DNA from: a virus
IMG/VR virus record: IMGVR_UViG_3300048507_000465
Span: 18,017-82,016 of that record
Direction: 5' to 3' (one strand)
DNA length: 64,000 nt
In this document: one piece after another, positions 1 through 64,000 of the stretch
How positions within the stretch are numbered: position 1 is the first letter of the stretch
How the letters are laid out: each line of letters begins with the position of its first letter
Translations under genes and position numbers: made by a program
Notes under the pieces: model-generated
What the model was told of the DNA's origin: nothing
Databases searched by the model: none
What the model saw: the letters and a program-made list of their open reading frames with translations, nothing else

Positions 1-1
1 T

Positions 2-145
2 GATCCTAATAAACAACAAAGATTAATACTTGAACAACCAAGGCATATACTTAAACCCAAAGAAAGAAAATATGTGGATCTTTGGATGGGGTTAATAAAG
101 AAACATAAATGGGAACCTTTCTTAAACTGGAACAATTACCAATAA
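2..145 (+). CDS. 3' end of a hypothetical protein truncated by the window edge
   Basis: Open frame from position 2 to TAA at 143-145 (DPNKQQRLILEQPRH...WNNYQ), same strand as its neighbours. Confidence 0.5.
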   Translation, partial: DPNKQQRLILEQPRHILKPKERKYVDLWMGLIKKHKWEPFLNWNNYQ

Positions 146-176
146 CCACATATAATTAATATCAATTGCGGGAACA

Positions 177-401
177 ATGATAATACTTAAATATATTCTA
201 TACTACTTACTTCTAGGAGTTGGCTTTAACTTTATATGGGATTTACTTATTTCTATTTTAAAACACGGGCCCTATGTAAAAGAAGAACATAGATTAGAAA
301 ATAATGAAAGGATTTTCATGTGTTTAGTTTGGCCATACGGCACATTCTTAATACTTTACCACCTGTATATTGCACTAAATAAAAAAAATAAAGATGACTA
401 A
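177..401 (+). CDS. small membrane protein (2 hydrophobic segments)
   Basis: 74 aa, two hydrophobic stretches, WP motif; overlaps the uvsE start. Confidence 0.7.
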   Translation: MIILKYILYYLLLGVGFNFIWDLLISILKHGPYVKEEHRLENNERIFMCLVWPYGTFLILYHLYIALNKKNKDD

Positions 402-1317
402 CTATGGATATTGTTGCATTAATATGCAACTTAGAAAGCAGAAACCAAGTATTACTACAAATCGTTCTATGATTAAACGTACGTTTATGGCTAAAGGCCC
501 AGACTATGCATCAGAACTTATTGTACAAAATGTACGAGACCTACGTGAAATTATTAAATGGAATGAGGCAAATGGTCTTAAACTTTATCGTATGTCTTCA
601 GATATTATGCCTTGGATGTCTGAGTACAATATTTCAGATCTTAAAGATTTTAAAATTATTAGAACTATTCTAGAAGACTGTGGCGATCTAGCTAGGGAGT
701 ACGGTCAGAGGATTACATTCCACCCTGGACCATTCGATGTCCTCGCATCACTAAATGAAAACGTAGTAACCAAATCTATTGCTGACCTCAACAAGCATGG
801 TGAAATATTCGACCTTATGGGTCTACCGCGTACTCCCTATGCTGCGATCAATATTCATGTCAATACTACACAAGGTGGTAAAGATGTTGCAATGCAAAGA
901 TTCGTAGATAACTTTCACTTACTTGATGCTTCAGTTCGTAAACGTCTAGTTGTTGAGAATGACGACAAGCAAAAACAGTATGCAACAGAAGATCTTTATC
1001 AAGGTATTCACAACAAGATTGGTATTCCTATTACATTTGACTATCATCACCATTGGTGCCATCCAGGAGAATTGACTCAAGAGGAGGCTCTTAAGTTGGC
1101 TTCTACTACTTGGCCTAAAGATATTAAACAACTTTGCCATTATTCTTCATGTAAGCAAATCCATGAAGATGCGACAGTAATGGCTAGGGCTCATGCCGAC
1201 TACATATATGAACATATCAATACTTATGGGTTAGATCTCGATATTGAACTTGAGGCTAAAGCTAAAGAAATGGCAGTTCAAAAATATATGAAACAATTTG
1301 CAACACAATTAGTATAA
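394..1317 (+). CDS. uvsE: UV damage endonuclease UvsE/UVDE
   Basis: Motifs GYCCIN, YRMSS, HPG, ENDD, FDYHHH, HAD, EAKAKE typical of the UvdE TIM-barrel. Confidence 0.95.
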   Translation: MTNYGYCCINMQLRKQKPSITTNRSMIKRTFMAKGPDYASELIVQNVRDLREIIKWNEANGLKLYRMSSDIMPWMSEYNISDLKDFKIIRTILEDCGDLAREYGQRITFHPGPFDVLASLNENVVTKSIADLNKHGEIFDLMGLPRTPYAAINIHVNTTQGGKDVAMQRFVDNFHLLDASVRKRLVVENDDKQKQYATEDLYQGIHNKIGIPITFDYHHHWCHPGELTQEEALKLASTTWPKDIKQLCHYSSCKQIHEDATVMARAHADYIYEHINTYGLDLDIELEAKAKEMAVQKYMKQFATQLV

Positions 1318-1335
1318 ACCTTAAATAATTATTAT

Positions 1336-1530
1336 ATGACAAAGTTTTTAAACACATTAAAATCAAATTTTAAATTCTTAACTAGCCAATGGTTTTCCTT
1401 TATCGGTTTACTTTGGATGGGAGCATCTTTCATTTATATTGGCAAGGCTCAATTTTGGATAGTTTTAGGATTTGCAATTCTTTTTACTGGTGTACAAAAT
1501 ATTATTAACGAAATTAGACTAAAGAATTAA
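1336..1530 (+). CDS. small membrane protein
   Basis: 64 aa with two hydrophobic helices; tightly packed with neighbours. Confidence 0.65.
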   Translation: MTKFLNTLKSNFKFLTSQWFSFIGLLWMGASFIYIGKAQFWIVLGFAILFTGVQNIINEIRLKN

Positions 1531-1532
1531 AT

Positions 1533-1781
1533 ATGGATTTAAAAGTAGATGCTCTAAGAGCAAAATACCAAGCAGAAAAACTTGAAGCAATCGCAACACT
1601 AGAGGTATACGTAAAGAATGCAGCAGGAATCGGAGAACACCCGCAAATCATCGAAGAAATGGCAAAGCTTGTTGAACAAGTAGCAAACGCCAACGACTGT
1701 ATTGAAGCATTAGATGAGATTTTTATTAGATCCACAGATGATTCTACTAACGTATCACCAGAAGGCTCCGTAAATAGTTGA
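1533..1781 (+). CDS. conserved small phage protein (GIGEH motif)
   Basis: Helical protein with the AGIGEHPQIIEE motif seen in T4-like phage hypotheticals; followed by a terminator. Confidence 0.75.
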   Translation: MDLKVDALRAKYQAEKLEAIATLEVYVKNAAGIGEHPQIIEEMAKLVEQVANANDCIEALDEIFIRSTDDSTNVSPEGSVNS

Positions 1782-1815
1782 TTTATTTAGGCTAGACATA
1801 AACGACTTAAGGAGC

Positions 1816-1847
1816 AAAGGGACCTATTAATTTAGGTCCCTTTTTTT
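1816..1847 (+). terminator. Rho-independent terminator
   Basis: AAAGGGACCTA-ttaatt-TAGGTCCCTTT hairpin followed by a T run. Confidence 0.9.
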
Positions 1848-1851
1848 GTTT

Positions 1852-1859
1852 GATATATA
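1852..1859 (+). promoter_or_regulatory. putative late promoter GATATATA
   Basis: Motif recurring upstream of many structural genes; resembles T4 late TATAAATA; 4 nt before ATG. Confidence 0.7.
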
Positions 1860-1863
1860 ATAA

Positions 1864-2544
1864 ATGAAGCATATTAAATCAAAAGCTATATTTGAAAGAT
1901 ATACAAAACTAGATTCTATCTCTAATAAACTATTAGGTGATTGCTTTAGACAGTGGGTATTAGATTTTAAGAACGGTAAAAAATCTTCTAGCTACTCATT
2001 TGAAGTACAGAATCCAGGGTTAACATTTGACTTAAACTGCTCTATCTATTTTAAAGGTAAAGGATTTGAGGTCCTAAACTCTACTGGAGCTGATGGTAGA
2101 GATGAAGACGATGATGGTGATTGGCAAGATCCATTTATTAATGTAGACTTTGCTTGTAACCCAGATTGGTTACCTACTTATTGGGAAGAGATTTACTTTG
2201 TATTAGCAGATGTCTTAAGACATGAGATCGAACACATTACTCAAGATGGTATTGATATTGGTAATTATAGAAAGGGTAAACCTAATGAACCAGATGATAT
2301 GATGAGAATGATGATTAATAATGGTATGTTATCTAAGATGTATTATTTACTACTACCTAAAGAAGTGGATGCAAATTTACAAGGCTTAAGATTTGAGGCT
2401 AAGAAGAGAGGTGAGAAGACCATTGATGCTGTAAATAGATACTTAGACTCAAAAGAAGAGATGGGAGAGATAAATAGTAAAGAAAGAGCAGAAGTCCTAG
2501 TTAAATGGGAAGCTCGTGCAAAACAATTAGGATTTAAACTATGA
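1864..2544 (+). CDS. putative head-internal protein with HExxH zinc metallopeptidase motif
   Basis: N-terminus MKHIKSKAIFE; LRHEIEH plus downstream KEVDA (zincin-like third ligand). Confidence 0.65.
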   Translation: MKHIKSKAIFERYTKLDSISNKLLGDCFRQWVLDFKNGKKSSSYSFEVQNPGLTFDLNCSIYFKGKGFEVLNSTGADGRDEDDDGDWQDPFINVDFACNPDWLPTYWEEIYFVLADVLRHEIEHITQDGIDIGNYRKGKPNEPDDMMRMMINNGMLSKMYYLLLPKEVDANLQGLRFEAKKRGEKTIDAVNRYLDSKEEMGEINSKERAEVLVKWEARAKQLGFKL

Positions 2545-2831
2545 GACATTTAAAACAATTTAAAAACTTTATTAACGAGGGTGGAGACCCTGAAAAGAAA
2601 AAAGCTATTAGGGATAAAATACGTGACTTAGATAAAAAGGAAGATGACTTAATGAAGAAGAAGGCTGAAAACGCTAAGAAAATGATGGCGGAAGAAGATA
2701 ATCTAAAAGCAGAGATTTTAAACCTTACAACTCAGAAGTTAGCTATGCAGAAAGCTATAGTAAAAATAGATCTTAAAATATCTACACTTAAGCTTAAACA
2801 AGAAAACGCAAAACCAACACAAACAACATGA
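2541..2831 (+). CDS. Lys-rich helical putative head-internal protein
   Basis: N-terminus MRHLKQFKNFINE (capsid-targeting-like); coiled-coil composition. Confidence 0.65.
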   Translation: MRHLKQFKNFINEGGDPEKKKAIRDKIRDLDKKEDDLMKKKAENAKKMMAEEDNLKAEILNLTTQKLAMQKAIVKIDLKISTLKLKQENAKPTQTT

Positions 2832-3184
2832 AGCATTTAATTCATTTTAATGACTTTGTTTTAGAGAACAGAAAAAATAAACCCAATATTAAGAAAAAGG
2901 TTAAAAAGATTAATAAGGTTATTAATAAGCAGTATGATAAAATAGAAAAAGAAACTGCTAGGGCTAAAGAGTTAGCATCAAAACCTGATGTAACTGATAA
3001 AATGTCGGCTACTCTATCTAGAATGAAAGTACAACTAGCTCAAGCAGAAGCTCAGAAACAAGCTGTTAGAAAAAATGTGGAAATTAAAAAAGCTCAGATT
3101 AGAACTGCTAAAGATCAAGCTAAATCAGGTGATGAATTAGAAAAGAAAGCTAAAGAAACTAAAAAAGAAGAGTCTGATAAATAA
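2828..3184 (+). CDS. Lys-rich helical putative head-internal protein
   Basis: N-terminus MKHLIHFNDFVLE; very basic coiled coil. Confidence 0.65.
   Translation: MKHLIHFNDFVLENRKNKPNIKKKVKKINKVINKQYDKIEKETARAKELASKPDVTDKMSATLSRMKVQLAQAEAQKQAVRKNVEIKKAQIRTAKDQAKSGDELEKKAKETKKEESDK
3176..3183 (+). promoter_or_regulatory. putative late promoter GATAAATA
   Basis: Variant of the recurrent motif, 4 nt before ATG 3188. Confidence 0.6.
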
Positions 3185-3187
3185 CCT

Positions 3188-4864
3188 ATGAAGTATATTC
3201 AAACTCTTACTGAAAAGGGAAAGCTTAAATGGCAAGACTCTGATGCGCCGGATGCTAATGGTAGATTTAAAGACTTAAGTCCTAAAGATCTAGCAGCATG
3301 GTTAATTAAAACCAGAAAGGGTGATATGAAAAAGATTAGTGGTTCACTAAGTCAACAAGTTGCATTTAATAAAAACGACGATCCTGAATACGCAAAGAAA
3401 ATGGATAAGACTAGAACAGAAGTCTACAAGCAAATGGATAGAGAAGATCTATTAGAATCTGTCTTAAACGAAGAGGATTCATATAACGATTATCCAGCTG
3501 CTGCAAAGAAGAATGCACAGATGGCTATTGATTGGAAAGAGAAGTATGGTAGAGATGAAGTACCTGCTGGGACTCCAGTTGGTTGGGCAAGAGCTCATCA
3601 ATTAGCTAAAGGTGAAAAGATCTCAGCAGATACTGTAAAGAGAATGTCTGCATTTAATAGACACAGAAAAAATTCATCAATTGCACCAGAACATAAAGAC
3701 GAACCTTGGAAAGATAATGGCTATGTAGCTTGGTTAATCTGGGGTGGCGACGAAGGTGTTGATTGGGCAATTGAAAAATCAAAAGAAATAGACGCTATGA
3801 AAGAGTCAAAACAAATGAAGTACATTAAACCACTTAACGAAAGAGCTAAACACACATCAACTGATTTTTCTAAACCAGGTAACGATGGTGATATTTACTT
3901 TTCAAAAAGAGAAGGTGACGCAGTCGGCGTTAGATTAGGAGATAAATTACAAATGATTTATGTTTTTCAAGAAGAACCTAAATTAGGAAGGATTCAAAAG
4001 TCAGATAAACGTTGGGAAAACATGGGTCCAGCTTCTGAAGAACTTTTAATTGATTTAAGAGGTAGAGAAGAAGGTAAAATCTTATTTAAGTTTGTTTCTA
4101 CACTTGAAGAATCAGTTAATGAAGGTAAGATGCCGAAGAAATATATTGGCAACGATGAGATAGTCTATCTTAAAACTAAAGAGGATTCAAGAGGTGCTCA
4201 TTACAACCTTTACTACAAAGGGCACGATATTGATAAAGGTGGTCGTAGGTTTGGTAGTGAAAAAGAGCTAGAAGATTTTGCAGCTAATTATATTTTATCT
4301 AACCAATTGTATAAGAAACTAAGGTATGAAGATTCAATACCTTTACCAGAGTCTGTTAATGAAAGTCTTGGTTCTTATGAATATAATAAGTGGATTAAAG
4401 AGAATGGTAAAATTAAATACCCTAAATGGGTTACAGTAACTCGTAAAGAAATTATTAAAAAGGGATTAATGGATTCAGTATATGATTCTGAATCTCACAA
4501 CATGTCTATTTGGATTAACTCTTTAGGTAAGAATTTCTTTGTAATTAACGCTGACTCAAAGAAGAGAGAAAAAGAGTTTGGTAAAAACGGTTCTGCATTT
4601 ATTAATGCATATTACAATGATATAACTGGATATACCGCTTTTGCATGGGAAGCTGCTACAATTTGCCTAGAACTTATTAAACACATAGAGGACAGAATTG
4701 CTAATGGGGAGGAATATGAACCGGCGTACTATTTAGCTAAAGAATATTTTAATAATTTTGGGATGGATACTAAAAGAAGTAGAGTATTTGATTCTACAGT
4801 TAAAAAGCTAAGTAATTATATGGCTGATAATAATCTTGATTCTATGGATTATATGAATAGGTAA
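3188..4864 (+). CDS. modular putative head-internal polyprotein
   Basis: Starts MKYIQTLTE; modules separated by LESVLNE, MKYIKPLNE, EESVNE, PESVNE; one module has the VAWLIWGGD motif of a common phage head-associated domain. Confidence 0.7.
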   Translation: MKYIQTLTEKGKLKWQDSDAPDANGRFKDLSPKDLAAWLIKTRKGDMKKISGSLSQQVAFNKNDDPEYAKKMDKTRTEVYKQMDREDLLESVLNEEDSYNDYPAAAKKNAQMAIDWKEKYGRDEVPAGTPVGWARAHQLAKGEKISADTVKRMSAFNRHRKNSSIAPEHKDEPWKDNGYVAWLIWGGDEGVDWAIEKSKEIDAMKESKQMKYIKPLNERAKHTSTDFSKPGNDGDIYFSKREGDAVGVRLGDKLQMIYVFQEEPKLGRIQKSDKRWENMGPASEELLIDLRGREEGKILFKFVSTLEESVNEGKMPKKYIGNDEIVYLKTKEDSRGAHYNLYYKGHDIDKGGRRFGSEKELEDFAANYILSNQLYKKLRYEDSIPLPESVNESLGSYEYNKWIKENGKIKYPKWVTVTRKEIIKKGLMDSVYDSESHNMSIWINSLGKNFFVINADSKKREKEFGKNGSAFINAYYNDITGYTAFAWEAATICLELIKHIEDRIANGEEYEPAYYLAKEYFNNFGMDTKRSRVFDSTVKKLSNYMADNNLDSMDYMNR

Positions 4865-4885
4865 CATATAATAAAATATTAGCAA

Positions 4886-4893
4886 GATATATA
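4886..4893 (+). promoter_or_regulatory. putative late promoter GATATATA
   Basis: Intergenic copy of the motif upstream of 4915. Confidence 0.65.
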
Positions 4894-4914
4894 AAAAAAC
4901 AAAGAAATTAAAAT

Positions 4915-6171
4915 ATGGCTGTCGATCATACTAGAACTATAACTGTCACACCTGCTGGATCAAACTATACGGTAGTATCAGATGCTGCGATGGAATCTGG
5001 AGTTCAATGGGTTTCTACTACTAAAACTACTGATAATAATGGTGTTGCAGATGTTTGGACTATTACAATACAACAAAATACATCTAGTGGTAGAGTTGCT
5101 ACAATTACAGCGACACATAGCAATAATAATACTGATACTATAACTGTTAACCAGGCTGGAGTTAATCCGGATAATACTGCTCCTGTTATTACATTACTAG
5201 GAGATAGTTCAATAAGTGTTGATGTTGGTGCGTCTGACTGGATCGACGATGGTGCTACCGCCGTTGATGAAACTGATGGAGATATTTCTAATAATATACA
5301 AGTTGTAGATAATGTAGATCTTAACACAATAGGAGTTTATTCAGTTACATATAATGTAAATGATGCTGCCGGAAATCCTGCAGTAGAAGTTGTAAGAACT
5401 GTAAATGTTGTTGCTCAAACAATTGATGTACAATGGCAATTAATACCATTTAATTTAACTGGTGCATATATTAGCTTAACAGATGGCGGAGCGGAGTGGC
5501 AAGGTAGTCCTAGTCAAACAACAAGCGTTGCAAGCGGGGGAAGTCATACACAGTTTTTTTATGCAGTTCCAAATAATGGAAAAGTATTTAATACTACGTC
5601 GGATGTTCAATTTCAATCAGGAGGTGCTCAGGTAAGTACTTTAAAAACTGCAAATGGAAGTATTAAAATAGAATTAATATTAAACAATGTTACTTCAAAT
5701 GTTGTATGGAGTGAAAATATTTCAGGTACTGCGTATACAATACCTACAGCGGGTGCTATGGCTTTTAGAGAATTAACAAGTTCAGGCGGTACAAGTGTCG
5801 GAACTTATACTGGAGGTCAAGTTACTAATAGTGTTAGAAATTATCAATGGATTAATAATACAGGTACTGAAAATAATAATCAAGCTTTATTGATTAATCT
5901 AGAAGATGCTGGTGGAATTGATTTAACATGGGATCCTACAGAAACTAATGCACATAATTTAGCAGGATATGTTTATCTATCAACAAGCGCAGATGGTAGT
6001 ACTGTTGATAATTCTACTATTTTAAATACTAATGAATGGATTCATAATGTTAGTTTAAGTAATTCAGATGGAACTAATTCTACTGGAGACTTTCATGCCT
6101 CGTTTATTTTTGACGATGGTGATGATGGAACTATAAATCCAAATAACCAAACATTAAATAATCAAAATTAA
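4915..6171 (+). CDS. Ig-like virion surface protein: BACON + DUF5011/HYR-like domain
   Basis: W..NTSSGRVATIT..ITVNQAG (BACON-like); NTAPVITLLG..GATAVDETDGDIS..GVYSVTYNVNDAAGN..RTVNV (DUF5011/HYR-like). Confidence 0.75.
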   Translation: MAVDHTRTITVTPAGSNYTVVSDAAMESGVQWVSTTKTTDNNGVADVWTITIQQNTSSGRVATITATHSNNNTDTITVNQAGVNPDNTAPVITLLGDSSISVDVGASDWIDDGATAVDETDGDISNNIQVVDNVDLNTIGVYSVTYNVNDAAGNPAVEVVRTVNVVAQTIDVQWQLIPFNLTGAYISLTDGGAEWQGSPSQTTSVASGGSHTQFFYAVPNNGKVFNTTSDVQFQSGGAQVSTLKTANGSIKIELILNNVTSNVVWSENISGTAYTIPTAGAMAFRELTSSGGTSVGTYTGGQVTNSVRNYQWINNTGTENNNQALLINLEDAGGIDLTWDPTETNAHNLAGYVYLSTSADGSTVDNSTILNTNEWIHNVSLSNSDGTNSTGDFHASFIFDDGDDGTINPNNQTLNNQN

Positions 6172-6177
6172 AAGAAA

Positions 6178-6915
6178 ATGGTACAGGACGAAATAATAAG
6201 TGGACCAGTAACAACCCAATCAACCATTAGCTACTCCCCATCATATACTTTATCATATGATGCTAATGGCGGTACTGGCTCTATGGTTACACAAAGTGGT
6301 TCTAACCAGTATACCATCCATAATAGTTTTGGTTTTACTAGAAGTGGATACGTTCCTCAAAATATAGCATTTAATACTTCCGGAGCTGGTACTGGAACAA
6401 GTTATGATTTAGGTGATTCTATTACTCTAACAGGAAATACTACACTATATGCACAGTGGACTTTAACTGGAGGATCAAGTTCTTCAGGTGGAGATACATT
6501 TTACATATGCGTAACTCACCCCCTAGATGCTACTAAAAAAACTATTGTAGCATATACGACTCCTGTAATAGCTACAAACTTAAACTTTGCTTTTACTACA
6601 GCATCTCCTCAGAATGTAAGTAATAGCGCAGGCTCATTAACTCTGCAATTTAGTGCAGATTCTGCTCCTGCTATTGGAGATTTTAGTTCTACTGGTAGTT
6701 GGTTAACTATAGATCCTGCTACATATACGTTCTCTTCAGGAAGTGGATCGTTTAATGTTTCTTATGGCTCAAATTCTAGTTTATCAGGTGCGAGTAGTAG
6801 GAATAGTACTATATCCTATAATAATGTTTCTAATATCGGTACTTCGTCAGTGTTAGTTACACAAGCGGGGAATGTGGGTACCTACAATCCAAATGAAAAT
6901 GCCGGATTTGGCTAA
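6178..6915 (+). CDS. Ig-like surface protein: Listeria-Bacteroides (InlB B) repeat + C-terminal BACON-like domain
   Basis: YTLSYDANGGTG..TRSGY..GTSYDLGDSITLTGNTTLYAQW; C-terminal WLTI..SRNSTI..VTQAG. Confidence 0.75.
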   Translation: MVQDEIISGPVTTQSTISYSPSYTLSYDANGGTGSMVTQSGSNQYTIHNSFGFTRSGYVPQNIAFNTSGAGTGTSYDLGDSITLTGNTTLYAQWTLTGGSSSSGGDTFYICVTHPLDATKKTIVAYTTPVIATNLNFAFTTASPQNVSNSAGSLTLQFSADSAPAIGDFSSTGSWLTIDPATYTFSSGSGSFNVSYGSNSSLSGASSRNSTISYNNVSNIGTSSVLVTQAGNVGTYNPNENAGFG

Positions 6916-6958
6916 GCCGGGTGGATAATAATTATATTAATAAATAAAAACAAATAAA

Positions 6959-7582
6959 ATGGCAAAAAAAATACTATCATTCGAAGAATACGCTGCAAAA
7001 ATAAATGCACCTAACGTTTCTGAAGAAGAAAACGAAGAGTGCCCGTGTGGTACTGATGAAGAAGGTAACTGTTTAGAATGTGAAGAAGGAACAGAAAAAC
7101 CAGCTGAAGAAATAGAAGACGAAGAAGTTGAGTCTGAAGAAGACGAAGAAGTTGAGTCTGGAGAAGACGACGATGACGACGATGACGATGATGAAGAAGA
7201 CGATGATGACGATGACGACGACGATGATGATGACGATGATGACGATGATGAGTCTGAAGAAGTTGAAGTAGAAGATGCTGGAGAAACAGAAGCCCCGGTA
7301 ACTGTAGAAGAGATGTTATCTGAAGGTTACAAAAAAGTAGTTGAAGCTGCATGTGCTTACGAAAAAGACGAATACCAAGATCATACGTTAGAAATGTACA
7401 TGAAAGAGAACGCTGCTCTAGTAGCAACTCTTGCTGCAAAAGCGATGGAAGAGGGTTATGGTGAAGCAAAAGAAACTGAACTAACTCAAGAAATGTACGA
7501 AGCAGTATGTAACGAAATAAAAGATGCGTATTGTAAGAAAATTGAAGAGTTAAAAGAGACTTACGGTGCTGGAAAGGAATAA
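6959..7582 (+). CDS. highly acidic putative prohead core/scaffold-like protein
   Basis: MAKKILSFEEY start; long D/E tract; helical C-terminus. Confidence 0.6.
   Translation: MAKKILSFEEYAAKINAPNVSEEENEECPCGTDEEGNCLECEEGTEKPAEEIEDEEVESEEDEEVESGEDDDDDDDDDEEDDDDDDDDDDDDDDDDDESEEVEVEDAGETEAPVTVEEMLSEGYKKVVEAACAYEKDEYQDHTLEMYMKENAALVATLAAKAMEEGYGEAKETELTQEMYEAVCNEIKDAYCKKIEELKETYGAGKE
7115..7249 (+). repeat. 24-bp tandem duplication (EDEEVESE/G) followed by a GAY poly-Asp tract
   Basis: gaagacgaagaagttgagtctg at 7115 and 7139; gac/gat run 7166-7249. Confidence 0.85.
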
Positions 7583-7589
7583 TACAACT

Positions 7590-8219
7590 ATGAAATTCAT
7601 AAAATCAATTAACGAATTAAACGAAGCACGTCAAGCCCCTGCTAAAAAACTATTTAAGATGGTAGTTAAAGGTAGCACTTCTGAAATTGAAGGTCAAAAG
7701 ATCTCTAAGGAAATGGCTCAAGCTGCATTAGACTGGTTTGATAGATCTACTTATGCTAGAAAATACGAAAAGCAGGTTAAGACTGCTGGTATGGGAGCTG
7801 TTGCTCCACTAATCTTTGGTGACTATTGGGGTATTAAGAAAACTATTCCTTCTAAACTTAAAGCAGAATTTAAAGAGCTACAACAAGTATATAAAAGAGA
7901 AATGGCAGCTGAGTCAATTTTAACTGAGTCAGATGCAACTCCTACAATGTTATTAGCTCAAGAGATTGAAGGTGCTGAATACCACATGGCTTTCTCAGAC
8001 GGTGGTATTGGTGTAGATGCTAGATCGACTAAGAAGACTTGGGAAGATGGAGTACCGGTACTTAAGTATATTGCAAGAGCACCTAAGAAATCAGTAGAAA
8101 TACCAAAGGGTAAATTTGAAGTAGTTATCGATGATAAATACGGATGGTACTACTGGGAGAACAAGGGTATCTGGTATGGAATGGAACAAGATGGAGAAGC
8201 ACCTCCATTTGAGTATTAA
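7590..8219 (+). CDS. putative two-module head-internal protein
   Basis: Likely start is ATG 7590 (MKFIKSINELNE) rather than GTG 7566; internal AESILTE linker. Confidence 0.65.
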   Translation: MKFIKSINELNEARQAPAKKLFKMVVKGSTSEIEGQKISKEMAQAALDWFDRSTYARKYEKQVKTAGMGAVAPLIFGDYWGIKKTIPSKLKAEFKELQQVYKREMAAESILTESDATPTMLLAQEIEGAEYHMAFSDGGIGVDARSTKKTWEDGVPVLKYIARAPKKSVEIPKGKFEVVIDDKYGWYYWENKGIWYGMEQDGEAPPFEY

Positions 8220-8236
8220 AAAAAAGAACCACTATT

Positions 8237-8302
8237 ATGAATTGCGAATGTCAAGTATGTAAGTGTGGAACGTCATGTAATTGCTCTTGTTGCGATTGCT
8301 AA
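8237..8302 (+). CDS. metallothionein-like microprotein (21 aa, 9 Cys), not in the ORF track
   Basis: Translates MNCECQVCKCGTSCNCSCCDC*; CxC/CxxC/CC spacing; A-rich leader, followed by a terminator. Confidence 0.65.
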   Translation: MNCECQVCKCGTSCNCSCCDC

Positions 8303-8320
8303 GCAGGCACACATTTTAAT

Positions 8321-8347
8321 AAACTTTTTAAAGAGTCTGTGTATAAC
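8321..8347 (+). promoter_or_regulatory. putative AAAC-N17-TATAA promoter for the dCMP deaminase/helicase operon
   Basis: AAAC 8321-8324 and TATAAC 8342-8347; same architecture as sites at 51894-51922(-), 52496 and 52721. Confidence 0.5.
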
Positions 8348-8370
8348 AATAGTAACATAGACTCTTTTTT
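8330..8370 (+). terminator. Rho-independent terminator overlapping the promoter
   Basis: AAAGAGTCTGTGT...ACATAGACTCTTT stem followed by a T run. Confidence 0.7.
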
Positions 8371-8372
8371 AT

Positions 8373-8879
8373 ATGCCTAGAATACCAGTAGACTTAATTT
8401 ATATGCAGATGGCTTATCAGATAGCCAAGCTATCCTATGCTAAACGTAGACGCGTTGGTTGTATTATCGTGAAAGATACACAAGTAATATCAACTGGATA
8501 TAACGGTACGCCACATGGCTTTGAAAATGATTGTGAAGAAGTACAGGTAAGAGAGATAGAGAATGTTAATCATAAAAAAGTCTTAGAAGAAAAGGGCTAT
8601 GAATGTGAAGACTCATGTTGTTCTAAAGAGGTAACTAAAAGAGAAGTCTTACATGCAGAATCAAATGCATTAGCGAAAGTAAGCAAATCAACACTATCTT
8701 CAGAAGGCGCAGATATGTATGTTACAACTTGCCCATGTTTTGATTGCGCAAAATTAATTATTCAAGCAGGTATTGCAAGAGTATTCTATTCAGAAGACTA
8801 TAGAGATATGGGAGGAGTAGAACTACTAGAACGTGCAGGTATTGAAGTAAAAGCAGTTATATGTTGGAACGCGGAATAG
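8373..8879 (+). CDS. dCMP deaminase
   Basis: VGC, GYNG, HAESNA and PCFDC zinc-deaminase motifs. Confidence 0.93.
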   Translation: MPRIPVDLIYMQMAYQIAKLSYAKRRRVGCIIVKDTQVISTGYNGTPHGFENDCEEVQVREIENVNHKKVLEEKGYECEDSCCSKEVTKREVLHAESNALAKVSKSTLSSEGADMYVTTCPCFDCAKLIIQAGIARVFYSEDYRDMGGVELLERAGIEVKAVICWNAE

Positions 8880-10594
8880 CCGAAATCATAAATGAGGCAC
8901 TAGTCACAAATGTATTTGGCAAAGACTTTAAATTTAGAGAGGGTCAAAGAGAGGCTATTGAAGCTATTTGTAATCACTATCTCCAAGATCCAGAAGGGAC
9001 TATTATCTTAGATGCCCCAACTGGAAGTGGTAAATCACTAATTGCTATGTGGTCCGCACACGTCTTAAAAGAACTTGGTAAAAGAGGTTATTTAGTAACC
9101 TCTGATCTAATGCTACAAGATCAGTATGAAGAAGACTTTAAAAGGCTAAAACTTAATTGGCCCAGTATAAGAGGAGTAGACAACTATAATTGTAATGTAA
9201 ACGATCTGCCATTCTCACTTGCTGATTGTAAGATGAAAGGTATTGGGTATGAAGCTGCTGAGAAACTTCCATGCTGGAATAACTGTGGGTATCTTCAGGG
9301 CAGAAAGCGCGCGAAGGAGCTACCTGTAGCTCTCTTCAACTATTCATATTATCTAATACAAAGGAATTATGTAGAGGATAAGATGCAAGAACAAGACAGA
9401 GAGATACCATTTCCTATAAGAGACTTTGTATTCTTTGATGAAGCACATAAGGTAGACAGTATAGTACAATCACACTTTAGTCCTAGAATAGACAGAACAA
9501 CTACAAAGATATTTAAAGAGGTAAACAAGTTTGTACAGAAGCAGGCCATTAGTGCTGCCTGGGTATCTGAGAACAGAATAGAAGATATAGTCGACCGCTT
9601 AATGCGGGAAGACGATCACCAAGAGTTGATGAGGCACATCAGCGAGTTCAGAGGTATTGCCGTGGTTTACCGCAAGGTCAGATCGGCGGCCCTAAAACAA
9701 AGTAAGTCAAGGTTTAAAGGGGGAGATGTCCCTAAGGATTGGCAGACTTTTTTTGGACGAATGGATAGACTTAAAGATATATGGTGTAAGTTTGATGACT
9801 ATTATGATATAATTAAAGAACTTGGTATGGACGCGATTGTTATTGATCGTAAAGAAACTGAAACTAAATTCTTATGTTTGGAAGAGGCAATGATGATTGA
9901 TAAATTCTTACAAAAGAAAAGTGGCTTTAAAGTCTTTATGTCAGCGACTCTAGGGGATATTAGATCATTTGCAAAACATACTAGTATGGGAGCTGCAAAG
10001 GTTATTAGGATGAACAATAATTTTGATTACAAAAAATCCCCCGTGGTTTTCGTCAATAGGCACAAATTGTCTTTTAGAGAACGCGAACAAAATCTCCCCA
10101 AGGTCATAAAGGTTCTTGACAAGATCTTGGAGAAGCACAAAGGACAAAGTGGAATTATTCACGCCGGTTCCTATCAGTTCATGAATGAAATAAATGCTCA
10201 GTCTAAACATAGTTTTAATTTCATAACCTATGATGTAGCCAAGGAGAGGCAAGGTGCAATTAGAAATTTTAACGAACAAGATGGTAAAATACTTGTAGGT
10301 CCTTCTCTGTTAGAAGGTTTAGACCTGAAAGATGACAAGTCCAGATTTCAGATCTTCTTTAAAGTACCATATCCATCATTGGGAGATCCACTCGTAAAGG
10401 CTAAAATGTCTGCATTCCCAGGATGGTATGATTGGAAAACAGGAATTGCAATACAACAAGGTGCAGGAAGATCGATTAGATCTAAAGACGATTGGGCAAT
10501 AACATATATTTTAGACGCATGTTTTAGAAGTTTATCTAATAAAAAAGATTTCTTTCCACCGTCGTTTGAAGAAAGAATAAAAACAATTTACTAA
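8861..10594 (+). CDS. DinG/Rad3-like SF2 helicase
   Basis: REGQ Q-motif, APTGSGKS, four Cys (Fe-S region), DEAH, MSATLG, EGLD, KVPYP, QGAGRSIR. Confidence 0.9.
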   Translation: MLERGIAEIINEALVTNVFGKDFKFREGQREAIEAICNHYLQDPEGTIILDAPTGSGKSLIAMWSAHVLKELGKRGYLVTSDLMLQDQYEEDFKRLKLNWPSIRGVDNYNCNVNDLPFSLADCKMKGIGYEAAEKLPCWNNCGYLQGRKRAKELPVALFNYSYYLIQRNYVEDKMQEQDREIPFPIRDFVFFDEAHKVDSIVQSHFSPRIDRTTTKIFKEVNKFVQKQAISAAWVSENRIEDIVDRLMREDDHQELMRHISEFRGIAVVYRKVRSAALKQSKSRFKGGDVPKDWQTFFGRMDRLKDIWCKFDDYYDIIKELGMDAIVIDRKETETKFLCLEEAMMIDKFLQKKSGFKVFMSATLGDIRSFAKHTSMGAAKVIRMNNNFDYKKSPVVFVNRHKLSFREREQNLPKVIKVLDKILEKHKGQSGIIHAGSYQFMNEINAQSKHSFNFITYDVAKERQGAIRNFNEQDGKILVGPSLLEGLDLKDDKSRFQIFFKVPYPSLGDPLVKAKMSAFPGWYDWKTGIAIQQGAGRSIRSKDDWAITYILDACFRSLSNKKDFFPPSFEERIKTIY

Positions 10595-10611
10595 TTTTAA
10601 ATATAATAAAT

Positions 10612-10839
10612 ATGGGATTTAATAAATTACATATTCCAGATCTGGATTACTTAAAAGAATCTTTAAAATCAAAAGGTAACGATGAGTTTGTAGATTTTTG
10701 GAAAAGAAGATATATTAAGGCTGACGCTATTATAGGTCCGCCGGATTCACATGATTTTATTAAACAAATTCTAGATCGTGAGTATAATTATAGAACAACT
10801 GGTCAAACTAGTATTGACTTTGATAAAGTTGATGAATAA
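10612..10839 (+). CDS. hypothetical protein
   Basis: 75-aa ORF (MGFNKLHI..DAIIG) with an AT-rich leader. Confidence 0.7.
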   Translation: MGFNKLHIPDLDYLKESLKSKGNDEFVDFWKRRYIKADAIIGPPDSHDFIKQILDREYNYRTTGQTSIDFDKVDE

Positions 10840-10849
10840 AAATAAAAAT

Positions 10850-11470
10850 ATGGCAACAACAGAAACTAAACCAAAAATTTATGTTTGGTACAAAACTGAG
10901 AGAGCAGGTGATACTGTAACAGTAAAACAAACTGATGGAGACTTTACAATATTTACAGATGGTACAAGATGTAGAACTTCTTTAATTAATGAAATGTTGA
11001 TAGAGGCTAAAAGTGAAGCCAATGCACTGGATTTAGCACAACCCTTTCTTTCTTTTAATAAAGACAGTGGGCCAGGAGGTCCCAAAGAAACTAAGGCTAT
11101 TCAAGAAATTGAAGAGGTAAATCCTTCTAAAGATACTCAACCTACTGCAGAAGTAAATGTAATGTTAGAGATGTTAAAGAAGATTAGTGCTAAAAATACT
11201 ATTACTATGCCACTTGAATTAAATATACCATCTAATGAAGTATATGATTTGTTTAAAGATCAGATGGATATTACAAAAGCAGATTTAAATGAGCAGATTT
11301 TGGCGCTTATATTAAGCCAGATAAATAATTTACAAGAACAATTAAAGCCTCAAGCTGAGGAATTTATTAAAAACTACTATAATGGCAAAACAAACAGAAA
11401 AAACACTAACAGCAGAAGAAACTCAACAAATAGCGGAGGCGACGCAAGCGCCCCAGACATCACCTACTAG
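10850..11470 (+). CDS. hypothetical protein
   Basis: Likely start ATG 10850 after an A-rich leader (alternative 10832); 3' end overlaps the next gene. Confidence 0.7.
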   Translation: MATTETKPKIYVWYKTERAGDTVTVKQTDGDFTIFTDGTRCRTSLINEMLIEAKSEANALDLAQPFLSFNKDSGPGGPKETKAIQEIEEVNPSKDTQPTAEVNVMLEMLKKISAKNTITMPLELNIPSNEVYDLFKDQMDITKADLNEQILALILSQINNLQEQLKPQAEEFIKNYYNGKTNRKNTNSRRNSTNSGGDASAPDITY

Positions 11471-11837
11471 TATGAATAGACGTCAAAGACGTTATATGCT
11501 AAAACAACAAGGTGTATTAAAGTATTTAAGTAAGTTAAACTTCTTAGGAGAGGTTAGGTCTAATTTTAGAAATAATAATATAGAAAATGGTAGAAAATTA
11601 CATCAACAGAATATTGATGCTAACGAAAAAATAAATCATACTATATTAGAAAATAAATTAGAGTCTTTAAAAGCTTCGTGGATAGAAATAGGCTATAATA
11701 AAAGTGAAATAAATAAATTAGAAGAAGCATGGTCTTTATCTGCTATTAAAGATAAATCTTCTAGAAAAGAAGATAAAAAAACTATTAAAAAATTACAGAA
11801 AGAAGTGAGAGAATCATTTCAATCTAGAAAAAAGTAA
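11382..11837 (+). CDS. hypothetical basic protein
   Basis: 151 aa with an NRRQRR motif. Confidence 0.7.
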   Translation: MAKQTEKTLTAEETQQIAEATQAPQTSPTSMNRRQRRYMLKQQGVLKYLSKLNFLGEVRSNFRNNNIENGRKLHQQNIDANEKINHTILENKLESLKASWIEIGYNKSEINKLEEAWSLSAIKDKSSRKEDKKTIKKLQKEVRESFQSRKK

Positions 11838-11842
11838 ACTAT

Positions 11843-12166
11843 ATGATTACTATTAGTATAGAACCTGCGGATAACGGTGTGGTTAAATATTTAATTGACG
11901 ATAATGTTAATGGAGGTGGGGAAGAATATACATCAAGGGTTGTTTATGACTTTGATGGCTATTTAGGAAGAGCTCAACAGGTTAAGTTTTTAAAAGACTT
12001 AGTGTTGGATTTAGGCTTAAGTACTGGTAGTGATATTGATCGTGAACAATTGCAGATCAAAACAGACTGGGGTTTAAAATTTATCCCAGATGAAAACCAA
12101 ATAAAAACAAGAATCAATCAACTGCAAAAAGAAATAAAAAGGCTTGATTCTTTAATAAAGAAATGA
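11843..12166 (+). CDS. hypothetical protein
   Basis: ORF coupled to its neighbours; C-terminal coiled coil. Confidence 0.7.
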   Translation: MITISIEPADNGVVKYLIDDNVNGGGEEYTSRVVYDFDGYLGRAQQVKFLKDLVLDLGLSTGSDIDREQLQIKTDWGLKFIPDENQIKTRINQLQKEIKRLDSLIKK

Positions 12167-12570
12167 AACTACACGTAGAAGGTGTATGGTGTAAAACTAG
12201 AACTGAGTTTGAAAAATTAGCAAAGTCTGGTGAATACGATTTAACAGTCTCTTATTTTGACATATTTAATAGATTGATAAAATCAGATCCTTATAGTAAG
12301 GAGCCATCAGATATTATAGTATCTCTTTATATTAGAAAGTTAATTCAGAAATTAATTAATGATTCTATTGAAAAAGAAAAAGAAGGAGCTAAAATGCTTT
12401 ATATGTTTAAAAACCTAGATACTACAGCTGTTCTAGGATTTAAAGGGTTTGTTAATGATTTAACTGAAACCCCATGTGATTTAGATCTAGTTATTGTTAA
12501 TAGATGCGATTATCCTAAAAAAGGAGTATTAAGCAAATTTGACAATGTTAGATTTATAGACAATGATTAA
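12163..12570 (+). CDS. hypothetical protein
   Basis: ATGA-coupled ORF. Confidence 0.7.
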   Translation: MKLHVEGVWCKTRTEFEKLAKSGEYDLTVSYFDIFNRLIKSDPYSKEPSDIIVSLYIRKLIQKLINDSIEKEKEGAKMLYMFKNLDTTAVLGFKGFVNDLTETPCDLDLVIVNRCDYPKKGVLSKFDNVRFIDND

Positions 12571-13156
12571 ACATAAAATATTTTCAAAAGGTGAATATAT
12601 CCAGGCTCTTATATCTACAACACAAGCGCCTAATATACTAATACCAGTTAGAGGCTTAATATATGATGTTAAGTTTGATGACGTTAACCCAAGATACCAA
12701 ATAAGAATTAAAAAGTTTTATGACCAAATAAGTTTTTTAAAAAGAAATCTATTTGGTGGTAGGTTTATTAGAGACTTTGAGGGTAAAGAAACTAGAGTTA
12801 ATCTTAAAAGAAAAGAATATAATACGGTTAAAGATCTTGAGGATAGAGTTTTTAATGGAGATAAGTGGAAGCAATATCTTATTTGTGTAGACTCTGTATT
12901 TTGCGTAAAGACTAAAGCTGAACAAGGTGTATTATTTAATAAAATACAGGATTTTCAGGTAGAAATGGGTATTAAAGATCTTTTTAATCTAACAAATAGG
13001 TCTGTGTATAGTGGTCAATATAATTTTCATACTAAAGGAGAATACTTAAAGTCATTACAAAAATTTTTAGGAGATAGATATATTAACGACGAATGGGCTG
13101 ATGACGTGTTATATAGACCTAATCATAATGAGTTAGACCGCGGAGAGTGGATTTAA
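12563..13156 (+). CDS. hypothetical protein
   Basis: Coupled ORF of 197 aa. Confidence 0.7.
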   Translation: MIKHKIFSKGEYIQALISTTQAPNILIPVRGLIYDVKFDDVNPRYQIRIKKFYDQISFLKRNLFGGRFIRDFEGKETRVNLKRKEYNTVKDLEDRVFNGDKWKQYLICVDSVFCVKTKAEQGVLFNKIQDFQVEMGIKDLFNLTNRSVYSGQYNFHTKGEYLKSLQKFLGDRYINDEWADDVLYRPNHNELDRGEWI

Positions 13157-13180
13157 CATATTAGTGTATTATATTTCACG

Positions 13181-13188
13181 GATATATA
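13181..13188 (+). promoter_or_regulatory. putative late promoter GATATATA
   Basis: Intergenic, at the start of the baseplate cluster. Confidence 0.7.
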
Positions 13189-13210
13189 TAAAAAATAAAA
13201 AAGATACTAC

Positions 13211-14962
13211 ATGCCCTTTTTATTACAAAATGAATATGATGTTACAAATCCGATAACAGGTGTTTCAAATCATGTATATGAATACTTAGATGTTGATACC
13301 AGAGCTGTCGTTAAAACTACAGAAAAAAAGACTGATGTAGTTGAAGAAGATCCTGCTGAAGCAGAGGAACCAACACCCGCAGGTACTACAACCTTTATTG
13401 AAGATGGAGAGGGTGCCGGTAGCTCAATATATGGGGATGCCGCCACAGGTTCTAGGACATATAAAATTAAAGATCCTAAAAAAGAAATAAACGCCGGAGA
13501 TGGTGTTAAATCTTTATATAATAAATGGTCTTTACACTCATATAAGAATACTGCCAAAGGAACTCAAAGAGGTAAGAATGATTATCAAAACTATAACAAA
13601 ACTGTTATGGATGGTAATGACGATAATATATTAAATCCTACTGCTAGAAGAATTGTACAATATGCTTCGGATAATGGTGGTTTAGGATATAATTATAGCT
13701 TTAGTGATTTTATACAAACAGAACACTACGGCCAAATTTCAAACGAATACTTAATTACATTAAGAAGATTTGCATATCCTATACAGGATGATATTATGAA
13801 TGTACAGGGGCTGGATAGTAAAGGCAATCCTATAGATTTAGGTCAGCCCGATTTAGCTAGGTGTGTAACCTGGATGTCGCCTGCATTAGGTAATGATATG
13901 AAAGAAATCTTAAAGTTTGGTACTGAATTTCCATGGAAAGAAGTAGAGTCGGAAATTCAAAAAGTAGCTGGTAATGCTAAAAAAAGAGGTAAGCTAGGAG
14001 AAATGATGGATGGGTCCTCATTAGGTAGAGCAGTTGAAGCAGGTCTTAATGGGTATAGTGCAGCTCAAGCTGAAACTATTAGAGATAAAGGTGCTGGTTT
14101 TGACCCAATGGGAGAAACTTACCCAAATAAAGTATTTGGTCCTTTAAATGTTATTAAGAAAGTTTTATCAAGAGAGCAAGGCTTAAACTTTAATAGTGAA
14201 TTTAACTTAACGTTTCACTATGATTTAAGAGGTTTCTTTAATACATCACCAAAGGTCGCATTCATGGATACACTGTCGAACGTTTTAGCATTGACATATA
14301 ATAATGCTCCTTTCTGGGGAGGTGCTGTTAGATATACTGGAAGTGGCTCTGTAGGTAAACCTTTTGGCGATTTTGACAAATTAAAAAACGGAGATTATGC
14401 AGGGTTTATGGGTAGTTTAGCTACTCAATTAAAATCTTCAATGGGAGCTGCATTTGATGATGTAGGTAAAGCTGCTAAAGGACTTATGAATGGTAAGGGT
14501 ATTAATGCATTAGGTGACTCTAAAATTATGGATAATATTATTGGAGGTGGACTAATGAAATTAATGAATGGTCCACAAGGTGGTGCTGTAATTAATGCAT
14601 TCTTAACTGGAGATCCAACAGGGCAATGGCATATGACTGTAGGTAATCCTATGAATCCTATTATGGTTTGTGGAAATTTAGCTTTACAATCTTCTAGTGT
14701 AGAATTTGAAGGACCTTTAGGTTATGAAGGATTCCCAAGTAAAATGAAAGTTACGGTTGCTTTAAAACCTGCAAGACCTAGGGATAAAGGTGAAATTGAA
14801 AGTATGTTTAATGCTGGTAGGGGTAGAGTTTATTTACAACCAGAAGTTGAAGGTTCAGTAGATCTAGACAAAATTATGGATGTATCTGCTTATGGAAATG
14901 CAGATAGAGGTAAACTAACTAAAGGTTTTGCAACAAAATTATCAGACTTTAACGCAGGCTAA
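13211..14962 (+). CDS. putative baseplate/tail-tube initiator protein (gp48/gp54-like)
   Basis: First gene of the baseplate cluster; C-terminal tube-fold-like pattern (WHMTVGNP..VEFEGPLG..FPSKMKVTVALKP). Confidence 0.5.
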   Translation: MPFLLQNEYDVTNPITGVSNHVYEYLDVDTRAVVKTTEKKTDVVEEDPAEAEEPTPAGTTTFIEDGEGAGSSIYGDAATGSRTYKIKDPKKEINAGDGVKSLYNKWSLHSYKNTAKGTQRGKNDYQNYNKTVMDGNDDNILNPTARRIVQYASDNGGLGYNYSFSDFIQTEHYGQISNEYLITLRRFAYPIQDDIMNVQGLDSKGNPIDLGQPDLARCVTWMSPALGNDMKEILKFGTEFPWKEVESEIQKVAGNAKKRGKLGEMMDGSSLGRAVEAGLNGYSAAQAETIRDKGAGFDPMGETYPNKVFGPLNVIKKVLSREQGLNFNSEFNLTFHYDLRGFFNTSPKVAFMDTLSNVLALTYNNAPFWGGAVRYTGSGSVGKPFGDFDKLKNGDYAGFMGSLATQLKSSMGAAFDDVGKAAKGLMNGKGINALGDSKIMDNIIGGGLMKLMNGPQGGAVINAFLTGDPTGQWHMTVGNPMNPIMVCGNLALQSSSVEFEGPLGYEGFPSKMKVTVALKPARPRDKGEIESMFNAGRGRVYLQPEVEGSVDLDKIMDVSAYGNADRGKLTKGFATKLSDFNAG

Positions 14963-15786
14963 TGGATTTAAGAACTATCATAAATAAAACTATAAGCGGT
15001 GTCAAGTATATTATGACACAGCCTACTATGATGTTTAGAAATAAACAAAATGTAGAAATAATAGCTACTCATATTGTAAAGGAAGACGACTTAGGAAGAC
15101 CTGATTTAATTGCCCTTGAACATTACAATGATGATAGTAAAACCGATGTTATTTTAAAATGGAACGGTATATCGGATCCGTTTTCTTTACAAGTAGGAGA
15201 TGTTTTAGAAATACCTAATGACCAAGTACCTTTCTATAAATTAGAAAGACCTATGAGGTTTGAAGATAATATTGTTAAAAACGAATTTATACAAAGTAAA
15301 CGTCTAACTAAAAAAGATCAAGCAAGGTTAGAGGCTCTTAAAAAGAAATATAATAAAGAAACCTTATTGCCACCTAATGTGATTCCTTTAGGAAAGAAGA
15401 ATTATAGATTTGACGGTGATGGGACTGTTGTTTTAGGAGCACAAGCTCAAAATGATGCTGTAGTAGATTCTATAGTTAGCGACTTGTCTAATAAACAAAA
15501 CAATATTTCTTCTGGTGTTGGCGCTGGTTCTGGTGTTGGTGCTGGTTCTGGTGTTGGTGCTAGTGGCGGAATTAGTAGCGGTGCTGGTAAGGGTCTTACA
15601 GAAACTCAACTAGATAACGCGCTGGGTTCTGGTAATGGAGGTGGTTCTGGAGCTGGTGCAGGATCTGGTTCAGGTGTTGGCGGAGGTACTGCTGATTCTA
15701 CTGGAGGTGCTGCTGGAGATGGAAGTGCACCACAATCTACTGGTAATGGTAATAATATTGCTAACGACGGAGCTCCGTGTAATTAA
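14962..15786 (+). CDS. baseplate wedge gp53-like LysM protein with a Gly/Ser/Ala-rich tail
   Basis: VKEDDLGRPDLIA..Y..ILKWNGISDPFSLQVGDVLEIP LysM/gp53 pattern. Confidence 0.7.
   Translation: MDLRTIINKTISGVKYIMTQPTMMFRNKQNVEIIATHIVKEDDLGRPDLIALEHYNDDSKTDVILKWNGISDPFSLQVGDVLEIPNDQVPFYKLERPMRFEDNIVKNEFIQSKRLTKKDQARLEALKKKYNKETLLPPNVIPLGKKNYRFDGDGTVVLGAQAQNDAVVDSIVSDLSNKQNNISSGVGAGSGVGAGSGVGASGGISSGAGKGLTETQLDNALGSGNGGGSGAGAGSGSGVGGGTADSTGGAAGDGSAPQSTGNGNNIANDGAPCN
15511..15561 (+). repeat. 18-bp tandem repeat (SGVGAG) x~3
   Basis: tctggtgttggcgctggt tctggtgttggtgctggt tctggtgttggtgct. Confidence 0.85.
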
Positions 15787-15796
15787 TAATTAAGAA

Positions 15797-17308
15797 ATGG
15801 CAGATTTAGATCACCACATATTAGCGGTTGTAGAACCGGCTATATTACCCACAGAGATCAAACTTGATAATTTAGGTGAAGATGGTGGTGGAGCAAAACA
15901 AACTAAAAATATTGGTTCAGTAAAACCCTTTGTTTTAGTTAATTCATATCAGTTTGGACCTGAGGATATTGAATCTTTTGATTTAGTTTTAAGTGGTATT
16001 GTTCCTAAATGTAGTTTAGTTTTAGCTGATAATAAAAACGCATTTGGTGTAGAATCATATCCTAGAGATGGGGATTTCTTTACAATATTATTAAATTCAA
16101 AACAACAAGAAACTTTTAAGTCAGTTCATATGGATTTTGATATTGCATCAGTAGAAGTCGCTCCGGCAACAGAGGGGACTACTCCTACTATTACATTAGA
16201 AGGTGTATGTAAAGTCCCTAGATTATATGCCGAAGATTGTCAAACTTTAGAATCTGGATCTTCATTAGATCATTTAGAATTAGTGGCTAGAGATTTAGAA
16301 TTAGGAGTTGCTACAAATATAGATTCTACTAATGATTCACAATCTAGAATACAAGCGTTTGTAACATATTCTGATTTTATTAAATCAATTGTAGAAGATT
16401 CATACATTTCCGACGATGCGTTTACAGTTTATCATATAGACCAGTGGTATTATGTTAATTATGTTGATATTAATAAAATATTTAATTCTAAAAACCCAAA
16501 GCTAGATGAACTAATGACTGTATTAAATTCTTTTGGAGCATCTATGGTCGAGGGCGCTGAAGCTGAAGAGGGTGGTGAAAATAAGGGTGATAATATTGAA
16601 ACTCCACTTTTACTAACAAATCATAAAGACATGAAAGGTCTTAATAATTACGTTGAAGGACATGAGATGATTAATAACTCTGCCTCAGTTAGTTTAGCAG
16701 CTGGATACGCTAGAACTGTACAAATATATGATAATAATTCTGAACCTGGAGAAAGATTTCAAGATTTTAAAATAGAAGCACTAACAACAGAAGAGCTTTC
16801 AGATATTGAAGAACCTTTAAGAGGTAATAGAAAAGATACTAGACATGAAGATCAAGTAAAGTATAAATATATCGGAAGGCAAAACGCAGGTGAAGATGGC
16901 TTAGGTAATACACATGCTAATGCAGCCTTTTCAAAGCTACATAATAAGCAAAACCAAATGGAAATACAAAAAATGAAAGTTAAACTTACTTTAGCTTCAT
17001 TTAACCCATCGATCTATAAGTATATGAAAATACCTTTATTAATGTATCACTATGATGGTGCTAAAATAGAGGCACAAGCAATAGGAAATAAAAAGAGAGA
17101 AGACGCCGGTTTTTCAGAAAGACCGTTCGGTGCTGGTAGATCTGAGGATACAGATAACCGACCTAGCCAGTCTTTAGATCAATTTTTAAGTGGACATTAT
17201 ATTATTGAAAATATAGATTATACCTATGCAAAAGGTACTAGTGGTATTAGGCAAGAGGTAACTCTTATTAGAAGAGAATGGCCTACAAGAATAAAGAACT
17301 TAGAATAA
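15797..17308 (+). CDS. putative baseplate hub protein (gp27/GPD-like)
   Basis: Position between the LysM gene and the spike gene; C-terminal LSGHYIIENIDY..QEVTLIRR hub-like motif. Confidence 0.6.
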   Translation: MADLDHHILAVVEPAILPTEIKLDNLGEDGGGAKQTKNIGSVKPFVLVNSYQFGPEDIESFDLVLSGIVPKCSLVLADNKNAFGVESYPRDGDFFTILLNSKQQETFKSVHMDFDIASVEVAPATEGTTPTITLEGVCKVPRLYAEDCQTLESGSSLDHLELVARDLELGVATNIDSTNDSQSRIQAFVTYSDFIKSIVEDSYISDDAFTVYHIDQWYYVNYVDINKIFNSKNPKLDELMTVLNSFGASMVEGAEAEEGGENKGDNIETPLLLTNHKDMKGLNNYVEGHEMINNSASVSLAAGYARTVQIYDNNSEPGERFQDFKIEALTTEELSDIEEPLRGNRKDTRHEDQVKYKYIGRQNAGEDGLGNTHANAAFSKLHNKQNQMEIQKMKVKLTLASFNPSIYKYMKIPLLMYHYDGAKIEAQAIGNKKREDAGFSERPFGAGRSEDTDNRPSQSLDQFLSGHYIIENIDYTYAKGTSGIRQEVTLIRREWPTRIKNLE

Positions 17309-17312
17309 GAAA

Positions 17313-17320
17313 GATAAATA
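17313..17320 (+). promoter_or_regulatory. putative late promoter GATAAATA
   Basis: 4 nt before ATG 17325. Confidence 0.65.
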
Positions 17321-17324
17321 ATAT

Positions 17325-18629
17325 ATGGCTGATTTTACAAAAGGTATTAATGAATTTAGAAAGGGTACACGTCTTCGTAAAATAAACGAAGATCCTACGT
17401 ATCTTAGTTTCTTCTTTATGTTCGATGACCAGAGTAGAATGGAGTCTCCTCTTTTATCGGGAGCTGCTAGAGATTATTTAACTAAAGTGCTTAGATCAGA
17501 TGAGGGTAATAAATATGCTCAAAATCTAGATAACTTTAAAAAAGTACTTTTTAAAATTAATAAAGAACTGCCTTGGTTTTGGCAAACAGTTTCCGGGATT
17601 GATGCTGCATTGACATACCAAAAAATGATAGAGCCGTGGTGGGGTGCTGCAGATAATAAACTTGAAATTGAATGCTTAGAGGAAAATATAGAACTAACAG
17701 CATTTGGTTTAATGGATTTATATAAGAGAGCTTGTTTTGATTTTACAAGATGGGTTGAAGTAATACCACATAATCTTAGACATTTTACAATGTACGTTTA
17801 TATAACTGAAGTTAGAACAATACAACAAGATACTAACGCTCCTAACTTAGGTTTAAGAGATAATCCAGAAAGTGGTAATAATTCTTCTAGGTCAGCTCCG
17901 CCAGAAGGCAAGATTAAGGGAATAAACCCTGAAATGTCTTTAACTGCTAAACCATATATTAAATTAAAATTTGAACATTGTGAGTTTGATATTGATAGTA
18001 TCGCATCAATGTTTGCGGATATAAATAAAAACCCTGAGGCTGTAAAACCTAAAATTGCTATTAAGTGGAATAGTGTTAAACAGGTAGAACAAAAGCTAGG
18101 TGATAATTTAATTGTAGAAGAAGATAATAATACAATATCGGATGCAATACCTACTCCTGAAAAATATAATACAACACCACTTGACCCTAAAGATTATGTA
18201 CAAGGTAAATTAGATAGTGCTGTATCTGGTTTTACAGATGCTGCTAAATCTAAATTTGGTAATCTAAAAGATGGTATTGCAGGGGGTAATAATAGTGAAA
18301 TAGGTAATGCGTTTGGAGACTCTACCGGCGGATTAACAAGTGCTGCATTAAACGCAGCTGAAGAAAAGCTTTTATCTAAGTTATTTATGGGTAATGTCCA
18401 TGGTGTTAATTTAGGTAATATACAAAACGCTATTAGATCTGGAAGTATAAACGCATTAGGTAGTTTAGTTGGAGATTTAATAGGAGGCTTTGGAAGTGGA
18501 TCGTCTAGTGTTGGCGAAAAGGTATATAGCAGTACATTTAATAATGATGAATTAGGAGATGAAAGTGTTTACGAGCCGGGTGTTGATTCATCTGCTGATG
18601 GTAACTTAAACGATAACGTACATGAATAA
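17325..18629 (+). CDS. putative tail-tube-like baseplate protein
   Basis: Context; N-terminal beta-rich tube-like domain (PWFWQTVSG..IECLE..FEHCEF) and Gly-rich C-terminus. Confidence 0.5.
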   Translation: MADFTKGINEFRKGTRLRKINEDPTYLSFFFMFDDQSRMESPLLSGAARDYLTKVLRSDEGNKYAQNLDNFKKVLFKINKELPWFWQTVSGIDAALTYQKMIEPWWGAADNKLEIECLEENIELTAFGLMDLYKRACFDFTRWVEVIPHNLRHFTMYVYITEVRTIQQDTNAPNLGLRDNPESGNNSSRSAPPEGKIKGINPEMSLTAKPYIKLKFEHCEFDIDSIASMFADINKNPEAVKPKIAIKWNSVKQVEQKLGDNLIVEEDNNTISDAIPTPEKYNTTPLDPKDYVQGKLDSAVSGFTDAAKSKFGNLKDGIAGGNNSEIGNAFGDSTGGLTSAALNAAEEKLLSKLFMGNVHGVNLGNIQNAIRSGSINALGSLVGDLIGGFGSGSSSVGEKVYSSTFNNDELGDESVYEPGVDSSADGNLNDNVHE

Positions 18630-19338
18630 CGGTGAATTATTTAGAGACAATTTACGTGATGCTCATTGGTTAGGAGAGGTAGTTGATATTGAAGACCCTC
18701 TTCTTCAAGGTAGAGCAAGGGTAAAGGTATATGGTAAATTTGACAAGTTAACAAACGATGCTATTCCATGGGCAACACCACAGAATAGAGAGGCTCCTGG
18801 TATGCATGTTGTACCTAGAGTTGGTGATATTGTTGCAGTTAGATTTGATAATGGAAATATCTACCACCCAGAATACTGGTTTCAAGTAGATCAAAACGAA
18901 GATTTAAAAGCAGATATTCTAGAAGCTTCAAGTGCTCCACATGATGTTATCTCATTAGTATACGATGCTGAAAGAAATGTAAGAATTTACCACTCTCCAG
19001 AAGATGGCCTAGTAATTACAAGAGGCGAAGGCGCAAAAGAAAGGCCTATGCTTCAAATCGACGAAGAAGGTTTTATTAAGATCTCAACGGATGCTAAAAT
19101 CTTTATGGATTGTGGTGATATATTTGTATCTAATACCGGAGAGGGCGGAGCAGATGAAACTGAACCTGCAGTAAGAGGACAGTCTTTACAAGATTGGCTA
19201 CAAGCTTTATTAGATGACTATAATGCACATATACATCCAACAGGTGTCGGACCATCAGGTCCTCCAATGCCTCCTACTCCAGCAACAGTAGCAAAACTAT
19301 CTAGCACTCATATTAACTATCAACAAAAAGGTAAATAA
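18622..19338 (+). CDS. baseplate central spike (gp5/gpV-like OB fold, no lysozyme domain)
   Basis: GEVVDIEDPL..GRARVKVYG..PWA..VPRVGDIVAVRF..P OB-fold; C-terminal HIHP. Confidence 0.85.
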   Translation: MNNGELFRDNLRDAHWLGEVVDIEDPLLQGRARVKVYGKFDKLTNDAIPWATPQNREAPGMHVVPRVGDIVAVRFDNGNIYHPEYWFQVDQNEDLKADILEASSAPHDVISLVYDAERNVRIYHSPEDGLVITRGEGAKERPMLQIDEEGFIKISTDAKIFMDCGDIFVSNTGEGGADETEPAVRGQSLQDWLQALLDDYNAHIHPTGVGPSGPPMPPTPATVAKLSSTHINYQQKGK

Positions 19339-19340
19339 TT

Positions 19341-21260
19341 ATGCCAGCAAATTGGGGAGCATTTATTCCAGCGTTAGCAAGTACATTACAAAGCCAGAAG
19401 TTTACTAAACCAGGTGGAGCTGGTATTTCTTATGAGCTTCCGGTGCAAGATTCTGTAGTTGGAAATCCCGCTAATGCCGTATTAAAATCTAACCAGGCAG
19501 ATTATATTAATTCTTTTAATGCTAATCCACTTTCTGGTAGATATGATTTTGGTAAAGAAGTTGCTCAACATTATTTAGACGCTGTAAAGAATATGGCACA
19601 AACTCACGTTGGGGAATTACATATTAATAACGGGGGTGCTGAGACACTTTTAAAAGAAGGGTATGGTATTGCATTCGAAAGACTTTTAAGAGAGGGAGAT
19701 ATACCTCTACAAGACCAATACGATGAGGATGGTAATCTGATTGAGATGGGTAAAGAGTCTCATCCTGCATATGCTGATTTCTGCCCAGAGGTTAAAGAAC
19801 CAGACGCAGAAGCTTTAGCTAAAATTGAAGCTGAAAACACTAAAGCATTTAATGCATTTGCGAATGGTGAAAATATTCAAAACTATAATCTACATAAATT
19901 TAAGTTTTATCAATTCCCATGCCTGACAGGTGAAGAAACTCAAAGAGAATTAGAAGTTGTCTTTGCTACTAGGATTTTAATGGGTTATCAGATGATGACT
20001 ACAGGAGAGCAAAGGTGGGATTACTTTGTTTGGGTTTGTCATTTAGGTAAAGCTAATTATGATACCACTGCTTATTATGGTAATTACAGTGGTATACAAG
20101 GTAGGCCATACCGTAATATATCTACTAGATGTAGAAACGATATTAATAATGCTGGTTATGAATATACAGAATTAGCTGATAATGTATCTAAGCTTGCAAA
20201 AGATGCCCTTTTAGCAGCACATCCTGTAGCTGAAGATGATGGATATTACATAGGTGTTAGTTCTGCAATAAAAAAGAGAATTAAAAGAGGCCCAGTAAAT
20301 GAAATAGAATACCCTACACTAGAGGATGAATCTGGTAAAGATATTACTCCGGATTTTTGTCCTATTAATCCATATAAAATACAAGTGGCTTATGACTTTG
20401 AAGAGGATAGCCAAAGACCTAAGATTCTAACATCGAATGTAGTAGCAACATTTACATATTATCCAGGTACTAGAGAAACTGATGGTAATTTCGGTTCTAA
20501 TAACGATGTTCCATTTATTACTAATAACCTAAAATGTGAATTTAGGAAAAATGGGTTGCATTATGAAAAGACTACTAATTGGGTAAAACAGAAGTATGAG
20601 GTTAATGAGTGGAAGAAGAAATGGAGAAGAGTCCCACCTGAAGGTAAATTACTAGCAGCTGCTAGAGCAAGTGATGATCTTAAATTTATGGGTAAGTCAT
20701 CTCCTACTTATGCCTTCTTAGCATTAGGTTGGAATGGTGATAATTTTACTGGAGGAGAAGCCGGAACTCAATATAAGTTTGAGTATCATAGAGCATATTG
20801 TGCAGTTAAAGCTGCTGAAAATTGTGAAGAACCAATGACTGAAGTCGGACATCCATGGGATCCAAGTGGAACTACTCCTGGTGGTAAATCATTTAGCGGA
20901 GATCCTTATATGATGATGGCAAGAGTTACAATAGCATATTGGTATGCTTGTATTGTTAAACCATTTAAGCCAACCCCATCTGCACCACCAGCCCTAATAC
21001 CAGCACCACTAACAGGAATTTACATTCCAATCTATTATGGAAGTGCAAATCGTCTAGCGAATAATCTGAGAAGAGCTTGGAATACAGGTAAATCTTTTGC
21101 AACACCTGGAACTCAGGCTCCAGCATCAAATGCAACCGCAACTGCAGTAGCAGGAGCTTATGCGTTACATTTATTAGAGTTTAAATTATTATACCTTGGA
21201 GGTATACCAACTCCCGCAGGACCAGTTCCGATGGTAGGTTTTGTACCGATTGTATTTTAA
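19341..21260 (+). CDS. hypothetical virion protein directly downstream of the spike gene
   Basis: Coupled to the spike gene; hydrophobic Pro/Gly-rich C-terminus. Confidence 0.6.
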   Translation: MPANWGAFIPALASTLQSQKFTKPGGAGISYELPVQDSVVGNPANAVLKSNQADYINSFNANPLSGRYDFGKEVAQHYLDAVKNMAQTHVGELHINNGGAETLLKEGYGIAFERLLREGDIPLQDQYDEDGNLIEMGKESHPAYADFCPEVKEPDAEALAKIEAENTKAFNAFANGENIQNYNLHKFKFYQFPCLTGEETQRELEVVFATRILMGYQMMTTGEQRWDYFVWVCHLGKANYDTTAYYGNYSGIQGRPYRNISTRCRNDINNAGYEYTELADNVSKLAKDALLAAHPVAEDDGYYIGVSSAIKKRIKRGPVNEIEYPTLEDESGKDITPDFCPINPYKIQVAYDFEEDSQRPKILTSNVVATFTYYPGTRETDGNFGSNNDVPFITNNLKCEFRKNGLHYEKTTNWVKQKYEVNEWKKKWRRVPPEGKLLAAARASDDLKFMGKSSPTYAFLALGWNGDNFTGGEAGTQYKFEYHRAYCAVKAAENCEEPMTEVGHPWDPSGTTPGGKSFSGDPYMMMARVTIAYWYACIVKPFKPTPSAPPALIPAPLTGIYIPIYYGSANRLANNLRRAWNTGKSFATPGTQAPASNATATAVAGAYALHLLEFKLLYLGGIPTPAGPVPMVGFVPIVF

Positions 21261-21670
21261 CCCCAGTCCTTTTCGAAAGTGTACCAATGGTCTGCGGACG
21301 CACAGTCACGAAGAGCATCAAGAACCATATAAACCTTTTCGTCAATAGTTAGATTGTTTAGAACGGCGCCTACGTGCATCTCAATTAGTTCATCAGAGTC
21401 AAGGTAAGAAGATACATGTCCAGCAATTCCAGTAACCAATCTATAAGCATTATCTTTTACGCTGTTGTATCTAATACCTGAATGATAATCAGTATAAGTA
21501 TCTACTTCAGATGCTTGTTTAATCATTTTATCCCAGAGTTTATCGCCGAGTAAGTCTCGAACCTCTTGGCAAATAGATTGAATCTGGTCTTTGTGTTTAA
21601 GAACAGCTTGATAGCCTGAACCACCAACCCCGTTACATTTGATTTCTTTATAGTTAAATTGTTTATTCAT
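21257..21670 (-). CDS. hypothetical early protein (antisense insertion)
   Basis: 137-aa ORF filling the gap, preceded by the repeated early-promoter cassette. Confidence 0.75.
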   Translation of the reverse strand: MNKQFNYKEIKCNGVGGSGYQAVLKHKDQIQSICQEVRDLLGDKLWDKMIKQASEVDTYTDYHSGIRYNSVKDNAYRLVTGIAGHVSSYLDSDELIEMHVGAVLNNLTIDEKVYMVLDALRDCASADHWYTFEKDWG

Positions 21671-21679
21671 ATTATTTAG

Positions 21680-21743
21680 TTTTAATTACAGTACTAATAT
21701 ACGAAAAATAATTGACATAAAAAAATTATTCGGTAATTATTTT
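21680..21743 (-). promoter_or_regulatory. early promoter cassette, copy 1 (64-bp repeat)
   Basis: 58/64 identical to 52407-52470; minus strand reads ..TTTTTCGTATATTAGTACTGTAATTAAAA, resembling the Bacteroidota -7 element TAnnTTTG. Confidence 0.8.
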
Positions 21744-21787
21744 GTAGGAAAAGCCAGCTTTTTTAACGCTGCAGCTAAAATAAAGGT

Positions 21788-21795
21788 GATATATA
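21788..21795 (+). promoter_or_regulatory. putative late promoter GATATATA
   Basis: Intergenic copy upstream of 21820. Confidence 0.6.
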
Positions 21796-21819
21796 TTATG
21801 CAGCATTAATTAAAAACAT

Positions 21820-23088
21820 ATGATCGCAAAAAAATTATTTAAGTGGAATCGATTTGACTTACCTATAAAGCATTTATTTTTAAAGTTTTATAGTAAAGGT
21901 ATTAAATCTGATTTTGCTGAAAACGCATATAAGGAGCATTTAAAGTTATGGAATAATTTTAAAGAATACGGCAATCCTAATAAAAACACATACGATGCTT
22001 TTAAATCTGATTTTATTAATATTTTTAATGATATAAAAAATAATAATTTTAATTGGGAAAAGTCACCGGTAGTAATAGATAATAATGATTTCTTACTAAA
22101 TGGAGCACATAGAGCTGCATCCGCGAGTTTATTAGAAAAGCATGTTGAGTGTAAAATCGGAAGTGAGTTAAATAGAGATGGTCAAAAAATATGTGACTAT
22201 AGAATGTTTAATAACTTAAACCTTTCTCAGCAGTATAAAGACGCTGCTGCATTAGAACTTGCTAGACTTAATTCCGAAGAACATCTTATTATTAGTTTAT
22301 TTCCAGCAGCGACACATAGTAGAACTGTAGTAGAAAATATTATTTCTAAATACTGTGGAATTTCATATAAAAAGGATATATGGCTTAATAATACAGGTGC
22401 GTTTAATTATATGCTTCAACTGTATAAAGGAGAAGCATGGGCAGGAGGTTGGTCAAATAATTTTGCTGGATTTAGAGAGAAGGCAAGATTATGTTTTACT
22501 AATGAAACTACTCCAATGGTAGTTTACTTAGTAAATTTATCTGATTTAAAAATCGCTAGACAACTTAAAGAAGAAATACGAAAAGTGTATAATATCGGAA
22601 ACCATTCAGTTCATATTAATGATACTCCTGAAGAAACCTTACGTTTAGCAAGATGTTTATTTAATGAAAATAGTATTCATTTTTTAAACAATGCAGAATT
22701 AAAAAATTATACAAATTTCTTAAATCAATTAGATTATTTTAAAAACAATATAAACGAAAATAATTTAGATATTGAAGATTATTGTATTACTGCAAGTTCT
22801 GTTCTTTCAATATATGGTTTAAGAGAAGGTAACGACATAGATTATATCCACCACGATAACATAAAAATAGAAGGCAACTCTATGGTTAGTAGCCACAATA
22901 CTTACGGTGAAAACCTATATCCATATAAATATGATGAAATAATATACAATCCTCAACATCACTTTTATGCGGGTGGTATAAAATTCACATCTTTAGATAT
23001 TGTTAAAAAACTTAAAGAAAAAAGAGGCGAAGAAAAAGACGTAATCGACATAAAATTGATTGATAATTTTTTAAAGAAAATAGGTTGA
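21820..23088 (+). CDS. multidomain enzyme: ParB/Srx-like + NDK-like + nucleotidyltransferase-like
   Basis: PVVID..LLNGAHR (ParB/Srx); GNHSVHINDT.EE (NDK-like His motif); TASSVL..YGLREGNDIDY (pol-beta NTase-like). Confidence 0.55.
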   Translation: MIAKKLFKWNRFDLPIKHLFLKFYSKGIKSDFAENAYKEHLKLWNNFKEYGNPNKNTYDAFKSDFINIFNDIKNNNFNWEKSPVVIDNNDFLLNGAHRAASASLLEKHVECKIGSELNRDGQKICDYRMFNNLNLSQQYKDAAALELARLNSEEHLIISLFPAATHSRTVVENIISKYCGISYKKDIWLNNTGAFNYMLQLYKGEAWAGGWSNNFAGFREKARLCFTNETTPMVVYLVNLSDLKIARQLKEEIRKVYNIGNHSVHINDTPEETLRLARCLFNENSIHFLNNAELKNYTNFLNQLDYFKNNINENNLDIEDYCITASSVLSIYGLREGNDIDYIHHDNIKIEGNSMVSSHNTYGENLYPYKYDEIIYNPQHHFYAGGIKFTSLDIVKKLKEKRGEEKDVIDIKLIDNFLKKIG

Positions 23089-23094
23089 TATATA
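23087..23094 (+). promoter_or_regulatory. putative late promoter GATATATA
   Basis: Upstream of the S1 gene. Confidence 0.6.
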
Positions 23095-23133
23095 ATATGT
23101 TACTAAGATAGTATAACTTTTAAATAAAAATAA

Positions 23134-24426
23134 ATGTCAGACAAAAAAAGAAGAAGAATTGGCAATGACGCCAATACAGTAGTTGTAACAGATCCTACTT
23201 CAGTTACACAAGAAGAAGCTAACACAAACACTAAAGTTAGCGAAGATCAAGAATCTAAAAACCCACACGCAGAATTTTACGACGAAAATGGAGAGTTTCT
23301 TTGGGAGAAATACGAAGGTACTTGCCCGACTCATTATAGGAAACCAAACCCCCACATTAGGACAAATAACGGAGATAAGGTATTTTCAAGAGAACCGTAT
23401 GCACAAGAGCTATACGATAAAATGGAAGCGCACGGCCAGGATATTAAGCCTAATGTTTTTGTAGGTGAAATTCACGCAGGTATAATATATGCAATTGATA
23501 GTACTTGGATTACTGTTGATATTGGATATAGAGAGTTAGTCTATGTAAAGTTTGGAAAAGAATCTGAAGAAGTTCGACAGTCTTCTGTTGGTGATGAAAC
23601 TGCAGTTTTAATTACAGAAACTAAAGGTACATTAACTGGAAGTATTTCAGGTGGTGTTAGACAGAAAACTTTTATGGATCTTAGAGATGCAATTGAAGAG
23701 GGTAGAACTGCATGGATTGGTAAGGTCGATAATATGATTGAGAACGGAGGATATACCGTAAGTGTACAAGGAATTAAATGCTTTATGCCAGGTTCTTTAG
23801 CAGGTATTAATAAGCTTTCTAATTTTGAATCTATAATTGGAGAAGAATTATATGTAGTTCCGGTTAGTTTTTCACCGGACAGGGGTACAATAGTAGTATC
23901 ACATAGGAAATATTTACAGGCGTTAATTCCTACTGAAATAGAAAATTTAAAGCAAACTTTAGAAGAAGAAAAGACTGGTAAAGTAACAGGTACTGCTAAA
24001 TACGGAGTATTTGTTGAATTTAGCAAATGCTTAACTGGTATGATTCATAATAATGATTTAGATGAAGAAACTTTAAGTAAGTTTAAATCAAGAGAAATTA
24101 AGCCTGGGGACTCTATTAATTTTAAGGTTAAAGATATTGTTAGTAATACTAAAATAACATTAACTCAAAAGGAAGTTGTAAATGTTAATCCATGGTTAAA
24201 TATATCACAAAAATATACAATACCATCTACAGTTGAAGCTATTGTAAAGTCTAAAAAAGATTATGGTTTATTCATAAATATAGAAGATGGCATTACTGGA
24301 TTGTTACATGTTAGTGAACTAACACCAGAAACTATGTCGGTATTTAGTTCTGGTGATAAAATTACTGTACAGATTACAAGAATAGACGAAGATGCTATGA
24401 AAGTATTTTTAAAGATGCCTCAATAA
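23134..24426 (+). CDS. rpsA: phage-encoded ribosomal protein S1 homologue (4 S1/OB domains)
   Basis: VDIGY; GGYTV..CFMPGS..IVVSHRK; GKVTGTAKYGVFVEF..GMIH; DYGLFINIEDGITGLLHVSEL..GDKITVQI. Confidence 0.88.
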   Translation: MSDKKRRRIGNDANTVVVTDPTSVTQEEANTNTKVSEDQESKNPHAEFYDENGEFLWEKYEGTCPTHYRKPNPHIRTNNGDKVFSREPYAQELYDKMEAHGQDIKPNVFVGEIHAGIIYAIDSTWITVDIGYRELVYVKFGKESEEVRQSSVGDETAVLITETKGTLTGSISGGVRQKTFMDLRDAIEEGRTAWIGKVDNMIENGGYTVSVQGIKCFMPGSLAGINKLSNFESIIGEELYVVPVSFSPDRGTIVVSHRKYLQALIPTEIENLKQTLEEEKTGKVTGTAKYGVFVEFSKCLTGMIHNNDLDEETLSKFKSREIKPGDSINFKVKDIVSNTKITLTQKEVVNVNPWLNISQKYTIPSTVEAIVKSKKDYGLFINIEDGITGLLHVSELTPETMSVFSSGDKITVQITRIDEDAMKVFLKMPQ

Positions 24427-24443
24427 CTATCTAAGAAGAGCTT

Positions 24444-24451
24444 GATATATA
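24444..24451 (+). promoter_or_regulatory. putative late promoter GATATATA
   Basis: Intergenic, upstream of the amidoligase. Confidence 0.6.
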
Positions 24452-24477
24452 TTGAAAGATAATATCATACTCTTAAT

Positions 24478-25791
24478 ATGCAAAAATTAAACCAAAAGTC
24501 AGAAAGAAGCTCGATCCTTAATGGTAGTCAGATAGGGATCGAGTTTGAATTCTATTCTAATTTAGAACTGGATGAGACTAAAGAGTCTTTATCTAAACTT
24601 TTAAATAGAAAAATTAAGCTAGAAGATAAAGCTCATTCTGATTTTCAACCAAGCGCAGAAGTTTTTAAAATGGAGCCGGACATGTCTGGTGGTATTGGGC
24701 TAATTGAATTAGTTACAGGTCCTATGCCGTATAGGAGTGCTAGGGTTGTTATTATGAAAATGTTAGGATGGATTAGAGAGAATGGTTATACAACTGACCG
24801 TGCCTCTATCCACTTAAATATGTCTTTTAACCCAGATTACTTAGAAGACATTGATATGGTTTCTAAAATGAATATTTTAAAGTTTATTTTAGAATTTGAT
24901 GAAAAGAGAGTCTATAAATATTTCCCAAATAGAGAGAATTCGACATACGCTAAATCTATTAAATGGGTTATGCCAAAAAACGAAGCGTTCTATTACAATG
25001 AGAACTTAATTAGTTCAGATAACTTTACATTTGCTAATACTAAATATTATGGTATTAACTTTGAAAAGGCACAAAAGAATTATTTAGAGTTTAGATATAT
25101 TGGGGGTAAAGATTATGAAAAAAGGTATGATGATATTATGCATCTTGCCGAATCTTTTATTATGGCTGTTTGGAGATCTTGTTATAGTCCAGTGTTTACG
25201 ACTGAGAATAAAATAGAATTAAAAAGGATTTTAGATAAAAATAGACCTCTTATGGAAATGTTAAAAGACTATTCCGCCGTAAATAAATATTGGCCTAAGA
25301 TAAATATATTAGTAGATTTACAAGATGCTGAACAGATTATTAGAGTACAATGGAATAGGTTTAAGAAAAAAGTCTTAGAATTATTATCAGAAGGATCTTT
25401 AGAATCTGGAACTATTAACTATGACTCCGATTACTCTGTTGTTCAAGTTAAAGATGGTATATTTAAAACTGCTTACTTATTAAATGACTTTGAATTTATA
25501 GATTGTGAAATCTCAGGTAACATTGAAAACTCGGAAATTTACGGGGGCAAGGTTACAGGAGCACAAATACTTAGATCAAATTTATATAAAAGTGTTGAAA
25601 TTATGGATTCAAAAGTAGAATCATCATACGTACATGGAAGTTGTACTTTAAAAAATTGTTATGTGTTTGGCAAAGACGGTATTTTTAAAGGTAAAATGGA
25701 AGGTGGTATTTTTAGAGAAGGCGGCGTGGGACCTCATGCTAGATTTTCTGATGAGACTGAAGTAATTGTAAGTAAAAAAATTAAAACATAA
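24478..25791 (+). CDS. putative amidoligase (COOH-NH2 ligase, Amidoligase_2-like) with C-terminal beta-helix-like repeats
   Basis: GIEFEF, PDMS, IELVT, ASIHLNMS, KYYGIN, LEFR motifs. Confidence 0.75.
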   Translation: MQKLNQKSERSSILNGSQIGIEFEFYSNLELDETKESLSKLLNRKIKLEDKAHSDFQPSAEVFKMEPDMSGGIGLIELVTGPMPYRSARVVIMKMLGWIRENGYTTDRASIHLNMSFNPDYLEDIDMVSKMNILKFILEFDEKRVYKYFPNRENSTYAKSIKWVMPKNEAFYYNENLISSDNFTFANTKYYGINFEKAQKNYLEFRYIGGKDYEKRYDDIMHLAESFIMAVWRSCYSPVFTTENKIELKRILDKNRPLMEMLKDYSAVNKYWPKINILVDLQDAEQIIRVQWNRFKKKVLELLSEGSLESGTINYDSDYSVVQVKDGIFKTAYLLNDFEFIDCEISGNIENSEIYGGKVTGAQILRSNLYKSVEIMDSKVESSYVHGSCTLKNCYVFGKDGIFKGKMEGGIFREGGVGPHARFSDETEVIVSKKIKT

Positions 25792-25792
25792 A

Positions 25793-26641
25793 ATGAGTGA
25801 AATTAGAAGCGGTACTAGCGGTTTAGATAGTCCAAGAAACTTTGGTGGTAATTGTTTAAACGATTTCTTAGCAGAAATAGGTGACGACTTAACAGGTGCT
25901 TGTATGGTTCCTGTAAATTTACCGCAAAAAGAAATTATGAATATAGTTAAAAGAGCTAAGAAATGGTTCTATAAACAATATGAAGATTCTGTTCAAGAAA
26001 ATTACTACCACGTACCGAAAGAAGTATTTGAATCTGATTACTTTAAAAAGAATAGATGCTTAAATTTACCAGGTCCTAGCGGGGTTAATGGTGAAGAAGG
26101 TGGCGCTGTATATTCTGTGTTTGGGGTTTATGATACTGGTTCTGGTTTTAATGGAACTGGCTCTGGGTTAGATTTAAGATTTCAAGGCGGACAAGACTTT
26201 GCTTTAGAAAAAATGTTATTTAGAGGAATGTACGATGGCTCTGGCCCAGCTGAAGCAGCAGAAGAACTACAATATTACGTTTTAAACGCTTCTATGGCAG
26301 ATCTATCTAGACAAATTTTAGAGAACCCTATTAGTTTTCAATATGCCAGATTGAACGGTAAGTTAAAAATAATGGGAGATACTCCAAAGGGAGACTTAAT
26401 ATTACAGGTATACGAAACTATATCTGATTGCGCACTTTATTCTGATGAAATATTTTTTAGATATGTAAGTGCTAGGGTAAAACAATCATTAGGTGCTAAG
26501 TTAGGCATCTTTAAATTTGCATTACCTGGTAATGTAGAGTTTGATTATGACGCTATTAAAGACATGGGAGACACCGAGTTAGAGTCGATAATAGAAGAAA
26601 TTAAAGGCGACGAGGGCGTGGATTGGATGTTCCACTCATAA
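25793..26641 (+). CDS. neck/head-completion protein (T4 gp13-like)
   Basis: Helical ends (AKKWFY..; YVSARVKQSLG..LPGNVEFDYDAIKDMGDTELE) typical of gp13 adaptors. Confidence 0.65.
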   Translation: MSEIRSGTSGLDSPRNFGGNCLNDFLAEIGDDLTGACMVPVNLPQKEIMNIVKRAKKWFYKQYEDSVQENYYHVPKEVFESDYFKKNRCLNLPGPSGVNGEEGGAVYSVFGVYDTGSGFNGTGSGLDLRFQGGQDFALEKMLFRGMYDGSGPAEAAEELQYYVLNASMADLSRQILENPISFQYARLNGKLKIMGDTPKGDLILQVYETISDCALYSDEIFFRYVSARVKQSLGAKLGIFKFALPGNVEFDYDAIKDMGDTELESIIEEIKGDEGVDWMFHS

Positions 26642-26661
26642 TAAGCCGAATACATATATAA

Positions 26662-27018
26662 ATGGATTTTTATATTAAAGACATAGGTGACCCAAATTAC
26701 CAATCGAGTACAGTTCAATCGAATGGTGAGGTAGAACAATTAACACAACAAATTGAAACTATCTTATTTACAAATAGAAGAGATATTTTAGGATCTCCTG
26801 GGTTTGGTTGTAATTTAGAAGATATGGTTTACTCTATGGGTATGAATGACTATCAAATTAGATCTACAATTACAGATCAGATATTTGCGTATTGTCCATT
26901 AGCTACAAAATATAATGTAAATGTAAATGTCAACTTTTTTAAAGGAGAAGTAAGGGATATTGCATTTATTGATATTACTGTGAATAATAAGTATTTAATT
27001 CAAGTAAATCTAAGATAA
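26662..27018 (+). CDS. baseplate wedge/sheath initiator gp25-like
   Basis: QQIETILFT..LGSPGFGCNL gp25/GPW motif. Confidence 0.85.
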   Translation: MDFYIKDIGDPNYQSSTVQSNGEVEQLTQQIETILFTNRRDILGSPGFGCNLEDMVYSMGMNDYQIRSTITDQIFAYCPLATKYNVNVNVNFFKGEVRDIAFIDITVNNKYLIQVNLR

Positions 27019-27023
27019 AAACG

Positions 27024-27031
27024 GATAAATA
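27024..27031 (+). promoter_or_regulatory. putative late promoter GATAAATA
   Basis: 4 nt before ATG 27036. Confidence 0.65.
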
Positions 27032-27035
27032 AATA

Positions 27036-28865
27036 ATGGCAGAATTAAAATTTTTATCAAGCGTCAGAGCTACCGCGAATCAAATTAAAACAGATTCGCG
27101 TACATATATCTCAAGGGTATACAAAAGAGCTGATACGCTTTTTACCGAGGCATCACCATTTGCTCAAATAATTTCAGTATTTTCTGAGTTATATGAGTTA
27201 ATAATGTTTTATATAGAGGATGCGCTCGTAGAACAAAACATATATACAGCACAACAGGCAGAATCCATATATGGAATGTCTAGGCTTACTGGACATGATG
27301 CAACTAGGGGTTTTGCAGCTACTGGAGAAATTCAATTTAGATGGAAGCCAGGAGCAGACTTAAGTAAAATAGCTGGAACTGGTTTAAATATAGATTCTAG
27401 GGCAGAATTAAAATTTGATGTAAATGGTTTAACATATACATTACTTACGTCTAAAGATAGATTTAGATTAGAAAAATCTAATATGACTCAAATTACTACT
27501 CCAATTATACAAGGTCAGTTTGAATCTCAAACTTTTACTGGAACTGGTGAAAACTTACAGTCCTTTAATATACAAACAGTATCTTTAACTGATCATTCTA
27601 AAGTTAGCGTATCTGTTAATGGAGAACGATGGGCTAAACACGAGTCGTTATATGATTTATTAAATAATGAAAAGGGCTATTTATTAAAAACAGGAATTTC
27701 AGGTGGAATAGATTTGTATTTTGGCAACGGTGCGTTCGGCGCAGTTCCAATTGCAGGGTCAGCAATAGAAGTAGAATATGTTAAACATGTTGGATTTTCT
27801 GGAAATTTAGATGACGGGCAAGATCTTACTGTAAAATGGGATGCGGATGGTACAGATTCATTAGGTAACGAACATGACCTAAATGAATATTTAGATGTTA
27901 CTATTACTTCATCACCAAAGATGGGAGCAGATAGAGAGTCTACTGATTTTACTAAAATTATGACACCTCTCGCTAGTAAATCTTTTGTTTTAGCAACACC
28001 AGATAATTATGAATACTTCTTATCAAGATATGGTTTATTCTCGTATATAGATGCCTATAATACTACATCAGACCAATATTTAGATGATGATAATGTTATC
28101 TACATATTTGCAGTGCCGGATGTAAAAAGAAAATTAGCAAAGTCACAGGATTATTTTTCTATCCCGGAGAACGAAATGTTTTTTGACCAAAATGAATATG
28201 ATAAAATGTCTAAAGTATTACAGGATAGTGGACAACAAATGGTAACTACTGAAGTTGTGTTTGTTCAGCCTAAGGTTAGAAAATATAGTATGGATATTAA
28301 TGTTAGATATTTTGAAGGGTTTACAAAACAAGAAATATTTACAGATATTAGAGCGAAGGTAAGTGATTATCTTTTAAATATTACTAGAAGGGATAAATTA
28401 CCAAAGTCTGATATTATTTATATTTTAGAAGAGATAGAAGGCGTGGATGCTGTTAACGTTAGATTTATATCTGAGACTGAAGAAACTGCTAGAAGGTTGG
28501 GTTATTTTGAATCTAAAACTATTTCTGTAGTTCCACAAGAGCCTGTTATTTTAGAAGAGATTGGAAATGGAAAGCAAAAGTATATTTTCTTTAAGCAAGT
28601 TGAAGAGGTTCAAACCGTAAAGGTCGATGATACGACACAGATACCATATACAGTAGCAGGTTTAGATGAGTGGGGAGATATTATTATGGAGAAAGAAGAA
28701 GTTGCAGTATTTAGAGGTGGATGGCAAGATAGAGATGGTGACGATATAGTAGATGAAGCATTAATAAATGCTGAAGCTGCACTAAGTGTTAATTTTGACG
28801 AAACACCAGTACCTAGAACTATTTATACTAGAGTTCAGGCTGGAAATAGAAAAGCATTGAAGTAA
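27036..28865 (+). CDS. baseplate wedge protein gp6/J-like
   Basis: Follows gp25; TAQ..SIYGMSRLTGH, LYFGNG.FG..P, GADRES, LATPDNYE, IEGVDAVNV. Confidence 0.82.
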   Translation: MAELKFLSSVRATANQIKTDSRTYISRVYKRADTLFTEASPFAQIISVFSELYELIMFYIEDALVEQNIYTAQQAESIYGMSRLTGHDATRGFAATGEIQFRWKPGADLSKIAGTGLNIDSRAELKFDVNGLTYTLLTSKDRFRLEKSNMTQITTPIIQGQFESQTFTGTGENLQSFNIQTVSLTDHSKVSVSVNGERWAKHESLYDLLNNEKGYLLKTGISGGIDLYFGNGAFGAVPIAGSAIEVEYVKHVGFSGNLDDGQDLTVKWDADGTDSLGNEHDLNEYLDVTITSSPKMGADRESTDFTKIMTPLASKSFVLATPDNYEYFLSRYGLFSYIDAYNTTSDQYLDDDNVIYIFAVPDVKRKLAKSQDYFSIPENEMFFDQNEYDKMSKVLQDSGQQMVTTEVVFVQPKVRKYSMDINVRYFEGFTKQEIFTDIRAKVSDYLLNITRRDKLPKSDIIYILEEIEGVDAVNVRFISETEETARRLGYFESKTISVVPQEPVILEEIGNGKQKYIFFKQVEEVQTVKVDDTTQIPYTVAGLDEWGDIIMEKEEVAVFRGGWQDRDGDDIVDEALINAEAALSVNFDETPVPRTIYTRVQAGNRKALK

Positions 28866-28866
28866 T

Positions 28867-29139
28867 ATGTCATTATATAAAGATTTATTTTCATATAAAA
28901 AGAAAAGGCTATACAAGGTTTCTAAGCATAGAAAGGATGCTAGATTAAATATTAGCTATGATTATCAGTCTAATGGTCTATTACACAGGATGTTATCTAA
29001 ACATATTCAACGTAATAAAATTATACAAAACTTTATTGGATTTTTAGATGATTATCTATTAAACTCATTAAGGGGTGTAAAATATTTAAAGGGATATAAA
29101 AATTATACAGTAGAAAAAGAAGATAAAAGTATTAGATAA
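28867..29139 (+). CDS. small basic hypothetical protein (baseplate region)
   Basis: Coupled ORF of 90 aa. Confidence 0.65.
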   Translation: MSLYKDLFSYKKKRLYKVSKHRKDARLNISYDYQSNGLLHRMLSKHIQRNKIIQNFIGFLDDYLLNSLRGVKYLKGYKNYTVEKEDKSIR

Positions 29140-31892
29140 TGTGGAGTAATTTAAGATTTTTTAATGGAGTGACTTCCGAATTTCAATTTACACAATCTAT
29201 AATAGATGGTGTTTGGGAAGGTAATATCTTTATGCCTGAAGTATCTACTCAGTTATACGAGACTATTAATCTTTTTATATTGGAAGATTGTACTGTAAAT
29301 GGAGAGCCTGGTATTAATAAACCGGTTTCCCCTGATAACACTATTACTAAATTTAAGTTTGAATGGGAACCGACTCCTATCGGAGACTCTGAGGATATTA
29401 TCATGTATGGTACTACGATTAACGAGGGTAAGGCCATAATTAAAGAAATTAAATCCCAAGAACTAGATTTAGCTCTATTTTCAACAATTGATTCTCAGGA
29501 TTCTAATTATTTAAAAGATCTTAACACTGGTGAGAATGTGGCACTGCAGGTTAATTTTGCTATTAACTCAATAGTGGAAGGTCCTCATGGTAGAACTCTT
29601 TTAATATATGCAGGTGGTGATATTATTGCTCGTATTAGATTTTATGGAGAAGTTGAGGGTGAAGATGAAAGATTGAAAGTTTTGTTAGCTAACTTTGGTG
29701 CAACATTAGATGATTCTGATTTTTTATTATTTAAGTCACATGATATTTCAGAGATGTCGCCTGATTACCAACTATTAAATCAAAAAAGAAAAGAATTATT
29801 ACTAGAGCTACATAATATAAAGCCGTTTGTTGGAACATATAAAGCAATATTAAACGCAATAGATTTTTTCGGATATGATAAAGTAACTCTTAAAGAGTAT
29901 TGGATAAATGTAGATAAAGGCTCTAAAACTTTTGGTAAGCTCCATGCAGTTCCTGTACCTAATGCTTCAGTTAGGGGAGAGATGACTAGAAAACTATTAA
30001 AGTTTAAAGTTCCATCTGCTACTCAAAAGAAAACTAGTAGATTTTCATTAGTTTATAGATTAAACGAGCCTAATGGAACGTTTGACCAGTGGGATATTCC
30101 TAATGTTGAAGAAACTTTTGATTATACCCCAGATGAAGTACTAATTAAATTATATGGGTTAAAGGCAAAGTTACAAAAAGATTATTTACCGCTTGAAGCT
30201 AAGATAATTGATATTACCGGAGAAGGTGATTATTTTACAAATAGAAATTTAAATATTTGGAAAATTCAAAACCCAATTGGCTTTTTTACAGAGGGTCATA
30301 GGATTAAATTTGATGTGTTTCCAAATGATAGAGACCTTTATATTGAAGATACTTCAAATGTTTTAAAATCCATATTAGACCAAAATGATAGTTCTAGTAA
30401 CTATGATAGTTTTTTAAACCTTAAGCCAGCAGAAGAAGGTACTTTAACAATGTCTCAAAGGACTGAAATGAAAAACATATACGAGGAGTTTTACAAAACA
30501 TACCATGACAGAGATTTAAATTCATATAATGAAAATATTCCGATCGGTTGCCCCGTTATTTTAGACGGAGTTCCTTCATTTGATGATATATGGGATGAGG
30601 CTAATTTTGTCTGGGATGATGCTGTTGATGCAAATCAAAACTTAAGAGTAACATGGGATAATTGGTGGAAAAAATGGGTTTATGAAATTGAATGGTTAAT
30701 TGACGGGCCTAATGGCCTACACCAGGAATATAGAGGTCCTGTAGATGATTTTAAAAGATTGCCTGTTAGTTTACCATACCCTGGATCTTATACTGTTGAG
30801 ATGAGAATTTATGACTTGTTTGGTCATATGTCTTTCTATAAAGAAAAGGATTTATTTGAAGTTAAGTTAAAAGACTTAGAGTTATATGGTATCTATAAAT
30901 GGTTAGATACTGATATTAGTAATAAAACTTTTACATGGAATAAAAAAGATTTAGATTGGAATCAATCTGGTGGGTATTGGGATTTTTCACAAGATAATTA
31001 TACAAAAATAGAAGATCATATTTCAACGTTTTATTTAACAATGGATAGATCTAATTATGTACATGTAGAAGAAGACCAGGGTGTAAGGTTTTCAACTGTT
31101 AGAAGGTATGTAGATCCATATTCTGATTCTGGTTTTAGTGAAACTGCAGGACCATACCAATGGGATGAGAGTACTTTTAGGTGGAAAGACACTAATAATC
31201 TATGGTGGGAAGCAATGAGGGTCGGCCCTGATTTAGCATCTTCGTTTAAAATAGATTGGATCGAACAAGGGGATACTCTTAGAATTATATTTAAAGATCC
31301 GACCACGGGTACAACAAATACTGCTAACCATGTTATTACATCTCCAACACCAGCAAATGCACAGGATGTTTCTGCTTGGGAAGCAATCGCAAACGAATTA
31401 AGAAGTAGTAATAACTTTGTATTATCTAAATTTAATTTTAACCACGTTATTAATGATGCTAATAATGATAATATAATAGATACTTTCTTTTTTATCCTGG
31501 TAACAGGTAAAGAATATTCAAAAACTTATGATTTTGAAAGTGTTAGAATCATTAAATCTAACCCTGCTTCAATTTCAGCAGTTAGTGGTGAAAACCATGT
31601 AAAACATTACAATCCTACATGGGATGATACGAGAGTATTTAAAAACCATGCAACCGTAGAAAGGTCTACGCATTTAACTATATCAACTGATATTTCTAAG
31701 TTTCCTGGAGCTAAAAATCCTAAATGGACTATTACTAATCTAAGTAACCCAGAAATCAATGATATATACTATAATAATATGTGGCTTACGTATATTTTCA
31801 AGGAACCGGGTGATTACGAAATCCAACTTGAAGCGGAAGATACATATAATAACAAAAACGCCATAAGGCGTAATATGATAAAAGTAAAATAA
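29139..31892 (+). CDS. baseplate wedge protein (gp7/tail protein I-like) with PKD-like domains
   Basis: GTYKAILNAIDFFGY motif; PGSYTVEM and EPGDYEIQLEAED Ig/PKD-like segments. Confidence 0.55.
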   Translation: MWSNLRFFNGVTSEFQFTQSIIDGVWEGNIFMPEVSTQLYETINLFILEDCTVNGEPGINKPVSPDNTITKFKFEWEPTPIGDSEDIIMYGTTINEGKAIIKEIKSQELDLALFSTIDSQDSNYLKDLNTGENVALQVNFAINSIVEGPHGRTLLIYAGGDIIARIRFYGEVEGEDERLKVLLANFGATLDDSDFLLFKSHDISEMSPDYQLLNQKRKELLLELHNIKPFVGTYKAILNAIDFFGYDKVTLKEYWINVDKGSKTFGKLHAVPVPNASVRGEMTRKLLKFKVPSATQKKTSRFSLVYRLNEPNGTFDQWDIPNVEETFDYTPDEVLIKLYGLKAKLQKDYLPLEAKIIDITGEGDYFTNRNLNIWKIQNPIGFFTEGHRIKFDVFPNDRDLYIEDTSNVLKSILDQNDSSSNYDSFLNLKPAEEGTLTMSQRTEMKNIYEEFYKTYHDRDLNSYNENIPIGCPVILDGVPSFDDIWDEANFVWDDAVDANQNLRVTWDNWWKKWVYEIEWLIDGPNGLHQEYRGPVDDFKRLPVSLPYPGSYTVEMRIYDLFGHMSFYKEKDLFEVKLKDLELYGIYKWLDTDISNKTFTWNKKDLDWNQSGGYWDFSQDNYTKIEDHISTFYLTMDRSNYVHVEEDQGVRFSTVRRYVDPYSDSGFSETAGPYQWDESTFRWKDTNNLWWEAMRVGPDLASSFKIDWIEQGDTLRIIFKDPTTGTTNTANHVITSPTPANAQDVSAWEAIANELRSSNNFVLSKFNFNHVINDANNDNIIDTFFFILVTGKEYSKTYDFESVRIIKSNPASISAVSGENHVKHYNPTWDDTRVFKNHATVERSTHLTISTDISKFPGAKNPKWTITNLSNPEINDIYYNNMWLTYIFKEPGDYEIQLEAEDTYNNKNAIRRNMIKVK

Positions 31893-31898
31893 ACTAAA

Positions 31899-32465
31899 AT
31901 GGCAAACATTACTGAAATCTTAGGTACCGACTCGGTATCGTCTTCAAGACCAACTATTAATAGTAACTTTGAGTTATTAAATGATGAATTGGCATCGGTA
32001 ACTGCATTATTAAATCCTACTACTTCTGTAATAGAGAATTTGACTAGTGCAACTACAAACTCTTTAACCGTAAATGATAATGGTAACCTTTTTGTTGTAA
32101 CATCAGGTGGTGCAATATGTACTACTTCTTTACAAGCAAATGGTACATTTACATTAGGTGGTAAATTTGTAAAGTCTGGATCACTTGGTACTCCATCTAC
32201 TCCGACTACAACAAATACACCGTCATCGATTACTAAGAGTAATTACTTTATTGATGCAGATTTTACAATTCCAACAGCAGTTGATGGTGTTGAAGTAACC
32301 CTTTTAAATGTAGGAAGTTCTGCAACTGCAGTTCTTGCTGGTACAGGAGGCGTTACTTTAGGAGCAACTTCAATATCTTTGGATGGACTTAACTCTACTG
32401 TAACTTTAAGATGTTTTGAAAACAAATGGTTTGTAATAAGCTCAAACGCTTGTACAATCTCATAA
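31899..32465 (+). CDS. short tail-fibre/baseplate appendage protein
   Basis: ITEILGTDS..INSNF anchor motif; beta-rich C-terminus. Confidence 0.55.
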   Translation: MANITEILGTDSVSSSRPTINSNFELLNDELASVTALLNPTTSVIENLTSATTNSLTVNDNGNLFVVTSGGAICTTSLQANGTFTLGGKFVKSGSLGTPSTPTTTNTPSSITKSNYFIDADFTIPTAVDGVEVTLLNVGSSATAVLAGTGGVTLGATSISLDGLNSTVTLRCFENKWFVISSNACTIS

Positions 32466-32491
32466 TAATAAATTAAACCGAAACCTAATAG

Positions 32492-34432
32492 ATGGCAACT
32501 CCTTTAGTTAGAATACCACAGCCACAAGGTGGCACCATGTATGCTTTTGCATCGTCTGCAAGAGATATGACTAGAGCGTTTAATAGTGCTGACTTAAATT
32601 TCGAATTTAGTAAATTTGCTTTACTAGATTTACCGGACTTTACAGACTCTGTTAATAACTCTAATACTATCGATTTCCAGACTAATCTTAAGCAACCTTC
32701 TGGACAGGCTTATGTTGCGGGTCAACCTAACGTTGATTTTGCACAGACCTTTCAGAACTATGCGTTAAATATGGAAGAACTTTTAGCAAAAGATGATGAT
32801 TATGATCCGATCATACTTCAATCTGATGCAGAAAAGATTTTCTTTAAGTGGTTATCAGCGTTAGGGGCTATCGACTTTAGGGCAACAGATTCTAACGAAT
32901 CTTCAACTGGAGCATATGCTGAAAATGAGACTATTACTCAAGTTGGTAGTAGTTATGATAAGGTAGTAAAATATCTTGGATCAATAGACGCTGAAAACGA
33001 TGTTGCATATAAAGGGAATACGTATCATGAGGTTTATATTAACGTACCTACTTCTGTAGGTTCTACTCCGCTAGTACTTTTTAAGCCTACGGGGTATAAT
33101 ACAACTGCAAATAAATTATATTTGTCAGATGTTAATGCACAAAACATAGAGGGCAGAGAGGGCCAAGTACACCCTGATCCTAATATTAATTTATTACCAG
33201 TAGTAGATGAGTATACACTAAGTTCAGGTGCGTATTACGATATTGCTACTAATTCAACTAATTCAGTACAAATCGATTTTGATACTGCTTCGTATGAACC
33301 GGTGCAAAATAACCCAGATGTAAAGTCTTTATTAGACTACTCTAAAACAGGACAACAATTTAAATTTAATGCCGTATTAGTTTATTATGATTTATATAGT
33401 TCGTCTATTCCTGCAAATAGAGCAACAAATTTATATGGTATTTTAATACTAGATGATATACAAGATGCATATGGCCCTGGTACAAAAATACACGAACAAA
33501 TTAAGTTTAAGCCAAATGAAGTAACTGGCCTAAATGGTAATGCATATTCTTTAAAATTAAATCTTAAATTTAATTCATCGCTTGATAATGTTGGTGTTGA
33601 AACTAGTGTAAATGATTTCACTACGTTCTCTATGGATTTATTCATGGATACGACTACAGCACTTGAAAATGCAACAGACTTGCTTTTACAAGCAAATAAT
33701 AGATATGCTAAAATTGTAGATAGATTAGATAGTTTAGAAAATTTAATTTTAGGAACTGCTAAAGCTACGGAGTTAGAGAATAGAATAAAAGAGGTTGAAG
33801 ATGATTTAGTGGCAAGCTCTTTACAATTACAAGATTCTAGTGCTTTATTAACTTTAATTAATAATGCGCATGGAAAGATTAATTCATTAATAGATGGAAC
33901 AATCCCTGTTGAATTACAATATAATACAGATGTAATATTTGCTGGTAAAGGTACAACCGTAGATAAATCAGTTGCTGGTAAAATAAAGGTTAACAACTCG
34001 GTTGTCGGATACACTTTAAGTGAATTATTTAAATGGGATATTGCATCTAGTGTGGTTTTAACGCAAATTAATACAAGTAATTTATTTTCACCACAAGATG
34101 CAAACACAATAGGTATTTGGTCTAAACTAGTTCCATTTACAAATAGATTAAGTTTAAAAAATATTTTAGATTCTGGGTCGCTCAGCCAAAATTTAAATAT
34201 ATACATTGACGATTCCACTAACGGATGGTCTGCAGGTCAAACTATTAAAATAGCTTTTGATCCGATTGCAGTTAACGGAAATAATATTAAAATTTGGACA
34301 GGGGCAACTACATCATTCGATAAACCGATTGCAAATATTGACCCTAGTCAATTATTAAGCACATCTCCGTATATCGAGATTGTTTGTATAGATCCAACTA
34401 ATTATATTTTTGAAGCAGATATTTTAAGATAA
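32492..34432 (+). CDS. virion structural protein (baseplate/tail region)
   Basis: Context; beta domain, coiled coil, C-terminal beta domain. Confidence 0.6.
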   Translation: MATPLVRIPQPQGGTMYAFASSARDMTRAFNSADLNFEFSKFALLDLPDFTDSVNNSNTIDFQTNLKQPSGQAYVAGQPNVDFAQTFQNYALNMEELLAKDDDYDPIILQSDAEKIFFKWLSALGAIDFRATDSNESSTGAYAENETITQVGSSYDKVVKYLGSIDAENDVAYKGNTYHEVYINVPTSVGSTPLVLFKPTGYNTTANKLYLSDVNAQNIEGREGQVHPDPNINLLPVVDEYTLSSGAYYDIATNSTNSVQIDFDTASYEPVQNNPDVKSLLDYSKTGQQFKFNAVLVYYDLYSSSIPANRATNLYGILILDDIQDAYGPGTKIHEQIKFKPNEVTGLNGNAYSLKLNLKFNSSLDNVGVETSVNDFTTFSMDLFMDTTTALENATDLLLQANNRYAKIVDRLDSLENLILGTAKATELENRIKEVEDDLVASSLQLQDSSALLTLINNAHGKINSLIDGTIPVELQYNTDVIFAGKGTTVDKSVAGKIKVNNSVVGYTLSELFKWDIASSVVLTQINTSNLFSPQDANTIGIWSKLVPFTNRLSLKNILDSGSLSQNLNIYIDDSTNGWSAGQTIKIAFDPIAVNGNNIKIWTGATTSFDKPIANIDPSQLLSTSPYIEIVCIDPTNYIFEADILR

Positions 34433-34433
34433 T

Positions 34434-37400
34434 ATGAATACTAATAACTCAATATCCAACTCGCTAAAAAAGCTACTCGAAATTAATACAAATTCCTTAA
34501 AGGCATTTGAAAGAATAAACGAGGCTGTAACTACAGATCAGAAGAATATTCAATTAGAACTTCTTACTGAAGATGGTGGTACTAAGCTAGTTTCTATACC
34601 CGGATTTAATTTTATGAAAAGAGAGCTAGATAGGTTAGATACTAATCTTAAAGCTTTAACTGGATTGGGAAAAGGTAGTACTAAAATTAAACTACCAGAT
34701 GGAACTTTTCAAAATATTATTACATCTGAATTAAGTACTCCTGCTAATGATATTAGTATAGTTGCTAGACCTATTACATTTTCTACAAAACCTAATTATT
34801 TTGCAGAAGATTTTCTTAACCCTATACTTAAAACATCAATAGATGTAAGTGGCCAATTGCCAAACGACACGGAAAGGGTTTTAATTAAAAGAATTATATT
34901 TGATTCTACGAATCAAGTTGCAGTAGATTTCTTTAATGATAATTATAGAAACCAAGAAGAGATTGATTATTTAACAGCTCTTAGAGATATTACTAATAGC
35001 AATATTAGCTATATAGTTGACGAGGATTTAAGGGATATGCCATATAGAACTGGACAATATACTGGAAAGTTTGATGTTATATCAATTTCTAACTCCCAAA
35101 GAGAAGTTATTGTAAATGGTGTTACTACTAAAGCTGCTATTAAATTATATACATTAGATAGTTTAACTTATTCTGATAAATCTAAAGATCTAGATGATAC
35201 TGAATTACTACGCGTAGGTGATGAATTGATGGTTACTGGTGGATCTAAAAATACAAGATATAAAATCAGTAAGCTTGATGCTTCGACTCGTCAGGTTGAA
35301 TTAGAATTAGTCGAGGGATACCAACCTATTAAGATTGGAGGTTCTGTTTTAAGCATCTATAAAACTGAAGATGATAACTTACAAGTAGATATTCCATGTG
35401 GATTTAACGAAAGGGTGCTAATGTTTATGAAGGCAGTAGATCCTGTTTCTAAATTATTAGCAGAAAACTGGTCTCCTGGTATTGGGTTTTACACAAACGA
35501 GCTTACAATAACACAGGAAAACGGGCAAGAAATTACATTAGCAGATTTTTACAAAGATGAAGTTGCTGATTTTGCTAAAATGATTGAAGCGATTAAAACT
35601 GATTCAATTCCTCCTGCAACAGTAGGTGTCACGCCAGATGCCCCAGTATTAGATACTTCTAATTTTAAAGTTGTACAAATTAATAGCCATTTAACAGCAA
35701 ATGACGCTAAAGATAAAATTAAAAAATTAAATTCAGATAAAGTTTCTGTAGACGAAGCTATTAAAAAACTGGATGAGACTATTACTAAGAAAAGATCTGA
35801 GATAGCTACTAAAAAATATGAGTCTAAAGTTCAAAGAGATAAAGATAAAAATGAACTTAATTCATTAATTGAAGAGAGGGCTTCTGAGGCTAAGTTATTT
35901 AATTCCATAGTAACACAAATACAAAGTATTTCAAGCGAATCTAATAGCACTAAAATATCTCCTAAGTATAGAGTTAGAGGCTTTTGGGCAATTCCAAAAC
36001 CAAAGACTGTAGCTGCTACATTAGACCAGCAAGTTGTACAGTTTATTGTACAGTATAGATACTTATCTACTTCAGGTAAATCTGGAAATGCAGCTCAACT
36101 TAAATTTACAGATGATGGTAGAGAAAAAACAGCGGTATTTTCAAATTGGGTAGAATTTAAAACTAAACCTAGACCTAGGGCTAAATCTATAGATAGTGAT
36201 GGTAATGTTTCTAATAAGTTTACATGGCAAGAGTCTAAAATAGAAGATGGACAAGAGATTAATTTTAATCAATTAGATATTCCTATAAACCAGGGTGAAT
36301 TAGTAGAAATTAGAGTTAAATCTATTTCTGAAGCGGGCTATCCTGCAAACCCAATTATGTCAGATTATTCTGAGTCTATTTCAATGAACTTCCCGGAAGC
36401 TGAAATTGATACTACAGATACAGATGCCATTGTTCAACAAAATATAGCTGAACTTGCTAGAGTAAGAATGAACGAAGAATTAACTTCGCAGGGTGTTTAT
36501 ACACATGTTGAAGATTCGTTTACTGCTAATGAGAGTTATTATGCTCACGTTGCTACAAATATTGCATCGGGATTCTTATCAGAAGAACAAAAACCAATAT
36601 CTGTATATGATAAAATTGCAGAATTAGAAGCTCAAATTACAGCATTGAAAGGCGAGGTAGAGGCTGAAGTAGGGGAATTAGTAGTTAAAATAGTAGATGA
36701 CGCAGGTGTTGTTACAAATATTAACCCAGATACTACAACTCAATTATTTGCTGGATATTATGTTGATGAGGTTGCTGACCTAACAATTAGAAAAGGACAT
36801 ATTGTAACTAAAACATATAAGCTTCTTTTAGAAAATAGTAAATCTACTAAATTAGAATTAGTTTCTAGATTAATAGGTGATAGAACTAAATCAGCTTATA
36901 GATCTGCTAATGCAAGTTCTTTAGATAGTACAAATGGATTTGGTATTTCTACAAACGATAGTGGCGGTAATACACCAGATGTCAAAATAGATTCAGATAC
37001 TTATTACTTAACAGAAGGTAGGTATGAGTTAGCTCCGATACAATACCAGAATGTAGATCCTAGTTCATCTGATAACCTTAATGATTCTCCGTATCAATCA
37101 GCACAAAGAAGAGGTCAATTTGTATATAGTAGATATATGGATGTTGCAAATCAAAATCCACATTATTTAATTGAACCGACGGAAACTCAAGTAGGTAATT
37201 ATACTATATCAGACTATGAATACCCATTAAGCTATGATAATACTGCTTATGCAGCAGGTGGTAATACTGATTTCATATGGTCAGGTGATTTTAATGATTA
37301 TGCTGGTACATGGGACGCATCCAAAGTTCAAGTTACTAGTACAAATACAGTAGGTTTATATGATTACAATAGGGGTCTTTTTATACATAAAGACCATCCT

Positions 37401-38111
37401 TTCTTAGAAAATGTATGGGAAGATGCAGTTGCTAATAGTAATACTACGGATTTAAGTGCCGTTAAAAATAGTATGATATTCTCTATGCCTAAAACTGCTA
37501 CAATAGCAACAGGTGCTACTTTATTTAGCTTTTTTGGATATGATAATTCATTAGATGTTGTAAAAGCTAAACAACAGATGGCATACCATAGTGGAACAAA
37601 TTTAAATGAATCGGGCGGTAACCTTGATAGATCTATTAAAATGTCATTTGACGAGGCCGACCAATACTTACTGGGCGGTAGATCTTGTGGAGCTTTCTTA
37701 TTTATGTCTCCAGTAAATATGGATACGTTAAAAGTTGGAGGCGAAACTAGAAAAAGTAAAAAAGAAATAAAACCTAAGAAAAGTAACGAATCTAACGCAG
37801 TATCTGTAGATCTTACATTCCAATATAGAATGACAGATTATTATGGTAATAATGAAGAACTGGATACTGGTAGAGTTGGAGGTTTTGCTAGATTAGCCTA
37901 TAATAATTTGACATATACTAAGAAAATGGGATTAGATATTTTTGATAAGTATGGTGAACAATTTTCTTTTGATTTAGAAGTATTTGCTAAGTATAGCCCT
38001 AAGGGTAAAAACTTAAACTCTATAAAAGCTGCTAGATTAACTAGAAATGTTACAAGTACTCCAATCCAACCATGGTATACTCAAGTCGGAGGTAGGAATA
38101 TTCTGCAATAA
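34434..38111 (+). CDS. large virion structural protein with coiled coil and FN3-like segment
   Basis: 1225 aa; coiled coil around aa 425-500; VEIRVKSISEAG..SDYSE FN3-like end. Confidence 0.6.
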   Translation: MNTNNSISNSLKKLLEINTNSLKAFERINEAVTTDQKNIQLELLTEDGGTKLVSIPGFNFMKRELDRLDTNLKALTGLGKGSTKIKLPDGTFQNIITSELSTPANDISIVARPITFSTKPNYFAEDFLNPILKTSIDVSGQLPNDTERVLIKRIIFDSTNQVAVDFFNDNYRNQEEIDYLTALRDITNSNISYIVDEDLRDMPYRTGQYTGKFDVISISNSQREVIVNGVTTKAAIKLYTLDSLTYSDKSKDLDDTELLRVGDELMVTGGSKNTRYKISKLDASTRQVELELVEGYQPIKIGGSVLSIYKTEDDNLQVDIPCGFNERVLMFMKAVDPVSKLLAENWSPGIGFYTNELTITQENGQEITLADFYKDEVADFAKMIEAIKTDSIPPATVGVTPDAPVLDTSNFKVVQINSHLTANDAKDKIKKLNSDKVSVDEAIKKLDETITKKRSEIATKKYESKVQRDKDKNELNSLIEERASEAKLFNSIVTQIQSISSESNSTKISPKYRVRGFWAIPKPKTVAATLDQQVVQFIVQYRYLSTSGKSGNAAQLKFTDDGREKTAVFSNWVEFKTKPRPRAKSIDSDGNVSNKFTWQESKIEDGQEINFNQLDIPINQGELVEIRVKSISEAGYPANPIMSDYSESISMNFPEAEIDTTDTDAIVQQNIAELARVRMNEELTSQGVYTHVEDSFTANESYYAHVATNIASGFLSEEQKPISVYDKIAELEAQITALKGEVEAEVGELVVKIVDDAGVVTNINPDTTTQLFAGYYVDEVADLTIRKGHIVTKTYKLLLENSKSTKLELVSRLIGDRTKSAYRSANASSLDSTNGFGISTNDSGGNTPDVKIDSDTYYLTEGRYELAPIQYQNVDPSSSDNLNDSPYQSAQRRGQFVYSRYMDVANQNPHYLIEPTETQVGNYTISDYEYPLSYDNTAYAAGGNTDFIWSGDFNDYAGTWDASKVQVTSTNTVGLYDYNRGLFIHKDHPFLENVWEDAVANSNTTDLSAVKNSMIFSMPKTATIATGATLFSFFGYDNSLDVVKAKQQMAYHSGTNLNESGGNLDRSIKMSFDEADQYLLGGRSCGAFLFMSPVNMDTLKVGGETRKSKKEIKPKKSNESNAVSVDLTFQYRMTDYYGNNEELDTGRVGGFARLAYNNLTYTKKMGLDIFDKYGEQFSFDLEVFAKYSPKGKNLNSIKAARLTRNVTSTPIQPWYTQVGGRNILQ

Positions 38112-38138
38112 ACCCACATTAGATAGTTAATAATCTTA

Positions 38139-38146
38139 GATATATA
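38139..38146 (+). promoter_or_regulatory. putative late promoter GATATATA
   Basis: Intergenic, upstream of the 2764-aa gene. Confidence 0.65.
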
Positions 38147-38186
38147 ATAGAGAAAGAAATATCTCTATAATAAGATTTTAAACTAA

Positions 38187-41100
38187 ATGGCACAATTAAT
38201 ATTAAAAGGTACTTTACAGACTAGTGCAGCTGATGCATTTGCTAACGGCCCTAGTAATGTAACCCAACAAACTCTATATTGGGATGATAGCAATAACGCA
38301 ACATTTGGCGCAGGTACTGATTTATTTACGGATGCCGGCATGGATCCCCTTACAGATACATTTACGCCAGGAAGCAATGGTTGGTGGTATACTATAGATG
38401 GAAATAGAGCAATTCAAATTGATGGTACCGCAAACTTAGGTCGAGTTTTAGATATTGAAAACGGCCCTATAATTACTTTAAATGGGGATTCTACTGAATA
38501 TTATACAGTCGGGTCAACATGGACCGACGCAGGTGCTACTGCTACTGATGTAGAAGATGGTAATGTAACTGGTATCACTATGGCAGGCGCGACCAGCGGC
38601 GATACTTTAAATTCTACGGGAAATACTTCAATTACATATGATGTATCAGATTCAGATAATTATCCAGCTTTAACAGTAACTAGACTACTAACCGTATATT
38701 CTTACGATACATTTTCAGCATCAGCATCAACAGTTGACGAGGGTGGTACTATTATATTTACATTAAATGGTACTAATATTCCAGGTGGTACTACAATACC
38801 ATACGCTGTAACTGGTATTAGTTCTGCGGATTTATCATCAGGTTCAACTGATGGAATGTCTGGTAGTATTACGGTAGATTTTGGTACTGGTAGTTTAACT
38901 TTTACATTAAATGAAGATTTAACAACAGAGTCAGCAGAGACTTTGACCGTTACATTAGATCCACAAACACTGGGAGATTCTAATGGAGCAGATGTAGGTT
39001 CTCTTTCTGATTCAGTTACCGTTAATGATACTAGTATTGGAAACGACCCTCCTACTATAATTGTAGATCCATTGTTAGTTAGTGTTACTAATGATATTAA
39101 TGATGGAAACTTAGAGTGGGTATCTATTAATTTAGGTAATAATATAAGTGGTAATACCGACAACGACCCATTAACTTATACAATATTAGACCCGGGAAAT
39201 TTTAACGGAAGTTTAGCAGAATCACAGGGAGGTAGTGTCATTTCACAATGGCCACATGCTATTGCTAATAATGGTAGTACTATATGGTATACTCCAGGTA
39301 ATGTATTTAATCAAGGCTCTGAAAGTTTTGATTACAAGGTAGATGATGGAACTAATGATGCTACGGGAACTGTAACCGTAACAGTTTCTCCACCAGTAAA
39401 TACAGCTCCGACTGCGGAAAATTATACAGGAATCTCCCTTGATGGAGAAATATCAAATACCGCAACTAGATCTTATGAGTTTCAAAGAAAGCACTCAGTT
39501 ACACCTTCTGCTCAAATAGGAGAAACATATAGCTTTCAATGGGTAGATGATTCAAATGGTACTAATGTATTAACAATTGGCCAGTTAAATAACTCATTAA
39601 GCCACGGTACAGTTGCTATTACAGCAGGTGATGGTACCGGAGAGTGGTTTACGTATACACTTAATAATAATGTAGATTTAAATCCTAGTAGCTCTCAACT
39701 TACAGAGACTTTTTATTATCAAATAACTGAAACTAATACTACGGAGTCTTATTCTGCTAGGGGTCAAATAGATCTAAGCATACAACCTCCTGGAAATACA
39801 CCACCCCAATTTACCACACCTGGTAGTTCTCCACATTCAGTGAGTGTTGATCAGTTTAGTTTTGTAAATATTAATATAGCTGTAACAGATGGAGATGGAG
39901 ATAATATTACATTTAATGCTACACAACCACCAAGTGGGCAGGGTGCTGTAGATATTTCTAATTTAGGTATAAACGGTACTATAAAATATACACCTGGGTC
40001 ATATCAGGGTAATACTACATTTACCCTTACGGCAAACGATCCATACGGTGGAAGTGCTTCTATGCTGTTTAATGTTACAGTAAATGCTAGTCCATATGTT
40101 GCAGTAAGAATTAGCCCATGGGGAAGTTCATCTTCAATTGCTTGTAACGATTCTCGAGGCTCTCAAAATTATTATTTAAACACAGCACAAGCTGTAACGT
40201 TAAATGAATTAACAATAGGAGATTCTATTTACGTAAGTACAGCCCTTAGTGATACGTGGGCGCCTATTGACGCTGCATTTGGTTGGGTTTCAGTTGCAGA
40301 AGCAACCGACTTAGGAAATGTTATATCATATAAGATTGATACTAATGGTATTATTGAGGAAGTGGTTGCATGTCAAGTTACTGGAGGTCAAGCGTGGCCA
40401 ATAGAAATAGGTTCTTCGTCATCGGTAAATGCATATTGTAATTTGCAGTCGTTTCAAACAGGTATAGTTTATCAAAATATTAGTGAATTTAAACCAAATG
40501 GTGTTACGCCTTTTACGCTAGGTGATGTTGTTGAGGCTGGCGGTCAGTTATTTAATTCAGAATATTATGCTAATGCGTATGCAGGTCAGACGGCTCCGGC
40601 AAATATTGCACTAGGAGATGGCCTTTACAACTTTGTTAGCTCGTATGGTAAATATTATTCTTATCAAAATGGAGTTTGGCAAATAAACACAGATACTAGT
40701 TCGCCTTATTACAATACGACTACATTTGGTTGTCCACCTGAAGTTACATGGGAGGTTAAAAGTTTAACTGTAAAATGGTTACCAGAACAACCTACAGAAA
40801 TAGGGTATATTTGTAATGCTACTTCAGCTGAGCTTGAGGATATTACAATTTACTATAAAGTTCCACAGGGAATAACATATACTTTAAAGGATTTAGCTAT
40901 AAATCAAAAGAGAATTTTTACTAGCGAATCAGCCGCTTTATCAAACGATTATAGTCAACTATTTCAATCAGCGGTTTTACTATATTTTGGTAAGTATTTT
41001 ATTTGGAATAATGATGATGAAACAGGTTATACGGGAGCTGTACAATGGTATGGTTTTAATTCAATTACTAATGAGATTGAACTTGCTAACATTGGAAGTT

Positions 41101-44100
41101 CGGGAGGTGTTTGTTTATCTCCAGGTAACCAAGATTACATTAGAGAAGAACATACTGGGCTTTCTTATGAAATAGGTAGTTCAACTGGAACTAGACCTAA
41201 TGCGTATTATGCTTTTTATGGATGTGAAGTGCAATTAGATGCTGGTATTCCAGGAGGAGATTCATACTGGCCTTTATATGTAATAGACGGATTTCATACT
41301 GCTGATTTAAATTCTACGTCATTTGTTAAAGATTTTATTAGTACAGTAGGCGATACTGTTACACATATTAAGTCTAGTGAATGTATGACTTTAAAGCATA
41401 AAGTATGGGGGCTTAATATACAAGACGCAATTAATCAGCTAGAAGATAATATATCAGTATATAGACAGGATAGGATTAGGGCAATTGCAATAAACCCACA
41501 AGATATAGGTATAGGGAGTCAGTCTATTATTTCATATGGATATAGTGATTGTGGAGGATGTCTTACAAATCCAGAAACTGTAAATACATATCAATTTCCT
41601 ATAGTAGAAGATTTTGAAATATTAAATAGGACAATACCTAATTTTAATTTAGAGACTAATTATGAATTAGATAACGTATCTAAACCGTTATTAAGAACAA
41701 ATCCAAAATTATCAACTAATGCTAAATTAGTAGCCAACCTCAACGATCAAGTTTTTATTGAAAGTATTGACGCTACTAAGGAGTTGGCTTCAGTTTCATA
41801 TAAAAGGTGGGAAGTTAATAAAGATGGACAGTATTCATATGACTTAAAAAAGTTTTATGAATTTAGTTATACAACATCTGACATTATGTATGCTACTAAA
41901 GTAGAATACTCAGATTATGCAGTACAAGAGACCTTTGATAAACAAATTGAAGAACTATATCAATACGGTACTAAATATAATTACTCTAAACTACACGATG
42001 AAGACTATAGAATTTTCGCACCAATTTGGTTAGATAAAGCTATACCTAGAAAATTTGTAATATTTAGAGTTAGTGATCCTACATCTTCTGTTGATTTTGA
42101 TAATAGGAGTATGTTTAATAATATGCAGGATTTATTAAAAAATTCTGAAATAATAAAAACATTTGATTTAACTAAAGATTCTACATTGGGTTCTTATATA
42201 AGGAATCATATGGAGGATGAGGGCTTCCCAAAGACTCCAATTACTTTTAACTTTGACGAAAATGAAAAAAGTACGTTTAACGGTATTGATTTAAAAAAGG
42301 GTGGTTTTACTAAGAAGGGTGAGTTTTTACATGATGATTTTGTAAAAGCAGATGCGCCTCTTATTTCAAGTAATCAACTAATAACTGATGGGTTTGAAAG
42401 AAATAATATAGCATGTGCTAATTTATTAAACTTAGAGTTTTTATTCAATGATGATTTAGTATCGGATTATGGTATTAATAGATATTTTGGAGTGTACGTT
42501 AATGATATAGATTCTGGATATGGGTCTATTTCTACTTCTGAAAACGGTAATATAGTTTTTGATATATTAAATAGTAATATTAATAATGATAGCTGGTCTG
42601 CTATTCCATCATTTAAACATATATCTCAGACTCCAACTATTGGGTATGTTTCGATAAGTGATGAATACTATAAAATTTCTTCTAGAAGTAATTATATTCC
42701 TAAAAATTTAAACGTTGTAGTTGAAGATTCAGGTAACAAGATACCTAATGAAATTAAAATAGCTCCAAACGGTAATTCTATTGATATTACTAGAAACAAA
42801 GAAGCTGGGTTTGATTTTATTAAAATGGAACTTATATCAACTCCTAATACTAACGATAAGTTTACTATATTTTCTTCTAAAGAATCTTCGTATGCTATTA
42901 AATTTGTTAGACTTGCGGAGGGTGAAAACTGGAGTATTTATTTTAATGAGTATGGTGTACAAAAGGTAGTTCCATTCCAGACTGGTTCTAGTTTATTAAC
43001 TACATTTATTAACATTAAAAATGAATTTTTAAATTTAGGATTTTCTAATATTAAAATAGATTGGGACTTAGATAAAAGTACATTATATGTAACAGAGTTA
43101 CAGTCTACCCTCGGGGATTTAGAGCTTTATATTAAATCAACAGATCAATCTTATACTAGCTTAGCAAATGCAGTTGCAATACAAACCTCTTTTAACTTAG
43201 ATAACTCAACATATATTGCTTCAGATCAAATTAGTGCTGGTAATTTTAGTAGTACTACATATTCTAGTAATGGTACATTAGGCCAGATAACTAAAGCATT
43301 AGTATCTTGTATTACAAATTCTGCGCAAACTGATTTTAACGTATTACATGAAACAGGGTCAAATATATTTTATATTAAATCTAAAGTAAAGGGCTACAAG
43401 CTTTTACAAAGTGGAGTTTTAGTTCCTAAAGAAAACTCTATAGATTTTTTAAATATAGAAAATTTAGATACTAATTCTTTATTAAATCTTCACGATGAGA
43501 GCCTAAATTCAATAGCAGTAACTAATAATATTTATTACATGAGCGGTGGTAACTCTGCTAATAAGTCAGTTTATGTTTCTTTAGATTCTGTTGCGGATGT
43601 AAATATAGGTGATTATATAGAGACTAAAAAATTAAACGTATATAATAAAATTATAGATATTGTAGACGACGTCGATAGAATTCCAACAACATTTAAAAGA
43701 TTAATACTAGAACGTGAAAACGATTTAGATTCTGGAGAAATTAAAATATATGCGGATAATCTTGCTAGAATAGGTTTATTTTCAGCGTTTGATATACATG
43801 ATATGAATTTTGATTTTTATGATACTTCAAACTCAGATCTTAAAGAGTTAAAATATGAAAATTCTGCTACTATTAATTATATACCAGAGGAGAGTACTTC
43901 AGGAACTGAAGATGAAGTTGCAGTATTTAGTAATGATTATGATTTAACACCTAGTAATTATTTTACAGGTATTAGTGATGTATTACCGGAGGAGCTTGCA
44001 GATCAATATAATGAAATAAAACTTTATACTGAGTATGATAGATTAAATGAAAATAATCTTAAAGAGTTTGCTTTAAATTCTAGAGTAGTTCCTAATATTA

Positions 44101-46481
44101 ATAAATGGGTATTAAAAGATACTTTAACTGTAAGAGAACAACCATATTATTTAAATGCCAATGAAGCATTTGGTAGAACTAATTTTGCGCCTGACTTTTC
44201 TAACCCAGGTAGAGATAGATTAGGAATGACACATGAGTGGTTTTATTTAGATAAAATACCTAAATACTTACAATATAATCAGTTAAATGATACTTTTAGT
44301 TATTTAAACTTTAATGAAGATTTTGATTTACAACCTATTCATTTTAAAAGTACATCTTTTGATTATTTTGATAGATTTATGATAAGCGACGGGTTTGAAA
44401 TTAAAGATAACTATGGTATAGTTTCTTTTATTAAAACAAACCTTAAAAAGAAATATACTGTTGTAGATGGCGGTAATGATACATCATTTGCAAGTACTAT
44501 ATTTAAAGGTTTAAGAGTTAATTTTAAAAGTAGAAAAGAATTTGAAAATATAACATCCTCCGATTTTATTAAAAATTCAGAATTTAATGGGTATAAGTTT
44601 AGTACTATTGTTAAAGTTAAGACGGGTCAAGCGTCTAATGATATTTCATACGAGATTATTCAAAATAAAGCTTTTAATTTTGTAGTATTTTTTATTACAG
44701 TATCCTTAGACGATTTATGGTCTAATAATTCTATTAATAGAAAACTATTGTATGAAATGAATCATAGCCTTGTTTGGACCGGAAATCCTGGGTTTGAAGT
44801 TTTTCAATATTCTGATGTTAAAATCTCCGGAGCTATGAATTTAAATAGTTTAAATACAACAGATCCGACTGCAATAGATTATTTAGTATTAACAGGTTTA
44901 ACACATGATGATGGGTCAATACCTCAATTTATAGAACAAATAAATACTGATGATGATAATCAATATGGAGTATTAAAAGTAACTATTAATGCAGATTCAG
45001 GTCCAAATAATATATACTTACCCATAGCTTCAGTAAACGATCAAGATGAGCTAGTTCTTTCTGGAGTTCCGATGGATAGCGAAACAGGTGGGAATCCAGT
45101 ACCTTTGTATAATTTACCGGACTACTTACAATTAGAAGCTGAGTATAACTATTTAAAGGGTGGTAAAAATGCTTTTAAAAATATTCTAGATAGTTTATCA
45201 ATATCTAATGTATATCAGTTGTTAAAACAAAATGATGGTCAGATAGTTTATACTACAATAGAAGAGGACGGAACTTCTTTAAATAATAGATTTCAAATAG
45301 AATTCGAAGATGGTAATGAGGTAATAAAAGAATCGTTCTTGCTTACAACCACAGATACCGATAAACCAAAATCATTTAAATTATCTAAGGGTAATATAGG
45401 TTTTGAATTAATAGCCGGTGATATTTACTATCCGTTTTTAGTTAGACATAACGGTGATTACACTGTGGATACTAAGCCTGTAATTACGTTTACTGATACA
45501 TATTCACACTTTAAAACTAACGATTTACAATCTACTATTAATTCATCTGAGTTAGCGTTTGAAGAGCAGATGTATAAACATTCTTTAACCGATGTTGAAG
45601 AAATTAATTTGGCTAGAGATTATTATAGAAGATATAATAGGTGTGGTACTGCTTTTAATCTAGGGTTTGTACAAGATGATGGAACTCATGATAATAATTG
45701 GGGTATAATTAAAAACCATTTTTATAGAAAGGTAAATGAAATAAATACATCAGGTGTTACAAAACTATCAACTTCTACTGAGAAACTACCTTTGTATCCT
45801 CTAATTGGTGAAATAGCTATAGATAAAAAAGACGTTAATGTATTTAGATCTTCATGGGATAAAAATTATTATACCAGAGCTCTATCTGGCGGCGGCTCAG
45901 AATTAGTTCCAGGTACATTTGAAACTAAAGAAGAAAAATCATATTTAGGCTCTACTGTAATGAAACCTAAAGATTCATATAGCTTAATTAATTTTAACGT
46001 TGATTATGTAGGTAGCCAAGAATCACAAGATAAAATATTATTAAATGGAAATAATAAAGGAGATATTGTTGTTTTTGAAAATAAAGAAAACATATACATT
46101 GATTTTTATATTGATTCTTTAATTAAGAAGACTTTATCTAATGATGGTATTTTAAATTCTATTTCAAGGTATGTCACTGCTGAAAATTCAGCTGGAGATA
46201 AATCTACTATTAAAGATGATGTTGAGTTTTATATTACTAAGAATCTAGTTAATTTGTTTACAGTAAATTCTATTAAATTATATACTAGCAGAATTAAGGG
46301 TATTAAATCTGAGATACTTACTACTGCTAATATTGATACTTTAGATGATGGTGGGTTTGAATTAGATAAAAACTTTACATTTAAGCAACATAAACAAAAG
46401 CCCCTTAATTTTAGATTGATATATAATAAAAGATTAGGTTACTCTTATAGAATTAGACCTATGGTAAAAATAAAGTCATAA
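38187..46481 (+). CDS. giant virion protein: N-terminal Ig/cadherin-like adhesin region + C-terminal structural core
   Basis: PIITLNG..DAGATATDVEDG (DUF5011/HYR); STVDEG..EDLTTESAETL (Calx-beta-like); NDPP/NTAPTA/NTPPQF..YTP..SFDYKVDDG cadherin-like repeats. Confidence 0.7.
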   Translation: MAQLILKGTLQTSAADAFANGPSNVTQQTLYWDDSNNATFGAGTDLFTDAGMDPLTDTFTPGSNGWWYTIDGNRAIQIDGTANLGRVLDIENGPIITLNGDSTEYYTVGSTWTDAGATATDVEDGNVTGITMAGATSGDTLNSTGNTSITYDVSDSDNYPALTVTRLLTVYSYDTFSASASTVDEGGTIIFTLNGTNIPGGTTIPYAVTGISSADLSSGSTDGMSGSITVDFGTGSLTFTLNEDLTTESAETLTVTLDPQTLGDSNGADVGSLSDSVTVNDTSIGNDPPTIIVDPLLVSVTNDINDGNLEWVSINLGNNISGNTDNDPLTYTILDPGNFNGSLAESQGGSVISQWPHAIANNGSTIWYTPGNVFNQGSESFDYKVDDGTNDATGTVTVTVSPPVNTAPTAENYTGISLDGEISNTATRSYEFQRKHSVTPSAQIGETYSFQWVDDSNGTNVLTIGQLNNSLSHGTVAITAGDGTGEWFTYTLNNNVDLNPSSSQLTETFYYQITETNTTESYSARGQIDLSIQPPGNTPPQFTTPGSSPHSVSVDQFSFVNINIAVTDGDGDNITFNATQPPSGQGAVDISNLGINGTIKYTPGSYQGNTTFTLTANDPYGGSASMLFNVTVNASPYVAVRISPWGSSSSIACNDSRGSQNYYLNTAQAVTLNELTIGDSIYVSTALSDTWAPIDAAFGWVSVAEATDLGNVISYKIDTNGIIEEVVACQVTGGQAWPIEIGSSSSVNAYCNLQSFQTGIVYQNISEFKPNGVTPFTLGDVVEAGGQLFNSEYYANAYAGQTAPANIALGDGLYNFVSSYGKYYSYQNGVWQINTDTSSPYYNTTTFGCPPEVTWEVKSLTVKWLPEQPTEIGYICNATSAELEDITIYYKVPQGITYTLKDLAINQKRIFTSESAALSNDYSQLFQSAVLLYFGKYFIWNNDDETGYTGAVQWYGFNSITNEIELANIGSSGGVCLSPGNQDYIREEHTGLSYEIGSSTGTRPNAYYAFYGCEVQLDAGIPGGDSYWPLYVIDGFHTADLNSTSFVKDFISTVGDTVTHIKSSECMTLKHKVWGLNIQDAINQLEDNISVYRQDRIRAIAINPQDIGIGSQSIISYGYSDCGGCLTNPETVNTYQFPIVEDFEILNRTIPNFNLETNYELDNVSKPLLRTNPKLSTNAKLVANLNDQVFIESIDATKELASVSYKRWEVNKDGQYSYDLKKFYEFSYTTSDIMYATKVEYSDYAVQETFDKQIEELYQYGTKYNYSKLHDEDYRIFAPIWLDKAIPRKFVIFRVSDPTSSVDFDNRSMFNNMQDLLKNSEIIKTFDLTKDSTLGSYIRNHMEDEGFPKTPITFNFDENEKSTFNGIDLKKGGFTKKGEFLHDDFVKADAPLISSNQLITDGFERNNIACANLLNLEFLFNDDLVSDYGINRYFGVYVNDIDSGYGSISTSENGNIVFDILNSNINNDSWSAIPSFKHISQTPTIGYVSISDEYYKISSRSNYIPKNLNVVVEDSGNKIPNEIKIAPNGNSIDITRNKEAGFDFIKMELISTPNTNDKFTIFSSKESSYAIKFVRLAEGENWSIYFNEYGVQKVVPFQTGSSLLTTFINIKNEFLNLGFSNIKIDWDLDKSTLYVTELQSTLGDLELYIKSTDQSYTSLANAVAIQTSFNLDNSTYIASDQISAGNFSSTTYSSNGTLGQITKALVSCITNSAQTDFNVLHETGSNIFYIKSKVKGYKLLQSGVLVPKENSIDFLNIENLDTNSLLNLHDESLNSIAVTNNIYYMSGGNSANKSVYVSLDSVADVNIGDYIETKKLNVYNKIIDIVDDVDRIPTTFKRLILERENDLDSGEIKIYADNLARIGLFSAFDIHDMNFDFYDTSNSDLKELKYENSATINYIPEESTSGTEDEVAVFSNDYDLTPSNYFTGISDVLPEELADQYNEIKLYTEYDRLNENNLKEFALNSRVVPNINKWVLKDTLTVREQPYYLNANEAFGRTNFAPDFSNPGRDRLGMTHEWFYLDKIPKYLQYNQLNDTFSYLNFNEDFDLQPIHFKSTSFDYFDRFMISDGFEIKDNYGIVSFIKTNLKKKYTVVDGGNDTSFASTIFKGLRVNFKSRKEFENITSSDFIKNSEFNGYKFSTIVKVKTGQASNDISYEIIQNKAFNFVVFFITVSLDDLWSNNSINRKLLYEMNHSLVWTGNPGFEVFQYSDVKISGAMNLNSLNTTDPTAIDYLVLTGLTHDDGSIPQFIEQINTDDDNQYGVLKVTINADSGPNNIYLPIASVNDQDELVLSGVPMDSETGGNPVPLYNLPDYLQLEAEYNYLKGGKNAFKNILDSLSISNVYQLLKQNDGQIVYTTIEEDGTSLNNRFQIEFEDGNEVIKESFLLTTTDTDKPKSFKLSKGNIGFELIAGDIYYPFLVRHNGDYTVDTKPVITFTDTYSHFKTNDLQSTINSSELAFEEQMYKHSLTDVEEINLARDYYRRYNRCGTAFNLGFVQDDGTHDNNWGIIKNHFYRKVNEINTSGVTKLSTSTEKLPLYPLIGEIAIDKKDVNVFRSSWDKNYYTRALSGGGSELVPGTFETKEEKSYLGSTVMKPKDSYSLINFNVDYVGSQESQDKILLNGNNKGDIVVFENKENIYIDFYIDSLIKKTLSNDGILNSISRYVTAENSAGDKSTIKDDVEFYITKNLVNLFTVNSIKLYTSRIKGIKSEILTTANIDTLDDGGFELDKNFTFKQHKQKPLNFRLIYNKRLGYSYRIRPMVKIKS

Positions 46482-46482
46482 A

Positions 46483-47307
46483 ATGGCCATTAATATTCAA
46501 GAAATACTACACCCTAGTGACTCTGACAATATAAAGTTTGAGAAGATTAACTATAACTTTGATCAGATTTTAGCTAACGGAGGAGGTCTAGAAGGATCTA
46601 AAGGGCAAAAAGGAAGTCAAGGTATCCAAGGTTTAACTGGCGCCGATGGTGCAACTGGGCCGCAGGGGCAAAAAGGTGAATCTGGCGAATCTTCTAGCCC
46701 ATGGGCAAAAATAGAAGTTGCAGGTTCTGGTGCGAATATTAGCCGTACATTACTTAAGCCTAAACCAGATAGTGACGAACATACTCCAGTAATTTGGTTA
46801 GGAGATCCAGCTTTTAGTAATTCTAACAATATAGATGGAGATTCTACGTCTAGATCTACTTTAAATGTAGGTAGATATTTTGAGTATGATGCTGGGAGTA
46901 TAGCACCATATCCTGGAACTGGATATATTTCACTACACCATGATTCAACTAAAAAGTTACATGTGACTAGTGCAGATGATGATGGGACAGATCCTGCTAG
47001 AATTATATTTCAAACTAGTTGGGACGGCTCTAGTAATACTGATGATTTTAGAATATTTTTAAATGCGGATGTTGTAGTTAAACAAACTCTTAAACTTGCT
47101 AATAATACCTCTAATATTACTACATATGAAGCAGGTATGTTAAGATATAATCCTACTACTAAAACGTTTCAAGGCTTTGTTGATGCTGATGGAAATGGAG
47201 CTGCTTGGACAGATTTCTGTATGGCGCCATGTGGAGTTGGTGGAGGTACAGTAGGTTTTGATGATACATCAGACTTAAATGTGGATACTGACGGTAATCT
47301 AATATAA
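46483..47307 (+). CDS. collagen-repeat tail fibre protein
   Basis: 12 Gly-X-Y triplets (46585-46692); IQEIL..SDS..KINYNF anchor; GMLRYN motif. Confidence 0.75.
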   Translation: MAINIQEILHPSDSDNIKFEKINYNFDQILANGGGLEGSKGQKGSQGIQGLTGADGATGPQGQKGESGESSSPWAKIEVAGSGANISRTLLKPKPDSDEHTPVIWLGDPAFSNSNNIDGDSTSRSTLNVGRYFEYDAGSIAPYPGTGYISLHHDSTKKLHVTSADDDGTDPARIIFQTSWDGSSNTDDFRIFLNADVVVKQTLKLANNTSNITTYEAGMLRYNPTTKTFQGFVDADGNGAAWTDFCMAPCGVGGGTVGFDDTSDLNVDTDGNLI

Positions 47308-47310
47308 ATT

Positions 47311-48117
47311 ATGAAGGATAAAATAAAAAATATATTATCAAATAGGACTCTGGTAACTTTTGTTGCGGGAGCCCTTCTATGTTTATTATTTCTTAAACAA
47401 TGCAATAGTATTGAGAACTTAAAACAAGATGTAAAATTAGCACAAGAAGATGCTGGTAGACAACTCAATAACTTTAAGGCTGCTCAAGACTCAGTTACAA
47501 TACTAAGAAATGATAATGGGGATCAGCTTGCTCAAATCAGATCTTTTGAATTTGATTTATCAAAACTAGAATCTAGCCAAGCTAAGTTAACTAAAAAGTA
47601 TAAAAAAGCGTTAGCACTTAATGATGACTTAAAAGACGTTAATTCATTAATATCTGCTAATTTAGAAATTACAGATAGCTTAGATGTAAGTACTACAACT
47701 GAGGCTATTGATACTTCAACTACTAAAGTTACATTTAAATCTACTGAAGATTTTGGTGGTGGTAACTCTAGAAAACTAACAGGGTTTTCAACTTTTAAAT
47801 ATGAATTTGAAAAATTTAAAGTACTGGAAACTAAATTTGAATTAACACAAACTCTAAGCCTAATGGCCGCGATTGAAAATGTGGATGGTGCTGATAGATT
47901 AAAGCTGTCAACAAGCTATCCGGGATTAGAGATTAAAGATATTGAAAATATCAACCTAGTTAATACCAGGTTAAATAGAAAATCAGAAAAGAAAGCTGGT
48001 TGGGGAATTGGTGTAGGAATAGGTTATGGTATTAATTTAAATAATAATCAAGTGATTAGTACGGGCCCTTCGATAGGGGTCGGCTTATATTGGTCACCAA
48101 AATTTTTAAGATTTTAA
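47311..48117 (+). CDS. membrane-anchored coiled-coil protein, putative spanin-like lysis protein
   Basis: N-terminal TM, coiled coil, C-terminal WGIGVGIGYG..GVGLYW..F beta-hairpin. Confidence 0.5.
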   Translation: MKDKIKNILSNRTLVTFVAGALLCLLFLKQCNSIENLKQDVKLAQEDAGRQLNNFKAAQDSVTILRNDNGDQLAQIRSFEFDLSKLESSQAKLTKKYKKALALNDDLKDVNSLISANLEITDSLDVSTTTEAIDTSTTKVTFKSTEDFGGGNSRKLTGFSTFKYEFEKFKVLETKFELTQTLSLMAAIENVDGADRLKLSTSYPGLEIKDIENINLVNTRLNRKSEKKAGWGIGVGIGYGINLNNNQVISTGPSIGVGLYWSPKFLRF

Positions 48118-50187
48118 ATGGCACAAGCATCAAGATATTATAGAATAGACCAAGATATTTTACTTGAGTTTATCTACCATGACCAAAGCGATCCTGAAAA
48201 ATATCGCATTGAGGTAGATGATAATGGTAGTGAAGTAATGTTTTTAGATACAGTGGACCAAGATCCATTTTCACCTAGACATTTACTTAATGAATTAGGT
48301 AGCGCAGTCGTCAACTTTGATGTTACTAGTGTATCTGGTTATATTGCAGTTGAAAATTTTGCGGGCAGGACTTTATTACTAGAGAGTGGTAAAACATATA
48401 AATTTGACTTAAGTGCTTTAGCTAATCCTGCTGATTTTTCAATTACTGGTAATTTAGGAATATACAACTTTTCTGCAGTAACAAATATTGGTGAATTTAC
48501 ACCAAGTACTAATGGTAAAATAGAGTATGAATATCCTGGATTAATAGGCGGTAAAATAATTATTGATAATAGGGCTAATCCTCTTTTTGCATCCCCAGAT
48601 GAAGCTACGGGAAATGATATTAATCAAACTATCGGAAGATACCATGCTGTAAAAGCTCCTGGAAACGATAATACAAAATATGCACTTTTAGGTTATGACT
48701 CTACTGGTGCATATGAAATGCATAACTTTATTAATAATACATCAGAGTGGTTAGGTGGTAATGAAGCAGATCTATTAAATTATCAAACTGAAGCTACGGC
48801 TAATATTAATTGGGTTTTATATGATTCGGTTAAATTACACTTAAGATCCGGATTTAGTTTTGATTCAAGAGGATACGAAGGGTTTTTATTCGAAATACTT
48901 TCAGAAAGAAATACTACAGTTAAAAACTTTTTAACTCAACTAGTTTATTTAAATACTAGTAACTATGAGTTTTCTAATCCCAAACCTTTTATTTTAGGAG
49001 AGACTTTATGGTCTAAATTTATTAATCTTAAAATACCTTCTTTAGTAAATCAAAACGCAGAATTTAATGATAGGTTTTATGGTGATGGTACAATAGGTTC
49101 TAGTGATTTAAATCCACTTTCTAATTATCAAATTAGATTTAAACTTATAGATAGTTTATATAAAAGTAATGGTAAAGATTATTTTAATACTGGAGAAGAA
49201 AATATATTTACAGTTTCTAGAGAAGATGAATATGCAGATTTTACGCTTACAGTAGAAGACGCTGCAGATGGAGATTACTTTAACATATACGGTGAAAAGG
49301 ATAATTCAATAAATGCATTCGAGGCTTATGTTTTAAATAGGATAAGAACTTCATCAGATGATATTGTTGTAATATATGACATAGATGTATATGAACAAAT
49401 AAGTACTAGCCAAGTTAAATCTCAATCTATTACGTTTACGCAATATGAAAGTTTTAATGATCCGATAGTATTTAGACCTGTAATTAAAAACGCTGGAGTT
49501 GCTGTTAATTTTTCAATAGAAGCGACTATGAGAATTTACAACCAAACTGATAATACCCAAATTGTGAAGAGGTCTAGTTTAACAGTTAACCAAGCATCTA
49601 AATATGGTAAAAAATTATCGTCTTTAAAGATTGACAATCCTAATATATTAACTGAGGTCTATAATGTATTACCAAATTTAAGTAGCGGTAAAGTTATATC
49701 AGGTTTTATTACAGATAATCTACCTAGATCTACTAAGTTCGTACCTGCTTTCGTTGAAAGACATAATGTTATCGCAAGTACATCAAAGGTTAATTTAAAC
49801 GGAAGTGGTAATAATGATATGATAAAAGAAGTTGAAGAGTTTGAGACTAGCGACTTCGTAGAGTCTAGTGATTTATTAATAGAGGTTGCTCCCTTTGCGT
49901 CTTACTATAAATTTGTAATAGGTAAAAGAAAGAATGACGATTTTGATTTAATTTCTTTTGAAAACGCAGAGAGAATTATATTATCATTTAATGATGGAGC
50001 TACTAAATTAAAGTTTAATAATATCTACAATAAAGATATTGATACATCTAAGGGTGAAGTTTTATTTATGATTAACGAGGCTAATGCTTCTAATATTAGA
50101 GGTATGAAAACTAATTCTTTTTATATTAGTGTTGATAATGGTAAAGATGAGACTATGGTTACTAAAGGTAAATTTACTATAGGATAA
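48118..50187 (+). CDS. hypothetical virion protein
   Basis: 689-aa beta-rich ORF in the structural cluster. Confidence 0.6.
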   Translation: MAQASRYYRIDQDILLEFIYHDQSDPEKYRIEVDDNGSEVMFLDTVDQDPFSPRHLLNELGSAVVNFDVTSVSGYIAVENFAGRTLLLESGKTYKFDLSALANPADFSITGNLGIYNFSAVTNIGEFTPSTNGKIEYEYPGLIGGKIIIDNRANPLFASPDEATGNDINQTIGRYHAVKAPGNDNTKYALLGYDSTGAYEMHNFINNTSEWLGGNEADLLNYQTEATANINWVLYDSVKLHLRSGFSFDSRGYEGFLFEILSERNTTVKNFLTQLVYLNTSNYEFSNPKPFILGETLWSKFINLKIPSLVNQNAEFNDRFYGDGTIGSSDLNPLSNYQIRFKLIDSLYKSNGKDYFNTGEENIFTVSREDEYADFTLTVEDAADGDYFNIYGEKDNSINAFEAYVLNRIRTSSDDIVVIYDIDVYEQISTSQVKSQSITFTQYESFNDPIVFRPVIKNAGVAVNFSIEATMRIYNQTDNTQIVKRSSLTVNQASKYGKKLSSLKIDNPNILTEVYNVLPNLSSGKVISGFITDNLPRSTKFVPAFVERHNVIASTSKVNLNGSGNNDMIKEVEEFETSDFVESSDLLIEVAPFASYYKFVIGKRKNDDFDLISFENAERIILSFNDGATKLKFNNIYNKDIDTSKGEVLFMINEANASNIRGMKTNSFYISVDNGKDETMVTKGKFTIG

Positions 50188-50738
50188 TGATATTAAATAG
50201 TAGAAATAATGCGTATGACTTTAGGTTTCCTAGAAAGTTTATTCCAACTGAAGTTGCTGAAAAATATTCAAAGTATTTAAATAAAGTACCTGGTGCTCTT
50301 TTATCAGAACCTGTTGACTTTATTAATTATTCAATACAAGGACTTAATATCCCAGGCTTATCTTTTGATCCAATTACTCAAGCGGATAATGATGGAACTA
50401 CAAGATACCATAGAGGTGCAGTTCCAATTCAAAATACAATAACACGAGAGTTTACAGTAACTTTTCAGTTATTAGATGGATTTATTAATTATTGGATTAT
50501 GATGGACACTCTACTTTATTATTATGCTAGGACAACTAAAGAGCCTTATATCAATCCTATGACTTTAAGGATTTTAGATGCGGAAGGTAGTTCAGTAGCC
50601 TATATGGAATTTAGTGGTATTATCATGAATTCAATAAACGAATTAAACTTAAATATGGCAGAAAACGTATCTGATTTTAGTACGTTTGAATGTACATTTT
50701 TCTATAATAAATTAGATTTAAGATTAGAAATAGATTAA
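50187..50738 (+). CDS. tail tube-like / tail terminator (gp3/gp19 fold) protein
   Basis: IQGLNIPG..EFTVTF..NYW..LRILD..FECTFFY pattern of T4 gp3/gp19-like proteins. Confidence 0.65.
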   Translation: MILNSRNNAYDFRFPRKFIPTEVAEKYSKYLNKVPGALLSEPVDFINYSIQGLNIPGLSFDPITQADNDGTTRYHRGAVPIQNTITREFTVTFQLLDGFINYWIMMDTLLYYYARTTKEPYINPMTLRILDAEGSSVAYMEFSGIIMNSINELNLNMAENVSDFSTFECTFFYNKLDLRLEID

Positions 50739-50741
50739 TAA

Positions 50742-50749
50742 GATATATA
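50742..50749 (+). promoter_or_regulatory. putative late promoter GATATATA
   Basis: 4 nt before ATG 50754. Confidence 0.7.
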
Positions 50750-50753
50750 CATT

Positions 50754-51122
50754 ATGAAAACATTTAATGATTATTTAGTTGAGCAACAATTGACTGAAAC
50801 AGATATGCAACTTTTACAAGAAGGACTTCAACAAGAGTGGACTCAAGATTTAGAAGATAAAGTTGACTTTGCTTTAGAGCAATTCGTACAACAATACCAA
50901 AAAGAAGATGGTACTTTTGAATTGGATAGATTAGAAGAAGCTTTTGTAAATGAAGGGCTTTTGGGTTCTATCTTTGGTGGTTTAGCTGGATTTGCTTTAG
51001 GTAAATCTGTTGGTAAAGTTATTGCTAAAGTACTTGGTATTCAAAAAGGTATTTTCTACGATTTATTAACATCTCGTTTAGTCGGTGCCGCGCTAGGTGC
51101 TGCAATGGGTAAAAGAATGTAA
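50754..51122 (+). CDS. putative head-internal protein with C-terminal glycine zipper
   Basis: MKTFNDYLVE (cf. T4 CTS MKTYQEFIAE); VNE site followed by GLLGSIFGGLAGFALG..VGAALGAAMG. Confidence 0.65.
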   Translation: MKTFNDYLVEQQLTETDMQLLQEGLQQEWTQDLEDKVDFALEQFVQQYQKEDGTFELDRLEEAFVNEGLLGSIFGGLAGFALGKSVGKVIAKVLGIQKGIFYDLLTSRLVGAALGAAMGKRM

Positions 51123-51123
51123 A

Positions 51124-51795
51124 TTGAATCTAGTTACGGTTGACTTCTCGCTTAATTCCCCTGGTATTTGTATCTGGCAATCTAGTACAAACAGGTATCA
51201 CTTTATCTCATATCTTAAACCTAATTCAGGCACAAAAGCCGAACAACGAAGGCAAGAAGAAATAGAGCAATTTCCAGACGTATCTTTAATTCATCAACCT
51301 GATTGGAAAGCTTCAGTTGGTGATTATTCTAAAAATGAGTTTGCTAAAATAATAAGATACAAGACTACAGCCGAACATCTTATTAAATTAATTACAGGGA
51401 TTACACAAACTACAGAAGATTATCATATAGCATTTGAGGGTTCGTCGTACGGATCTAAAATGGGAACTAATAATATTATTGATATGGCAGCAGGTGCAGC
51501 TATATTAAAAGAACAAATGATTTCAAAACTCGAGGTCAAAAATTTACTGACCGTTGCACCTACTACTATTAAGAAGCATGCTGGTAAAGGGAATATGAAT
51601 AAAGCTGCTCTTTGGATGTCATTCTTAAATAATGTATGTGAATCTCCTGAGTTAGCTAACAGTTCTCTACATAAATACTGTGTCTCTGAAATTGGTGAGG
51701 TTAAAAAAGTGCCGAAGCCGTTTGATGATCTAGTCGATGCTTGGTTTCTTAATCATTACCTAGCCACTAAACTTGGGGAAAATTTGCCAGACTAA
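51124..51795 (+). CDS. RuvC-like (RNase H fold) Holliday-junction resolvase
   Basis: Probable TTG start at 51124; VDFSLNSPG, FEG, PTTIKK..GKGN..K, DDLVDA acidic motifs. Confidence 0.75.
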   Translation: MNLVTVDFSLNSPGICIWQSSTNRYHFISYLKPNSGTKAEQRRQEEIEQFPDVSLIHQPDWKASVGDYSKNEFAKIIRYKTTAEHLIKLITGITQTTEDYHIAFEGSSYGSKMGTNNIIDMAAGAAILKEQMISKLEVKNLLTVAPTTIKKHAGKGNMNKAALWMSFLNNVCESPELANSSLHKYCVSEIGEVKKVPKPFDDLVDAWFLNHYLATKLGENLPD

Positions 51796-51890
51796 CCAAG
51801 TCTCTGCTTCAAGCCCTCATCTGGTACTAGTCTCTGCTTACAGACTTAAAGCTTACTTCCAGAACCTTATCTGGCTTTGGCTTAAAGACA
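51787..51890 (-). other. repeat/hairpin-rich non-coding element (candidate sRNA or origin)
   Basis: AGTCTCTGCTT at 51799 and 51829; CCTYATCTGG at 51815 and 51865; several short stems; lies downstream of a minus-strand promoter. Confidence 0.45.
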
Positions 51891-51893
51891 TTA

Positions 51894-51922
51894 CTTATAT
51901 GCTAGTTCCCAGAAAAGGTTTC
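51894..51922 (-). promoter_or_regulatory. putative GAAAC-N18-TATAAG promoter
   Basis: Minus strand GAAAC cttttctgggaactagca TATAAG; same as the gp32 promoter. Confidence 0.55.
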
Positions 51923-51945
51923 AAAAAACTTCAATAAATCTTAAA

Positions 51946-52104
51946 TTAATTATGATAGCCTAAGATTAGGTTAATTCTGGTAGGGATAACTACCTTAGTA
52001 TTACAACTATCACAGCACTTTCCTTTATTGACAACAGGAGCAGGATTATTACCATACTCCCCTTTAATAGTCTTTTTGCAAATTACACATTTAAAATCTT
52101 TCAT
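51946..52104 (-). CDS. small zinc-binding protein (52 aa)
   Basis: MKDFKCVICKK..YGNNPAP..KCCDSCN; likely start 52104, coupled to the upstream stop. Confidence 0.7.
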   Translation of the reverse strand: MKDFKCVICKKTIKGEYGNNPAPVVNKGKCCDSCNTKVVIPTRINLILGYHN

Positions 52105-52105
52105 A

Positions 52106-52396
52106 TTAGCAGTATGAGTTAATTTTTTCCATTCGTTCTTTCCAATGTTTTGCAACGTTCTTAGAAAATTCCTCTTCAGGATGATTAAATGCATACCAAA
52201 GATCTTGGATGTTAATCGGACCAGCACCACCGATCTCGTTTTCAATCCATTCACAGAACGCGTAGAGCGAGTCTGCTTCATTGATGTATAAACTCTCATA
52301 AATATAATGATAACCCTCTGTAAAGCTTCCAGTTTGCTTAGCCCCCATTAAAAGAAGGTCTTTATTTCTTTCTGATAAATTTAATTTTGTATTCAT
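52106..52396 (-). CDS. hypothetical early protein
   Basis: 96 aa, directly downstream of early promoter copy 2. Confidence 0.75.
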   Translation of the reverse strand: MNTKLNLSERNKDLLLMGAKQTGSFTEGYHYIYESLYINEADSLYAFCEWIENEIGGAGPINIQDLWYAFNHPEEEFSKNVAKHWKERMEKINSYC

Positions 52397-52406
52397 ATAG
52401 TTTAAT

Positions 52407-52470
52407 TTTTAATTACAGTACTAATATACGAAAAATATCTGACATAAAAAAATTCTGAGGCAATTATTTT
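52407..52470 (-). promoter_or_regulatory. early promoter cassette, copy 2 (64-bp repeat)
   Basis: 58/64 identical to 21680-21743. Confidence 0.8.
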
Positions 52471-52495
52471 AGAAAAGATATTAACATAATATGAA

Positions 52496-52523
52496 GAAAC
52501 AAAACCAAACTTAGATATATAAT
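52496..52523 (+). promoter_or_regulatory. putative GAAAC-N17-TATAAT promoter with an embedded late GATATATA
   Basis: GAAAC 52496-52500, TATAAT 52518-52523, GATATATA 52514-52521. Confidence 0.5.
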
Positions 52524-52551
52524 AAGTATAATAAACAAAGTAACGATTAAC

Positions 52552-52722
52552 ATGTTAATTACTACAGAATACCTTCAACTCATTAAAATCCTAGACACAC
52601 TAGTGGCAGCGAACCAACTCACAAATGTTGAGAAATCAGAGTTACTCCACAAATCAGGGCTGATTAAGCTAAAGGATGGAGCATGGAAGGATCCTTCTGG
52701 AGCTATGTTATCAGTTAATTGA
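52552..52722 (+). CDS. small hypothetical protein (56 aa), not in the ORF track
   Basis: MLITTEYLQLIKILD..GAWKDPSGAMLSVN*; fills the gap between two promoters. Confidence 0.55.
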   Translation: MLITTEYLQLIKILDTLVAANQLTNVEKSELLHKSGLIKLKDGAWKDPSGAMLSVN

Positions 52723-52749
52723 AACTATTGTATATTGTACAACTATAAG
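52721..52749 (+). promoter_or_regulatory. putative GAAAC-N18-TATAAG promoter for the SSB/primase operon
   Basis: GAAAC 52721-52725, TATAAG 52744-52749. Confidence 0.55.
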
Positions 52750-52807
52750 GTAACGAAAGAACATTAAAGTAATTTCAAGTATTAAACAATTAAACAATTT
52801 AAAAGTT

Positions 52808-53731
52808 ATGAGTGATTCATTTGACATTTTTAATTTAGGCGTGGAAGATGTGGAGACACACCAGCCTGAAAGAACTTCAACAAACGAAGTTTACAAACCA
52901 ACTGCCGATGATGGCAAAGACGGAACGTACAAAGCATTAATTAGATTTGTACCTAATCCAGAGAACCCAAGAAAATCTTTGGTTCAAAAATACGTACACT
53001 GGTTAACTAACTCTTCTGGAGATGGTAAACTAGTAGACTCACCTCAAACAATCGGAGAACACTGCCCTATTGCAGATGTATTCTGGAAGTTGAGAAAATC
53101 AGATTCTGCTGTAGACAGAAAAGCTTCTGAAAAGCTTAAAAGACGTCAACAGTATTATTCTCTTATTAAGATCATTAAAGATCCACAAAATCCAGAAATG
53201 GAAGGTACTTACAAAGTATTTAAATTTGGATATAAGATTAAAGAGAAGATTGACTCTGAATTGAAGCCAGACTTCGGTGAGCCAACACAAGTATTCGACC
53301 TATTTGAAGGTAAGAACTTCGAGCTTGTTATTACAAGACAAGGTGAGTACAATAACTACGACAAATCTAAATTCTCTTCTAACAAATCTGCAGTAATCAT
53401 GGGCGATGCTCCAGCAGAAAGAACGAAAGAGACTATGGGCGCTATCAAAGAAGAATTAGAGAATGCACCATCTTTAGCACAATACGACTACAAAGCTTGG
53501 GACGAAGATACAAGAGCTTTCGTAAACAACGTATTGAGAATGTACCTTAATCCAGGTGATGATATTGCAGCAGTAACTTCTGCTCCAAAATCTGCTCCAG
53601 CTCCAAAGGCAAAAGTAACTGAAACTGCAACTGCAGGATCTGCTGCGCCAACAAAGGCTGAAGCACCAGCTGAAAGTAAGGTAACTACAGATGATGATTT
53701 AGATTCTTTCCTAGATGACCTCAACATCTAA
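52808..53731 (+). CDS. gp32: single-stranded DNA-binding protein (T4 gp32-like)
   Basis: ALIRFVP, HW, CPI, DPQNPEMEG..FKFGYKI, FDLFEGKNF.L, NYDKSKF, acidic tail DDDLDSFLDDL. Confidence 0.92.
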   Translation: MSDSFDIFNLGVEDVETHQPERTSTNEVYKPTADDGKDGTYKALIRFVPNPENPRKSLVQKYVHWLTNSSGDGKLVDSPQTIGEHCPIADVFWKLRKSDSAVDRKASEKLKRRQQYYSLIKIIKDPQNPEMEGTYKVFKFGYKIKEKIDSELKPDFGEPTQVFDLFEGKNFELVITRQGEYNNYDKSKFSSNKSAVIMGDAPAERTKETMGAIKEELENAPSLAQYDYKAWDEDTRAFVNNVLRMYLNPGDDIAAVTSAPKSAPAPKAKVTETATAGSAAPTKAEAPAESKVTTDDDLDSFLDDLNI

Positions 53732-54794
53732 TAACATACAATTAACTGAAGAGCTTAAGAGTAGAATAAAAGTTGCACTAAAACAAGTTTGTGTAGAGCA
53801 TCATTCTACCCCTAACAAGCAGCTGCTTAAAGACATGCCAGGGCGAATAACCTTGGCATGTCCTTATTGCGGTGACTCTCATGAAGATGATACCAAGAAA
53901 AGAGGTAACATGTATTGGGACACACTTCAGTATCATTGTTACAATTGTTCTCACCACACTAATCTTCATACGTTCTTAAAAGACCATGAAGTTAGAATGC
54001 CTAATACAGGCGACTCATTTACGATTATTGACTATATTAAAGAGAACAAACAACAGGTTAGTCAAGAACAAGTATTACAGAATGCAAGTCTTAAAAGCGT
54101 CCAAGACTTAGCGTTAACCGTAGATGAATTTAAAACTATATTTGGCGCTAAAGAAATTACACCAGGCGAATGGATTTGGTTTCAACTTAAAGATAGGTTG
54201 TTACATAAAAAAGTGGATGACTTTCTTTTCTCCCCTAAAGGCAATAGGCTTTGGATTTTAAATAAGGGTATGGAAGGTAAAATTATCGGCGCACAATCCA
54301 GACGAATGAAAGGTTATGGGTCTAGGTATCTTACCTATGACTTGCCTAAATTATATGAAGAATGGAAGAAGCCATTAGAGTTAGCACCAGAACAAATGAC
54401 AAAACTGGCAAAGGCTTCTACCCTATTCGGTATCATGCAAGTAAACTTTCAACAACCAGTAACTTTGTTTGAAGGTCCAATTGATGCCAAGTTTATGCAT
54501 AACTCTATTGCCCTAGCAACAGCAGGTAGATCGACAGAAGAATTTGACGAAATGGCGACGGTCAGATATATGTTCGATAATGATGCAACAGGTAAAAAGA
54601 AAATGATTGAGAAGCTTAAGAGAGGCAGACCAGTATTTATGTGGTCTAAATTTCTAGATGATTTTAAGCTAGATACATATAATATCAAAGATCTAAACGA
54701 TTTGATGAAAGTATGTTACCAGCAGAAATCTGATGCTTGGAAACAAATAGAAAATTATTTTACATCAAGCAATTTAGACTTATGGTACGTATAG
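53715..54794 (+). CDS. gp61: DNA primase (T4 gp61-like)
   Basis: CPYCGDS..HCYNC zinc finger; FEGPIDA and FDND TOPRIM; KDLND. Confidence 0.9.
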   Translation: MTSTSNNIQLTEELKSRIKVALKQVCVEHHSTPNKQLLKDMPGRITLACPYCGDSHEDDTKKRGNMYWDTLQYHCYNCSHHTNLHTFLKDHEVRMPNTGDSFTIIDYIKENKQQVSQEQVLQNASLKSVQDLALTVDEFKTIFGAKEITPGEWIWFQLKDRLLHKKVDDFLFSPKGNRLWILNKGMEGKIIGAQSRRMKGYGSRYLTYDLPKLYEEWKKPLELAPEQMTKLAKASTLFGIMQVNFQQPVTLFEGPIDAKFMHNSIALATAGRSTEEFDEMATVRYMFDNDATGKKKMIEKLKRGRPVFMWSKFLDDFKLDTYNIKDLNDLMKVCYQQKSDAWKQIENYFTSSNLDLWYV

Positions 54795-54799
54795 AAGAA

Positions 54800-54991
54800 A
54801 TGGAAGATACATTAGAGGATTTTTTTAAGGACAGCGACCGCTTCAAGAAGATGCGCATGCTAATTGATTTCGAGATGCCAGAGTTTAAGACTGATAATCC
54901 CGATATAAAATTTAGCAAACCTAAACTTAAGAAGGGCGAAAAAGCCGCAAAGTTTATTAAGCCAGATAGGAACAAACCGTCGCTATTTTAA
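54800..54991 (+). CDS. small hypothetical protein
   Basis: Likely start ATG 54800 (or 54782); fills the gap between primase and uvsY. Confidence 0.55.
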   Translation: MEDTLEDFFKDSDRFKKMRMLIDFEMPEFKTDNPDIKFSKPKLKKGEKAAKFIKPDRNKPSLF

Positions 54992-55002
54992 TATAAAAAT
55001 AA

Positions 55003-55425
55003 ATGAGTAACGAAAAAATATTAGCACTAGATCAGAAGTTAAGTGCACAGAGAAACGAATGGTCTACAACTATTAGAGGTCTTGCACAAAGTCTTCGTAA
55101 TCTAAATACAATGGAGGTTACGATTGCAGATGTATTATCTTCTAGGCAGACTCTCGTAGATCAAATGGCATATATAAATGTCAAAATAAAACAACAAAAG
55201 AAAACTATTTCTGCAAGATACAGAGAAGCCTATATTAGATACTATAATTACGACTATAAATTAGGTGAAAAGCAGAAAGAGAAATTCTTAGAGAATGACT
55301 TAGCAGATGATAATATGATTTTGTCACATTTAGAAAATCAAATGGATTGGCTAAGGGATTCCGTAAAAACATTAGATAATATGGGCTTTGCTATTAGAAA
55401 TAGGCTGGCTCTAAAAGATCTATAA
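55003..55425 (+). CDS. uvsY: recombination mediator UvsY-like
   Basis: 140-aa helical protein ending LDNMGFAIRNR, immediately upstream of UvsW. Confidence 0.7.
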   Translation: MSNEKILALDQKLSAQRNEWSTTIRGLAQSLRNLNTMEVTIADVLSSRQTLVDQMAYINVKIKQQKKTISARYREAYIRYYNYDYKLGEKQKEKFLENDLADDNMILSHLENQMDWLRDSVKTLDNMGFAIRNRLALKDL

Positions 55426-55431
55426 CAAACA

Positions 55432-56940
55432 GTGGAGTTAACGTTAACAGATAATAAGCAGTTCTTGCGTGTGGATGAGGCGACCGAAATGGAAGTTGAA
55501 CAACTCAACATCACACTAAATAGACGTATTGAATCTTGGAGATTTCATCCCCTGGTTAAGAAGGGTTTATGGGATGGTTACATCTCATATATTAAAGATG
55601 ACAAGTGGATTCCATCTGGCCTTTGGCGAGAAGTAATGAATATGTGTAAGCAGTATAAATATGAGCTTAAACTAAATGGCATTACAAGACTATTTGATAC
55701 TAATATAAAAGCTGCAGACTTTGAAGCATGGGCAATGGATTTCTTTGATGGTTCAGAGATACAACCTAGAGATTATCAAATTGAAGCTGCATATAATATC
55801 CTTAAATTTAGAAATTGTCTAAGTGAATTGGCTACATCGGCTGGTAAAACTCTTATTTCATTTATGGTAATATCTTACCTATTAGAAAAACAAAAGGCTG
55901 GTAGAATTCTTTTTATTGTACCTAATGTCTCACTTGTTGTTCAGGGTTCAGAAGATTTCCAAGACTATAACTGGAGAAACCAAGCTAATATAAAAGTACA
56001 ACAGATTTATTCCGGTCAAAAGATTAGACCAGGTCGAAATGTAGTAATAGGAACATATCAATCCCTAGTTAAAAAGGATAAAGAGTATTTCCAACAATTT
56101 GATGCAGTACTTATTGATGAAACACATAAGGCTAAATCACAATCTATTAAAACTATCCTACAAAAATGTACAGCAGCTAATTATAGGTTTGGACTTTCAG
56201 GTACAATTCCAAAAGCTGGTAGCCTAGATAGATTAACACTTATGGCTTATACTGGTCCTGTAATCACAGAGGTCAGTGCAAATTTCTTACAAGAAGAAGG
56301 TTTTATTGCAGGTTGTAAAGTAAAAGTAATAAAAATGGATTATGCTGCTGAGAGTACTAAGAATGCTTTTAGAGAAATGTCCCAAAATAGATATGAGAGT
56401 AAAGACGTCTATAAATTTGAAAGCAATTATGTTATACAGTCGCCAGGTCGGCTTGCATTTATTTGTAGCATTATTTCCAGAGTTAAAGGCAATGGTCTTG
56501 TCTTGTTCCATAGGATTGAACATGGTAAAAAGATTTATGAGAAATTGCGCCAAGAGTCTGAAAAGAATGTTTACTATGTAGACGGAAATACGGATAAAGA
56601 TATTAGAGAAGAATACAAAAAGAAAATGGAAGCAGGCGCTGAAATTATTATTGTAGCCTCTTATGGTACATTCTCAACTGGTATATCAATTAATAAGATA
56701 CACAATATATTCTTTACAGAGTCCTTTAAATCCGAAGTGATTATTAGACAATCAATAGGTAGGGGACTAAGAAAGCACAAGTCTAAAACTGATGTAAATA
56801 TCATAGATTTCGTAGATGACCTATCCTCCCCGGATTGGGATAACTACTTAATTAGACATGCTAAAGCTAGGCAGAAGATCTATAGAGAGCAGAAGTTCCC
56901 GTTTGAGGTAAAAAATGTGACATTTGAAGGGGATATATAA
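55432..56940 (+). CDS. uvsW: UvsW-like SF2 DNA helicase
   Basis: WDG, PRDYQ, ATSAGKT, DETH, GLSGT, FSTGISI, QSIGRGLR, IDFVDDL. Confidence 0.92.
   Translation: MELTLTDNKQFLRVDEATEMEVEQLNITLNRRIESWRFHPLVKKGLWDGYISYIKDDKWIPSGLWREVMNMCKQYKYELKLNGITRLFDTNIKAADFEAWAMDFFDGSEIQPRDYQIEAAYNILKFRNCLSELATSAGKTLISFMVISYLLEKQKAGRILFIVPNVSLVVQGSEDFQDYNWRNQANIKVQQIYSGQKIRPGRNVVIGTYQSLVKKDKEYFQQFDAVLIDETHKAKSQSIKTILQKCTAANYRFGLSGTIPKAGSLDRLTLMAYTGPVITEVSANFLQEEGFIAGCKVKVIKMDYAAESTKNAFREMSQNRYESKDVYKFESNYVIQSPGRLAFICSIISRVKGNGLVLFHRIEHGKKIYEKLRQESEKNVYYVDGNTDKDIREEYKKKMEAGAEIIIVASYGTFSTGISINKIHNIFFTESFKSEVIIRQSIGRGLRKHKSKTDVNIIDFVDDLSSPDWDNYLIRHAKARQKIYREQKFPFEVKNVTFEGDI
56932..56939 (+). promoter_or_regulatory. 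putative late promoter GATATATA
   Basis: At the end of uvsW, heading the second head-protein block. Confidence 0.65.
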
Positions 56941-56974
56941 TACAATACTAAAATAATAAAATAAAATTATTAAC

Positions 56975-58888
56975 ATGGGATCAATAAAATTAAAATCTTT
57001 TTCTTCATTTGCACATAGCCACAAAATAGACGCTGCTGCTAAATTAGAAGAAGAAAAAATGCTTGCTAGAAATAAGGCAGCAGATAAATTTAAAGCATTA
57101 CTAAATGACTTTAATGTAACTTCAATTAAAGAACTTAAAGAAGATGATAAAAAATCTTTTTTTTCTAAATTAGGGAATTCTGAAATATCAGAGTCTTTAG
57201 CAATTATTGAAGAGGGAACAAGATCTCAAATCGGTAAAATCAAAAAGAACGGAAAAATCTCAACAGTGTATATGCACTATGATGGTTACCCAGACCATAT
57301 GTTACCTACAATTAAAAAGGGTTACAAAGATGGAAAGGCAGTAGACACTCTACTGAAGAAAGGGGGTGGTTCAGGTCTAGAAGTAAATGTAGACGATATT
57401 AAATTCTACGGCGACAAGACCACTACTGACGGGAATATGAAAGATACTGAGAAGTTTGTAAAAGACGCTGCTAATAACGGCGGAGCTGAATTCATCTACC
57501 TATATTCTGAAAGAGATTCTAAATGGTACATGGTTGATGTTTATGACAGTTACGATTTAGTTCCAGCATTTGAATCTATGATAATCAATGAATCATTTAA
57601 ACCAAGTAAAGGTAACGCAAGAGACGCAAAGAAGGTTTCTAAGTTTTTAAATACATTCTTTATGAAGCATTCTGCAATTGCAAACTCTGAAAGTTTTTTA
57701 GGAGCATGCAGATACTTATTATCTGAGTCATTAACAGACGCTAACTTCCACTCATACAGAGACCCAGTAAGTAAAGCACTAGGGGGTAAGATTAGTACTA
57801 TTATGGTAGATGTTGAAAGCCTGGGTGGTATGTCATTACCAATCGGTAAGAAAACACTTATGAACTTATTAGACGAACACTATTCTGGTGTAGCTAATGC
57901 AGCTGGATGGTCAGGTATCGGTATTGTTGAAGGTATGGCATTATTCTTAGATGGATTTGGTTACTCTCAACCAGCACAAAAAATAGTAGATGCATTTAAT
58001 TTAATATGGGCTAATGAGTCTGTAATGAATGAAGGTAATGCATTTTTAGCAGCAAGAGCGAAAGCGATTGAAGAAGATGCTGAAGAATTTGAATTTAACG
58101 GCAAGAAATTTCCTGTGATTAAAGAGGACCTAGAAATTGAAGAGGTTACAGAAGGCGATACTGCTAAAGTTTCTAAAAAAGAAATTCAATTCCATTTGGA
58201 TGCGTTTGAAAAAGGAGATATTGAAGGTGAGGATTTAGCACAAGCTATTGGAGAAATACTTTATGGTAAGTTAAGAGAAAGCGATAAAGCTCAAGACCCA
58301 GGGGAAGAAGTTCCAGGTGGTGAAGAGTCTGATGAAACTGAAGAGCAATTTCCAGATGATTTTGATGCAACAAATCCTGCTGAAATGGGCAAGATGACTA
58401 ATGAAGATGAAGTTACTGAAGCTAAATTCGTAAAAGATTTTGATAAAGATGTTTTAGATGCTGAAACCAAAGCAGATATAACAACTTATTATCCATCAGC
58501 TAAATTCTTTATGGGTAAAATGACACACTTCTTTGGAGAACTAGAACCAAACTTATTCTTTAAAGCTTACTATGCTAAATACTATAAAGAAGATACAGGC
58601 AAGAAAATTGATGGTGAATTTAAAATCACTTCAATCTATTCTGAAAAGGGTAGTAGATATGTAAACCTATATGTTGAATCTGCAGATACGGTAGAAGCTC
58701 CAACAGTAAATGAAGCTGAAGTAAAATCAGATGAAGAATTTAAAGAGTATGCATTCACTGTTTTAGGAAAAGCATTTGGAGATAAATTTGACGAAGAAAA
58801 AGCACAAGAAGTAGTAGACGGTTTATTGTCTAAGCATGGTGACGATTATGGAGCCGCTGTTGGCGCATTAACTGCATCATTAGGATAA
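56975..58888 (+). CDS. modular putative head-internal polyprotein
   Basis: Modules separated by IEE/INE/MNE/VTE/VNE linkers; includes TRSQIG..YMHYDGYP and EGNAF..EFEFNGKKFPV modules. Confidence 0.7.
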   Translation: MGSIKLKSFSSFAHSHKIDAAAKLEEEKMLARNKAADKFKALLNDFNVTSIKELKEDDKKSFFSKLGNSEISESLAIIEEGTRSQIGKIKKNGKISTVYMHYDGYPDHMLPTIKKGYKDGKAVDTLLKKGGGSGLEVNVDDIKFYGDKTTTDGNMKDTEKFVKDAANNGGAEFIYLYSERDSKWYMVDVYDSYDLVPAFESMIINESFKPSKGNARDAKKVSKFLNTFFMKHSAIANSESFLGACRYLLSESLTDANFHSYRDPVSKALGGKISTIMVDVESLGGMSLPIGKKTLMNLLDEHYSGVANAAGWSGIGIVEGMALFLDGFGYSQPAQKIVDAFNLIWANESVMNEGNAFLAARAKAIEEDAEEFEFNGKKFPVIKEDLEIEEVTEGDTAKVSKKEIQFHLDAFEKGDIEGEDLAQAIGEILYGKLRESDKAQDPGEEVPGGEESDETEEQFPDDFDATNPAEMGKMTNEDEVTEAKFVKDFDKDVLDAETKADITTYYPSAKFFMGKMTHFFGELEPNLFFKAYYAKYYKEDTGKKIDGEFKITSIYSEKGSRYVNLYVESADTVEAPTVNEAEVKSDEEFKEYAFTVLGKAFGDKFDEEKAQEVVDGLLSKHGDDYGAAVGALTASLG

Positions 58889-58908
58889 AATAAATCTAAA
58901 AACTTCTT

Positions 58909-60180
58909 ATGAAGATATACACTAATTTTACAGAATTTTTAAACGAGAAACTCCAGGTAAACAACTTGGAGGATTTCGTATTTGAAGGTGGGGCAGCAGG
59001 GCATATGATGCACCCTTTCGATGACCACTCATTAACTTTTGCAGATTTCAAGACTATTGTTAAATCTTCATTACAAGGTGGTTTAGATTTCGAAGAGGCT
59101 GCAACTGAAAAGACTGATGGTCAAAACCTATTTGCAACTGTAAAAGATGGTCAAGCAATGTTTGCTAGAAATAAAGGGCAAATGATAAATCCACTAGACC
59201 TAAATGGTATCATTAAGATGTTTACTGGCCACGCGTCAAAGCTGGTTGAAGAAACATATATCTTTGCTGCTAAAGATCTAGCAGAGGCGCTCCCAGCGCT
59301 TAAGGATCAATCAATGTTCGCGAACGGATTGAATTTCGTTAATATGGAACTAATTTACTCTAAAAACCCTAATGTTATCTATTATGACAGAGATGTTATT
59401 CAATTTCATGGTATTGTAGAGACTGATGGTGAAGGTAATCAAACTGGAAAGCAAAATATTGCTACAGAACTAGTTAAAGCTCTTAAAGAATTAAAGTCAG
59501 ATGTTCAAAAGACGTTTACAATAATTCCCCCTCAAATTTTAAAGTTAGGAAAAGACATTAACTTTGATGAGAGAGTCGGCTATTACGAAAAGGCGATAAA
59601 TAAACTGAGAGATACTTATAGTCTATCAGATCAAGATGAGGTTAAAATGTATCACGAGATGTGGTGGAGAGGCCAAATCGAAGAGAACTTTGCAGACCTA
59701 GAACCGGCACATAAAGAGGGTTTACTTTTAAGATGGGCTTACTTAGATAAGAAGACACTTAAGTTAACTGCATTAAAGAAGGAATTAACACCGGAACAAA
59801 ATAAGGCTGTTAAAGATTTTGATGGTCAAAGAAATAAGAAGTATAAAGAAAACATTTTACCTTTTGAGAATCTATTTTTAGAGTTAGGTGCAGATGTTTT
59901 AAAGAACGCTTCTAATTTTGTAGCTGCTAATCCAGATGCTGAGAAAGCAAGATTACATAATCAGATTAGAACTGAAGCTGGCAAGATTAAAAAGAATGGC
60001 GACCTTACTCAAATTGAAAAGGTTGAAAAAGAACTAAAAAGACTAGAGGGAATTGGTGGTATTGAGTCGATCATCCCAACAGAAGGAGTGGTCTTTAAAT
60101 TTAAAGGAAAAACCTTTAAACTAACAGGTACTTTTGCTGCGATTAATCAGCTAATGGGTATCATAAAATACGGAAGATAA
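58909..60180 (+). CDS. RNA-ligase-like covalent nucleotidyltransferase with capsid-targeting-like N-terminus
   Basis: MKIYTNFTEFLNE; EGGAAGHMMHPFD; EKTDG (motif I), EGVVF (IV), KLTG (V). Confidence 0.65.
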   Translation: MKIYTNFTEFLNEKLQVNNLEDFVFEGGAAGHMMHPFDDHSLTFADFKTIVKSSLQGGLDFEEAATEKTDGQNLFATVKDGQAMFARNKGQMINPLDLNGIIKMFTGHASKLVEETYIFAAKDLAEALPALKDQSMFANGLNFVNMELIYSKNPNVIYYDRDVIQFHGIVETDGEGNQTGKQNIATELVKALKELKSDVQKTFTIIPPQILKLGKDINFDERVGYYEKAINKLRDTYSLSDQDEVKMYHEMWWRGQIEENFADLEPAHKEGLLLRWAYLDKKTLKLTALKKELTPEQNKAVKDFDGQRNKKYKENILPFENLFLELGADVLKNASNFVAANPDAEKARLHNQIRTEAGKIKKNGDLTQIEKVEKELKRLEGIGGIESIIPTEGVVFKFKGKTFKLTGTFAAINQLMGIIKYGR

Positions 60181-62039
60181 TGGCATTACAGAATCTAAAA
60201 AAATATTTTGAAGGAGCTAATTCTAATGAGATTATGGATCTACTTAACAATAAGTGTATTGTTACAGAAAAAATAGATGCATCATCTTTTCATGTAAAAA
60301 GAGATAATACAGAAATATTATATTACAAGTCCGGCGAGAAACATAGTATGAATAGAATAGATCGTACTATTGTAAGATATTATGAAAACGCAATTAGGCA
60401 TTTTAAATCTATTTCAGAAGATTCTATTAAAGATATGCCTTTTGATTGGAAGTTCGGATTTGAGTATTTAGGAGATAACAAAACTATTGATATAGAATAT
60501 GATACTTTACCAAAGAATAACTTAGTATTAACCCATATTCAAGTTTTACAACCTTCTAATCCTAATAAAGTTAGAAAGGTAATTAGAGATACTAAAATTT
60601 TAAATAAATGGGCAGATATACTAAATGTAGCGCCACCGCCTGTTATTTTTGAAGGACTTTTACATTCAGGTCAAAAATCCGCTATTATAGATATTTTAGA
60701 AACTAGTATAAATGAGTTTGAAGATAGATTTGAAAACCCTGATAACCCTTCGTTTACTAGAGTGGTATATAATATTTTTAATGAAAATCAAAAGGCATCT
60801 GCTTTAATGAATGATTTATCAAAAGATGTATCTGGGTTTATTATTAATTTCCACGATGGTAAAAAGATAATACCTTTTGTTTTAGAAAAATTTAATAAAA
60901 AATCAAAAGTAGAAAGAAAACCATCTGACATGTATCAGATTTCTATATTAGATATGGTTGAACATTTTTCACAATTTGATATTGAATCTTTAGAATTAAA
61001 AAGCGAAGAATCAGATTCTAGATATTTAGAATTAATGTCTATAATGTTTAATGATTATATAAAAAGTAATGCTACAAAATATATTGGAGCTAAATTTGAT
61101 TCTGCAGATTTTGCAGAATCTCCAATGTTTGAATTAAATCATAAATTCTTAACAAACGAAAAAACATTAACTTTAGTACAAGATAAAATATTATCTGAGT
61201 TATTTAAAATTGCATTAGGTAGTTTTAGAAGAAAAAGACAAAAAGAAACAGATTTAATTAATATAGATCTTATGAATGAATTAAATTCTATTATTGATAA
61301 AATAGAAAGTAAGGCTATTGCTAAAGCTAACGAAGGGGATGTCCTTAATTTTAAACAATACTTGGTAAACCAAAAAATATCTGCTGAAGTAAAACCGGTT
61401 ATGGAAGCTTTAAAAGTAGACCATCCAGAAAAAGGTAAACAATTAGTAAATATGTTTGTTGGTAGATTCCAACCATTTACATTAGGACATGCTAAAGTTG
61501 TAGAAACAATCCATAAACAAAATGGTTACCCTGTAGTTATTCTATTAGTTAAAGCTAAGAATAAGAAAAAGGAAGATTCATTTAAGAGACCTTATGATGA
61601 GGCAACTCAAGTGGCTATGATAAACAGATTAAAGGGTAAATTACCTATTGAAGATATTTTTGTAATTCCAACTGGAGGCATTGATACCATGTTTAATGCA
61701 ATGCGACCTAAATACGAACCGGTATTATGGGGAACAGGAAGCGATAGAATGAAGACCTATGGTTATCAAGTAGATAAACAAGAATATAGAGATGCTCTAG
61801 ATGTTAGAGATGATTTTGGTTTATTTGAAATACCTAGAACAGGAAAGAACATATCGGCAACTCAAGTAAGAAATGCAATGTTAGATGGTGATGAGAAGCT
61901 CTTTAAGAAGTTAACTCCTAGACCACTACATAATATGTATGCTGAGTTAAAACAAAAATTAGAGGACTCGATGGGAGTTATGGCAGAATCTACAGAAGTA
62001 GAGTTCTTAACCTTCGATGATTTTATTAAGAATATATAA
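60180..62039 (+). CDS. ligase-like N-terminal domain fused to a HIGH-family (cytidylyltransferase-like) nucleotidyltransferase
   Basis: TEKIDASS; C-terminal GRFQPFTLGH, GSDR, ISATQVR. Confidence 0.7.
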   Translation: MALQNLKKYFEGANSNEIMDLLNNKCIVTEKIDASSFHVKRDNTEILYYKSGEKHSMNRIDRTIVRYYENAIRHFKSISEDSIKDMPFDWKFGFEYLGDNKTIDIEYDTLPKNNLVLTHIQVLQPSNPNKVRKVIRDTKILNKWADILNVAPPPVIFEGLLHSGQKSAIIDILETSINEFEDRFENPDNPSFTRVVYNIFNENQKASALMNDLSKDVSGFIINFHDGKKIIPFVLEKFNKKSKVERKPSDMYQISILDMVEHFSQFDIESLELKSEESDSRYLELMSIMFNDYIKSNATKYIGAKFDSADFAESPMFELNHKFLTNEKTLTLVQDKILSELFKIALGSFRRKRQKETDLINIDLMNELNSIIDKIESKAIAKANEGDVLNFKQYLVNQKISAEVKPVMEALKVDHPEKGKQLVNMFVGRFQPFTLGHAKVVETIHKQNGYPVVILLVKAKNKKKEDSFKRPYDEATQVAMINRLKGKLPIEDIFVIPTGGIDTMFNAMRPKYEPVLWGTGSDRMKTYGYQVDKQEYRDALDVRDDFGLFEIPRTGKNISATQVRNAMLDGDEKLFKKLTPRPLHNMYAELKQKLEDSMGVMAESTEVEFLTFDDFIKNI

Positions 62040-62058
62040 ACAAATATAACATAATACT

Positions 62059-62454
62059 ATGAAAAGAATAGATACATTTGAAGCATTTACTCATAACACA
62101 GTTAATGAGAAAATAGCACTTGGATCTTACTACTTTAGTAAATACGCATTTGATGGTTTTGATTTACCAGCTAAAGGTGAAACTAGTTTCGCTTTAGTGC
62201 TACACAATACTGTAGAAGTAAATGGAGAATCAATGTATTTAAGATCTAAAAACGACCATAATGTTGGAGCTGGATTTAGACCTAAGGTTGTAACTGTTGC
62301 TGCAGATCAAGCATCTATAGAAGAAGCATATAAAACTCATGTAAAAATTGGAGGTAAAGGTGCAAACCTTTCAATCTCTTATGGATCATTTATTGTCAAG
62401 GGACAAAACTGTGCATATACAGAAATTGATGGTATAACAAAAAAGCTTAAATAA
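62059..62454 (+). CDS. putative head-internal protein (paralog A)
   Basis: MKRIDTFEAF..VNE; LPAKGET. Confidence 0.7.
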   Translation: MKRIDTFEAFTHNTVNEKIALGSYYFSKYAFDGFDLPAKGETSFALVLHNTVEVNGESMYLRSKNDHNVGAGFRPKVVTVAADQASIEEAYKTHVKIGGKGANLSISYGSFIVKGQNCAYTEIDGITKKLK

Positions 62455-62456
62455 TT

Positions 62457-62873
62457 ATGAAAAGAATAAAAACATTCGAAAGCTTTACTGGTAATAGTCG
62501 ACCAGTAAATGAAGCGACACCATACGGATATAAATACTACGATGGTTACTATGCATACAAGTGGGCGTATGATGACATGGGAGACTTTCTTCCTGCTAAA
62601 GGAGAAACTTATTGGCTAGTAAAAGCATATAATGAGGTATTATGTGACGGCGATAAGATAAAACTAGACGAAGGAAACGGATATATGACAAGACACATAG
62701 GTGTTTACAAAACCGAAGAGGAAGCAAAGAAAGTATATGATAAGGTAGTTAAAGAACGTCCTTTTAAAACTGAGATTTCATTTTCAATGGGAACATTATA
62801 TGCTAAAACTAAATTTGCCCGTGAGTATAACGAGACAGAAGGCGTTATGGGTAAAGTTAAAATAATGAGATAA
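62457..62873 (+). CDS. putative head-internal protein (paralog B)
   Basis: MKRIKTFESF..VNE; LPAKGET. Confidence 0.7.
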   Translation: MKRIKTFESFTGNSRPVNEATPYGYKYYDGYYAYKWAYDDMGDFLPAKGETYWLVKAYNEVLCDGDKIKLDEGNGYMTRHIGVYKTEEEAKKVYDKVVKERPFKTEISFSMGTLYAKTKFAREYNETEGVMGKVKIMR

Positions 62874-62875
62874 CC

Positions 62876-63865
62876 ATGAAAAAATTCGAAGATTTCTTAA
62901 AAGAAGGTAAAAAGATACAAATTAAAAGAAGGTATACTGAGAACCATCCTGCTTCAACAGTAGGTAAAACTGCTAGCGTAAGAAACGCAGTACTTAAAGC
63001 AGTTAAAGATGGTGTAATCACAGAAGAAGAGTTTACTAAAATACTTTCTGAATTATCTGGTGACCATAGACAGTGGAGAACTAGAAATACAAAATATTTT
63101 AACGTTTCTGAAGAGGGTATTAAACTTTCAAAGTGGGGTCTTAGAATTTTAGCTGAATTAGATGAAGAACCTAAAGCTGCTGGGGTATTCGAAGCTACAG
63201 TAGTTATGGATGCAATGGATCCTAAATCAAAGATACTTAAAAAACTTTTAAAGAAACATAAAGTTACAATGAAAGTTTTAGATCCTAGTGGACCGAGTGG
63301 TTGGCCAGAAGTTGAGCTAACAGGTTCAAGAGAAGATCTACAATCAGTTTTAGCATCTCCTGATGGATGGGACGATCCAGAACTTGGAGAGTATATCGAA
63401 GAGTCAGCAGTTAATGAGAAGATCAAAGTTACTAAAGACGAATGGCCTTATATTGAATTTAAAGATGGTGGTAAAAAGCACAAAGTAGAATTTGATTACG
63501 AAGATATTATCGATGACCATGGTAACGAGGGTCAAGATCAATACTGGATCGGTAAAGATGAAGATGGTCAAGAATGGCAAATAGACGTTTCTGCTGATTA
63601 CAGGGGTGAAGTAATGGAGGTGTGGTTTGATACTTTAATAGTAGCAGAGAATAAGTTAGCAATTACCGAAAAATATGAAGTTATTTTTAGTGACGGTATA
63701 GTTCAAGGTAAAAAATTCAAACGCGAACAACAAGCACTTGATTTTATGAAGAAGGAGATTGCTTCTAATAAAAAACTAAGAGATATTGCAGTTTACAAAC
63801 CAGGAATGCACTCAACTACTCAAACTGAATTAGTTGTTAAATTCTGGGGAGACGGATCCTACTGA
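62876..63865 (+). CDS. modular putative head-internal polyprotein; may continue past an in-frame TGA
   Basis: MKKFEDFLKE; linkers VFE, ESAVNE, ITE; frame stays open for 45 codons after TGA 63863-63865 to the window end. Confidence 0.7.
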   Translation: MKKFEDFLKEGKKIQIKRRYTENHPASTVGKTASVRNAVLKAVKDGVITEEEFTKILSELSGDHRQWRTRNTKYFNVSEEGIKLSKWGLRILAELDEEPKAAGVFEATVVMDAMDPKSKILKKLLKKHKVTMKVLDPSGPSGWPEVELTGSREDLQSVLASPDGWDDPELGEYIEESAVNEKIKVTKDEWPYIEFKDGGKKHKVEFDYEDIIDDHGNEGQDQYWIGKDEDGQEWQIDVSADYRGEVMEVWFDTLIVAENKLAITEKYEVIFSDGIVQGKKFKREQQALDFMKKEIASNKKLRDIAVYKPGMHSTTQTELVVKFWGDGSY

Positions 63866-64000
63866 GATAATGTGTCTAAAAAAGATAAAGATTTAGCAAG
63901 TAAAAAATTACAAGAAAACATAAATATGGAAAATACATTTTCAATACACGAATCATTTTCAGCATTTACTGGAGCAAACGGATTCTTAAACGAAAAATTA

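Follow-up and report, generated by a model that had tools for sequence, protein, structure and literature searches.

An N-terminal tag resembling the capsid-targeting sequence of T4 is shared by otherwise unrelated late proteins of an uncultured giant phage

Ten to fifteen otherwise unrelated late proteins encoded on an 82-kb contig of an uncultured giant T4-like phage begin with a common N-terminal motif, which is real and occurs far above chance. This tag probably acts as a load-and-cut propeptide of the type known from the capsid-targeting sequence (CTS) of T4. With the tag on so many late proteins, the phage probably carries a large injected set that can be read from its sequence. The window, i.e. 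the whole stretch of DNA analysed here, comprises 64,000 nucleotides (positions 18,017 to 82,016 of IMG/VR record IMGVR_UViG_3300048507_000465). The contig is about 30% complete and derives from a jumbo myovirus. Its host probably belongs to the Bacteroidota, and the wider phage lineage probably infects Flavobacteriia-type hosts. A search of the phage collection revealed no cultured relative. Two uncultured relatives were used extensively for comparison, a complete 256-kb genome (G002) and a record (G006) that is 98% identical to the contig at the 423-aa protein encoded at 58909.

All 12 N-termini for which a preliminary description of the window had proposed a common motif were present at the positions listed in Table 1. 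The consensus reads M-K-x-(I/V/L)-K-x-F-E-x-F-(I/L/V)-N-E; a 10-residue form of T4 length and forms with a spacer occur as well. The tag spans 9 to 19 residues from Met1, with the 13-residue form being the commonest. Counted from the terminal glutamate, 112 distinct tags displayed Phe or Tyr at positions -6 and -3, Ile, Leu or Val at -2 and an invariant Glu at 0.

Table 1. Tagged genes, putative internal sites and untagged late-gene markers in the window. Sites are written up to the Glu behind which cleavage is predicted.
Positions	Strand	Product or feature	Tag or site	Tag HMM (bits)	Motif 4 nt 5' of ATG
1864..2544	+	226-aa protein, invariant HExxH	degenerate, MKHIKSKAIFE (nt 1864-1896)	6.1	GATATATA
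2541..2831	+	96-aa basic protein	MRHLKQFKNFINE (nt 2541-2579)	15.5	
2828..3184	+	118-aa basic protein, pI 10.1	MKHLIHFNDFVLE (nt 2828-2866)	14.1	
3188..4864	+	558-aa multi-module protein	weak, MKYIQTLTE	7.0	GATAAATA
3464-3472		internal site of 3188	SVLNE		
3815 (ATG); 3833-3841 (site)		internal tag-like sequence of 3188	MKYIKPLNE		
4115-4123		internal site of 3188	ESVNE		
4355-4363		internal site of 3188	ESVNE		
6959..7582	+	207-aa very acidic protein, long Asp/Glu run, pI 4.1	tag-like, MAKKILSFEEY	10.4	
7590..8219	+	209-aa protein	diverged, weak by profile, MKFIKSINELNE (nt 7590-7625)	<1.6	
17325..18629	+	untagged baseplate-block gene; late-gene marker			GATAAATA
27036..28865	+	untagged baseplate wedge gene (gp6-like); late-gene marker			GATAAATA
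50754..51122	+	122-aa protein	10-residue T4-length form, MKTFNDYLVE	17.5	GATATATA
50946-50954		second site of 50754	EEAFVNE		
56975..58888	+	637-aa multi-module protein	tag-like, MGSIKLKSFSSF...KLEE	4.5	
57584-57592		internal site of 56975	MIINE		
58025-58033		internal site of 56975	SVMNE		
58706-58714		internal site of 56975	TVNE		
58909..60180	+	423-aa RNA-ligase-like protein (DUF6267-like)	MKIYTNFTEFLNE (nt 58909-58947)	23.8	
62059..62454	+	131-aa protein	two-part, MKRIDTFEAF + spacer + VNE (nt 62059-62109)	7.1	
62457..62873	+	138-aa protein	MKRIKTFESF + spacer + VNE (nt 62457-62513)	14.6	
62876..63865	+	329-aa multi-module protein	10-residue T4-length form, MKKFEDFLKE	15.3	
63410-63418		internal site of 62876	ESAVNE		
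63641-63649		internal site of 62876	LIVAE		

The genome is AT-rich, with an abundance of codons for Lys, Ile, Phe, Asn and Glu and many proteins starting with MK, so that the resemblance might be attributed to composition. In fact, a loose regular expression for the tag found 2.1 +/- 1.4 matches among shuffled N-termini of this genome and hit about 3% of the windows at internal Met residues. A hidden Markov model (tag HMM) trained on the tags of relatives only, leaving out those of the contig, was more discriminating. At a threshold of 8 bits it separated N-termini of the contig (9/92) completely from internal-Met decoy windows (0/440). In G002, 28/335 N-termini and 3/1,320 decoys reached this score. 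Seven of the 12 proposed N-termini scored at least 10 bits, and two more genes in the 18 kb 5' of the window passed (genome positions 9960, 20.8 bits, and 6337, 11.8 bits). With an ungapped PSSM derived from G002, 5/92 N-termini of the contig scored 6 bits or more, against 1/24,728 internal windows; for G002 itself, the PSSM gave 21/335 N-termini against 4/74,305 internal windows. Of 1,171 distinct proteins encoded in flanking sequences of 80 relatives, 172 were tagged, compared to 0.36% of internal Met positions. Moreover, an exact-pattern DNA scan of IMG/VR for MKHIKLFE(Q/E)F found matches in at least 120 stretches, and the tag is kept across orthologues at 50-98% identity. Compositional chance as source of the tag was refuted by the PSSM, the pattern scan and the decoy test, and its remaining probability is negligible.

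The remaining five N-termini scored in the range of the decoys, and four tags (1864, 3188, 7590 and 56975) are degenerate. Outside support was obtained for four of the five, in three cases by an orthologue or paralogue with a canonical tag. Orthologues of 1864 begin with the canonical MKHIKLFEQFINE followed by GRR. The genes at 62059 and 62457 are paralogues, and orthologues of the former retain both parts of the tag (MKxIKTFExF...VNE) with a spacer of varying length. The motif of 7590 begins at an internal ATG of a GTG-initiated ORF (7566). This ATG is likely the true start, because it is located 8 nt past the upstream stop. The C-terminal 87 residues of the protein share 39% identity with the product of G002 gene 177713, which begins MKYIKLFEDFLNE. 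Orthologues of 56975, which range from 397 to 667 aa, read MGSLKLQSFEDFA...KLEE and keep the aromatic half of the tag only. For the first nine residues of 3188, no orthologue or paralogue supporting a tag was found. Among the higher-scoring proteins, 6959 has an orthologue in G002 beginning MAKLKTFEQYVSE, and among the orthologues of 50754, some have the 10-residue form and others the 13-residue form MKDTKTFNQYLVE.

Behind the tag, the proteins have little in common. An all-against-all BLAST comparison of 41 post-tag sequences linked only orthologues from different genomes and the 62059/62457 pair, in agreement with the proposal that the downstream sequences are mostly unrelated. The tag was also absent from replication, tail and baseplate genes, none of which exceeded 3.5 bits in the tag HMM, as had been suggested for replication and baseplate genes. 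The claim that the tagged genes fall in blocks headed by a late motif held in part. GATA[AT]ATA precedes the ATG by 4 nt at the tagged genes 1864, 3188 and 50754 and at two baseplate genes of the window; overall, it marks five tagged and two baseplate genes here (Fisher p = 0.001), and it heads a 17-gene tagged array in G002. The occurrence of this promoter-like motif at tagged and baseplate genes would fit late expression. The block from 56975 to 62876 is devoid of the motif, which was counted against the CTS reading.

Genes on the contig lack Shine-Dalgarno sequences and possess A/T-rich leaders, and the relatives of the phage are found among those encoding the ribosomal protein bS21 (PMC9723584). 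Both features would fit an mRNA element in the first 13 codons, which enhances translation initiation on late messages without Shine-Dalgarno sequence and yields the peptide as a by-product. However, conserved tag residues vary synonymously (TTT/TTC, CAC/CAT, AAT/AAC), and Ile, Leu and Val alternate at position -2; changes occur freely at third codon positions and at the first base of the I/L/V codon, with the amino-acid class kept. Conservation ends abruptly past the Glu and does not extend 5' of the ATG. Because of these codon patterns, we conclude from the sequences that selection acts at the peptide level and ends at the Glu. What does not vary is a Glu at constant spacing from two aromatics. 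In addition, the motif recurs within ORFs at module joints distant from any start, and structural late genes do without it. An mRNA-level function is therefore very improbable.

Head genes and a prohead protease were not found on the 82-kb contig. In contrast, near-identical and complete relatives encode a gp21-type S77 protease, the portal Gp20 and the capsid protein Gp23, and a search for the S77 protease in 15 tagged records was positive in 14. The head module of G006, located about 32 kb past the end of the window, consists of Gp20, a tagged 113-aa protein, a protease-scaffold protein and Gp23, and corresponds to the T4 gene order 20-67-68-21-22-23. The 113-aa protein begins MKIYKTFEEFITE, carries GATATATA 4 nt 5' of its gene and occupies the gp67/68 slot between portal and protease. 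In the relatives, the S77 protease is fused to the scaffold. RVNE follows the protease domain, (I/L/V)AE sites are repeated many times in the scaffold part, and tag-like helices of the scaffold end in (I/L/V)AE. Gp23 begins MA(N/Q)LINE followed by A (MANLINE in G006), with the predicted cut after the Glu.

The association with this protease bears on the idea that the tag is a recognition leader for a machine other than the capsid, such as a modifying enzyme, a chaperone or a degradation or export system. A radical-SAM gene is missing from G002 despite its approximately 28 tags and was present in one of five records. Furthermore, a Sec or lipoprotein signal would be less polar than the tag, and the tag HMM picks out experimentally validated CTS proteins of T4: with 311 T4 ORFs, the top four were 61.1, ipIII (13.4 bits), ipII (13.3 bits) and ipI (8.9 bits), and both ipIII and ipII begin MKTYQEFIAE. 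We give a non-capsid machine very little chance. All computational tests able to contradict the preliminary reading of the tag as a T4-type targeting and processing signal came out in its favour.

Sites resembling the end of the tag recur inside the longer tagged proteins (Table 1). In the tagged proteins, eight internal [ILV]NE sites were observed compared to 2.6 +/- 1.5 in shuffled sequences, and untagged proteins showed no such enrichment (22 against 18.6 +/- 4.2). Single internal sites cannot be called with confidence, since (I/L/V)-x-E is short and frequent in all proteomes; here it occurs about 15 times per 1,000 residues. Comparison with relatives revealed that module exchange falls exactly at such joints. 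The module past SVLNE in 3188 is a stand-alone 230-aa gene in G002 (73% identity), whose first residue matches residue 93 of the query. The last module of 56975 aligns to a stand-alone 72-aa gene with a tag, MARLLGFNDFLNE, that ends where TVNE ends. Likewise, the module past LIVAE in 62876 matches the N-terminal part of another protein, immediately behind the tag MNFNEFLNE of the latter; orthologues of 62876 comprise 621 to 830 aa and differ in their downstream modules. In some orthologues of 1864, another module precedes the protein, with the fusion joint at ...KF(V/I)ME and ..VFE. In 58909, a spacer of variable sequence separates the tag from a second site, the last residue of which is the invariant E26, directly before the invariant GGAAGHMMHPFDD and the conserved fold; this arrangement is kept in its orthologues. 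The second site of 50754 is followed by a hydrophobic C-terminal Gly-zipper peptide.

A T4-type mechanism would account for these features as follows. The tag would be a short amphipathic propeptide on the N-terminus of a precursor, and docking on the assembling prohead core or scaffold would occur via the aromatic half of this propeptide (F at -6 and -3 relative to the Glu). After closure of the shell, the gp21-type S77 prohead protease would cut past the Glu of (I/L/V)-x-E, and the mature protein would be freed inside the head and exit with the DNA at infection. The proteins encoded at 3188, 56975 and 62876 would each consist of several modules in a row, linked by the same site and cut into separate pieces. 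Packaging, cleavage, injection and the role of each cargo are predictions from sequence. Most tagged proteins have an acidic or neutral pI and a minority are basic; this majority was counted against the CTS reading, as were the approximately 28 cargo species per genome, a number well above the three internal proteins (Ips) of T4 and the at least ten reported across T-even phages.

The T4 proteins gp22, gp67 and gp68 are core or scaffold parts that are degraded and expelled in maturation. A related possibility is that the tag is a genuine signal for prohead-core targeting and cleavage, but that most tagged proteins are such assembly parts. It is in line with the tagged protein in the gp67/68 slot beside the protease, with the tag-like helices of the scaffold and with the extremely acidic, low-complexity 6959 protein, which resembles scaffold or core filler. 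Some tagged proteins, such as the poly-Asp/Glu protein 6959, may indeed belong to the core or scaffold and not to the delivered set. For the majority we consider this unlikely, because an RNA-ligase fold in the window and Tad3, Acb1-like, kinase and GNAT proteins in relatives would hardly serve as disposable scaffold. In addition, the tagged set differs greatly among relatives, as do T-even Ip loci and unlike core assembly genes.

Among the cargo candidates of the window is 58909. From residue ~28 onwards, its predicted structure matched a Naegleria RNA ligase (VIA Z 8.2, rmsd 4.5, 189 aligned), followed by Trl1 and T4 Rnl1 (VIA Z 7.4-8.0), and the top rows were all ligases. Residues 1-32 were of low confidence and outside the fold. 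E26 is invariant, and so is EKTDGQN (24 orthologues), which provides a candidate motif I lysine (KxDG). Foldseek E values reached 7e-3 at best, Pfam gave no match, and DUF6267 was present in about 21-24% of members among ESM Atlas neighbours. Of the ligases proposed as payload, this tagged, RNA-ligase-like protein stood, and the adjoining ligase-like/cytidylyltransferase gene 60180 turned out to be untagged. The peptidase assignment of 1864 is suggested by HExxH, which is invariant in 25 sequences. Its best full-length fold matches were catalytic domains of M1 aminopeptidases at weak scores (Z 4.3-5.4), Foldseek gave no match below E 0.1, and the first 13 residues were predicted with low confidence outside the fold. 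Family searches with 2541, whose mature part has a pI of 9.6, gave no match.

In relatives, the tagged set includes recognizable counter-defence families. The 17-gene array of G002 contains Tad3-like (Thoeris inhibitor) and Acb1-like proteins. Tad3 (PF25185) matched the tagged G002 gene 199513-200277 with 68 bits (cut-off 27) and a tagged gene of a further relative (G003) with 79 bits; these proteins begin MKTVKLFEEFLAE and MMKKVKLFEEFLAE, respectively. Other tagged genes matched the Pfam families Acb1/2H phosphoesterase (28 bits), zeta/AAA_33 kinase and GNAT. Tad3 was not found on the 82-kb contig. Tad3 is an inhibitor of type I Thoeris that acts on ThsB (PMC13728456), and in the literature searched, neither the Tad3 nor the Acb1 family was found described as virion-packaged. 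As judged from their sequences, the Tad3-like and Acb1-like cargo would fit the precedent of injected anti-defence proteins in T4 (PMC12373910).

A broader proposal, to which we assign slightly less than an even chance, is that this widespread, uncultured jumbo T4-like lineage pre-loads its capsids with dozens of proteins that bear one short tag, are released by the head protease and include ready-made counter-defence acting before transcription of any phage gene. Such a load might combine enzymes (an Acb1-like cyclic-nucleotide phosphodiesterase, a kinase, an acetyltransferase and an RNA ligase) with a Tad3-like ThsB inhibitor and a membrane peptide. The (I/L/V)-x-E joint might serve as an evolutionary plug, at which cargo modules swap between single genes and polyproteins; exchange at protease sites would then be a rule of cargo evolution.

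If the tag works as in T4, the proteins that an uncultured phage carries into the cell become readable from sequence. The injected share would amount to about 8% of the genes of the complete relative; for the proteins encoded in the sampled flanks of 80 relatives, it would be about 15%. The tagged set provides a shortlist for new anti-defence and host-takeover proteins, and known inhibitors (Tad3-like, Acb1-like) are predicted to be deliverable pre-made. The CTS of T4 is in use for engineered capsids, and the tag together with its protease is a candidate orthogonal protein-packaging system.

The tag described here and the CTS of T4 have much in common. In T4 IPIII, residues 4 and 7 were mapped as targeting positions, and residues 8 and 10 as those required in processing (PMC9026906). 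All four functionally mapped positions agree with the tag in spacing (-6, -3, -2 and 0) and in kind, with aromatics at -6 and -3, Ile, Leu or Val at -2 and Glu at the cut. In T4, proteins that otherwise lack any relationship likewise bear the CTS as a propeptide of 10-19 residues at the N-terminus, and the gp21-family protease, Gp20 and Gp23 follow the same gene order as in the relatives. Differences concern the commonest form of the tag, which comprises 13 residues with three extra past MK and a strong preference for Asn at -1, the frequent spacer between aromatic half and cut site, a second site that often precedes the folded domain, and the protease-scaffold fusion. The scale differs as well, since the complete relative has about 28 tagged genes (8%) and T4 three Ips; at least ten Ips have been reported from T-even phages (PMC12373910). 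In contrast to the T4 cargo, the candidates found here include large enzymes and multi-module chains, which are known from sequence alone.

Ip1-3 are injected and inhibit type IV restriction enzymes (GmrSD; PMC12373910), and the T-even Ip loci are described as hypervariable (Repoila et al. 1994, as cited in PMC12373910). These loci consist of unrelated small genes with only a leader in common, which change quickly from one relative to the next and function in anti-defence. Their counterparts here are the 17-gene tagged array of G002 and the variable tagged sets among relatives, although these phages are uncultured, likely infect Bacteroidota and carry tagged proteins matching other anti-defence families (Tad3 and Acb1-like). 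In the giant phages phiKZ, 201phi2-1 and SPN3US, a gp21-related protease cuts after Glu, many internal head proteins are present, one precursor may contain multiple sites, and the mature part of an ejection protein begins with a membrane helix (PMC5694885), to which 50754 is comparable. Cleavage in this group follows an A/S/G-x-E motif and removes propeptides of mostly more than 100 residues, which have no short tag in common (PMC5694885), whereas the tag of the present phage is short, shared by many proteins and T4-like.

From the sequence comparisons we consider it quite likely that the short N-terminal peptide shared by many genes of this phage, with the consensus M-K-x-(I/V/L)-K-x-F-E-x-F-(I/L/V)-N-E, is a capsid targeting sequence (CTS) of the T4 type, belonging to a load-and-cut propeptide system with presumed packaging, cleavage and injection. 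The source record is a linear IMG/VR contig of 82,016 bp with a GC content of about 33%, which CheckV rates as about 30% complete; the 64-kb window spans its positions 18017-82016. Nearly all genes of the window lie on one strand and are preceded by A/T-rich leaders without a Shine-Dalgarno sequence. T4-type genes comprise a gp32-like SSB, a UvsW-like helicase, a DinG-like helicase and UvdE, and a long tail and baseplate block contains a gp6-like wedge and a gp5-like hub. Genes for capsid, portal, terminase or a protease, including the gp21-type Peptidase_S77, were not found on the contig. Nucleotide and protein searches of an isolate-phage collection revealed no close cultured relative, the best matches (31–34% identity) being a Microcystis phage and two metagenomic huge phages. 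The 423-aa product of gene 58909 (genes are named by their start in the window) used as query retrieved 80 related IMG/VR loci, among them G002, a complete genome of 256,444 bp with terminal repeats. Relatives of the phage are found among jumbo phages that encode bS21 and have predicted Bacteroidetes hosts; the paper describing that group does not mention the tag (PMC9723584).

All twelve N-termini quoted in the preliminary description were found in the window sequence, and the sequences following the tag, described there as mostly unrelated, are unrelated. The upstream 18 kb of the record contain three further tag N-termini. Since a loose regular expression had a background of 3% and produced false positives (helicase, baseplate hub), profiles were used in its place, and the tag signal was derived from relatives in order to avoid circularity. 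More than 20 genes of G002 start with MKHIKLFEQF(I/V/L)NE, 17 of them in one unbroken array. A PSSM built on positions 2–13 of the G002 tags reached at least 12 bits at 21 of 335 N-termini versus 4 of 74,305 internal windows in G002, and at least 6 bits at 5 of 92 N-termini versus 1 of 24,728 internal windows in the genome under study. With a gapped HMM trained on 132 tags from relatives and leaving out this genome's own tags, nine N-termini of the genome under study scored at least 8 bits compared to none of 440 internal-Met decoys; the corresponding values for G002 were 28 N-termini and 3 of 1,320 decoys. Replication genes had been described as free of the tag, and indeed no replication or tail gene exceeded 3.5 bits by HMM. 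The DinG-like helicase is probably not a tag carrier: its start, MLERGIAEIINE, ends in I-N-E and lacks the aromatics, and the HMM score is below 1.6 bits, so that the I-N-E ending is probably due to chance.

Strong tags are present in seven of the twelve genes (2541, 2828, 6959, 50754, 58909, 62457 and 62876), and outside support was obtained for four of the other five. Orthologues of 1864 begin with MKHIKLFEQFINE, 62059 is a paralogue of 62457 with MKxIKTFExF...VNE kept in orthologues, and the G002 relative of 7590 begins with MKYIKLFEDFLNE. Orthologues of 56975 carry MGSLKLQSFEDFA...KLEE, in which the aromatic half alone is kept, and the tag of 3188 is still weak. In IMG/VR, at least 120 stretches match a degenerate DNA pattern that encodes exactly MKHIKLFE(Q/E)F.

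A codon alignment of 26 tags contradicted the idea that the conserved element acts in the mRNA. Synonymous variation was free at conserved residues (Phe TTT/TTC 14:8 and 13:10, His CAC/CAT 7:6, Asn AAT/AAC 11:5), and at position -2, counted from the Glu as 0, Ile, Leu and Val are exchanged by first-base changes around a constant middle T. Information content drops sharply once the codon for the invariant Glu is passed, and little is present 5' of the ATG. Because of this codon variation and the information drop after the Glu, selection acts on the tag as a peptide that is sharply delimited at its C-terminal end, and not on an RNA or DNA element. The mRNA explanation is also contradicted by internal copies of the tag at module joints.

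Several alignments provide evidence that the (I/L/V)-x-E sites, with a predicted cut after the Glu (↓), would serve as functional joints. The module of 3188 past LLESVLNE↓ corresponds to a stand-alone G002 gene from residue 1 of that gene. Likewise, a stand-alone gene of 72 aa aligns with the final module of 56975 such that TVNE↓ coincides with the end of the tag of the 72-aa gene, and a module of 62876 shows the same kind of alignment at MNFNEFLNE↓. Homologues of 1864 are either tagged or fused to a preceding module via ...KF(V/I)ME↓..VFE↓. In 58909 orthologues the tag is followed by a spacer of 0–40 residues, an invariant Glu after hydrophobics and, with nothing in between, an invariant GGAAGHMMHPFDD. 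In the AlphaFold models of 58909 and 1864 the residues of the tag have low confidence and are not part of the fold, and structural matches of 58909 begin at about residue 28. Internal [ILV]NE motifs were observed eight times in tagged proteins versus 2.6 ± 1.5 in shuffled sequences (maximum 7 in 1,000), whereas untagged proteins showed no enrichment (22 versus 18.6 ± 4.2).

Both ipIII and ipII of T4 start with MKTYQEFIAE, and in the IPIII CTS residues 4 and 7 are responsible for targeting and residues 8 and 10 for processing (review PMC9026906). The conserved tag positions here are F/Y at -6 and -3, I/L/V at -2 and Glu at 0, and are thus identical to the IPIII CTS in spacing and chemistry. Tags occur in a 13-residue and a 10-residue, T4-length form, which interconvert within one orthologous group (MKTFNDYLVE versus MKDTKTFNQYLVE). 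In a blind test, an HMM trained on the uncultured lineage alone was used to score the N-terminal 24 residues of each of the 311 T4 ORFs. Gene 61.1 ranked first, followed by ipIII, ipII and ipI; the test therefore recovered the three experimentally validated T4 internal proteins. Chance as the source of the resemblance is excluded. Gene 61.1 itself ranked above ipIII and ipII by tag profile.

Co-occurrence of the tag with Peptidase_S77 was examined in 15 records. All five large relatives tested first had both the protease and the capsid protein Gp23. The protease was also present in four of another five relatives, being absent from a 34%-complete fragment, and in 5/5 large contigs chosen solely for the exact tag pattern. 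The relative G006, 98% identical at the 423-aa protein, runs past the window end and contains a head module about 32 kb downstream of it. Its arrangement, shared by the head region of G002, matches the T4 order 20-67-68-21-22-23, the tagged 113-aa protein taking the gp67/68 slot. The scaffold half of the protease fusion contains RVNE immediately past the protease domain as well as several (I/L/V)AE sites, some within tag-like helices. That the tag is a leader linked to a radical-SAM enzyme was rejected: no radical-SAM gene was found in G002, which is complete and has about 28 tags. Three relatives found via the tag pattern (G012, G013 and G014) contain a second Peptidase_S77-like match in a 132-aa open frame far from the main protease gene, which by analogy with SPN3US-like phages may be a protease paralogue.

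Features of the window, its relatives and T4
Feature	Source	Coordinates	Strand	Description
Untagged pair	window	4915-6171; 6178-6915		Ig-like (PF16403) and Listeria-Bacteroides repeat domains
Acidic tagged protein	window	6959-7582		pI 4.1
DinG-like helicase	window	8861-10594		
60180	window	60180-62039		619 aa, untagged, directly 3' of tagged 58909; ligase-type EKIDxSSF in N-terminal part (EKIDGSSF in G006)
GATA[AT]ATA genes	window	1864, 3188, 17325, 27036, 50754		motif 4 nt 5' of ATG
GATA[AT]ATA genes	genome	6337, 9412		motif 4 nt 5' of ATG
Head gene 1	G006			Gp20 portal, 244 bits
Head gene 2	G006			113-aa protein, start MKIYKTFEEFITE; GATATATA 4 nt 5' of ATG
Head gene 3	G006			protease-scaffold fusion, 726 aa
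Head gene 4	G006			Gp23 capsid protein, start MANLINE↓A
17-gene tagged array	G002 (L100, L106)	193196-200277	one strand	single GATAAATA ahead; includes Tad3-like, Acb1/2H-like and zeta-kinase-like genes
Gene 61.1	T4 (L233)	18966-19130	minus	54 aa, start MKTFKEFIKE
ipI	T4 (L235)	23591-24410		packaged; coordinates include the adjoining 57B

Searches of the tagged window proteins against Pfam and PHROGs found no function, and PDB sequence searches with 58909 and 1864 gave no match. The 58909 product is RNA-ligase-like, with an invariant EKTDGQN and similarity to Naegleria RNA ligase, Trl1 and T4 Rnl1 (VIA Z 8.2–7.4). An invariant HExxH is present in 1864, for which fold searches gave no convincing match and the ESM Atlas weak zincin-type leads alone, all below 0.9. 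Cleavage past EEAFVNE↓ would free a Gly-zipper membrane peptide from the 50754 product. The products of 2541 and 2828 are small and basic, and the extremely acidic 6959 contains a near-unbroken Asp/Glu run of about 50 residues. Instead of being delivered as cargo, some of the tagged proteins may be components of the core that are disposed of; 6959 and the occupant of the gp67/68 slot are likely cases, the enzymes unlikely ones. Ligases, in the plural, had been proposed as tagged payload; this applies to 58909 but not to its ligase-like neighbor 60180, whose C-terminal part contains a cytidylyltransferase-like (NMNAT-type) domain (PF01467, 36.5 bits). The two form a tagged/untagged pair of ligase-like enzymes. 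For two untagged repeat-domain proteins encoded between tagged blocks, a role at the virion surface or in decoration is possible.

The motif GATA[AT]ATA, which we take to resemble the T4 late promoter, is positioned exactly 4 nt 5' of the ATG of seven genes in this genome, five tagged and two baseplate genes (Fisher p = 0.001). In G002 it is found ahead of the tagged array, at its first gene, and also ahead of a baseplate hub gene and three tagged genes outside the array. The proposal that a late motif heads the tagged blocks is thus borne out by five tagged genes but not by the block 56975-62876, which is devoid of it. If the motif is a -10-type late promoter element, the leader is almost nil.

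Searches of the contig for Tad3 and Acb1 found neither. Among relatives, tagged genes of G002 and G003 match Tad3, with flanking genes also tagged, and further tagged genes match zeta/AAA_33 kinase, GNAT and, barely above the cut-off, Acb1/2H phosphoesterase, the GNAT gene being one of G002's. T4 ipI adjoins 57B, presumably the Acb1 gene and an 'RNA ligase' by record annotation; in G002 the Acb1-like gene itself is tagged. The cargo fits a known logic, because ThsB, the Thoeris sensor, is bound and blocked by Tad3 (PMC13728456) and T4 Ip1-3 are injected GmrSD inhibitors that have only the leader in common (PMC12373910). In the literature, of which coverage was incomplete so that priority is not proven, we found no description of the tag family for phages of Bacteroidota or those with bS21, and none of CTS-tagged Tad3 or Acb1.

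A CTS on diverse injected proteins and variable Ip loci are an established principle in T-even phages. The system described here differs from the T-even one in its extended, two-part tag, in the proportion of tagged genes (about 8% in a complete relative) and in multi-module precursors, the modules of which are swapped at the predicted cut site. Furthermore, the protease is fused to the scaffold, and known anti-defence families are tagged in an uncultured, environmentally widespread lineage.

Follow-up and report, generated by a model that had tools for sequence, protein, structure and literature searches.

The ORF at positions 8237–8302 (plus strand) of the window, a 64 kb stretch of DNA that forms the last part of an 82 kb IMG/VR viral contig (CheckV completeness 30 %), is, to judge from its pattern of codon substitution, a genuine protein-coding microgene whose Cys residues appear essential and are under strong purifying selection. 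Its product of 21 aa is probably a single-cluster metallothionein-like metal buffer or sequestrant of marine flavobacteria, carried as an accessory gene by their phages (probability roughly 0.6). It most likely represents a new, unannotated metallothionein-like family whose host range includes phages, set apart from the known small metallothioneins by the differences given at the end of this paper.

The microgene and its surroundings

The ORF consists of 21 codons, from the ATG at 8237 to the TAA stop codon at 8300–8302, and encodes MNCECQVCKCGTSCNCSCCDC. Nine of the 21 residues (43 %) are Cys, encoded by five TGT and four TGC codons and arranged as CxC, CxxC and CC motifs, and there are no aromatic residues and no His. 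This agrees with an earlier reading of the DNA made without database searches (the sequence-only reading), which had described an ORF from ATG to TAA of 21 aa with nine Cys, both Cys codons and no aromatic residues. The Cys spacing, CxCxxCxCxxxCxCxCCxC with the stop codon directly after it, is the invariant pattern of the family described below; it had a single match in the window, even when three mismatches were allowed, and was found only once in the whole 82 kb contig.

Immediately upstream lies a 17 nt A-rich leader, AAAAAAGAACCACTATT (8220–8236, plus strand), with A at −3, at −6 and at −12 to −17, a translation initiation region of the Bacteroidia type; no Shine–Dalgarno sequence was present in these 17 nt. 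Leader and ORF together form a cassette of 83 nt (8220–8302, plus strand), which is an indel with respect to most syntenic relatives in an alignment of 24 loci. The cassette is followed by a conserved spacer block, GCAGGCACACATTTTAATAAACTTTTT (8303–8329, plus strand), which lies outside it and is also found in relatives without the ORF, and then by a terminator-like hairpin and T-run (8330–8371, plus strand) with a 13 bp stem that contains one G–U pair in the window; this structure ends 2 nt before the ATG of the next gene and was kept in all aligned relatives, whether the ORF was present or absent.

The flanking genes, given here for context, are all on the plus strand: upstream a gene for a protein of 217 aa with no Pfam family (7566–8219), and downstream the genes for a dCMP/cytidine deaminase with the zinc-binding domain PF00383 (8373–8879) and for a Rad3/DinG-like helicase (8861–10594; Helicase_C_2, ResIII and DEAD). 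No tRNA genes were found within the window. In the helicase, four Cys residues (C111, C123, C138 and C142) are located between GSGKS (motif I) and DEAH (motif II), and no DEAD_2 domain was reported by Pfam; the position of these residues is that of the Fe-S domain in XPD/DinG-type helicases. The sequence-only reading had placed an A-rich leader, a terminator, a Zn-dependent deaminase and an Fe-S helicase around the ORF. The first three were confirmed, the hairpin and T-run being located directly before the deaminase start at 8373, and the four Cys residues between the Walker A and DEAH motifs would fit the fourth.

The block before the hairpin, ACACAT-TTTA-AAACTTTT, was kept across relatives with differing upstream genes (window positions 8303–8372, all aligned loci). 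This block before the deaminase may hold a phage promoter, or the hairpin may serve another role.

Size, composition and distribution of the family

IMG/VR was scanned for the bare Cys spacing, and more specific patterns each gave at least 120 viral matches. The raw matches to the bare pattern were mostly poly-Cys readings of TGC/TGT (GCA/ACA) repeats, including those in all giant-virus (GVMAG) contigs, and were set aside. Every non-repeat match had an ATG zero to two codons ahead of the first Cys, and its stop codon directly followed the last; neither feature was required by the pattern. In total, more than 120 viral contigs in IMG/VR carry the family, with 106 distinct DNA versions and 97 distinct peptides among the matches listed. 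A scan of prokaryotes with one genome per species returned 37 stretches, 34 of them family members, all from MAGs or single-cell genomes of marine Bacteroidota (Flavobacteriaceae, Flavobacteriales, Cryomorphaceae, Marinoscillum, other Cytophagales and ‘uncultured Bacteroidetes’), the habitat of the carriers being assigned from record titles and run labels. Two matches were excluded: L436, from an archaeal MAG, in which the ORF has 33 aa, a Shine–Dalgarno sequence and a different Cys layout, and L228, in which a stop codon interrupts the motif.

The preponderance of poly-Cys repeats among raw matches in public contigs speaks for a functionless chance ORF or low-complexity artefact. The window sequence is no such repeat, however, none of 100 dinucleotide-preserving shuffles matched the pattern, and coding-type substitution patterns are seen in the homologues, which number more than 120 in viruses and 34 in bacteria. 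The reading as a chance ORF is refuted by these conservation data and its probability is negligible.

Peptides of the family are 20–23 aa long (viral ones mostly 20–22 aa), with rare forms of 30 and 36 aa, and are composed of C, N, K, S, T, D, G and E; only three of 138 distinct sequences contained any F, W, Y or H. The 36 aa form is a phage variant, MRNRQNCNCENCKCQKACNCMKCNCSKSCDCACCDC (L346, positions 798–905, minus strand), with 13 Cys residues, in which the standard module is preceded by an extra N-terminal CxCxxCxC half-module; this resembles the modular growth that is typical of metallothioneins.

Gly was found at core position 9 in 85 of the 106 viral sequences among the matches listed, compared with none of 32 bacterial sequences, and by this mark the phage copies are, in sequence terms, a distinct subfamily. 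Because the residue marks the viral copies, spread among phages is suggested rather than repeated recent capture. The same residue could reflect adaptation to a target, and binding to host proteins is how many accessory microproteins of phages act; the peptide might on these grounds be a small regulatory or inhibitory ligand of a specific host protein, or a binder of Fe-S or another cofactor, in the manner of a zinc-knuckle-type phage effector. We consider this quite unlikely, since every variable position is polar and diverges strongly, which would leave little surface for specific recognition, and since the peptide has only one CxxC motif, which is unlike the 4Fe-4S binding motifs known to us. 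Furthermore, the near-core chromosomal copy that the hosts themselves possess (see below) would fit housekeeping chemistry better than an anti-host role.

Viral copies among the matches listed were distributed over at least five unrelated gene neighbourhoods, of 30, 11, 6, 5 and 2+2 loci plus singletons. The terminase of the largest group and that of Flavobacterium phage vB_FspM_immuto were 60 % identical. These neighbourhoods bear on whether the peptide might be a RiPP precursor, for example of a Cys-derived chalkophore or a thioether peptide: short ORFs that are rich in Cys, end in Cys and are missed by gene callers, as this one is, are typical of RiPP precursors. No maturase (radical SAM, YcaO, LanM or MbnB/C-like) was revealed by neighbour clustering and Pfam annotation of 94 loci, either in the window or in the bacterial and phage neighbourhoods, the ORF moves alone as the 83 nt cassette and recurs in at least five unrelated phage contexts, and there is no division into leader and core, the whole peptide being the Cys motif. 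A RiPP precursor is very unlikely on this evidence.

Occurrence of the cassette in syntenic phage relatives

The synteny sample comprised 80 viral loci fetched via the deaminase and 16 fetched via the upstream gene. About two of the 80 deaminase-retrieved relatives carried the ORF (L024/L002 and L026 only). The ORF of L002/L024 was nearly identical to that in the window, with two synonymous changes, and the peptide of L026, MNCNCKECKCEGSCNCSCCDC, differed from it at five of the ten non-Cys core residues and kept all nine Cys residues, with two TGT/TGC switches. L026 has a different upstream gene, yet its leader is the same as in the window and L024, which indicates that the leader moves together with the ORF. 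In relatives without the cassette, the TAA of the upstream gene was followed at once by GCAGGCACACAT in the 24-locus alignment. Because the cassette is an 83 nt indel, with spacer and hairpin conserved regardless of the ORF, the microgene is an accessory cassette in a variable slot and not a fixed partner of the deaminase and helicase.

The best matches of the helicase of the window lineage were in jumbo phages. Most of these are phages of Bacteroidota (Prevotella Lak phages, Chryseobacterium MA9V-2 and Tenacibaculum pT24), the others being Sphingomonas phage PAU and an uncultured 462 kb phage. No copy of the microgene was detected by pattern scan in Flavobacterium phage immuto, Tenacibaculum phage pT24, Chryseobacterium phage MA9V-2 or the uncultured 462 kb phage LR756500. 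The microgene is dispensable, since most close phage relatives lack it, as do the cultured phages immuto, pT24 and MA9V-2. The proposal in the sequence-only reading that the peptide might serve the adjacent Zn-dependent deaminase and Fe-S helicase gained no support from linkage, because few syntenic relatives carry the ORF (about two of 80) and because it occurs in at least five unrelated phage neighbourhoods and on bacterial chromosomes.

A different conserved micro-ORF, of 20 aa and rich in Trp, was found at the slot equivalent to 8220–8302 in two relatives (L029, positions 3871–3933, and L032, positions 3879–3941). The two products, MKKAKQIFWEYWIKPWKPAY (L029) and MRKAKQIFWEYWIKPWKPVY (L032), are encoded with several synonymous differences, and both ORFs overlap the upstream stop codon (TAATG). 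Alternative microgenes seem to favour this intergenic slot.

One further stretch among the 37 from the prokaryotic scan belongs to this phage lineage, a close relative on a contig of 57.8 kb in a Flavobacteriaceae MAG (L440; PAUJ01000008.1). It shares the leader, the ORF (ending SCCNC), the spacer and the hairpin with the window, and its binning into this MAG provides a weak link to a host.

The position of the ORF, which is rich in Cys codons and ends 28 nt upstream of a strong hairpin and T-run directly preceding the next gene, would also suit a cis-acting leader peptide, in which stalling at the nine Cys codons senses Cys-tRNA and attenuates the deaminase–helicase operon via the hairpin. 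However, hairpin and spacer were kept in every one of the 24 syntenic relatives aligned, almost all of them without the ORF, and in the predicted fold the ORF did not pair with the 5′ arm of the hairpin to form an antiterminator. The peptide is also encoded in at least five other phage contexts and at bacterial loci with different downstream sequences, and the sensing of codons would need neither a fixed Cys spacing nor conserved Ser and Gly residues. Attenuation of this kind is highly improbable.

Selection on the coding sequence and signals of expression

A test independent of the Cys pattern was carried out on 80 loci of a second phage lineage, which were retrieved via a dehydrogenase-like neighbour gene and searched for ORFs of 12–45 aa with at least five Cys residues. 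This unbiased scan revealed 10 Cys-rich micro-ORFs, all 10 of which had the identical Cys spacing. Together with the three ORFs of the window lineage they gave a set of 13 micro-ORFs, not chosen by the exact pattern, in which variation was compared between codon positions. At the Cys codons, none of the 18 sites at positions 1 and 2 varied, whereas position 3 varied at eight of the nine codons; among the non-Cys codons, 24 of 30 sites varied. A conserved Ser was encoded by codons of both the TCN and AGT families. Since positions 1 and 2 of the Cys codons are fixed, position 3 (TGT/TGC) is free and the non-Cys codons diverge, selection acts on the peptide, and it acts on this frame because TGT/TGC switches would change the amino acid on the opposite strand. 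Purifying selection, as judged from these alignments, covers the nine Cys residues at fixed spacing, one Ser and, in the phage copies, one Gly. Cys conservation with synonymous variation in relatives had been named as a check in the sequence-only reading, and across the 13 micro-ORFs the outcome was strongly positive.

The leaders of the family resembled that in the window: A occupied position −3 in 87 % of the viral leaders and 81 % of the bacterial ones, and position −6 in 78 and 81 %, respectively, and there was an A-run around −11 to −14. Shine–Dalgarno motifs were found in one of 55 viral and none of 32 bacterial leaders. A at −3, A at −6 and the A-run are positions measured as positive determinants of initiation in Flavobacterium johnsoniae, the ribosomes of which ignore Shine–Dalgarno sequences (PMC6847099).

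Fourteen metagenome runs (seawater, marine or viral), from at least 10 studies, contained nearly the complete stretch of the window's phage. The ORF was covered by contigs from two RNA libraries (two studies), one of them identical to the window and the other a strain variant with a synonymous Thr change, the replacement Asp20Asn and all Cys residues intact. These contigs are compatible with transcription and do not prove it. Two other RNA runs (X16 and X18) did not cover the ORF, which carries no weight either way.

Chromosomal copies in marine Bacteroidota

The notion of a phage-specific gene did not hold, since phages share the family with marine Bacteroidota, in which it is chromosomal (34 loci). 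The bacterial copies are syntenic, about 20 loci sharing one neighbourhood with genes for RF1 (prfA), a PurM-like protein, a glutamine-synthetase-like protein (glnA-like), a protein of the Na/Ca-exchanger family, a tRNA, pirin and MsrA. Five genomes of 1.3–1.7 Mb had one copy each. Around the genome of L434 (Candidatus Marisimplicoccus), the gene was found in 16 of the 25 closest relatives, the genomes of which are incomplete; it was absent from all 16 more distant relatives, from 150 genomes sampled from the family and from 400 sampled from the order. Candidatus Marisimplicoccus is a genus of the NS5 marine group, which ranks among the most prevalent groups of flavobacteria in the ocean (PMC9122927), and in this genus the gene is near-core, being present in 16 of the 25 closest relatives. 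The family is confined, in the collections searched, to marine Bacteroidota and their phages.

No metal transporter, metal-sensing regulator or other metal-related partner was found among the bacterial neighbours, and because of this the gene context gives no independent support for a role in metal handling. Genes for MsrA and pirin were located within 1–3 kb of the bacterial microgene; through weak guilt by association these, like the Cys content of 43 %, would be in keeping with a metal-free, thiol-rich scavenger of oxidants or electrophiles or a disulfide-knotted peptide, acting as a sacrificial oxidant sink in infection or stress. A sacrificial sink would need neither an invariant spacing of nine Cys residues nor conserved Ser and Gly residues, the odd number of Cys residues leaves one unpaired, and the lack of a signal peptide points to the reducing cytosol, in which disulfide knots are not expected. 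Such a scavenger is unlikely. Both it and the effector considered above explain the invariant nine-Cys geometry and the near-core host copy less well than does a metallothionein-like protein.

Downstream of the bacterial microgene a conserved motif, AAAGTTATTAACAATTT, which includes the 9 bp palindrome GTTATTAAC, was detected at 18 of 34 bacterial loci compared with none of 59 viral loci. Next come a TAnnTTTG-like box and a conserved non-coding stretch of about 250–350 nt with a strong terminator at its end; the element was placed at positions 4697–5060 of L434, with equivalents in L431, L426, L428, L270, L453 and L455. The non-coding stretch looks like an undescribed small RNA or leader, and it matched no family in Rfam (best E=0.018, far below the gathering score).

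At 13 bacterial loci (L270, L328 and L424 among them), a conserved protein of 119–122 aa with no Pfam family, possibly an operon partner, was encoded upstream on the same strand, from about 390 to 25 nt before the microgene.

Database and literature searches

The sequence-only reading had predicted that gene callers would miss the ORF, and the exact peptide and four relatives were indeed absent from 15 billion predicted proteins. The family is missing from predicted-protein collections because its members are shorter than the limits of gene callers. The peptide matched no family in Pfam or NCBIfam at E-values up to 10, no known metallothionein profile and no PHROG, and a profile of 81 members gave no matches at E≤0.001 among 1.84 billion representative proteins, a comparison of low power with 21 positions. 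Because a query of 21 positions has little statistical power, these profile results exclude close membership only. A tblastn search of the peptide against GenBank phages found nothing, probably owing to low-complexity masking and the short query. In the literature searched, nothing relevant was found on metallothioneins of phages, viruses or Bacteroidetes, or on Cys-rich smORFs.

For annotation, this means that a strongly selected family with more than 150 members has been wholly absent from 15 billion predicted proteins.

Proposed function

The features by which metallothioneins are recognized at the sequence level are all found in the microprotein. At 21 aa it is of low molecular weight, well under 10 kDa, nine of its 21 residues are Cys, in CxC, CxxC and CC motifs within an invariant pattern, and aromatic residues and His are lacking in the window peptide and scarce (three of 138 sequences) across the family. 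No signal peptide and no hydrophobic segment or core was found in the peptide sequence. Of the minimal phage metallothionein proposed in the sequence-only reading, the coding microgene and the metallothionein-like sequence features stand, whereas the restriction to phages does not.

A metallothionein-like reading is favoured because the peptide lacks a hydrophobic core, aromatic residues, His and a signal peptide, and consists to 43 % of Cys in the motifs named. Such a peptide would take on a defined structure only by wrapping its thiolates around metal ions, and a defined metal–thiolate cluster is suggested because the nine thiols have an invariant spacing. We thus infer metal binding from composition and from the lack of alternatives. 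Nine thiolates would match the stoichiometry of an M(II)3Cys9 cluster (Zn or Cd) or of a Cu(I)4–6Cys9 cluster. This stoichiometry is a guess by analogy, because nine Cys residues within 19 residues are denser than in any characterized M3Cys9 domain that we know of.

In streamlined marine flavobacteria (NS5 group, Cryomorphaceae and Marinoscillum), the microprotein would act in the cytosol as a buffer, store or detoxifier of trace metals. Phages would express the Gly-9 subfamily during infection and so hold or sequester Zn or Cu, or guard against metal or oxidative stress, a role that would be independent of whichever genes flank the microgene.

If metal is bound, the family would be a new and extremely small type of metallothionein in Bacteroidota and in phages, none having been found described in the literature searched, and would offer metal biochemists a natural scaffold of 21 residues that can be obtained by synthesis. 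It would also be a candidate gene for trace-metal handling in marine flavobacteria that is carried by widespread phages. The fullest version of this proposal is tentative, and we put it at slightly less than even odds: that this is the smallest metallothionein family (21 aa, nine Cys), near-core in NS5-type flavobacteria and borne as a mini-cassette by at least five phage lineages, and that it includes the first phage-borne metallothionein, an auxiliary gene with which viruses would change how infected cells handle Zn, Cu or Cd in an ocean poor in trace metals.

Comparison with known metallothioneins

The SmtA/BmtA family (PF02069) of cyanobacteria and pseudomonads comprises proteins of about 55 aa with His and Cys ligands, aromatic residues and a zinc-finger-like fold; they are cytosolic metal buffers common in marine picoplankton, and the motif CxCxxCxC is also part of their signature. 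The microprotein shares with them this motif, a bacterial and cytosolic setting, richness in Cys and, putatively, metal buffering. It differs in its length of 21 aa, in the absence of His and aromatic residues and, putatively, in the type of fold, and it gave no match to this family even at E-values up to 10.

The only sequence match in the PDB was the wheat metallothionein Ec-1 (2KAK), a non-significant match driven by composition (E=5.8). The local motif C-x-C-G-x-x-C-x-C-x-x-C is shared, as in CKCGTSCNCSC. Unlike the microprotein, wheat Ec-1 is a multi-domain plant protein in which His residues serve as additional ligands.

Fungal copper-thioneins of the Neurospora/Agaricus type have about 25 aa and seven Cys residues, with no CC pair. 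Unlike these eukaryotic proteins, the microprotein has nine Cys residues in another spacing, and no relationship was shown by sequence. The likeness is one of design, since both stand alone, are of almost the same size and are made up of Cys and small polar residues, with a single cluster that is putative in the microprotein.

The β-domain of vertebrate and crustacean metallothioneins has nine Cys residues over about 30 residues and is one half of a two-domain protein. Its cluster comprises nine thiolates, as M(II)3Cys9 or Cu(I)6Cys9 (PMC10243857). The microprotein differs from it in being free-standing at 21 aa, with nine Cys residues within 19 residues and at a different spacing, and no family match links the two. 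It resembles the β-domain in its nine Cys residues, a count already stressed in the sequence-only reading, its repeated CxC motifs and its lack of aromatic residues and His, the fold of the β-domain being one that exists only around its metal–thiolate cluster.
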